In this document: positions 1-41,332 of the stretch, piece by piece
Position numbering within the stretch: the first letter of the stretch is position 1
How the letters are laid out: each line of letters begins with the position of its first letter
Virus record (IMG/VR): IMGVR_UViG_2859180793_000001
Span: 66,529-107,860 of that record
Length of the DNA stretch: 41,332 nucleotides
Reading direction: 5' to 3' (one strand)
From: a virus
Taxonomy: Duplodnaviria; Heunggongvirae; Uroviricota; Caudoviricetes
Notes under the pieces: generated by a model
Seen by the model: only the letters and a program-made list of their open reading frames with translations
Told to the model about the DNA's origin: nothing
The model's database searches: none
Made by a program: the position numbers and the translations under genes

Positions 1-576
1 ATGGTGGGCACGCTGTTCGCCGTCGAGGCAGCTGAAACGCTGGCGGTGGGCGTGAACACCTACCAGACCCTCGCGCAGGCGCAGCTCACGTCGATGGACG
101 TGCCGAACATCCCCGCATGGGAAGCCGCAGATGAGCGGGACAAGGTGCAGGCCCTGGTGGAGGCGCGAGCCCACATCAACCAGTTGAGCTTCACGCTGCT
201 CATGTCCAACATCAATTTTGGCCAGGACAGTCTGAACTACGTCCCCGAAGGCACCTTCTTCTCGAAGTATGCCGCTACGAACGGGATGTTCATGTTCGAC
301 GGCAACCTGGAGCTGCTGAACCCGACCCAGTTCGCCGCGCTGCCGGAACGCTTCAAGGCGGCCCTGCGCAAGGCACAGGTTGTGGAAGCGGACGCCATCC
401 TGGCGCGCGACCCGATCGCCGAGGGCCGGCGGGCAGGGCTCATCCTGGAGTCCATCGGCGAGTCCAAGCAGATGTTCCGGTCGGCCAAGCCGCTGGAGCT
501 TCCGGTATGCAAGCGAGCGCTCGGCTATCTCAGCTACTTCGTCACCTTCGGCAAGCGCATCGGGCGGGGCGGCTGA
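1..576 (+). CDS. Putative head-tail adaptor/connector protein (5' end at window edge)
   Basis: 191-aa ORF directly upstream of head-closure and tail-completion genes; its TGA overlaps the next ATG at 576. Function assigned from synteny only. Confidence 0.5.
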   Translation: MVGTLFAVEAAETLAVGVNTYQTLAQAQLTSMDVPNIPAWEAADERDKVQALVEARAHINQLSFTLLMSNINFGQDSLNYVPEGTFFSKYAATNGMFMFDGNLELLNPTQFAALPERFKAALRKAQVVEADAILARDPIAEGRRAGLILESIGESKQMFRSAKPLELPVCKRALGYLSYFVTFGKRIGRGG

Positions 577-1247
577 TGTATGACCAGATCGCGACCAAGG
601 TCGCTGGCCAGTATGAGCTGTTCCTGTTCGCGCTGCGCGGGCTCTACCTGAACGCGATGGCGCCAGGCGCGGCTGTCACGCCCAAACTGGTGGCAGACGT
701 TCAAAGCGCCGCACAGCGGGCCGCAGAGAGCTTCCTGGCCGGCGCCGAGACTGAGCTGCAAGCACACCTTGCCCCTTACGAGGGTGGTGACGCCCAGAAC
801 GCGCTGACGCAGCACAAGCGCGAAGCTGTCGCGCAGTTGCGTGGGCTCATCAACCAGAACGTGAGCGAGGCGGTGCGCGACATGCGCCTGGGCACGCAGA
901 ACGTCGGCTCGATGCTCAAGGACGCCGGTGGCAGCATGGGCCTGCTGTTGCAGAAGCGCCTGGCGACGAAGAACTGGGCCGTGCGCGACACGAGCGGCCG
1001 CCAGTGGGAGGCGCCAAAGCTGGCGCGAGTGATCGTGCGGGGCTTTGCCGTGCAGGCAGACCTCGATGCGGCCGCCCACCAGGCCGACCTTCTGCGCATT
1101 ACCCACCCGGACCCCGAGCACAAGTTTGCCGGCATGGTCGTCTCGGTCTCGGGCGCCGACGGCTACCCGAGCCTGGAGAGCGTGCGGTCGCTCGCATTCC
1201 ACCCCAACACCAAAGCGAAGGCGGTGCCCTATGTTCCGGCCCAATAA
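576..1247 (+). CDS. Putative minor capsid/head morphogenesis protein
   Basis: ATG at 576 coupled to the upstream TGA (the ORF track start at 507 is probably too long). C-terminal RDTSGRQW...GYPSL...FHPN resembles phage minor head proteins. Confidence 0.45.
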   Translation: MYDQIATKVAGQYELFLFALRGLYLNAMAPGAAVTPKLVADVQSAAQRAAESFLAGAETELQAHLAPYEGGDAQNALTQHKREAVAQLRGLINQNVSEAVRDMRLGTQNVGSMLKDAGGSMGLLLQKRLATKNWAVRDTSGRQWEAPKLARVIVRGFAVQADLDAAAHQADLLRITHPDPEHKFAGMVVSVSGADGYPSLESVRSLAFHPNTKAKAVPYVPAQ

Positions 1248-1584
1248 GACCTGCGTGCTCACGCTGGCCAGCCACAAGAGCGACGTGTTTGGTCGCCCGG
1301 TGCCTGGACGCAAGGTGCGCGAGCGCTGCTCGGTGGTCTTCCTTAACGAGCGGCAACAGCAAACGTCCGTGCGCGCTGACAGCTCGGCGACGCGCGGTAA
1401 CGCACAGGAGGCGGCAGCGGACGCCAAGCTGCTGTTCGCCCCGACGACCAAGGCGTCCATCAACGACATCATCGAGATTGCCGGCGCGGTCTTGAAAATC
1501 TCGGGCATGCACCCGCGTTTCAGCGTGCGAGGTGATCTGGACCACTACGAGGTGGACGCGCACATCTGGAGCCAAGACGAATGA
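1231..1584 (+). CDS. Putative head closure/head-tail joining protein
   Basis: ATG at 1231 (MFRPNK) within ORF 1045..1584; 117 aa, beta-rich, ending DHYEVDAHIW. Size and position are typical of gp16-like stoppers. Confidence 0.55.
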   Translation: MFRPNKTCVLTLASHKSDVFGRPVPGRKVRERCSVVFLNERQQQTSVRADSSATRGNAQEAAADAKLLFAPTTKASINDIIEIAGAVLKISGMHPRFSVRGDLDHYEVDAHIWSQDE

Positions 1585-1970
1585 ACCTTCTGCCGCTGAT
1601 CGACCGGCTGGAGTCCGAAGGGGTGGGCACGCCTGCCAAGACCCTGTTCGTGAACATGCTGCCGGCGGAAGTGACCAAGGGCATCCTGCTGCGCAACAAG
1701 CTGGTCGGCACGCCGATCAACTATGAGATCCCTGGCTACTTCAACAAGATCCCGTTCCAGCTGATCGCCCGTGCGCGCCACGACCAGGAAGGCGAAGACC
1801 TGATCAACGCGGCGACCAAGGCACTCACGCTCTACGAGGTGCAGTTGGGCGACATGTATATCAAATACATGCGCCCGAAGACGCTGCCGGTGATCTTCCC
1901 CCTCTCGAAGGGAAACCTGTTGGAGTTCAACGTCGAGTTCGAGTGCTGCTTCTGCCTGGAGAGCCTGTAA
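1581..1970 (+). CDS. Putative tail terminator/tail completion protein
   Basis: 129 aa with ATGA overlap; lies between the head closure gene and the tail tube; alternating beta pattern (FQLIARA, FNVEFEC). Confidence 0.5.
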   Translation: MNLLPLIDRLESEGVGTPAKTLFVNMLPAEVTKGILLRNKLVGTPINYEIPGYFNKIPFQLIARARHDQEGEDLINAATKALTLYEVQLGDMYIKYMRPKTLPVIFPLSKGNLLEFNVEFECCFCLESL

Positions 1971-2434
1971 TGGGGATCGAGGTCACGGGCGTCGAGCGCC
2001 TTCGTATGGTCCTGGAGCAAGCGGGTGAGCGCGCCGTGCGCGGCGTGTTCAAGAAGATGGTGAGCGAAGCCGAGGGCGTGCGCGACCTGGCGCGGAAGTA
2101 TGCGCCGGTCGACGACGGCAACCTGGAGCAGGCCATCAAGGTTCAGGTGGAAGGCGGTGGCCGGGATGAGCGCGGACGCTTCGCGCGCAAGTCGGTGGCC
2201 GTCTATATCGACATGAGCACGCCGGCGGAGAACGGCAGAACTGTGGGCGACTACGCCTGGGAGATGCACGAGCACCTGACACCGTATGGGCCGCTCCAGC
2301 TCGGCAAGCGATCGCAAGCCAAGCAGGACGGGCAGTCGGAAATGGTGGGCGGCAAATTCCTGGAGCGTGCGGCCGCAGAACGCACAAAGGACATGGTGGA
2401 TCGCCTCGTAATTGAGGCGCGCACATACCTGTAG
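1970..2434 (+). CDS. HK97 gp10-like tail completion protein
   Basis: ATG at 1970 overlaps the upstream TAA. Contains ARKYAPVDDGNLEQAI and GGKFLERA, hallmark gp10-like motifs. Confidence 0.65.
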   Translation: MGIEVTGVERLRMVLEQAGERAVRGVFKKMVSEAEGVRDLARKYAPVDDGNLEQAIKVQVEGGGRDERGRFARKSVAVYIDMSTPAENGRTVGDYAWEMHEHLTPYGPLQLGKRSQAKQDGQSEMVGGKFLERAAAERTKDMVDRLVIEARTYL

Positions 2435-2462
2435 TGACACTGGCTATGGTCCGTGATATAGT
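2434..2462 (+). promoter_or_regulatory. Sigma70-like promoter upstream of the tail tube gene
   Basis: GTGACA (2434-2439), 17-nt spacer, TATAGT (2457-2462) with extended -10 TG at 2454-2455; operator palindrome immediately downstream. Confidence 0.6.
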
Positions 2463-2470
2463 CGCGCACC

Positions 2471-2490
2471 AATAGTCAGCACTGACTATT
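2471..2490. promoter_or_regulatory. Palindromic operator copy 1 (AATAGTCAGCACTGACTATT)
   Basis: Perfect 9-bp inverted arms; intergenic; core AGTCA-N4-TGACT recurs ten times in the window. Confidence 0.8.
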
Positions 2491-2522
2491 AACAAACCTC
2501 TTTGCAAAGGAGTTTCTCTCGC

Positions 2523-3395
2523 ATGGCAAGTAACACCAAGAACGTGAAGCTGGGTGTTTGCAAGGCGATCTTTGGCGGCTACGACTTGGGTTACACCAAG
2601 GGTGGCGTGGATGTGACCGTCAAGACCGACACCCACAAGGTCAACGTCGACCAGTTCGGCAAGACCGCGATCAACGAATACATCATGGGCCGAGAATGCA
2701 CGGCCAAGGTGCCGATGGCGGAAACGACCATCGAAAACCTCGTGGCCATCATGCCTGGTGCCACGCTGCAAACCGTGGGCGGCGCTGTCGCCACGGGCAC
2801 GGTGCAGATCGCAACCAACCCGAGCACGAACGACACGGTGGTCATCAACGGCGCCGAGTTCGTGTTCAAGACCCAGGCCACCGGCCCGTTCGAAGTCACG
2901 CTGGGCGCAACGGCCGCAGGCACTGCCGCAGCGCTTGCCGCCGCGCTGAACGCCTCGACCGACCCGCGCGTGTCGACGGCGACCTACTCGGCAGCCGGTG
3001 CGATCGTCACGGCAACCTACGGCCCGCGCATCATCTACGGAGACGCCGGCCAGAAGGGCGCGGAAGGCAACAGCTTCACGCTGGGCGCTGGCACCGCAGG
3101 CGCGAAGGTCACGCTGTCGGGCGCAACCCTGGGCGGCGGCCAAGACCCGACCAGCAAGAGCGTGAACGTGTCCTCGGGCATCGGCACCGACCTGCTGGCC
3201 GGCGCCAAGGAGCTGCGCTTCCACCCGGTCGGCAAGCCTGACAGCGACCGCTCGGAAGACTTCGTGATTCCGCTGGCCAACACCGCAGGCGCGCTGAACT
3301 TCGCCTACAAGCTGGAAGACGAGCGCGTCTACAACGTGGACTTCACCGGCTACCCGGACCCGTTCACCGGCCGCCTCTTCTCGGTCGGAACGTAA
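2523..3395 (+). CDS. Major tail tube protein with an inserted domain
   Basis: ATG at 2523 after an AAGGAG RBS; N-terminal DLGYTKGGVDVTV typical of siphophage tube proteins; precedes chaperones and tape measure. Confidence 0.75.
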   Translation: MASNTKNVKLGVCKAIFGGYDLGYTKGGVDVTVKTDTHKVNVDQFGKTAINEYIMGRECTAKVPMAETTIENLVAIMPGATLQTVGGAVATGTVQIATNPSTNDTVVINGAEFVFKTQATGPFEVTLGATAAGTAAALAAALNASTDPRVSTATYSAAGAIVTATYGPRIIYGDAGQKGAEGNSFTLGAGTAGAKVTLSGATLGGGQDPTSKSVNVSSGIGTDLLAGAKELRFHPVGKPDSDRSEDFVIPLANTAGALNFAYKLEDERVYNVDFTGYPDPFTGRLFSVGT

Positions 3396-3413
3396 TAGTC
3401 ACCATTGACTATT
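3394..3413. promoter_or_regulatory. Palindromic operator copy 2 (AATAGTCACCATTGACTATT)
   Basis: Core AGTCA-CCAT-TGACT at 3397-3410, overlapping the tube gene stop codon. Confidence 0.8.
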
Positions 3414-3434
3414 CAAAAAAACTGAACTGACCCA

Positions 3435-3457
3435 AGCCCCCGCCGCGAGCGGGGGCT
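3435..3457 (+). other. GC-rich RNA hairpin after the tail tube gene
   Basis: AGCCCCCGC-cgcga-GCGGGGGCT, perfect 9-bp stem with no U-tract. May stabilise the tube mRNA 3' end or act as a weak terminator. Confidence 0.45.
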
Positions 3458-3476
3458 GCCTCAAGGAACAACCGAA

Positions 3477-3800
3477 ATGGCCAAGATCCTCAATCTCGAC
3501 AAGCTGTCCAGCAACGACGAGCGTGAACTGAACATCGGCGGCAACGCTTATCCCGTCAAGCCCATGTCGGTGGAGGACTTCATCGAAACAACCCTCACGG
3601 CAGAGCGCCTGGAGGGCGAGAAGAGCATCGCCAAACAGATTCAGGCCACCGTGAAGCTCATCAAGCGCTCGGTGCCCACCATCGACGAGCAGACCCTGCT
3701 GCAACTGAGCCTGGAGCAGCTGCGAGCCGTCACCGCATTCGTCCGTGGGGAAGACCCCGCCGACATTGTGGAGGAGCGGGAGGCTGGCTCGGGAAACTGA
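3477..3800 (+). CDS. Tail assembly chaperone (lambda gpG-like)
   Basis: 107 aa between tube and tape measure; ends in the slippery heptamer G GGA AAC (3791-3797) right before TGA. Confidence 0.75.
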   Translation: MAKILNLDKLSSNDERELNIGGNAYPVKPMSVEDFIETTLTAERLEGEKSIAKQIQATVKLIKRSVPTIDEQTLLQLSLEQLRAVTAFVRGEDPADIVEEREAGSGN

Positions 3801-4132
3801 GCGAGGGCAGGTCCACACAGGAACTCGACTTCGGGTTCCTGTTTTGTCGGGTCTGCCACTTCTACTCCCTGAGCGACGACGCCGTGCTCGCCATGCCACT
3901 GAAGCGGTTCTGGCTGATGAGCAACAACATCAACCGCCTGATGGCCGAGCGCGACATGCGATCGCTGTCCGTCGCCGGCAGCGCGCAGAGCGGCGAAGGC
4001 TTCGCTGAATACCGCCAGCAACTGATTCTGGAGATCGGCACCGTGTTGCGCGACGACCCTCTGTCGACCGAGCGTGACCAGGCTGGTTTCGAGGAGCTGC
4101 GAGCAATGGCAGCCGAGCAAGTGGCTGCCTGA
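3791..4132 (+). CDS. Tail assembly chaperone extension (gpT-like), read by -1 frameshift
   Basis: The -1 frame is open from the slippery site (GKLSEGRSTQELDFGFLFCRVCHFY...) to TGA at 4130-4132 and includes track ORF 3884..4132. Confidence 0.7.
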   Translation, partial: GKLSEGRSTQELDFGFLFCRVCHFYSLSDDAVLAMPLKRFWLMSNNINRLMAERDMRSLSVAGSAQSGEGFAEYRQQLILEIGTVLRDDPLSTERDQAGFEELRAMAAEQVAA

Positions 4133-4158
4133 ACCCCAAGACGAACTGAGGAATAGCA

Positions 4159-7100
4159 ATGACTGGCGGTGATATTCGCGTCGTAATGACGTTGGATGAC
4201 AAGGACTTCTCGATCAAGACGACGCGGGCGACCGCGATCGTCGACGACATGAAGAAGTCCTTGGAGCAAACCGCCAATTCGGCCCAGACGCTTGAGAATC
4301 ACTTCACAAGCCTGGGCCGGAAGTTCCACGACACCATCTTCACCGTGTCCCTGATGCGCTTTGCATTCCGGGACATTCAGGACATTTTCGGCGCCATCCC
4401 TTCCGCGATCATCAAGACGAACGCGGAGATGGAGCGCATGAAGACCATGCTGACCGGCCTGACCGGCAGCACCAAGAAGGCCGAGGACGACTTCAAGTCG
4501 ATCTTCAACATCGCCCAGAACGCGCCGACCTCGGTTTCGGCCATCACTGACGTGTTCGTCAAGTTCCGTTCGGTGGGTCTGGACCCCGCAAACGGGAGCG
4601 TGAAGTCGCTGATCGATGGTCTCGCGAAGTTCGGGGGCACGTCGGAGCAGCTCAAGCGCGCCGCCATCGGTATTCAGCAGATGGTCGGTAAGGGCGTCGT
4701 CTCGATGGAAGAACTGCGTCAGCAGGTCGGTGAAGCATTGCCGAACGCGATGCAGGCAATGGCGACCGGTCTGAACATGACCATGAGCCAGCTGGCGGCC
4801 GCCGTGAAGAAGGGCACGCTGGAGTCCAAGGACGCGCTCGACCGCATGTTCACGGTGATGCGCCTTCAGAATCAGGGCGCCTCGGACGAGATGATGAAGA
4901 CGTGGGCCGGCCTGGTCGCCAAGCTGGAGACCCGCTGGACGCTCTTCAAGGACGCGATCGGCAAGCAGGGCATGTTCGACACTGCCAAGGAGGAGCTGAA
5001 CAAGCTCGTCGACGCCTTCGGCAGCCGCGCCATGAACGACCTCGCTATGACGGTCGGCTCGGCCCTCGCATCGGCGACCACGGCGCTTGTGAGCCTCAAG
5101 GAGACCGTCACCGAGTATTGGGGCGAGATCAAGATCGCCGGCGAGCTGATGCTCTACTACTTCGCCGGCGGCCGCGTGATGGCCGGCTTGGAGGCAATGA
5201 AGGCGCAGATGGGCGGCCTGATGGCCTCCTACAAGGCGAATGTCGCCGCCAAGACGCTCGCGTGGGAGGTCGAGCAGGCACAGATCCGCGCCACGATGGC
5301 GGCGAAGGCCGAGCAACTGAGCCAGGAGATCGCGCTCAACGGGCGGGCCGTCGCGCTGGAGCGGGAAAAGAACGCCGCCGCTGCGACCGCAGCTGTTGCC
5401 AAGATGGAGGCAGAGCGCCAGGCAAACGCTGTGCGCATCACCGAGCTGGCCGGCACGTTGCGCGAGATGGAGGCGATGGAGTCCGAATACCGGATGAAGC
5501 GCATCGCCGCCGAGCTGGAGGCAGAGCGTCTGCTGCGTGCGAAGAAGGCCGGCACGGCAGCCGAGGCCCGCGCCATGACCGCGCAGGCGGACAAGCTGGG
5601 CGGTTCCGAAGCCATCATCGCGGCAGAAGCGCAGGCACAGCGCACCTCGATCGAGGCGCTGAAGGCCAAGAACATCGAAATCGAGAAAAACATCGTCCTC
5701 ACCAAGGCGCAGGGCGCCGCGCTGACGACGAATCAGCAGGCTCTGCTGGCCGAGAATGCCGCGCTGCTGGCTGCCAAGCGTGAGACCGAGATGGCGTCCG
5801 CCGCCGTCAAGGAGATGACGCTCGCCCAGAAGTCGCTGAACGCGGTGATCGCCGGCGGCCAGATGCTGTGGACCGCGCTGGGCGGCTGGGTGGGCCTCGT
5901 GACGGTCGCCGTCACGGCGGGCATCTACGCCTGGATGAACTACAAGACCGCCGCCGAGAAGGCGATGGAGGCTGCCAAGCGCGCACGTGACGCCGAACGC
6001 GGCATTGCCTCCGACGACCAGCGCAAGGAAACCGAGAAGGAAATCTCGAACCTGAAGGAGACGGTCGCCCGCATGAAGGCCGACAAGGCCAACGGCGGCG
6101 AGCAGATCATGGGTGCCGAGGGCGTCATTGGCGTGCGCCAGTGGACCGCCAAGGACGATGCCGAGCTGCGCAAGGTCGAGGACCAGCTCAAGCAGGCCAT
6201 CAACACCCACAGCCAGCAGCTCAAGAACATCCTGGAGGCCAACGGCAACGACCAGGCTGATGCCTATCGCCGCTCGCAGGAGCGCCAGAAGGAGGAGTTC
6301 AACCGCTCGCTGACGAGCAAGTGGGCCGCGCTCAAGGAAGCGTATGACGCCGACGTGCAGCAGGCGGGCCAGAACTCGGCCAAGCAGAAAGCCGCCGGCG
6401 AGAAGTATCTGAAGGCGCAGCAGGAGCTGCTGGGCGACACGGAAGCGAAGAACCTGGAGTTCGCGACCAAGTGGCGCTCCGACACCACTGCCAAGCTGCA
6501 AGCTCTGGTGGCGGTTGAGGGCCAGCGCGCCCTGACGGATCAGGAGAAGATCGAGAAGGACGGGCTCGAAAAGCGGCAGAAGCAGCTGACCGAGGAAATC
6601 CGCGACATGACGACGACTCAGGCGCAGCGTCTCGCGCACCTGAAGGATGCGGCCGTCACGATCGACAACAAGAACAAGGGCACGCACAAGATGGAGCACG
6701 AGAACCCGCTCGTGCGCGCCCTGGAGCAAGAACAGGCCCAATTGGAGGCCGCCAAGGTCAAGCTCGAAGCCCTGATCAATGAGACGCGGGGGTATGAGCA
6801 GTTCAAGTCGTCCGCCATGTTTAAGGTGCTCGGCGAGGTGGCGTCTGGCAAGTTCGACACGGCCAACCGAGATGCCGACGGCAAGGTCACGAGCACCAAC
6901 AAGTTTGGCGGCTCGTCCGAGGCTCGCCAGAAATACATTGAGCAGCTCTCCGACTGGCTGAAGAAGGGCAAGGGCACCGCCGACGAGTTCATCGCCTCGC
7001 TGAAGACGATGGACGAGCAGGACAAGAAGACCGTCCTGAAGATGGCGGACCTGCAAGCGCAGCAAGGCCAGGTCGCGGAAATGTCGAAGGCGCTGGCCGA

Positions 7101-8487
7101 CGCACGTCAGCGCGAAGCAGCGACGCTGGCCGAACTGGACGCCGCCACCACGAACTACATGACCCGTGGCATGGCGAAGGAAACCAGCGGCATGCAGTCG
7201 CTGATGAAGCACTTCGCCCAGGTCGAGGAGAAGCTCAAGGCCGGCACCAAGGAGTTCGAGGAATACCGCCTGACCAAGCAGCGCGCGCTGGCCAACCAGG
7301 CGCTCGCGGACAGCCGCAATTATGCCGCCGACGCCGAGAAGGAGCTGCGCGACGCCAAGCTGAAGTCGATCGCTGTGGTGTCCGAGCGCCAGGCGGCCGA
7401 GTTCTTCCTGGAAAAGCAGCGCATCGAGAACGACTACGCGATCCGCAAGCGCGCGATCGAGAATAACGTCGTGGACGAGATCCAGCGCATCGCCGAGCTG
7501 GATGCCCTGAACGCCGCGCGCGAGACACGCCTGACGGCCGCCACGCTGAACTACGCCCAGACGCGAAAGACTGAACTGCAACGGCTGTCCGAGGAGTGGA
7601 CGGACGTGACGCAGCAGATGAATAAGGCCACGGCGAACTGGTCCAACGGCGTGATCGACGCGATCATGAACTTCGTCAAGACCGGGAAGTTCGAGTGGAA
7701 GAGCATGCTCGAATCCATGCTGACGGACGTGCTGAAGATGCAGATCCAGAACACGTTCGGCTCGCAGATCAACGGCATGATGGCCAAACTTGGAGATGCG
7801 CTCAAGAACGGTTTGCCTGGACTGATGCCGCAGAAGCAGGGCGGTGCAGCGGACGCGGTGAGCGGGGCAGCGACGGAGGCGGCCACCAAGATGACACAAA
7901 GCCTGTTGTCGTCTGCTGCCGCTACCGACACTGCCAAGGTTGCCATGCAGACCATGACAGACAACGGCGTCGCCAAGGCAACGGAGGGTCTGCTCACCAA
8001 CGCGCTGCAAACCAGCATCTCCACGAGCACGGAGGAAATGGCCTCCTCGACTCTGATCGAGTTCGTCTTCGCCGCGCAGGCGGCGACCGAAGCGCTGACA
8101 CAGCTCGCTGCCTCGACCGCTGCTGACAGTGCGGCCTCGTTCTTTGCTGACGGCGGCATCATGTCCTCGGCGGGCAGTCTGCCGCTCAAGATGTATTCGA
8201 ATGGCGGTATCGCGAACAGCCCGCAGCTCGCGGTGTTCGGCGAAGGCCGCATGAACGAAGCCTACGTGCCGCTGCCGGATGGCCGCACCATTCCCGTGAC
8301 CATGACAGGCGGTGGCGGCGGCGTCGGCAACGTGCAGGTGAATGTGATCAACCAGTCCGGCACGCAGGTTGCCGCGAAGCAGGGCGAGCCTCGCTTCGAC
8401 GGTCGTCAGCTGATCCTTGATGTGGTGCTGACGGCGGTAAACCAGCCTGGCAGCTTCCGTGACGGCATGAAAGGAGCCCTGGCATGA
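4159..8487 (+). CDS. Tape measure protein
   Basis: 1442-aa Ala/Lys/Glu-rich helical ORF with an N-terminal tape-measure domain and C-terminal FADGG...NGGIANSPQLAVFGEG...EAYVPL typical of lambda-like TMPs. Confidence 0.92.
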   Translation: MTGGDIRVVMTLDDKDFSIKTTRATAIVDDMKKSLEQTANSAQTLENHFTSLGRKFHDTIFTVSLMRFAFRDIQDIFGAIPSAIIKTNAEMERMKTMLTGLTGSTKKAEDDFKSIFNIAQNAPTSVSAITDVFVKFRSVGLDPANGSVKSLIDGLAKFGGTSEQLKRAAIGIQQMVGKGVVSMEELRQQVGEALPNAMQAMATGLNMTMSQLAAAVKKGTLESKDALDRMFTVMRLQNQGASDEMMKTWAGLVAKLETRWTLFKDAIGKQGMFDTAKEELNKLVDAFGSRAMNDLAMTVGSALASATTALVSLKETVTEYWGEIKIAGELMLYYFAGGRVMAGLEAMKAQMGGLMASYKANVAAKTLAWEVEQAQIRATMAAKAEQLSQEIALNGRAVALEREKNAAAATAAVAKMEAERQANAVRITELAGTLREMEAMESEYRMKRIAAELEAERLLRAKKAGTAAEARAMTAQADKLGGSEAIIAAEAQAQRTSIEALKAKNIEIEKNIVLTKAQGAALTTNQQALLAENAALLAAKRETEMASAAVKEMTLAQKSLNAVIAGGQMLWTALGGWVGLVTVAVTAGIYAWMNYKTAAEKAMEAAKRARDAERGIASDDQRKETEKEISNLKETVARMKADKANGGEQIMGAEGVIGVRQWTAKDDAELRKVEDQLKQAINTHSQQLKNILEANGNDQADAYRRSQERQKEEFNRSLTSKWAALKEAYDADVQQAGQNSAKQKAAGEKYLKAQQELLGDTEAKNLEFATKWRSDTTAKLQALVAVEGQRALTDQEKIEKDGLEKRQKQLTEEIRDMTTTQAQRLAHLKDAAVTIDNKNKGTHKMEHENPLVRALEQEQAQLEAAKVKLEALINETRGYEQFKSSAMFKVLGEVASGKFDTANRDADGKVTSTNKFGGSSEARQKYIEQLSDWLKKGKGTADEFIASLKTMDEQDKKTVLKMADLQAQQGQVAEMSKALADARQREAATLAELDAATTNYMTRGMAKETSGMQSLMKHFAQVEEKLKAGTKEFEEYRLTKQRALANQALADSRNYAADAEKELRDAKLKSIAVVSERQAAEFFLEKQRIENDYAIRKRAIENNVVDEIQRIAELDALNAARETRLTAATLNYAQTRKTELQRLSEEWTDVTQQMNKATANWSNGVIDAIMNFVKTGKFEWKSMLESMLTDVLKMQIQNTFGSQINGMMAKLGDALKNGLPGLMPQKQGGAADAVSGAATEAATKMTQSLLSSAAATDTAKVAMQTMTDNGVAKATEGLLTNALQTSISTSTEEMASSTLIEFVFAAQAATEALTQLAASTAADSAASFFADGGIMSSAGSLPLKMYSNGGIANSPQLAVFGEGRMNEAYVPLPDGRTIPVTMTGGGGGVGNVQVNVINQSGTQVAAKQGEPRFDGRQLILDVVLTAVNQPGSFRDGMKGALA

Positions 8488-8843
8488 CCAACCCTATTTT
8501 TCCGGCTGACCCGAAGCAAGACTCGAAGTATTACGAGGTGGAGCTGGAAGATCCGACGCTGCGCACAAATATGGAGGGCGGGTATGTGGTCACCCGTCCG
8601 AAGCACACCCGCAAGCCACGCCGCACGTTCAAGTCCGGCTGCACCTCCATCACCACCGACCAACGCAAGGTGCTGGAGAACTTCTACGACTTGGTGCGCG
8701 GCGGATCGGTCATCTTCGACTGGACCGATCCCGTCACCGGCACGGTGTTCCAGGTGCGTTTCAAGGAGAAAATTTCCTTCAAATACACCGGTGTCGGCAC
8801 CGCGCAATTGTGGGACGTAACCTTCACGCTTGAGCAGGCATAG
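8484..8843 (+). CDS. Distal tail protein (lambda gpM-like)
   Basis: 119 aa directly after the TMP; FDWTDP motif and ends VTFTLEQA. Confidence 0.7.
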   Translation: MTNPIFPADPKQDSKYYEVELEDPTLRTNMEGGYVVTRPKHTRKPRRTFKSGCTSITTDQRKVLENFYDLVRGGSVIFDWTDPVTGTVFQVRFKEKISFKYTGVGTAQLWDVTFTLEQA

Positions 8844-8856
8844 TCGGCACTCATAC

Positions 8857-8876
8857 AATAGTCAGCAATGACTATT
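8857..8876. promoter_or_regulatory. Palindromic operator copy 3 (AATAGTCAGCAATGACTATT), with possible promoter TAGTCA-N17-TATGAT (8859-8887)
   Basis: Core at 8860-8873; intergenic; TATGAT at 8882-8887. Confidence 0.75.
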
Positions 8877-8895
8877 CATAGTATGATGCCGACCC

Positions 8896-9531
8896 ATGAG
8901 CAAATCCCTCTCGATCGCCACCGTCCTCGAAAAGAACAAGCTGTCTTCGGACACGCCGTTCTTGGTATGCCTGGACATTGCGGTCGCTGACCCAGCCACC
9001 GGCGCCCAGGTCGAGATGCTGCACATCGTGCGCAACACCGAGGCGATCACCTTCAATGGCCAGGTGTATGAGCCGACCGCGTTCGACGTGGAGCTGAAGG
9101 CTGAGTCGGGCCAGCAGCCGACGGTGAACCTGACCATCAAGGACTACAGCAAGGCGATCCAAGGCCGGTTGCAGAGCTACGGCGGGGGCATCGGCTTCGG
9201 CGTGACGCTCTTCGTGGTCAATGCCGGCGCGCTCGATCAGCCTCCCGAGGTGGTCGAGTATTTCGAGGTGGTCGGCGCGCAGTGTGCCAACTACGAAGTC
9301 AGCTTCGTGCTCGGCGCCGACAGCCTGATGGCGGTCGTCTTCCCACGCCGACGCCAGACCCGCGACTTCTGCCAGTGGCGCTACAAAGACCCGAACACCT
9401 GCGGCTACACCGGCGCCGCGCCCACCTGTGACCTGACGCTCTACGGCCAAAACGGCTGCGCGGCGCACGGCAACGTCATCAACTTCGGCGGCTTCCCTGG
9501 CATCAACCAGAACGGCGTCCGCTATGGCTGA
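8896..9531 (+). CDS. Minor tail protein (lambda gpL-like)
   Basis: C-terminal CQWRY...CGY...CD...C cluster like the Fe-S-binding domain of gpL; synteny. Confidence 0.75.
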   Translation: MSKSLSIATVLEKNKLSSDTPFLVCLDIAVADPATGAQVEMLHIVRNTEAITFNGQVYEPTAFDVELKAESGQQPTVNLTIKDYSKAIQGRLQSYGGGIGFGVTLFVVNAGALDQPPEVVEYFEVVGAQCANYEVSFVLGADSLMAVVFPRRRQTRDFCQWRYKDPNTCGYTGAAPTCDLTLYGQNGCAAHGNVINFGGFPGINQNGVRYG

Positions 9532-9919
9532 CGCCAAAACGCCGGACTACCTGGACCTGATCGGCATCCCGTTCGCCTACGGTGGACGCGGCCCCGACAC
9601 GTTCGACTGTTATGGCCTGGTGCGTGAGCTGTATCGCCGCGCTGGCCAGCCCATCCCCGATTACCGAAGCCCGACCGACCTAGCTGTCATCGCCGCAATG
9701 ATGGCGTGCGAAGTTCAGCTCTGGCGCGAGGTGCCGGCCCCCAGGGCCGGTGCCGTTGCGCTGATCCGTGTCGGGCGCCACGCCTCCCATGTCGGCTACT
9801 GCCTGGACGACATGCGAATGATTCACACCTGGGAGCGCACCGGTGGCGTCGTCATTGAACGACTCGACACCTGGAAGCGCCACATCATCGGTTTCTTCGA
9901 GTATGTCGGCCACGTCTGA
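9524..9919 (+). CDS. NlpC/P60 family tail assembly protein (gpK-like)
   Basis: LIGIPFAYGGRGPDTFDCYGLV...HVGYC...IH: NlpC/P60 Cys/His catalytic motifs. Confidence 0.85.
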   Translation: MADAKTPDYLDLIGIPFAYGGRGPDTFDCYGLVRELYRRAGQPIPDYRSPTDLAVIAAMMACEVQLWREVPAPRAGAVALIRVGRHASHVGYCLDDMRMIHTWERTGGVVIERLDTWKRHIIGFFEYVGHV

Positions 9920-12900
9920 GACCCTCATCCCCGTCATTCGCATCACGAATCCGCTGAACCCCCGCGAGTTCGTGCGCGAGACCCTGCAATGGAGCGCTGA
10001 GAAGACGCTCGCAGAGTATTTTCCTGTCGTCTCTGTCGTCGAGAACCCGGTCGTTATCTCGATCAACGGTCGGATCGTTGAGGAGAAGGATTACCCGGTG
10101 ACTTACCTTGGGCCGGACGACAATCTGGTGGTATGTCCGATTCCGCAGGGCGGCGGTGGTGGCGGCAAGAGCGTTCTGCGTATCGTGGCCATGATCGCCG
10201 TGGTCGTTGCGTCGGTCTACACCGGCGGCGCTGTGGGGGCCGCCTACGGCTCGATGGCTGGCGTAGCCGCGCAGGCGGGCGTCATGATCGCCGGCACGCT
10301 CCTGGTGAACTCGCTGCTGCCAGTCAATGCGGCCGGCTCCAGTGCGCTCGGTCGTGGTGACTTGACGTCCAGCGCTTCCTACGGCGTCGACGGCGCGAAG
10401 AACGTGTCTGCCGAGGGCGTCCCAGTGCCGGTGTGCTATGGCAAGTTCCGCATGGGCGGCAACCTCATTGGCCTGTCGATGGTTAATGACGGTCAGACGC
10501 AATACGCCAAGATTCTCATCAATGCCGGCGAGGGGCCGATCGCGGGCATCACTGACATTGAAATCAACGACACGCCTGTCAGCGACTACAAGGAGGTTGC
10601 CGTCGACGTGCGTGGTGGTTGGCCAACTCAGGACGTGATTCCCTGGTTCGCCAACACGATCGTTCCGCGATCGCGCGGCGTGCGCCTCACAACCGACTGG
10701 AGCGTGCCGTTCACCACCGAGGCTGTGGTGGACGAGATCCGCATGGACTACGTGTTCCCGAACGGTCTGACCGGCGTGGACACGAAGACGGGCGACAGCT
10801 ATGCCGTGGCCGTCGACATTGAGACGCAGTATCGGCAGGTGGGCGACCCGACCTGGCGCAACATGCGTGGCTCATTCACGGGCTCCTATTACTCGGTCTA
10901 CCACTACTACGTCTACCAGTATGGCCAGGTCATTGGCGAAACGCAGTCGCTGAACCTCGCACCCGGCTACAGCGTGGGCGCGGACGGTTTCATCTATTCG
11001 ATGGGCACGCGCGTGGGCTACGTCGAGAGCCGGCCCGCCTACGGCAACACTGGCCACGTGGTCGAGAACGTGAATTACGCCAAGCGCGTTTCGTTTTCGT
11101 CTGGCGCGCTGCCGCGCGGCCGCTATGAGATTCGCACGCGCCGCACGAATGCGCGGAGCACGAGCAGCTACGTTCAAGATGACGTGCAGCTCACCGACAT
11201 TAACGAAATCATCTACGCAGGCATCGGCTACAAGCACACCGCGCTTGTGGGCATTCAGGTGCGCCTGACTGACCAGATCAGCAGCCTGCCGAAGGTCACT
11301 TACATCAACCACGGCGTCATCCACAAATACTGGAACAGCCAGTTCCAGGCGTGGGAGTGGAAGGCGGGCGCGAACCCCGCCTGGATCGTCTGGGACATGC
11401 TGACCAACGCCCGATACGGGGCGGGGATGCCCGAGGCACGCCTTGATTTCCAGCAGTTCAAGCGCTGGGGCAAGTTCTGCGAGGACAATGGCCTCGAATT
11501 CAACGGCGTGATCGACACGTCGCTGAACCTGTGGGACGCGCTGCAATACGTGATGCGCGCCGGCCGCGCCCAGATGGTATCGGTCGGCACGCGCTACACC
11601 GTCGCCATCGAGTGTCCGACCGATCCCGTCATGATGTTCTCGGTCGGCAATATCTTGGACGGCACGTTCAAGGAATCGTGGCTGGGCATGTCTGATCGTG
11701 CCAACGAAGTGGAGGTCACGTTCTTCGACAGCAACGACAGCTACAAGCAGCGCACGATCCGCGTTGCTGATCCCGTCGCCATTGCTGCCGGCCGCCCGCC
11801 GAAGACAGCCGCCATCACGCTGCCAGGCATCGTGACGCCTCAGCGGGCGTATCAGGAGGCGCTACTCCAGCTGAACCTGAACCGCTACGTTCTCCAGACC
11901 GTCGAGTTTGGCGCACCACTGGACGCGCTCGCCTGCACTGTGGGCGATGTGATTCTCGTGCAGCACGACATGCCGCAGTGGGGCTTTGGCGGGCGCCTGG
12001 CTGCCGGATCGACGGCCTCGACGATCAATCTGGATCGCGAAGTGTCGATGCAGCTCGGCAAGCAATACAAGCTCTTGGTGCTCTTCGATAAGCTCCAGCG
12101 CGCGACTGGATCGGTGTCGCAGATGTGGGGTTCGTCTATCGTCCTCGCTGGCTATGATGGCTACAACAAGGTCAAACGCTTGACGGTTGGGGGCCGCGAT
12201 CTGGAGGTGCTGTCGGTGTTCGACGCCGGGGGCAGCTGGGGTGTGGTGGTTGCCGACGCCACGGGCGTGGCCGTTGGCCAGCAATACACGCTCTGGGACA
12301 CGGACGTGATTGAGGAGCGGGACGTGGTGGTCAACACGATCGACCCGACCAGCACGCTCACCCTGCAATCGCCGTTCTGGGAGGCGCCCGCCACCTACGC
12401 GAACTGGATGTTCGGAGAGGTCGGCAAGGTTCGTAAGCCGTTCCGCGTGAAGTCCATCTCGGGCTCGGGCGAGTATCGACGCGACATTGTTGCCATCGAA
12501 TACAACCCAAGCGTCTACGACCTGTCTGGGAATGTCTATCCGACGCCGAACTACTCGTCGATCGAGGCCGGTGTGCGCCACGTGTCCATTGACGACGTGT
12601 CGGAGGAACTGTTTGCGTTGGGGTCGACTCTGCGTAGCCGCGTGACGGTCTACTTCAGCTCTGGCCAGGAGACTTACCGCAATTCCCGCGTCTACGTCTC
12701 TACCAATGGGGGAGCCTTCGCACTGGTCGACGCAATGGCTGCCGACCGCTGCACGGTTGTCGCTGACGAGGGGCAGGTGCTGCGCTTCAAGGTGGTCGCC
12801 ACGGACGTGGTGGGCGCCGTCGCCCCGGACTCCACCGCGCCGGTCTACGAATACAAGGTGCTCGGCAAGCTCGCGCCGCCGACGGACGTGAAGAACTTCA

Positions 12901-14234
12901 AGGTCACGAAGCGCACCAATGACTTGCTGTTGACCTGGGACGCGAACAAAGACGTGGACCTGGCCGGCTACGAAGTGCGACTTGGGGAGAACTGGGAAGA
13001 CGCGCAGGTCATCACGACCGGCCACACCGGAACCATGATCACGCATAACCAGGATCATGCCGGCACTTACTACTACCTCATCCGTGCGATCGACACGGGT
13101 GGGCGCATGTCCAAGCATGTCACGGTGTTCAAGCTCGTGCTGGACGCGCCGATCGCTGTGCGCCAGTTCGATTGCGTTCAGAACTTGAACCGCGTGGAGT
13201 TCCGCTGGACAGCCAATCCGGAGACCGACATTGTTGGCTACGAGTTGCGCGAGGGCGCTGCGTGGGAGACCTCGCAGCTCGTGGCGCAGGTGACGGCGAC
13301 CAACTTCACCGTGCCGGCCGGCGCGCCGGGCGACCGCATGTTCTGGATCAAGGCCATCGGCGCACCTGGCATCTACTCGGACCAAGCCACCTTCAGCACG
13401 ACGCAGGTCGCCAGCCTGCCAAACCGCAACGTGGTCATGGAAACCGACGAGTCGGCAGCGGGTTTCCCCGGCGTCAAGATCAATACCCGCGTCGAGGGCC
13501 CGAACCTGCTGATGAGCGCGGATGCCAACGACGCGGAATACATTTTCCGCGTCGATCCGCAGGACCGTTTCCGTGCCCTGAATAGCCTCTACACGCGCTT
13601 TGACGCCGTGCAGTATTCGGACCTGACGTGGTTGCGTTCGACCTTCCCATGGTCGTCCGACGACGCGAAGGTGTCGTGGCTCAAGCGTGGTGATTTGACC
13701 AAAGTGAAGATGGAGACCCAGATCTCCACTTCGGTTGGCCAACTCCAGGACGACGAGCTGGACGGCTGGACCTTTGACTTCGCGCTCAATTCGGCACGCG
13801 GCACTCCGCCGCTCGAAACCAGCGGCCCGACCGTCTATACCCACGGCCGCTACCACCGGGGCGTCTACCTGGGTGATTTCCATGCCACTTACCCTGTCAC
13901 ATTTGGCGCAAGCTGGAACACATCTTTTTGGCTGAACATGGAAGACGCCTCGACGCAAACGCTGGCATCGGTTTGGAATCACCAGACCGGCGAAAAGCTG
14001 ACGGTCAGCTGGGACGGCGTAGAGAAGACCTTCAGCCTCGTGGATAGCCGCGACGGCAGCGCCATGACTATTCACTACGAGGTGGCCTCGGGCGACCGGG
14101 TGTTCGTGTGTCTGGTGCAGACGCCGGCAGGGCGCAAGTTCTACGTCGGGATGTTTGGTCGTCAGCAGATCGGCGAGGCCCACAACGCCACGGTGAGCAC
14201 CTCGCTCTTCACCCGGCTGACAATCGGCGCCTAG
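9903..14234 (+). CDS. Tail tip/host specificity protein (gpI-like N-terminus fused to gpJ-like hub)
   Basis: Likely ATG at 9903. gpI-like segment ending GGGGGKSVLRIVAMIAVVV, then VPVPVCYGKFRMGGN, NPAWIVWDMLTNARYG, FN3-like repeats and a C-terminal beta-sandwich region. Confidence 0.85.
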   Translation: MSATSETLIPVIRITNPLNPREFVRETLQWSAEKTLAEYFPVVSVVENPVVISINGRIVEEKDYPVTYLGPDDNLVVCPIPQGGGGGGKSVLRIVAMIAVVVASVYTGGAVGAAYGSMAGVAAQAGVMIAGTLLVNSLLPVNAAGSSALGRGDLTSSASYGVDGAKNVSAEGVPVPVCYGKFRMGGNLIGLSMVNDGQTQYAKILINAGEGPIAGITDIEINDTPVSDYKEVAVDVRGGWPTQDVIPWFANTIVPRSRGVRLTTDWSVPFTTEAVVDEIRMDYVFPNGLTGVDTKTGDSYAVAVDIETQYRQVGDPTWRNMRGSFTGSYYSVYHYYVYQYGQVIGETQSLNLAPGYSVGADGFIYSMGTRVGYVESRPAYGNTGHVVENVNYAKRVSFSSGALPRGRYEIRTRRTNARSTSSYVQDDVQLTDINEIIYAGIGYKHTALVGIQVRLTDQISSLPKVTYINHGVIHKYWNSQFQAWEWKAGANPAWIVWDMLTNARYGAGMPEARLDFQQFKRWGKFCEDNGLEFNGVIDTSLNLWDALQYVMRAGRAQMVSVGTRYTVAIECPTDPVMMFSVGNILDGTFKESWLGMSDRANEVEVTFFDSNDSYKQRTIRVADPVAIAAGRPPKTAAITLPGIVTPQRAYQEALLQLNLNRYVLQTVEFGAPLDALACTVGDVILVQHDMPQWGFGGRLAAGSTASTINLDREVSMQLGKQYKLLVLFDKLQRATGSVSQMWGSSIVLAGYDGYNKVKRLTVGGRDLEVLSVFDAGGSWGVVVADATGVAVGQQYTLWDTDVIEERDVVVNTIDPTSTLTLQSPFWEAPATYANWMFGEVGKVRKPFRVKSISGSGEYRRDIVAIEYNPSVYDLSGNVYPTPNYSSIEAGVRHVSIDDVSEELFALGSTLRSRVTVYFSSGQETYRNSRVYVSTNGGAFALVDAMAADRCTVVADEGQVLRFKVVATDVVGAVAPDSTAPVYEYKVLGKLAPPTDVKNFKVTKRTNDLLLTWDANKDVDLAGYEVRLGENWEDAQVITTGHTGTMITHNQDHAGTYYYLIRAIDTGGRMSKHVTVFKLVLDAPIAVRQFDCVQNLNRVEFRWTANPETDIVGYELREGAAWETSQLVAQVTATNFTVPAGAPGDRMFWIKAIGAPGIYSDQATFSTTQVASLPNRNVVMETDESAAGFPGVKINTRVEGPNLLMSADANDAEYIFRVDPQDRFRALNSLYTRFDAVQYSDLTWLRSTFPWSSDDAKVSWLKRGDLTKVKMETQISTSVGQLQDDELDGWTFDFALNSARGTPPLETSGPTVYTHGRYHRGVYLGDFHATYPVTFGASWNTSFWLNMEDASTQTLASVWNHQTGEKLTVSWDGVEKTFSLVDSRDGSAMTIHYEVASGDRVFVCLVQTPAGRKFYVGMFGRQQIGEAHNATVSTSLFTRLTIGA

Positions 14235-14240
14235 AACAAC

Positions 14241-14254
14241 AGTCAATATTGACT
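14241..14254. promoter_or_regulatory. Palindromic operator copy 4 (AGTCAATATTGACT), followed by -10-like TACAAT
   Basis: Perfect 14-bp palindrome in the gap between the J-like and spike genes; TACAAT at 14255-14260. Confidence 0.75.
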
Positions 14255-14286
14255 TACAATACCGCCCACATACACGGTGAACCCAC

Positions 14287-15783
14287 ATGACTGCGAGTCT
14301 TACCCTTCGGCAGACAAAAGGCATTGACCTGACATTTGCCGAGCTGGACAACAACTTCCTCTTTCTGCGGGACACCAAGCTGTCGGTGTTCAACGTCGAG
14401 GCGAATGGTGCGCACCACATGGACGAGACCGGCTACGGCTCGACCGACGCTGCGCCAGCCATTCAAGACACGATCGACGCCGCCAGCCAGTCGGTGCTCA
14501 GCGGCAAGAACTGGGCGGGCCTGGGTCGCTACGGGGCCATCGTCTACGTCGGGGCTGCGCGCTGGCAACTGCGCTCGCAACTGGTGGTCAAGCCTGGTGT
14601 GATCCTGATGTGCGACGGGGTATTCTGGAACAACATGAACGACACCTACTCGCCGGCGATCGTGTTTCAGGCCCGTAGTCACTGTCGACGGCTTCTCCTC
14701 AACGCCAACGGGCGGGGAGGGGCAGAGTTCGGCGAGAACAACGTAGCATCGGACATGCGCATCGGCGAGGTGCGCGTCTGGAACACCGGCATCTTGACTG
14801 ACGGCGTGCTCGGCCCACAGACCGGGGCGCGCTTCAAGGGGAGCCGTTTCGAAGTCGACACCCTGACGCTTGATGGTGGAGCGACCGCCCTCGATTTGCG
14901 CACCGCGTCCAACGTCCTGATCCGAGACGTGCTGCTCAAGGAGCCGCTGGTCGGCTTCCGCATCGCTGGCGCTCAGTCGATCGACATCGACAACATCCGC
15001 CTGGATTCGGTCAACACTCTGGGCGGCGCCATCGACAGCTCGAACACGGTGCGAATCGGACGCATCGTGGCGACGAGCGACGACACTCGCGTGAGCGCGC
15101 CGTGCGCATCGGGCTATCTGCTCAAAATCGGGGAAGACTCCGTTGATAGCGCTGTGGAGGGATTGGACATTGGGCTGCTTCAGGCCACCAATACCGGCGG
15201 CACCGCCATCAAGGTGGCAAACGTGAAGCATTCGCACGTCAAGCTGGCGGTCACGAAGAGCAAGCTGCCGACCGGCAACAGTCACCCGATCGTCAACGCC
15301 ATCGAATACGGGGCCAACATCGACACGCTCCATCTCGACGGCATGATCGACAAAGACATTACGCCCTACGTCGGGAACAAGCAGGGCACGCTGATGTTCG
15401 CCAATGGCAAGACCGTCGTGGGTGCCGGCACTGGCTTGGACCCCTTCTCATACAACGTGCCCAGCGTCGCCGCCGGCGGCACCAACGTGCTTGATCTGGT
15501 GCCGCAATTGGAGACCTTCGGGAAGCGCACGCTGATTTTCCAGTTCGTAGGGGCGACCATCAACACCAGCGACGCCTATCGTTTGGAGTTGGTCGAGACC
15601 GACAGCGCGGGCGCCGAGACCGTGGTCTACGCGACCACGACGATCACTGGTGCGCACCGCGACACCCGTCCGTTCGCGCTTGAAAAGCAGGCGGACGGCA
15701 ACGGAATCAAGCTCAAGTTCTACAACATGTCCACCAACGCAATCAGCACGGCCACGGTCAAGCTGGTGGTGACGGGAGTCTAA
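14287..15783 (+). CDS. Putative tail spike/depolymerase with a parallel beta-helix
   Basis: N-terminal LTLRQTKGIDLTFAELDNNF attachment-type motif; TDAAPAIQDTID...IVYV start typical of pectate-lyase-like spikes; repetitive beta strands. Confidence 0.6.
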   Translation: MTASLTLRQTKGIDLTFAELDNNFLFLRDTKLSVFNVEANGAHHMDETGYGSTDAAPAIQDTIDAASQSVLSGKNWAGLGRYGAIVYVGAARWQLRSQLVVKPGVILMCDGVFWNNMNDTYSPAIVFQARSHCRRLLLNANGRGGAEFGENNVASDMRIGEVRVWNTGILTDGVLGPQTGARFKGSRFEVDTLTLDGGATALDLRTASNVLIRDVLLKEPLVGFRIAGAQSIDIDNIRLDSVNTLGGAIDSSNTVRIGRIVATSDDTRVSAPCASGYLLKIGEDSVDSAVEGLDIGLLQATNTGGTAIKVANVKHSHVKLAVTKSKLPTGNSHPIVNAIEYGANIDTLHLDGMIDKDITPYVGNKQGTLMFANGKTVVGAGTGLDPFSYNVPSVAAGGTNVLDLVPQLETFGKRTLIFQFVGATINTSDAYRLELVETDSAGAETVVYATTTITGAHRDTRPFALEKQADGNGIKLKFYNMSTNAISTATVKLVVTGV

Positions 15784-15786
15784 AAC

Positions 15787-18690
15787 GTGGCCCGTCCTCC
15801 GTTCCCCAGCGCTCTCGACTTTCTACAGATTTACCCTGGCAGCTACAACGCTGGCCAAGATGAGGTGAATCTGCGCGACGACTACTACCCGGTGTCGGCC
15901 TTTGTCACTCAGAACACCTTCAAGATGCCTGGGTCGAGCACCGACATTTATGGTCAGTGGACAAGCGATGATGGCGACCTGAGCATTGCCCAGCCAAAGC
16001 GGGAGCCGCGTGTCTTTGCGACCAAGGGCAAACTGATCCTGGACTTTGCGGGCACTTGCCTGATCCTGCGCATTGAGCTGAACTCCAGCTGGGGGAAGGG
16101 GCAGATCTATATCGACGGCGCCAAGCCGTCGACGATGGGACTGACCACGGCGCTGGACGCGATCGACTGCAACGCCGACAACTATCTGGGCATCGAAGGT
16201 GCGCAATACCGCGACATTGTGGTGGCAGACGGCTTGGCAAACGGGAATCACCGCCTGGAGCTGTATGTGAACAATGGCGCCAGCGGCTTTGTCGTAGTGT
16301 CGGCCGCCAAGTCGCGCAAGTTTCAGCTCAAGTCCACGCCTCGCGCTGGCTGGCATGCGACCATCGACACGCGGCTGAATGACGGCAGTCTCACCCTGCA
16401 CAACCTGGGTAAGACGGCGGCGATGGACGTCACCGTGACGATGCCGGCCTCCATCGTGCAGCGCGACGGCACGGCCTTCCCCAGCGGCGGCATCAACATC
16501 GGCCGCCTCGCGCCAGACCAGCGCTACACGGTGAACTACGCCGTCGATGGCATGCCTTGGGCGGACAACACGACGTTCAACGTTGGTCTGATGGCTCGCT
16601 ACCTTGACCCGGACGGCGACACGTCGATGGTGCTCACGACCGACTACACGGTCGATTCCACCAATTTGACCTTTGGCAGCGGCTGGAGCAAGGACCAGAG
16701 CGGCCCTGGCGGCGTCTGGCGCGCCTTCTCGAACGGCTCGGCCAAGTCGGTAACGTTCAAGCTGGACACGACCTCGTTTCGCATCACGCTGATGAAGGAG
16801 TATGGATGGGGCAGGGCCGACGTGCTGATTGGCACGACCGTCTATGCGACGCTCGACTGCAACGATTCCGTTGGTGGCGGCTTCGCGCAGGACGTGACAG
16901 TGACAGGCTTGCCGGCCGGCTCCAACAAAACGATCACCATCAAATCGAAGGACGGGTCCGCCAAGCCGTTCGTCTTCACCAAGGTCTCGTTCGACGCCGT
17001 GACCAAGTTTGCCACGGTCAACGAGACGATCCCGCTCGCCTATAAGTTTCAACACATTCCGCCTTATGCCGCGCCAGGTGCTCGCCTGCAAAACGGCAAG
17101 ATCGCCTGGGATGCGGTCGACAAGACCAAGCAGGATGTGACGTTGCCGCGCACCAATCAGGGCGTGACGGCCGCACGCCAATACACGCGGTTTCCCACCT
17201 ACTGCGTCTACTACGGTGCAGGCAAGGACGATGTGCTGAACAAGTATGACTTGCTGGTCATCGAGCCATCGGCGGTCTCGCGTAAGCAGGTGGCTGCTTG
17301 GCAGGCTCAGGGCATCAAGGTGCTCGGCTACGTCACGTTTGGCGAGGAGCATGGTGAGCTGTCGGACATATACGATCCTGGCAGCCCCGTCCGTCCGGCC
17401 ATCGACGATGGGAAGGGGACGGGCGGCTACGCTTCCTATTTGAACAAGGGCGGAAACCTGTTTGGGGAGTCGAGCGAATGCGGGCACGACCGCCAGCGCG
17501 TTGAGGGCGTGAAAGCCTGTGCCGTGGGCAACCCCAAATACTTCACCGGCACGGGCCGGTGCAGCCCTGTCTGTGGCTTCGATCGCCGCACGGGCTATGT
17601 CACCCAAAGCACTGGTGGAGCCTGCGGTGGCGGGTTCACGTCGGCCAACTACTGGCAGCGCGACGCCATGACAGCGTGCAAGAACGCGAGCTGCCCGAAA
17701 TACACCCCGCGCCACAAGGGCTGCCCACAATGGACGGAAGCCGACACCCATTGGGGTCAGGACTTCGCGATGGATGACAGCTACCCGGACCAGAACGGCA
17801 TCTGGGATTCCAGCTTCATCAATCCCCTTGCGCCGCGCTGGTTCGAGAAGCTGAAAACCCAATACTTGCCGACCGTGATGGACCCGCAGGTCGAGTATTC
17901 GGAAAGCCACGCCATTGCCTCGCACGTCACCGCGAGCGACGGAAAATCTGTGTTTGTGTTCCGCACCGACCATTGGCCGATTGATGACGCTGAGCGCCTG
18001 ATCATCACGAATGGCGCGGGATACGCTTACACGCCGAATGTGGACTTCAGCTACGACAAGGACACTGGCGCCTTCATCTTCGACACGAATGCAGGCGTGG
18101 ATTCGGGCGGTCAGCCCGCGCTGGTGGCTGGCCAGACGCTGAACATCATCTACACCCGCAAGGGCCTGAATTGCGACGGTCTGTTCATGGACACTGTGGA
18201 TACGGTTGACGTATACCCGAGTGCCGCTTTCCAAAACGCCTTTGCGGATGTGATCAATCGGCTGAAGGCACTGTGGCCGACCAAGGCGTTCTGCTCGAAC
18301 CGTGGCTTCACGATCCTGGACAAGATCATCAAGTCTTGCTCCTACGTGATGTTCGAGTCGTTCCTGGTCGACTATGACTGGGCGACCGGCCTCTACTCGA
18401 AGATCACCGACCCCAGCTCGGTTGCTTACAACGACGGCATCAAAGAGCAACTCCGCGCGCTGCGTCGCGCCAACCGCTTCGACGTGCTGGCGCTGAACTA
18501 CTGCGACAACGGCCCTGCCGGCGACGAGCTGCGGAACTACATCGCCGACACCTGCTACAAGGAGGGCTACATCAGCTGGAGTTCTACCATCCTGCTGAAT
18601 GACCCATTGCCGAACAAGCCGGTCTCGGTCAACCCCGGTGGTGCAATTCGCTCCAACGTCTGGTATTTGCTCAAACAGGTGCAAGCATGA
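15787..18690 (+). CDS. Large tail-associated protein: carbohydrate-binding-like modules plus a PelA/GH114-like glycoside hydrolase
   Basis: GTG start. YYG...YDLLVIEP...VLGYVTFGEE, GLNCDGLFMDTVD, SNRGF and VMFES match the PelA-hydrolase/GH114 barrel pattern. N-half has Gly/Ser beta-sandwich repeats (SSWGKGQIYIDG, YGWGRADVLIG). Confidence 0.65.
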   Translation: MARPPFPSALDFLQIYPGSYNAGQDEVNLRDDYYPVSAFVTQNTFKMPGSSTDIYGQWTSDDGDLSIAQPKREPRVFATKGKLILDFAGTCLILRIELNSSWGKGQIYIDGAKPSTMGLTTALDAIDCNADNYLGIEGAQYRDIVVADGLANGNHRLELYVNNGASGFVVVSAAKSRKFQLKSTPRAGWHATIDTRLNDGSLTLHNLGKTAAMDVTVTMPASIVQRDGTAFPSGGINIGRLAPDQRYTVNYAVDGMPWADNTTFNVGLMARYLDPDGDTSMVLTTDYTVDSTNLTFGSGWSKDQSGPGGVWRAFSNGSAKSVTFKLDTTSFRITLMKEYGWGRADVLIGTTVYATLDCNDSVGGGFAQDVTVTGLPAGSNKTITIKSKDGSAKPFVFTKVSFDAVTKFATVNETIPLAYKFQHIPPYAAPGARLQNGKIAWDAVDKTKQDVTLPRTNQGVTAARQYTRFPTYCVYYGAGKDDVLNKYDLLVIEPSAVSRKQVAAWQAQGIKVLGYVTFGEEHGELSDIYDPGSPVRPAIDDGKGTGGYASYLNKGGNLFGESSECGHDRQRVEGVKACAVGNPKYFTGTGRCSPVCGFDRRTGYVTQSTGGACGGGFTSANYWQRDAMTACKNASCPKYTPRHKGCPQWTEADTHWGQDFAMDDSYPDQNGIWDSSFINPLAPRWFEKLKTQYLPTVMDPQVEYSESHAIASHVTASDGKSVFVFRTDHWPIDDAERLIITNGAGYAYTPNVDFSYDKDTGAFIFDTNAGVDSGGQPALVAGQTLNIIYTRKGLNCDGLFMDTVDTVDVYPSAAFQNAFADVINRLKALWPTKAFCSNRGFTILDKIIKSCSYVMFESFLVDYDWATGLYSKITDPSSVAYNDGIKEQLRALRRANRFDVLALNYCDNGPAGDELRNYIADTCYKEGYISWSSTILLNDPLPNKPVSVNPGGAIRSNVWYLLKQVQA

Positions 18691-18929
18691 GCCTGAACAA
18701 TGAAGTGAACCCTTTCCTCATCGACGTGCCCCAGGTAACGATCGTGCGCCTGGTGCGCGTGGTCAACGGGGTCGAGGTCGAGACCCCCGACACAGACTGC
18801 CGCCGCATCTGGACTCGCACCACAAAAAGCGGCGCCGCTGGCGCGCAGCAGACCGAAATCGTGGCACAGCCCGAAGGCAACCGCGTCACGCCCGATCCGC
18901 TCAATCGTGACAACCTGCGGAGCTACTGA
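18687..18929 (+). CDS. Hypothetical protein (tail module)
   Basis: 80 aa, translationally coupled on both sides. Confidence 0.55.
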   Translation: MSLNNEVNPFLIDVPQVTIVRLVRVVNGVEVETPDTDCRRIWTRTTKSGAAGAQQTEIVAQPEGNRVTPDPLNRDNLRSY

Positions 18930-19444
18930 TGGCCGGCACTCGTCAATACGTTGATCCTGGCTACGTCGAGAGTGGCTATGTCGCCGGCGGCTCAATTGTC
19001 ATGTCCGACCTCATCGTCTCAAACAAAGACGTAACGGCTGATGACTTTCGCGACATGATGGCCAATGGCCACGCGCCGACCTACACGCCGTTCCGCCCGT
19101 TCATCGTGGGCGATTACGACTATCGGTTTGCGCTGTTCCGCACGGTGATGAAGACCGAAGGCATCGACCGCATCGCCCTGAGCAAACTGGACCTGTCGGT
19201 GGACGTGCCTGACATTACCGATCGGGGGCAAGTCACGATCGACAACCCGATCGCTGGCGCTCGCGTGACGTTCGCCCGCAGCTTCCACAAGCCGCCAGAG
19301 ATGAGCTTCACAATGAAGGGCGGCACGGTATTCGCCATTCCGTCCTTCGAGGTAGATGAGTCAGGCTTCAACGTCTGGCTTAAAGACCCGGTGAGCGGCA
19401 ACAAGGTGGCCGGCACAGTCTCTTGGACGGCGCTGGGCTATTAA
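18929..19444 (+). CDS. Putative tail tip accessory protein
   Basis: 171 aa; YVDPGYVESGYV start; VDVPD...FARSFHKPPEM...GFNVWL resembles C-terminal segments of tail tip proteins. Confidence 0.5.
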   Translation: MAGTRQYVDPGYVESGYVAGGSIVMSDLIVSNKDVTADDFRDMMANGHAPTYTPFRPFIVGDYDYRFALFRTVMKTEGIDRIALSKLDLSVDVPDITDRGQVTIDNPIAGARVTFARSFHKPPEMSFTMKGGTVFAIPSFEVDESGFNVWLKDPVSGNKVAGTVSWTALGY

Positions 19445-19459
19445 GCTGACAGGGCTGCG

Positions 19460-19490
19460 TGCTAGAATGGCAGTCAATACTGACTATAGT
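19460..19490 (+). promoter_or_regulatory. Extended -10 (TGcTAGAAT) plus palindromic operator copy 5 (AGTCAATACTGACT)
   Basis: TG at 19460-19461, TAGAAT at 19463-19468, operator core at 19472-19485, AAGGA RBS before ATG 19502. Confidence 0.75.
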
Positions 19491-19501
19491 GAAGCAAGGA
19501 C

Positions 19502-28097: not shown

Positions 28098-28142
28098 AAT
28101 AGTCAGCGCTGACTTGATATAGAGGATGTTTCACCATAGAAT
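28098..28142 (+). promoter_or_regulatory. Palindromic operator copy 7 overlapping the lysis promoter TTGATA-N17-TAGAAT
   Basis: Core AGTCA-GCGC-TGACT at 28101-28114; -35 at 28114-28119; -10 at 28137-28142. Confidence 0.8.
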
Positions 28143-28184
28143 GCGCCTCTGGCCCTTTGCGAGAGAGCGACGAAGGATAAGGAC

Positions 28185-28538
28185 ATGGAACACGAAGGCA
28201 CCATCATCATGACCAATCGCGCCGCTCTTGAGCAGCAGATGGATGAAGTCCGAAGCGACGTGCGGGAAATGCGCGCGTCGATGGCAAAGATCGCCGAGGC
28301 GATTACGCGCCTGGCAGTCCTCGAAGAACGTCACCTGTCCACCGCCGCGCGCCTCGACAAGATCGAGAGCCGGCAGCGCGACTCCGAGAGCAAGGTCTCG
28401 GAGCTGGACAAGACCCAGATCAAATACATCGCAACCCTCGACGGCATTACCAAGACCGTCCGCATCTTGTGGGTGGTCGGCGGGGCAGGGGTGCTGGCAA
28501 TGATCGCCGGCTACGCTAAACACGCTTTCGGAGTGTAG
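28185..28538 (+). CDS. Membrane protein of the lysis cassette (coiled coil plus C-terminal TM; holin/antiholin-like)
   Basis: Heptad-rich N-terminus and hydrophobic ILWVVGGAGVLAMIAGY; first gene after the lysis promoter. Confidence 0.55.
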   Translation: MEHEGTIIMTNRAALEQQMDEVRSDVREMRASMAKIAEAITRLAVLEERHLSTAARLDKIESRQRDSESKVSELDKTQIKYIATLDGITKTVRILWVVGGAGVLAMIAGYAKHAFGV

Positions 28539-28541
28539 TAA

Positions 28542-28859
28542 ATGCTGACTATGCAGAAAATCCAACGCTGGTTCAAGTCGTTCTTCGACTTCCGTCTGCT
28601 CCTGCTGATCGGTCCAGCCAGCTACATGCTGGCCACCGACATGCCGGTATTCAAGACCCTCCTGTATTCCATCAGCGCCATGCTGCTCATCGTCGGCGTC
28701 GCCCACTGGCTGCGTCAGGTGGTGATGCACTACGTGGAGCTGGGCGACCTGATCGACTCTGCACGCCGTGACCCGATGGCGTCTGCCGTCGTGGTGCTCG
28801 CGGTATGCCTGTTCATGTCGGTGCTGGTCGGCGGCATGATCTGGTGGGTGCGCGGCTGA
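28542..28859 (+). CDS. Putative holin
   Basis: 105 aa with three hydrophobic segments, immediately upstream of the endolysin; alternative start at 28551. Confidence 0.65.
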   Translation: MLTMQKIQRWFKSFFDFRLLLLIGPASYMLATDMPVFKTLLYSISAMLLIVGVAHWLRQVVMHYVELGDLIDSARRDPMASAVVVLAVCLFMSVLVGGMIWWVRG

Positions 28860-29482
28860 TGCTGCCCAACCTGGCGCACCTCTATGTGCCGCTGCTGACG
28901 GCCCAGGTGCTGGCCTTCTGGCCAACCATGCCCGCACCTTCGACGCTGGCCGCTCAGATCGAGCAGGAGACGTGCGTCAGCCTCACCCACGCGAAGTGCT
29001 GGAACCCGAAGGCGGAACTGAAAACGACCCGCGAATACGGGTTCGGCCTTGGGCAGCTCACTGTCACGCCGAAGTTCAATAACTTCGAAGCCGCGAAGAC
29101 CTGGGACAAGTCCCTCGCCAGCTGGAAGTGGGAGCAGCGCTTTGACCCGACCATGCAGCTGCGCGCTCTGGTGATCTATGACCGCAATCTCTACACCGCC
29201 GTAGGGCCTGCCGCGACCGAGATGGATCGACTCGCCTTCATGTTCAGCGCCTACAACGGCGGCCTGGGCGGGGTGAACAAGGATCGCCAGGTCTGCCGTC
29301 ATACGCCAGGCTGCGATCCGGCTCGCTGGTTCGGCCACGTCGAGCAGCACAGCTTCCGCGCGCGCACCGCCGTGCATGGCTACGGCCAGAGCTTCTTCGA
29401 CATTAATCGCGGCTACGTGCGGAACATCCTCTACGTGCGTCGCCAGCGCTACCTGTTTCTGGACCAGAAGGACAGCCGATGA
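28859..29482 (+). CDS. Endolysin, lytic transglycosylase (SLT-like)
   Basis: ATG at 28859 overlaps the upstream TGA; AAQIEQET (catalytic Glu), GFGLGQL and SAYNGG motifs. Confidence 0.85.
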   Translation: MLPNLAHLYVPLLTAQVLAFWPTMPAPSTLAAQIEQETCVSLTHAKCWNPKAELKTTREYGFGLGQLTVTPKFNNFEAAKTWDKSLASWKWEQRFDPTMQLRALVIYDRNLYTAVGPAATEMDRLAFMFSAYNGGLGGVNKDRQVCRHTPGCDPARWFGHVEQHSFRARTAVHGYGQSFFDINRGYVRNILYVRRQRYLFLDQKDSR

Positions 29483-30012
29483 AGAACCTGATGCTCGCGC
29501 TCATCGCCGGCCTGCTGGTCGGCGGGGCGGCAGGCTATTACACGAAGGGCCAGTTCGAAATGGCAAAGGAAGCGACGCAGCTGCGTGCCGACAAGAAGGA
29601 GTCCGCGCGCGGCGTCATCGCATCAACCGCCGCAAACCACGCGCTCGAACAGAAGGTCGATGCCAGCGACAAGGCCGTCACCGCCGTTCAGAAGGCCGTG
29701 GCCAAGCAACTGGCCAAACCTGTGAAGAGGAAAGACGCCCATGAAGAATCCGCTCAGTGCGTGCTGCCTGCTGGCGACGCTGCTTTGCCTTTCACTGTCG
29801 GCACTGTCCGGCTGCTCAACGCCGCCCGCGAAGGGGTCGCTGTGGATGCCGCCGCCGTCGTCGATGGAGAGAGCCAAGCCCCTGCCGACCTTGCGGTTGC
29901 CGAGTTCGTCGACAACGACCTCGAAGTAGTGCGGCTGTATCACGAGCTGGCGGCCAAGCATGATGCCTTGGTCGAGGCAGTGGAAAAGAAGCTCAAGGAG
30001 CAGGCTGAATAA
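29479..30012 (+). CDS. Rz: i-spanin (Rz-like)
   Basis: N-terminal TM followed by a coiled coil; follows the endolysin; contains an embedded lipoprotein gene. Confidence 0.75.
   Translation: MKNLMLALIAGLLVGGAAGYYTKGQFEMAKEATQLRADKKESARGVIASTAANHALEQKVDASDKAVTAVQKAVAKQLAKPVKRKDAHEESAQCVLPAGDAALPFTVGTVRLLNAAREGVAVDAAAVVDGESQAPADLAVAEFVDNDLEVVRLYHELAAKHDALVEAVEKKLKEQAE
29741..29929 (+). CDS. Rz1: o-spanin (Rz1-like lipoprotein) embedded in Rz
   Basis: Signal peptide MKNPLSACCLLATLLCLSLSA, lipobox LSGC, Pro-rich mature part; fully nested in the +1 frame of Rz. Confidence 0.75.
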   Translation: MKNPLSACCLLATLLCLSLSALSGCSTPPAKGSLWMPPPSSMERAKPLPTLRLPSSSTTTSK

Positions 30013-30028
30013 GCCTGCTTTTTCGTTT
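29999..30028 (+). terminator. Intrinsic terminator closing the late/lysis operon
   Basis: AGCAGGCT-gaata-AGCCTGCT 8-bp stem followed by TTTTCGTTT. Confidence 0.75.
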
Positions 30029-30051
30029 ACCCCAACCTACCTTTCCAACCC

Positions 30052-31389
30052 ATGACGGACACGAAGGCCGATCTGAGCCGCTTCATCAGCGTCTACAACG
30101 ACCTGGCAAACTACCCGACGATGTATGACGTGGCAAACGAGCTTGGCATCAGCGTCAAGACCGTGCGCAACAAAGCCGGTTTCCTGCGCACGCTCTCGCG
30201 TGACGACCCCAAGGCACCGAAGGTCATCATGCGTGCGCCCGTCAACGACAACCCCATGTCGGAAGACGCCTCCAAGTTCATGGAGCACTGGGGGCCTGAC
30301 GAGTGCGTGGCGGAGCTGCGCCGCGTGGCCGAGATCGATCCGGAGCGTGTCGTCACCCGGAACCACTTCCGCAACCACAGCGCCATTTCGGAGTCGACCT
30401 GGAACCGCTTCTTCGGCACGTTCGAAGAGTTCAAGCGCCAGGCCGGCATCAAGCTCTCCCGCCAGCAGCACGGCATGGAGCGCAACATCGCCAAACACGC
30501 CAGCGTCGACCACTACCGCCGGATGAACATCGAGCGGCAGGACTGGGCAGACCGCTACGTCCGCGACAACCCGAACCGGTTCAAGACCGTCCTGGTGTGC
30601 TCTGACCTCCACGACATTGAGATTGACCCGTTCTACCTGCGTGTCCTGATTGACACGGCCCGCCGCGTGCAGCCGGACGTGATCTCCCTGGTGGGCGACA
30701 TTTTCGACCTGCCCGAGTTCGGCAAGTATGGCGTCGACCCGCGCGAGTGGGATGTGGTTGGCCGCATCCGCTTCGCCCACGAGCACATCCTGCGGCCGCT
30801 GCGCGAGGCATGCCCCGAGACCCAGATCGACTTCATTGAGGGCAACCACGAGGCGCGTCTGCTGCGTCAGCTGGCAGATGCCACGCCGGCCCTGCGCGCG
30901 GTGCTGTCGGACCTGCACGGCTTCACGGTCGGCAAGCTGCTGGGCCTGGAGCAGTTCGAGATCAACTACATCGCCAAGGCGGACCTGTCTGCCTGGACCA
31001 AGCGCGACTTTGAGAAGGAGTTGGCCAACAACTACAAGGTCTACTTCGACACGTTCCTGTGCCACCACTTTCCGCATGCCCGCAACATGGGGCTGCCTGG
31101 CGTGAATGGCCACCATCACCGGCATCAGGTCTGGAGCGAGTTCAGCCCGATCTACGGCCCCTACGAGTGGCATCAGCTGGGTGCTGGCCACGTGCGCTCG
31201 GCGTCCTACTGCGAAGGAGAGCGCTGGCACAACGGCTTCGCGGTTGTGAACATCGACACGGAGAAGCACAGCACGGCCATCGACTATGTGCCCGTGACGG
31301 ACTTCGCTGTGTCGGGCGGCAAGTGGTATTACCGGGCGCCATCCGAATCGCACGCTTCGGTGCAGGAGCCCATCCTCGTCGCGCGCTGA
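30052..31389 (+). CDS. HTH-fused calcineurin-like metallophosphoesterase
   Basis: N-terminal TMYDVANELGISVKTVRNK helix-turn-helix; SDLH, GDIFD, GNHE and GHHH metal-binding motifs. Confidence 0.8.
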   Translation: MTDTKADLSRFISVYNDLANYPTMYDVANELGISVKTVRNKAGFLRTLSRDDPKAPKVIMRAPVNDNPMSEDASKFMEHWGPDECVAELRRVAEIDPERVVTRNHFRNHSAISESTWNRFFGTFEEFKRQAGIKLSRQQHGMERNIAKHASVDHYRRMNIERQDWADRYVRDNPNRFKTVLVCSDLHDIEIDPFYLRVLIDTARRVQPDVISLVGDIFDLPEFGKYGVDPREWDVVGRIRFAHEHILRPLREACPETQIDFIEGNHEARLLRQLADATPALRAVLSDLHGFTVGKLLGLEQFEINYIAKADLSAWTKRDFEKELANNYKVYFDTFLCHHFPHARNMGLPGVNGHHHRHQVWSEFSPIYGPYEWHQLGAGHVRSASYCEGERWHNGFAVVNIDTEKHSTAIDYVPVTDFAVSGGKWYYRAPSESHASVQEPILVAR

Positions 31390-31405
31390 CCTTTCTTATA
31401 GTTAG

Positions 31406-31427
31406 ATAGTCAGCATTGACTTACAAT
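31406..31427 (+). promoter_or_regulatory. Palindromic operator copy 8 followed by -10-like TACAAT
   Basis: Core AGTCA-GCAT-TGACT at 31408-31421; TACAAT at 31422-31427, the same geometry as copy 4. Confidence 0.75.
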
Positions 31428-31461
31428 GGGGCTTTCCAACCTAATCGACGGGAAGCCCCTC

Positions 31462-32244
31462 ATGGCCCGCAAACACCAGTCGCAGCAAAAGAAGCGCAAC
31501 GCGCGGCGCGCTCAAGACACGCACGAGGGACTGCATCGCCAGGCTGAAGCCTACGAAGCCATGCATCAGCAGAAGGAGCGGATCGACACCCGTCCGATCG
31601 AGCCGCAGAACGACGCCCAGCGTCGCTACATCAACGCCATTTCTCACTTCCAGCTCACCTTCGCAACCGGCCCTGCTGGCACCGGTAAAACCTGGCTGGC
31701 CGCTGCCCTTGCAGCTGCCGCGCTGAAAGACGGTCGCATCGAGAAGGTCATCATCACGCGACCGGCAGTGGAGGCGGGCGAGAATCTGGGCTTCCTGCCT
31801 GGAGAAATCGAGGACAAGTTCGACCCATTCCTCCAGCCATTCAAGGACGTGCTGAACGAGCGCCTGGGCAAGTCCCACGTCGAATACCTGATCCGTGCCG
31901 GCCGCATCGAGGCGGCTCCCCTGGCATACATGCGAGGCCGCACGTTCAAGAACGCCATCGTCATCCTCGACGAGGCGCAGAACACCACCCCGACGCAGAT
32001 GAAGATGTTCCTGACCCGCATCGGGGAGGGCACCAAGGTGATCGTCAACGGCGACCTGGCACAGAAGGACGTGCGAGGCGAGAGCGGGCTCGAAGATGCC
32101 GTGGCCCGCCTGTCGTTCATCCCTGCCGTCAAGCACGTGCGGTTCACCAGCCGCGACATTGTGCGCTCGGGCCTGGTGCAGGAGATCGTCTCGGCCTACG
32201 ACGCCCCGAAGCCTTCCAACGAACCGCTGCCGCTCGCAGCATAA
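31462..32244 (+). CDS. phoH: PhoH family ATPase
   Basis: GPAGTGKT Walker [42 protein letters not shown] and RSGLV are the PhoH signature. Likely start 31462, because ATG 31426 overlaps the -10 element. Confidence 0.93.
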
Positions 32245-32252
32245 GGACTGAC

Positions 32253-32480
32253 ATGGATAACCAACACCGCAAGATCGCCGGCTACCGCGAACTGTCGCAG
32301 GCTGAAATCGACCAGATGAACAGCATCAAGGCGCTCGGCGCACAGGTGGGCGAAGCGATTCAAGCCCTGAAGGCGATGCCGGGTCTGGACCAACGGGCCG
32401 TTGCGATCGGCATGACTGAGATCCAGACGGGCTTCATGTGGCTGATCCGGGGCATCACGCAACCGGCGAGCTTCGCATGA
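32253..32480 (+). CDS. acb2: Acb2-like anti-CBASS cyclic-oligonucleotide sponge
   Basis: [26 protein letters not shown]...[24 protein letters not shown] closely follows Pseudomonas phage Acb2 as recalled ([26 protein letters not shown]...[24 protein letters not shown]), with Y11 and K26 conserved. Confidence 0.85.
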
Positions 32481-32657
32481 TGGACGTGCGGCCGATGGAG
32501 CGCCTGCCGAAGGCGTAACGCAGGACGGGGGCGGGTTCGCTCCCGTGACTTGGGTTCCACAGCGCGGGGTCTTGGGTATCCCGCGCATTCCCGTCAAATA
32601 CAACTACAACAACACAACAATGAACATGTGCAAGTTTGCTTTTACGGAGCCGAGAGG
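32481..32657 (+). ncRNA. Candidate structured intergenic RNA/leader
   Basis: Non-coding gap of about 177 nt with 9-bp hairpins at 32525-32546 and 32562-32586 and an A/C-rich tract at 32596-32625. Confidence 0.35.
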
Positions 32658-33389
32658 ATGACCCAAGCAGTAGCCCAAGAACCCAAGCTCGCGGAATGGT
32701 TCGGCGAGTTCTACGGGCACGACCTTCATTTCCTGCACTGCGAAGTGCTGGCCATCCAGAACATCCCCGCGAAGCTCCTGAAGAAGGAGCCGGAACTGCA
32801 CGCGACGCGCTGGTTCGATTACCGCCGGATGCACCCGACAAAGGCCACCTATCTGTTCTATGCCATGTATGTGCGCGCCTACCGGGACTTCATCACCAAG
32901 ACTCGCGATCGCGGCATGGGCTCGGGCATCCTGCCGTTCAAGGGCGTCAAGGGCGACTTCATGAACGCGAAGGAGAAACAAGCGCTCTGGCGGCTGCGTC
33001 AGGTGGCTGACAGCCTGGGCCTGCGCTACGACTTCTTCCTGCGCTTTGCGATGAACTGGAAGATCGAGCACAACTGGCACCACGTCCCGCGACCGGCCCA
33101 CCTGGCCGCGAACGAGGAGATGCTGGCCGACTGCATGCTCGCGTGGGAGCAGGAGTGCAGGAACAGCCTCCAGCTGTGCAAGGACGAACGCTACCTGGCG
33201 CAGAACTTCTTCGGCCACGCCGACCAGCTCGCCTATGAAGCGTTCATCGTCGGGCAGATCAAGACGCGGGCGCATCCAAAGTATTCGCTGCACGCTGCGC
33301 TCTATACGCACGGTGTGCTGCGCATCGAGGCGGCCCTGACGCACTTCTCGCGGGATCAGGTCGAAGCAGCCCTGTCGCTCGCTGAATAA
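32658..33389 (+). CDS. Hypothetical protein upstream of the replication genes
   Basis: ATG at 32658 after GAGAGG; 243 aa with phage-like codon usage; no family recognised. Confidence 0.7.
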   Translation: MTQAVAQEPKLAEWFGEFYGHDLHFLHCEVLAIQNIPAKLLKKEPELHATRWFDYRRMHPTKATYLFYAMYVRAYRDFITKTRDRGMGSGILPFKGVKGDFMNAKEKQALWRLRQVADSLGLRYDFFLRFAMNWKIEHNWHHVPRPAHLAANEEMLADCMLAWEQECRNSLQLCKDERYLAQNFFGHADQLAYEAFIVGQIKTRAHPKYSLHAALYTHGVLRIEAALTHFSRDQVEAALSLAE

Positions 33390-33393
33390 CATA

Positions 33394-33412
33394 AGTCAAC
33401 ACTGACTATAAT
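33394..33412 (+). promoter_or_regulatory. Palindromic operator copy 9 overlapping a perfect -10 TATAAT
   Basis: Core AGTCA-ACAC-TGACT at 33394-33407; TATAAT at 33407-33412. Confidence 0.75.
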
Positions 33413-33461
33413 GAGTGAGTCGACGCTGAGAGCGTCTTTTGTCCAAATCAGGAGAGATTGC

Positions 33462-33911
33462 ATGTTGTCCACCACCGAAGCAGAACGTCAGGCCCAAATC
33501 GCAGAAGGCGCTCGCTTGGCGCGCAGCGAGGGCGAGTCGTTTGGTAGCTTCACTCGCCGCTCCGGCACGCTGTCCGTGCGCCGCAATCCCGATCGCGCCG
33601 ATCGCGCCGATCGCCCAGTTCGCACCGGCGGCTTTGCCCCGCGTGCCAAGTCGGCTGGCGCCGTGAAAGGGCACGAAGCGTTCCTCAAGGCCCTCGAAAC
33701 ATCTGGCGCCAGTATCACGGTGCTGATGGCCAGCGACGAAGAGCCGATCACCGGCAAGGTCAAGACCTCCGACAAGTTCACGGTGTCGCTGGAGACAGCC
33801 GACGGCACCTGGGTGCTGTTCAAGCACGACATTAGCCGCTTCAAGCCGCTCACGCCGCGCCCTGGCAAGGAAGCCGGCACGGCACAGAGCGCTGACGAGG
33901 ATCAAGCCTGA
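33462..33911 (+). CDS. hfq: Hfq-like Sm-fold RNA-binding protein with an Arg-rich N-terminal extension
   Basis: ATG at 33462 after AGGAGAG. HEAFLKAL...ITGKVKTSDKFTVSL...WVLFKHDISRFKP aligns by eye with Hfq Sm1 (FLNAL...GQIESFDQFVILL) and Sm2 (VYKHAIS). Confidence 0.75.
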   Translation: MLSTTEAERQAQIAEGARLARSEGESFGSFTRRSGTLSVRRNPDRADRADRPVRTGGFAPRAKSAGAVKGHEAFLKALETSGASITVLMASDEEPITGKVKTSDKFTVSLETADGTWVLFKHDISRFKPLTPRPGKEAGTAQSADEDQA

Positions 33912-35338
33912 TGAGCGCAGCGGCCGACATTCCGCGCACGGCGGAAGAATCGGTAGCCGCAATGGTCGGCACCTCCTTCACGGGCGGTGCCGGCTCGCCG
34001 GCTGCCGAACCCGCCGCCGAAGCGCACGAAGTCCCCAAGTTCGAATTCGACGAGGAGTTTCAGACGCGCATTGCCACCCTCGCGGTGCGTGATGGCGAAT
34101 TCATGCGTCGTGCCTCGCACCTGTTGAAGCCGGAATACTTCGAGAACGCTGGCCAGGCCGCGCTGGTGAATATCACGCTGCGCTACCTGAGCAAGTATGG
34201 GCAAATCCCCAGCCTGCCGGCGTTCGCAATGCTGCTCAAGGATGCGCGGGACTCAAAGGCACTGCGGGAAGCCGAAGTGCGCGAATGTGCGGCGCAGCTG
34301 AGGGTCATCAAGGACGCTTCGCTGGCAGACCGCGAATACGTCGAGGACAAGCTCTCGCAGTGGTGCCGCAACCAGGCCGTCAGCCAAGCGATCCTGGATT
34401 CGGTGAGCCTGCTGGAGCGCCAGGAGTTCGGCAAGATCGAGAAGCTGATCAAGACGGCGGTCGACGTTGGCATCAGCGAGGACGGCGAGGAATACGACTT
34501 CTTTGCCAAGATCGAGGAGCGCACGGACGAGCGCCTGGACAAGGCGGCGGGCAAGATGCCGCCGACCGGCGTTACGACCGGCGTGCTCAAGATGGACGAA
34601 ATCCTCTACCACAAGGGCTGGGGCAAGAAGGAACTCACGTCGATCATGGGCGGTGCGAAGGCCGGTAAGACGACCGCGCTGATCAACTTCGCCAAGAACG
34701 CCTCGCTGGCAGGTAAGAACGTGCTCTACGTCACGCTCGAAGTGGCTGCGCGGATCATTGCAGAGCGTCTTGATGCGTCCGTCTCGGACAACCTCATCAA
34801 GGAGCTGGGCAAGAACATCCACGACGTGCGCACCAAGATTGAGGCGTTGCAGAAGCGGGCTGGAAAGCTGCTGTTGCGCGAGTATCCGTCGGGCACGTTC
34901 ACGCCCAACATGCTGCGTGCGCTGCTGGAACGCTACAAGTCGCAAGGCATCGTGTTCGACCTGGTGGTGGTCGACTACGCGGACATTATGGCGCCGAACT
35001 TCCGCTTCAACGACCCGATCGAGAACTCCAAGTCGGTGTATGTGGATCTGCGCGCTATTGCCTTCGAGTTCAACGTGGCGATGCTGACCGCGACGCAGAC
35101 CAACCGTGAAGGCTACAAGTCGACGGTCGCGAAGGCCGAACACGTAGCGGAAGACTTCAACAAGGTCCGCACGGTCGACCTGATGATCTCCATTAACGTC
35201 ACCGAAGAGGAGCGGGCGAAGGGCGAAGCGCGGCTGTATTTCGCAGCCTCGCGTAACCAGGAATCCGGCTTCACCATCTTCATCAAGCAGGACTTGGCCA
35301 AGATGAAGTTCATCGAGTCCATCTTGCGCGTCGAGTAG
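33911..35338 (+). CDS. dnaB: DnaB-like replicative helicase (SF4)
   Basis: GGAKAGKTT Walker A, YVTLE, VVDYAD and TATQTNR motifs. Confidence 0.9.
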   Translation: MSAAADIPRTAEESVAAMVGTSFTGGAGSPAAEPAAEAHEVPKFEFDEEFQTRIATLAVRDGEFMRRASHLLKPEYFENAGQAALVNITLRYLSKYGQIPSLPAFAMLLKDARDSKALREAEVRECAAQLRVIKDASLADREYVEDKLSQWCRNQAVSQAILDSVSLLERQEFGKIEKLIKTAVDVGISEDGEEYDFFAKIEERTDERLDKAAGKMPPTGVTTGVLKMDEILYHKGWGKKELTSIMGGAKAGKTTALINFAKNASLAGKNVLYVTLEVAARIIAERLDASVSDNLIKELGKNIHDVRTKIEALQKRAGKLLLREYPSGTFTPNMLRALLERYKSQGIVFDLVVVDYADIMAPNFRFNDPIENSKSVYVDLRAIAFEFNVAMLTATQTNREGYKSTVAKAEHVAEDFNKVRTVDLMISINVTEEERAKGEARLYFAASRNQESGFTIFIKQDLAKMKFIESILRVE

Positions 35339-35350
35339 CGCAGGCAAGAG

Positions 35351-35375
35351 TGCAGGGGACGGTCTGTCCCCTGCA
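35351..35375. other. Perfect 10-bp inverted repeat between helicase and primase
   Basis: TGCAGGGGAC-ggtct-GTCCCCTGCA, followed by a small GATGC-gta-GCATC hairpin. Confidence 0.45.
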
Positions 35376-35417
35376 TGCGATGCGTAGCATCACAGTATTG
35401 AATCGAAGTGATTGAAC

Positions 35418-36512
35418 ATGGCCGCAAACGAAGAACTGCAAGAGGCGCTTGATACCCTGGACATTGAAGCCTGGCTCGATCAGGAGGGCATCAAGTATCT
35501 CGTCACGCGCGGCGCTCGGGGTCTCCAGCTGAACGTGAAGGAGTGCCCGGTGTGCGGCAACTCCAACTACAAGGTCTACCTCAACGCCGACAGCGGGTTG
35601 GGAAACTGCTTTCATGGCGACTGCGAGGCCAAGTTCAACAAGTGGAGCTTCATCAAGGCCGTCCACAGCACGCTCTCGTCGCGGCAGGTCATCGACCACA
35701 TCAAGCAGGTCGCCAAAGAGCAGGGCTGGCGCCCACCGCGCACGGTCGCGGTCGCCGTCAACATGAACACGGAGTTGGTGCTGCCAGAGTCCGTCGCGCT
35801 GCCTGTGAAAGGCCGCAACCTGCGCTATCTGGACAACCGCAACATCAACGGCACTATCGCCAAGTATTTCAGCCTGCGCTTCTCGCAGCGTGGGGTGTTC
35901 CGCTACAAGGATGCGGAAGGGCACAGCCGGGTTCAGGACTATGCCAACCGCATCATCATCCCGATCTTCGACCTGAAAGGCGACTTGGTGAGCTTTCAGG
36001 GGCGCGACATTACCGGCACGGCCGACAAGAAGTATCTGTTCCCGCCTGGCTTCGCGTCGACCGGCAGCGTGCTCTACAACGGCCAGAACGCGATCGGCGC
36101 CAAGCGCGTGGTGATCGGCGAAGGCGTGTTCGACGTTGCGGCCACCAAGATTGCGCTGGACGGCGACATGGCGCTTCGAGACGTAGTGCCCATCGGCAGC
36201 TTCGGCAAGCACCTGTCGGAAGGCGATGAGAACAGCCAGGTCGCTCGGCTCGTCGAGCTGAAGGCGAAGGGCCTGGAGCAGGTCACGTTTCTCTGGGACG
36301 GCGAGCAGCGAGCGATCGCGGACGCCATCAAGGCGGCGCTCATGCTGCGCAAGTTCGGGTTCGTCGCGCGGGTGGGCATTCTGCCGCCCGACAAAGACCC
36401 CAACGAAGTGCCGGCGGAGGTCGTGCGGCAGGCGTTCTGGCGCGCGGAGGTCATCACGCCTGCGTCGGCCACCAAGCTGATGATCCAGCACAAGCTCAAA
36501 TTTGCCGCTTAA
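35418..36512 (+). CDS. dnaG: DNA primase (Zn finger plus TOPRIM)
   Basis: CPVC...CFHGDC zinc finger; VIGEGVFD, LWDGE and KDPNE TOPRIM motifs; ATG at 35418. Confidence 0.85.
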   Translation: MAANEELQEALDTLDIEAWLDQEGIKYLVTRGARGLQLNVKECPVCGNSNYKVYLNADSGLGNCFHGDCEAKFNKWSFIKAVHSTLSSRQVIDHIKQVAKEQGWRPPRTVAVAVNMNTELVLPESVALPVKGRNLRYLDNRNINGTIAKYFSLRFSQRGVFRYKDAEGHSRVQDYANRIIIPIFDLKGDLVSFQGRDITGTADKKYLFPPGFASTGSVLYNGQNAIGAKRVVIGEGVFDVAATKIALDGDMALRDVVPIGSFGKHLSEGDENSQVARLVELKAKGLEQVTFLWDGEQRAIADAIKAALMLRKFGFVARVGILPPDKDPNEVPAEVVRQAFWRAEVITPASATKLMIQHKLKFAA

Positions 36513-36516
36513 TTCC

Positions 36517-36558
36517 AGTCACGATTGACTTTTAACCCCTGCGTCTGATGCGCAGAAT
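36517..36558 (+). promoter_or_regulatory. Palindromic operator copy 10, with possible promoter TTTTAA-N17-CAGAAT
   Basis: Core AGTCA-CGAT-TGACT at 36517-36530; CAGAAT at 36553-36558, the same geometry as copies 6 and 7. Confidence 0.65.
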
Positions 36559-36595
36559 ACATACATCGAAAGACACGCAGTAATGCGAGGTAAGC

Positions 36596-37072
36596 ATGGC
36601 AGAAGAAATCATCATTGACTGTAAATTTCTGACGCATACGGGGGGCACCAAGTTCTACGAGGTGATCCAGCTCCACAACGTCGCGGCAAAACGCTTTGTG
36701 CTGGTAAAGCGTTGGGGCAAGAAAGGCGTGATGGAGAGCGGAGGCGAGACAAAGGTGGAGGTCTTCACCGATGTTCGCAAGTGCCAACACGCCGCGCACA
36801 AGATCCTTGAAGAGAAGCGCAAGGGCAAGCCGGGGCAGGGCTCTTACGAGAATTTCCTCGCCCACTTCGGCCTGCACGGCCGCGCCGGCACGCTCACTCA
36901 CGGTCGGGCCTTTGAGGCCATTCGCGACCACTACGGTGTCCAAGCGGCCGAGCACTTGAGCCACGAGTTGATGCTCGGCGCATTTGCCGCCGAGCCCGAA
37001 CAGGCCCCAGAGGTCGTCTTCGAGAAGCCGGCCACGCCCATTGATCGCGGCGACACGTGGGGCAGCTGGTGA
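36596..37072 (+). CDS. WGR-domain-like protein
   Basis: GTKFYEVIQL...FVLVKRWGKKG...GETKVE...AHKILEEKRKG resembles a WGR nucleic-acid-binding domain. Confidence 0.6.
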   Translation: MAEEIIIDCKFLTHTGGTKFYEVIQLHNVAAKRFVLVKRWGKKGVMESGGETKVEVFTDVRKCQHAAHKILEEKRKGKPGQGSYENFLAHFGLHGRAGTLTHGRAFEAIRDHYGVQAAEHLSHELMLGAFAAEPEQAPEVVFEKPATPIDRGDTWGSW

Positions 37073-37281
37073 GCCAGATCGTCGAGCTGGAACGGCTCCA
37101 CCCCACAACACAGCAAGCCATCGCGCATGACTTGCGCTGCCAGGTGCTGATGAGCGTCGTGGCCGTGCGTCAGCAGAAGGCAGAACTCGAAGTCAAACGC
37201 GGACTGTTCGGCGCCATGTTGCGCACGCACGCCCGCACCCGCCAACACGATGAAGCCCGCCCCGGTTGGGGCTCTTGGTAA
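37069..37281 (+). CDS. Small hypothetical protein ending WGSW
   Basis: GTGA overlap with the WGR stop; about 70 aa; its stop abuts the next RBS (AAGGAG). Confidence 0.5.
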   Translation: MSQIVELERLHPTTQQAIAHDLRCQVLMSVVAVRQQKAELEVKRGLFGAMLRTHARTRQHDEARPGWGSW

Positions 37282-37293
37282 GGAGTGACCGCA

Positions 37294-37896
37294 ATGGCCG
37301 CCAAACAATCTTCGTTCCATTTCACGGACGAGACCTTTTACCCGCCGTCGGTATCTGCCAGCCCGAGCAACGCCTTCTACCTGCGTGGCTGCGACGTGGT
37401 GCAGCACCGACCGGCGTATTGCTCGTGCCTCGCGAAGATCGAAGCGCGTCAGCACGGCGTGCTGGACAGCATGTTCGCGGGCTGCTCGACCGCCATCGCG
37501 CACAAGACCTGCCAGGCGCTGTCGATGCGCTCGGAAGAGGAGCTGGCCGGCAAGGCGATCTACTTCGTCAATCGCGACAAGCTGCGCGCCTATGCAGATG
37601 AGCAGGCCGGCGGCGTTACGCCCCCGCTTTCCAAGACGAGCGCAGCGCCGCTCAAGCCCGCGCCGCGCCCAGCGCTCAAGCGCCCCGCCGAGACGAGCAT
37701 CTTCCCGACGATGGCGGACGGCTACGCGGCGGCAATCAACGCGGGCATCGCAGAACTGAATCAGCGGACGCCGGCACCCGCATCTGTGCCGGAAGAGCCC
37801 AAGCAAGTCGTGAGTCTGCCGTCGATGAGCCCGAACCCAGGCGAAAGCATGGTCGAGTTCGCCCGACGGATGGCCGCACAACGCGCCGCAGCTTAA
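37294..37896 (+). CDS. Hypothetical protein (Cys-containing N-domain, Pro/Ala-rich C-half)
   Basis: ATG at 37294 after AAGGAG; GCD...YCSC...GC...TC residues. Confidence 0.65.
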   Translation: MAAKQSSFHFTDETFYPPSVSASPSNAFYLRGCDVVQHRPAYCSCLAKIEARQHGVLDSMFAGCSTAIAHKTCQALSMRSEEELAGKAIYFVNRDKLRAYADEQAGGVTPPLSKTSAAPLKPAPRPALKRPAETSIFPTMADGYAAAINAGIAELNQRTPAPASVPEEPKQVVSLPSMSPNPGESMVEFARRMAAQRAAA

Positions 37897-37922
37897 CCAC
37901 TACTCACTGGAGAACCACACTC

Positions 37923-38255
37923 ATGCTGAACAACGAATCGCTCAAGCCGACCGCCGCCCAGATCATCGCCTTCCAGGCCAAGCTCGAAGAGCACATGCCG
38001 AAGGCTGGCGAGCTGGTGAACGAACTCATCTCGAAGGCGCTGTCGCAACAGCTGCTGCCCGCTGCCACCACGGTCGCGCTGATCGTCGGCGCTGTGAATC
38101 TGGCCACCACGCTGGTGGTGAACCAGGGCGGCGACGCCGACACCATCAAGAAGATGGTGCAGGACTTGGTGGACAAGGCCCTGGGCGATGTGGATGCCAA
38201 CATGGTCACGATTCAGGGCATCGTCGCTGGCCAGGCCGAGCAGGTGGCGGCATGA
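37923..38255 (+). CDS. Hypothetical protein
   Basis: 110 aa after a GGAG RBS; ATGA overlap with the ligase. Confidence 0.65.
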   Translation: MLNNESLKPTAAQIIAFQAKLEEHMPKAGELVNELISKALSQQLLPAATTVALIVGAVNLATTLVVNQGGDADTIKKMVQDLVDKALGDVDANMVTIQGIVAGQAEQVAA

Positions 38256-39643
38256 ACTCGCGTGAAATCTTCCTCCTGGTCGCGGCGATCGGCGCCTGCA
38301 CCGGCAAGAACGACAAGCTCTCGCTGGTGAAGGGCAACATCGACGACCCGGAATTCGTCCGCGTCCTCAAGGCCGCACTGGACCCGACTGTGACCTACGG
38401 CGTGGCCAAGCGACCGGAGGTCAGCACGAGCGGCGGCGATGTGTTCGACAGCCAGACCTGGGACATTCTGGAGCGGCTGCGCGTGCGCGGGCTGACCGGC
38501 AATGCCGCACGTGACACGATCGTCGCGGAGATGGAGCGCCTCGATGCCGAGTCGGCCGAGTTGTTCTGGCGCATCGTGGCCAAAGACCTGCGTGCCGGCT
38601 TCTCCGCCGAGACGGTGAACAAGGCAAAGTCCGGCACGATCCCCGACTTCCCCTACATGCGCTGCTCCCTGCCGAAGGACGCTAAGTTCGACAAGTGGGA
38701 CTGGTCCAAAGGCGCAATCTCGCAAGAGAAGGCGGACGCCATGTTCGCGAACGTGAACCACGAGCTTGATGGCCAGGTGGCAATCTCCAGCCGCCAGGGC
38801 TCGCAGTTCCCCATCGAGGCATTCGCCGAGCTGGCGGATACGGTGCGACGCATGCTCAAGCCTGGCACCCAGACGCATGGCGAGATTGTCGTCTTCCGTG
38901 ACGGGCAGCCGCTGGCCCGCGCCTTGTCCAACGGCGTCATGAATCGCGTGCTCGACGGCGGCGCGTTCGAAGGGACGGAGCGTCCGGTGTTCTTCGCCTG
39001 GGACCAGATTCCCCTCGAAGCGGTGGTGCCGAAGGGCAAGTATGCCGTGCCCTATAAGACCCGCTTCACGGACCTGCTGCGCCAGCTGGTGCAGAACGAC
39101 GTGGATGCCAGCTCGGCAGTGCGCGGCATCCCGACGCGCGTCGTCCACTCGCTCAACGAAGCCTACGTGCACAGCGGTCAGCTGATGGCGCAGGGCAAGG
39201 AAGGCACCGTGCTCAAGTCGCCCGACGCCACCTGGAAGGACGGCACGAGCAAGGAGCAGATCAAGCTCAAGCTCGAAGCGGAGGTGGATCTGAAGGTGGT
39301 TGCGATCGTGCTCGGCCGCGAAGGCACGAAGAACGAAGGTCGCGCCGGATCGCTCGCCTGCGAGAGCGGCTGCGGCCGGCTCCAGGTGGACGTGACCGTC
39401 AAGAACGAGGACATGCGCGATCAGGTCGACGCCAATCCCGACGACTGGATCGGTCGAATCATCGAAGTGCGCGCCAACGATCTGGTGCTGCCGTCGGCCA
39501 GCAGCGACTACTACTCGCTCTTCCTGCCGCGCATGACGGAAGCGTGCTACCGCAAGGACAAGAGCGAGGCTGACGACCTCACCCGCATCGAGGCGATCTT
39601 CGCGGCGGCCAAGCTCGGCCAGACGCTCAAGGAAGCCGCATGA
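38252..39643 (+). CDS. ATP-dependent DNA ligase
   Basis: Motif I QEKADAM, III HGEIV, IIIa FFAWD, IV EGTVLK, V IKLK and VI SLFLPR; T4-like N-terminal domain. Confidence 0.88.
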   Translation: MNSREIFLLVAAIGACTGKNDKLSLVKGNIDDPEFVRVLKAALDPTVTYGVAKRPEVSTSGGDVFDSQTWDILERLRVRGLTGNAARDTIVAEMERLDAESAELFWRIVAKDLRAGFSAETVNKAKSGTIPDFPYMRCSLPKDAKFDKWDWSKGAISQEKADAMFANVNHELDGQVAISSRQGSQFPIEAFAELADTVRRMLKPGTQTHGEIVVFRDGQPLARALSNGVMNRVLDGGAFEGTERPVFFAWDQIPLEAVVPKGKYAVPYKTRFTDLLRQLVQNDVDASSAVRGIPTRVVHSLNEAYVHSGQLMAQGKEGTVLKSPDATWKDGTSKEQIKLKLEAEVDLKVVAIVLGREGTKNEGRAGSLACESGCGRLQVDVTVKNEDMRDQVDANPDDWIGRIIEVRANDLVLPSASSDYYSLFLPRMTEACYRKDKSEADDLTRIEAIFAAAKLGQTLKEAA

Positions 39644-40050
39644 CAACCTTCTTCGAAGCCTCGCGGGCGGCCGTGAACTTCGACGCCGCCACCGCGACCG
39701 TGCAGGTCCGGTTGGCGGTGGAGCGCGACGGACGGCTGTGGGTGATGACCCCCATCCCCAGCCCGACCTACAAGATGGTCGAACCTGGCGATGTATCCGA
39801 GCCCGCATTCGCCATGCTCCAGCACGACTTCCAATCGTTGATGGACGCCGCGTGGGATGCCGGTATTCGACCCACGCAACTGAAGAAGGACCACGCCGCC
39901 GGCAGTGAAGCGATGAAGGCGGTGCAGGCCCATCTGGATGACATGCGTCGGCTCGTCTTCGCGCGAGAGCCTATCCAGCTGGAGCACGGCGCCGACACAC
40001 CAATCACCGTCGACCTGCGCCGCGCCGGCGACACGGTTGCCACATTCTGA
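39640..40050 (+). CDS. Hypothetical protein
   Basis: 136 aa; ATGA coupled to the ligase. Confidence 0.6.
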   Translation: MTTFFEASRAAVNFDAATATVQVRLAVERDGRLWVMTPIPSPTYKMVEPGDVSEPAFAMLQHDFQSLMDAAWDAGIRPTQLKKDHAAGSEAMKAVQAHLDDMRRLVFAREPIQLEHGADTPITVDLRRAGDTVATF

Positions 40051-40057
40051 GGAAGCA

Positions 40058-40255
40058 ATGGACGAAGAGCAGTTCAAGAAGGTTCAGGCAACGATGCCCT
40101 GGACGCACCACGTGATCCCGACCAATCGTGGCGGCCTGGTGCAGGTGCTGGACAACAAGGGCCAGGAGGTGCCCATCTTCACGATGGTCGCCTTCCTGGA
40201 AGTCATCACGCGCAAGCTGGCTCGCCCTGCGCAGCCGGCACAGGAGGCCGCATGA
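40058..40255 (+). CDS. Small hypothetical protein
   Basis: ATG at 40058 after GAGGAAG within track ORF 39938..40255; 65 aa. Confidence 0.55.
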   Translation: MDEEQFKKVQATMPWTHHVIPTNRGGLVQVLDNKGQEVPIFTMVAFLEVITRKLARPAQPAQEAA

Positions 40256-40695
40256 CCGAAGCTCTGACAGGCAAGGTCTGCATCACCCGCCCGAGCGGCG
40301 GCAGCATCGAAGACGAGCCCGTTATCAAGCTGGAAATCAAGGACGAAAAGTCCGGCGTCCGGTTCCTCACCATGACGATGAAACCGGCTGACTTCGCACT
40401 GGCGCTCACCGGACTGTCCTTTGTGCCGGCGACGTTCGAACTGCGCGGCAGCGAGAACGTGGGCAAGGTCAAGGAAATCATGCGCGGTCGATTCGTCGTG
40501 CCCCGCGAGGAAGCGCGTTGCGGCCTCTCGAAGGACGAGATGCGCCAGATGCTGCGCGACCGTTGTCAGAAAGAAGGCTGGTTCCTGGACGACTACATCG
40601 GCAGCCAGGGCAGCGTCACGAAAAGCGAGGATGGCGGCACGACCATCAACTTCAACTATTACCGCTACGTCGAGGAGGCACTCCATGCAGAATAA
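40252..40695 (+). CDS. Hypothetical protein
   Basis: 147 aa; ATGA coupled; AGGAGG RBS. Confidence 0.6.
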   Translation: MTEALTGKVCITRPSGGSIEDEPVIKLEIKDEKSGVRFLTMTMKPADFALALTGLSFVPATFELRGSENVGKVKEIMRGRFVVPREEARCGLSKDEMRQMLRDRCQKEGWFLDDYIGSQGSVTKSEDGGTTINFNYYRYVEEALHAE

Positions 40696-41332
40696 GACCA
40701 TCGTCACGCTGACCGGCCCGAGCTGCGGCGGCAAGACGACCCTGGAGGGCCTGCTCAAGGCCGAAGGGTTCGTCAACATCATCTCCACCACGACGCGGCC
40801 CCCGCGTGAGGGCGAGGTCGACGGCCAGCACTACCACTTCGTCGACAAGACACAGTTCAAGCGGATGCGCGAGCAGGGCGCTTTCATCGAGAGCGTCGAG
40901 TTCGGCGGCCACTTCTACGGCGCGTCGGTCAAGGCAGTCGAGCGCGCCACCGCCGACGGCAGCCCTGTCGTTCTCGTGTGCGAGCCCGAAGGCATGAAGC
41001 AGATCAGCGCCTACTCGGATCTGCACCGCTGGCACCACCTGGCTGTCTACGTCGACAATCCGGCGGGCGTGTTGGCCGAGCGCTTTCTCAAGCGTGCCGG
41101 CGTCGACATTGCCGAGCAGATGATCTCCAACGACCCAACTGCGGCCGCTCGTGTGGTGAAAAGCTACGCGCGGCGCCTGGCGGAAATGCTGTCGACCGAG
41201 CAGACGTGGGCCCAGGCCATCTTCACGAAGGACATTGACCTGCTGCTGCCGACCTTCGACGCTGACAACCAGGACACGGCGGTGCGGACGATCCTGGAGC
41301 GCCTGGCCACGCAACTGAAGGCGGCAGCATGA
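40685..41332 (+). CDS. gmk: Guanylate kinase-like nucleoside monophosphate kinase
   Basis: GPSCGGKTT P-loop and STTTRPPREGEVDGQHYHFV...FIESVEFGGHFYG guanylate kinase signature; ATG at 40685. Confidence 0.8.
   Translation: MQNKTIVTLTGPSCGGKTTLEGLLKAEGFVNIISTTTRPPREGEVDGQHYHFVDKTQFKRMREQGAFIESVEFGGHFYGASVKAVERATADGSPVVLVCEPEGMKQISAYSDLHRWHHLAVYVDNPAGVLAERFLKRAGVDIAEQMISNDPTAAARVVKSYARRLAEMLSTEQTWAQAIFTKDIDLLLPTFDADNQDTAVRTILERLATQLKAAA

Follow-up and report, generated by a model that had tools for sequence, protein, structure and literature searches.

A dispersed 14-bp palindrome as the probable operator of a Cro/CI-type master repressor in a Ralstonia prophage

The palindrome AGTCA-N4-TGACT, found at many intergenic positions in a prophage of the Ralstonia pickettii group, is most probably the operator of the prophage master repressor, a 162-aa HTH_3 protein encoded near the integrase that in the lysogen would silence the lytic genes directly, holding almost every viral gene off together. 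We give this reading a probability of roughly 0.8. The stretch of DNA analysed (the window, 41,332 nt) is part of a 107.9-kb record, and the candidate gene lies outside it. A sequence-only reading of the window had proposed a single dimeric regulator, not clearly encoded there. Such a regulator, encoded outside the window, is still the best reading and can now be attached to a named candidate whose recognition helix co-varies with the site. The same reading had this regulator control the whole lytic programme; the single-regulator part of that claim is supported, and control across the programme is what the placement of the sites points to.

The element is syntenic with the SSU5/AB/RHEph10 phage-plasmids, and homologues of CobT/CobS/DnaE, the tape measure protein and the repressor are common to it and phages related to this group. 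The order repressor, small gene, CobT, CobS, DnaE is the same as in the SSU5 supercommunity, the AB group and the RHEph10-like phage-plasmids (PMC7969092). Unlike these, the present element sits in the chromosome and encodes a tyrosine integrase. Its closest relative is likewise a chromosomal prophage with an integrase, and in a related strain the prophage adjoins tRNA-Cys/Gly.

Ten perfect copies were found in the window, with exactly the coordinates and spacers listed earlier (shuffled sequences gave a mean of 0.03 and a maximum of 1). With one mismatch allowed 12 were found against 0.75 expected, the only extra copies being those at 28537 and 36607. Spacers are given in brackets.

2474..2487, copy 1 (GCAC), predicted operator: 11 nt 3' of a sigma-70-like promoter (GTGACA at 2434, 17 nt, TATAGT 2457-2462), upstream of the Ig-domain/major tail gene.
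3397..3410, copy 2 (CCAT), candidate roadblock site: 1 nt past a stop codon and ahead of a GC-rich inverted repeat, with no plus-strand promoter.
8860..8873, copy 3 (GCAA): immediately 3' of TTGAGC (8830)-18-TACAAT (8854-8859), covering the predicted start; minor tail gene next.
14241..14254, copy 4 (ATAT): in spacer position, with TACAAT 14255-14260 and a weak -35, after the central tail fibre J gene.
19472..19485, copy 5 (ATAC): last T common to TATAGT 19485-19490, with TAGAAT 19463-19468; upstream of the fibre/radical-SAM block.
23858..23871, copy 6 (GTGC): last T starts TTGAAT-17-TAGTAT (23871-23899); tail-fibre assembly gene downstream.
28101..28114, copy 7 (GCGC): last T starts TTGATA-17-TAGAAT (28114-28142), at the head of the holin/endolysin cassette.
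28537..28550, one-mismatch copy with an AGTAA half-site, probable secondary site: junction of two lysis-cassette genes.
31408..31421, copy 8 (GCAT): followed by TACAAT 31422-31427; PhoH-like gene downstream.
33394..33407, copy 9 (ACAC): last T common to TATAAT 33407-33412, at the head of the DnaB-primase operon.
36517..36530, copy 10 (CGAT): followed by CCTG 36538-36541, 11 nt and CAGAAT 36553-36558, a near match to a second promoter class; the operon leads to DNA ligase.
36607..36620, one-mismatch copy with an AATCA half-site, a weak secondary site or chance: stands within the opening codons of the following ORF and is unchanged in the related prophage.

The statement that nine copies adjoin sigma70-like elements is roughly right, though unevenly so: the matches are good at copies 1, 3, 6 and 7, at copies 4, 5, 8 and 9 the -10 is good and the -35 weak, and copy 10 fits a different promoter class. 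Copy 2 is the one that lacks such an element on the plus strand. Downstream of the copies, where structural, lysis, anti-defence and replication genes had been described, the analysis recognised genes for tail proteins, lysis, PhoH and replication.

A scan of the whole record gave 34 perfect and 13 one-mismatch copies of the 14-base palindrome. None of the 34 (p = 1.6e-27) and none of the 13 (p = 6e-11) lies in a coding core as called with an ORF/GC3 heuristic made for this analysis, although 84% of positions are coding core. Words with two mismatches show no such depletion (17 of 24 coding), and the arms occur at a spacer of 4 but at none of the spacers 0-3 and 5-11. In the 5.4-Mb genome of a related R. 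pickettii host, 34 of 35 copies are within the prophage. The sites are orthologous between the two prophages compared (86% identity), where changes amount to 7/460 in the arms (1.5%), 27/184 in the spacers (15%) and 192/1097 in the flanks. The site is phage-specific and intergenic, and its arms are under selection.

Host repressors can be co-opted by temperate phages, and a single canonical LexA box is present in the phage genome, at 52940. Recognition of the palindrome by a LexA-like host regulator is nevertheless barely credible, and we reject it: beyond the prophage, 5.3 Mb of host sequence contain a single copy, about the number expected by chance, the same site is shared by elements from Ralstonia, Acinetobacter and Rhizobium, and two A. 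baumannii phage-plasmids differ from each other in dialect.

The palindrome could also fold as an RNA or single-stranded DNA hairpin, with a 5-bp stem and a 4-nt loop (mean -4.7 kcal/mol with flanks), or serve as a recombination site marking exchangeable modules, and copies do stand at the borders of gene blocks. Relatives with mixed dialects argue against this, as unpaired AGTCA/TTACT sites number 19 and 15 against 10.5 and 11 expected from independent half-sites, which is the opposite of selection for pairing. Moreover, the spacers follow a symmetric R-Y-R-Y pattern rather than that of tetraloops, and the placement of the sites goes with that of -10 hexamers in the direction of the genes and is retained between the prophages. 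We therefore reject the hairpin and regard this whole explanation as highly improbable.

Genome-wide, only 12 of the 34 perfect sites score strongly for a promoter, where 4 were expected, a low share that we set against the repressor model; a subset overlaps lytic-operon promoters as judged by consensus. Many copies fill the spacer between sigma-70 -35 and -10 elements or abut the -35, and others are promoterless; the latter may, judging from sequence, be roadblocks. In relatives a -10 is found at +14 (54/358) and at +37 (38/358) against a background of 2, and this in the gene direction only. A second, asymmetric element, YCCTR-N11-TAnnnT, goes together with a sigma-like gene described below. 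Spacer filling and a base common to the -35 are also the two geometries of the P1 operators Oc1d and Oc1e.

The position of copies 6 and 7 and of the site at genome 59991 resembles that of class II activators, and PRM is activated by lambda CI bound at a comparable position. The same CI-type protein or a Cro-like partner might activate the -35-abutting promoters (centre near -42), including those of terminase and lysis, as a dual switch. This is very unlikely, as the hexamers of these promoters are already near-consensus, the sites take up four or more positions relative to promoters where an activator depends on a fixed one, the C1 repressor operator Oc1e is arranged in the same way, and lysis genes switched on in a lysogen would be lethal.

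The candidate repressor was located as follows.

Genome 2601-3089, minus strand: candidate repressor gene near the integrase, encoding a 162-aa Cro/CI-type (HTH_3/XRE) protein.

The protein has a Cro/CI-type HTH domain (PF01381, E=8e-9), which in the predicted structure (pLDDT 89.7, recognition helix 58-65) appears 434/lambda-like. The neighbours of the model by fold are Stl, R-M controller proteins, 434 Cro and lambda CI, all with E>0.001. No Pfam match to an S24 autopeptidase domain was found in the 162 aa, and the model is all-helical, including its C-terminal part. Imperfect operators at genome 3169, 3215 and 3317 lie between the repressor gene and the first rightward gene, with promoter-like elements on both strands as in the divergent promoters of lambdoid phages, and two further operators flank the excisionase promoter. 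CYRAN_45 of Cyrano, the orthologue of this protein, is listed as a putative repressor, and its expression in an E. coli lysogen exceeds background 10-fold (PMC9928086). The repressor matches 1048 plasmid records. Adjoining its gene is a conserved gene for an acidic 70-aa protein, for which an atlas search gave sub-threshold leads only.

In the proposed mechanism, the repressor would bind as a dimer, as the symmetry of the site suggests, each subunit taking one 5-bp half-site. Bound in the lysogen, it would fill the -35/-10 spacer, abut the -35 or cover the start, and would in this way block the promoters of replication, head, tail and lysis operons without distinction, and promoterless copies just past stop codons would act as roadblocks against read-through. 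The weaker sites by its own gene may provide autoregulation. Because the repressor cannot cleave itself, induction would need an antirepressor, for which the acidic 70-aa neighbour is a candidate.

The link between protein and site was followed in 69 relatives, with dialects taken from site counts over whole records. Records were excluded if they had under four sites or other motifs (L108/L148, AATCA-N4-TGATT; L180, ACTAA-N4-TTAGT; L111/L154, L173 and L213). Throughout the family, base 4 of the half-site varies with the residue just before the recognition helix, two before the conserved Asn (-2), which is Thr56 in the present protein. With Lys or Arg at -2 the fraction of A half-sites is at most 0.14 in 37 of 37 records (the AGTCA dialect), while with Asn it is at least 0.31 in 16 of 18 (a shift towards AGTAA). 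A second batch, assembled once the hypothesis had been formed, gave 9/9 for Asn and 3/20 for others (p=2e-5), but was chosen after local counts had been seen and is not fully blind. In a tree-corrected regression the -2 column comes top among 521 (p 4e-8 and 7e-11, values that controls show to be inflated), the best rival columns being in the sigma-like protein (9e-6) and CobS (2e-6). GC content is no confounder (rho -0.11). An independent-pairs sign test on the tree has 5-6 pairs and a median p=0.125; with 3-6 pairs such a test is too underpowered to reach significance. The rule has exceptions: L063 and L064 have Asn and mostly C sites, while L066, L007, L134, L156 and L239 lack Asn and have an A fraction of at least 0.25. 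Two short fragments kept out of the test are also contrary: L202 has STPN like the present repressor but AA sites, and in L196 Asn goes with mostly C sites.

The repressor is too variable to be used as bait in contig scans, and CobS was used instead. Nickie, hairong, JGB6 and ANB28 have neither repressor nor sites, and the site is likewise absent from five nickie-like contigs. Against the repressor model we count L033 and SSU5, which retain some sites. A repressor-less clade (L227/L228/L235) also keeps 6-7 perfect sites, in fragments that are 27-28% complete. An HTH-PAS protein was rejected as the general binder, its gene being found in Ralstonia relatives only. A further candidate is the following.

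Genome 7095-7751: gene for a sigma-70-region-2-like protein.

If this or another family-wide phage protein bound the palindrome, the sites would serve lytic-phase control and not lysogenic repression. At least two perfect sites are found at 65 of 83 loci with the sigma-like gene against 5 of 23 without it, and L228, of the repressor-less clade above, is sigma-positive. From a comparison of candidates encoded not far from CobS, we still consider this unlikely. Sites persist without the sigma-like gene in repressor-positive elements (L099, L121, L185, L216, L239 and the enterobacterial SSU5 group with its GTAA-N4-TTAC sites), and L192, sigma-positive and repressor-less, has none. The dialect follows the CI helix far better than any column of the sigma-like protein, whose gene goes instead with YCCTR-N11-TAnnnT.

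Extended to the lineage, the repressor reading becomes tentative, and we place it somewhat short of an even chance as a whole. An XRE repressor common to the lineage would silence lytic genes directly at promoters and as a symmetric roadblock, would override the YCCTR-N11-TAnnnT class and would change dialect through one residue. Within this joint proposal the switch between Lys/Arg and Asn would have occurred about nine or ten times and would give predictable immunity groups, such as the two types of A. baumannii phage-plasmid.

Phage-plasmid P1 has 22 dispersed operators of its C1 repressor with a 17-bp asymmetric consensus (PMC8546580). The analogy drawn in the sequence-only reading applies to the logic, in that one repressor without a self-cleavage domain would serve many operators over a temperate genome of ~100 kb and a small gene adjoins the repressor gene. 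It does not extend to descent: we reject homology to C1 (hhalign in HH-suite, probability 0.2%, E=0.27) and to the Coi antirepressor, to which the 70-aa neighbour does not align, and the site is a 14-bp palindrome rather than an asymmetric 17-mer. Also, P1 C1 reaches late genes through Lpa, whereas sites are here found directly at head, tail and lysis operons.

In mycobacteriophage L5 and cluster A, asymmetric 13-mers act in an orientation-dependent manner and are bound by a two-domain monomer (PMC9283540). The present sites are like L5 operators and stoperators in number (more than 20) and in their location in promoters and short promoterless intergenic gaps, but they are two-fold symmetric and the candidate protein has a single HTH. 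The HTH_3 fold and three operators between divergent promoters are as seen for CI and Cro of lambda, 434 and P22, where specificity depends on the beginning of the recognition helix, as it appears to do here from sequence comparison. The 434 operator, a 14-bp two-fold symmetric sequence with an uncontacted centre, resembles the present site. Unlike the lambdoids, the element has about 45 sites rather than six, and its protein has no S24 peptidase domain and a different helical C-terminal region. Conserved inverted repeats dispersed over a temperate genome are also known for the repressor of Streptomyces phage phiC31, whose host and site are unrelated to the present ones.

Dispersed-operator logic is already known from P1 and L5; the protein family and the site differ. 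In the non-subscription literature searched on the motif and on regulation in SSU5, AB, RHEph10 and Ralstonia elements, a scope that makes the novelty provisional, no operator, regulon or recognition switch was described. Klebsiella, E. coli, Salmonella, Yersinia and Acinetobacter commonly carry SSU5-type and AB phage-plasmids. With a named repressor candidate, a 14-bp site and a candidate one-residue rule, their lysis-lysogeny switch and superinfection immunity become directly testable, and the site can be used as a quick sequence marker to tell temperate from repressor-less members.

The ten window copies of the palindrome AGTCA-N4-TGACT claimed in the sequence-only reading were all confirmed in position and spacer (0.03 expected), and a one-mismatch search of the window added two more, at 28537 and 36607. 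The whole 107,860-bp record, of which the window forms the right-hand 41 kb, contains 34 perfect and 13 one-mismatch copies, while AGTCA/TGACT pairs at every other spacing from 0 to 11 were absent from it. That no copy lies inside a gene also held in a whole-genome scan: none of the 34 perfect or 13 one-mismatch copies falls in coding cores, which were defined by our own ORF/GC3 gene calls and cover 84% of positions. Two-mismatch words showed no depletion in coding cores across the record. Many copies begin no more than 30 nt from a stop codon. The pattern is thus real and holds genome-wide, beyond the window.

The closest relative resides as a prophage in the Ralstonia pickettii chromosome, adjoining tRNA-Cys/Gly (86% identity over 102 kb), and 34 of the 35 copies in this 5.4-Mb genome are inside the prophage. 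Between the two prophages 7 of 460 arm positions have changed, compared with 27/184 in the spacers and 192/1097 in the 12-nt flanks; the arms of all ten window copies are unchanged, and C/A swaps at base 4 of the half-site account for four of the seven arm changes. The palindrome is phage-specific and under selection.

The best promoter score averaged 8.4 around the 34 sites vs 6.1 ± 0.4 with locally shuffled flanks, and scores of at least 9 were reached at 12 sites vs 4. In dereplicated relatives, 54 of 358 sites have a −10 hexamer beginning at their last base and 38 have one 23 nt further on (background 2), with peaks in the gene direction only. Because the hexamers start at set distances, the site either lies within the spacer, adjoins the −35 or overlies the start (the last in window copies 1 and 3). 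The in-spacer and −35-abutting geometries are also seen for Oc1d and Oc1e of P1. Several copies are promoterless and lie directly 3' of a stop codon, e.g., window 3397.

A second element, YCCTR-N11-TAnnnT, is specific in both spacing and direction. Relatives with a sigma-70-region-2-like gene gave 57 matches at spacer 11 vs 2–10 at other spacers, and those without the gene had little or no excess. It may mark a class of promoters used by the phage's sigma-like factor. In the present phage it is found at:
Genome 3680, 17456, 34989, 42350 and 46320: elements of this type, by sequence match
Window 36538–36558: near match, at palindrome copy 10

The window encodes tail, lysis, PhoH, DnaB, primase and ligase proteins. 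A radical SAM protein belongs to the tail module (window 22486–23856), where copies 5 and 6 bracket it with its neighbours. An ORF overlapping the DnaB start (window 33411–33911) has a same-position counterpart annotated as RNA chaperone Hfq in an Acinetobacter AB phage-plasmid, L016. The left end of the record carries a tyrosine integrase, an excisionase-like HTH, an HTH-PAS protein, the candidate repressor P0001, a 70-aa gene, CobT, CobS and the sigma-70-region-2-like gene, followed by DnaE. The HTH-PAS protein (L001 1745–2386, outside the window), which joins a Cro/CI-type HTH to a PAS-like domain, was seen only in Ralstonia relatives and is a possible small-molecule-sensing regulator beside the excisionase. 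A single perfect host-type LexA box lies at genome 52940–52959 (L003 14940–14959). Gene order and repressor are common to Cyrano, pKpn, pMT1, the Acinetobacter AB group and Rhizobium RHEph10, a lineage already described (PMC7969092).

The candidate binder is:
Genome 2601–3089, minus strand: P0001, HTH_3 protein of 162 aa

Its predicted fold is an XRE HTH with a recognition helix at 58–65 and a helical tail, and the model has no peptidase domain. In a fold comparison its neighbours were Stl, controller proteins, 434 Cro and lambda CI, each at E>0.001. Between the P0001 gene and the first rightward gene there are three imperfect sites, one of them overlapping a promoter-like element that faces P0001, and two sites flank the excisionase promoter. 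In the Cyrano lysogen, expression of the orthologue reaches 10-fold over background, and ciprofloxacin induces Cyrano (PMC9928086).

Among dereplicated loci, at least two perfect sites were found in 69 of 98 with the repressor vs 1 of 8 without it, and both repressor and site are missing from Nickie, hairong, JGB6 and ANB28. SSU5, L033 and the L227/L228/L235 clade keep sites though the repressor is absent from its usual place. The latter four are metagenomic relatives in which no repressor/integrase block separates ligase from cobT. Eight of the nine sites of L033 are imperfect, as would fit decay after repressor loss, and L228, whose record is just 28% complete, keeps 6–7 perfect sites. SSU5 (L126, JQ965645.1) lacks the integrase-repressor-small gene block at ~41.8–42.8 kb; no repressor homologue was found in this record, GTAA-N4-TTAC sites are kept, and the phage is probably a deletion derivative.

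Relatives gathered with CobS as bait use AGTCA-N4-TGACT, AGTAA-N4-TTACT (the A dialect) or a mixture. A hairpin role is unlikely, since unpaired mixed sites equal or exceed independent expectation in relatives using both half-sites. The dialect follows the residue two positions before the conserved Asn of the recognition helix (−2). With Asn there, the A dialect occurred in 7/9 of the first 40 records vs 2/31 others, and in 9/9 vs 3/20 of 29 further records, selected after local counts had been seen. Lys/Arg at −2 went with an A fraction of at most 0.14 in all 37 records. About 9 changes of the residue and 10 of the dialect map onto the CobS tree. In tree-corrected regression on two trees, −2 ranked first of 521 columns, with the best columns of the sigma-like protein and CobS far behind; the p-values are inflated, so only rank counts. 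Position +4 (Met vs Leu/Phe) gave a second signal. An independent-pairs test of Lys/Arg vs Asn gave 4.5 concordant and 0 discordant among just 5–6 pairs (median p = 0.125). Exceptions include L063, L064, L066, L134, L156, L239, L196 and L202; the last shares STPN with the present phage, yet has A-type sites, and carries Leu at +4.

The A. baumannii phage-plasmid types L016 (NZ_CP115646.1) and L019 (NZ_CP016296.1) have 23 AGTCA vs 13 AGTAA sites and are therefore predicted to be heteroimmune. Further dialects are AATCA-N4-TGATT (L108, L148) and ACTAA-N4-TTAGT (L180). In L007 (RHEph10), L016 and L140 (V1VFA-S group) a repeated half-site, GTCAGTCA or TAAGTAA, lengthens the site, suggesting overlapping or extended binding.

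Many dispersed sites under one repressor are likewise seen in P1, whose C1 has 22 asymmetric operators (PMC8546580), and in L5, with >20 asymmetric sites (PMC9283540). The present system belongs to neither type, because P0001 is unrelated to C1 and the palindromic site is of lambdoid type. A search of the non-subscription literature found no description of it. Judged from sequence, the control logic is that already known from P1 and L5, and site and protein differ.

P0001 has no self-cleavage domain, and induction should therefore need an antirepressor. An acidic 70-aa gene between repressor and cobT (L001 3389–3601, outside the window), conserved across the lineage and of no known family, is a candidate by position; the protein is not homologous to Coi, and that identity was rejected. 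In the lysogen, a repressor dimer would most likely occupy ~45 sites, occluding the promoters of the excision, replication, head, tail and lysis operons. It might also block read-through at promoterless sites, and would limit its own synthesis via weaker sites.
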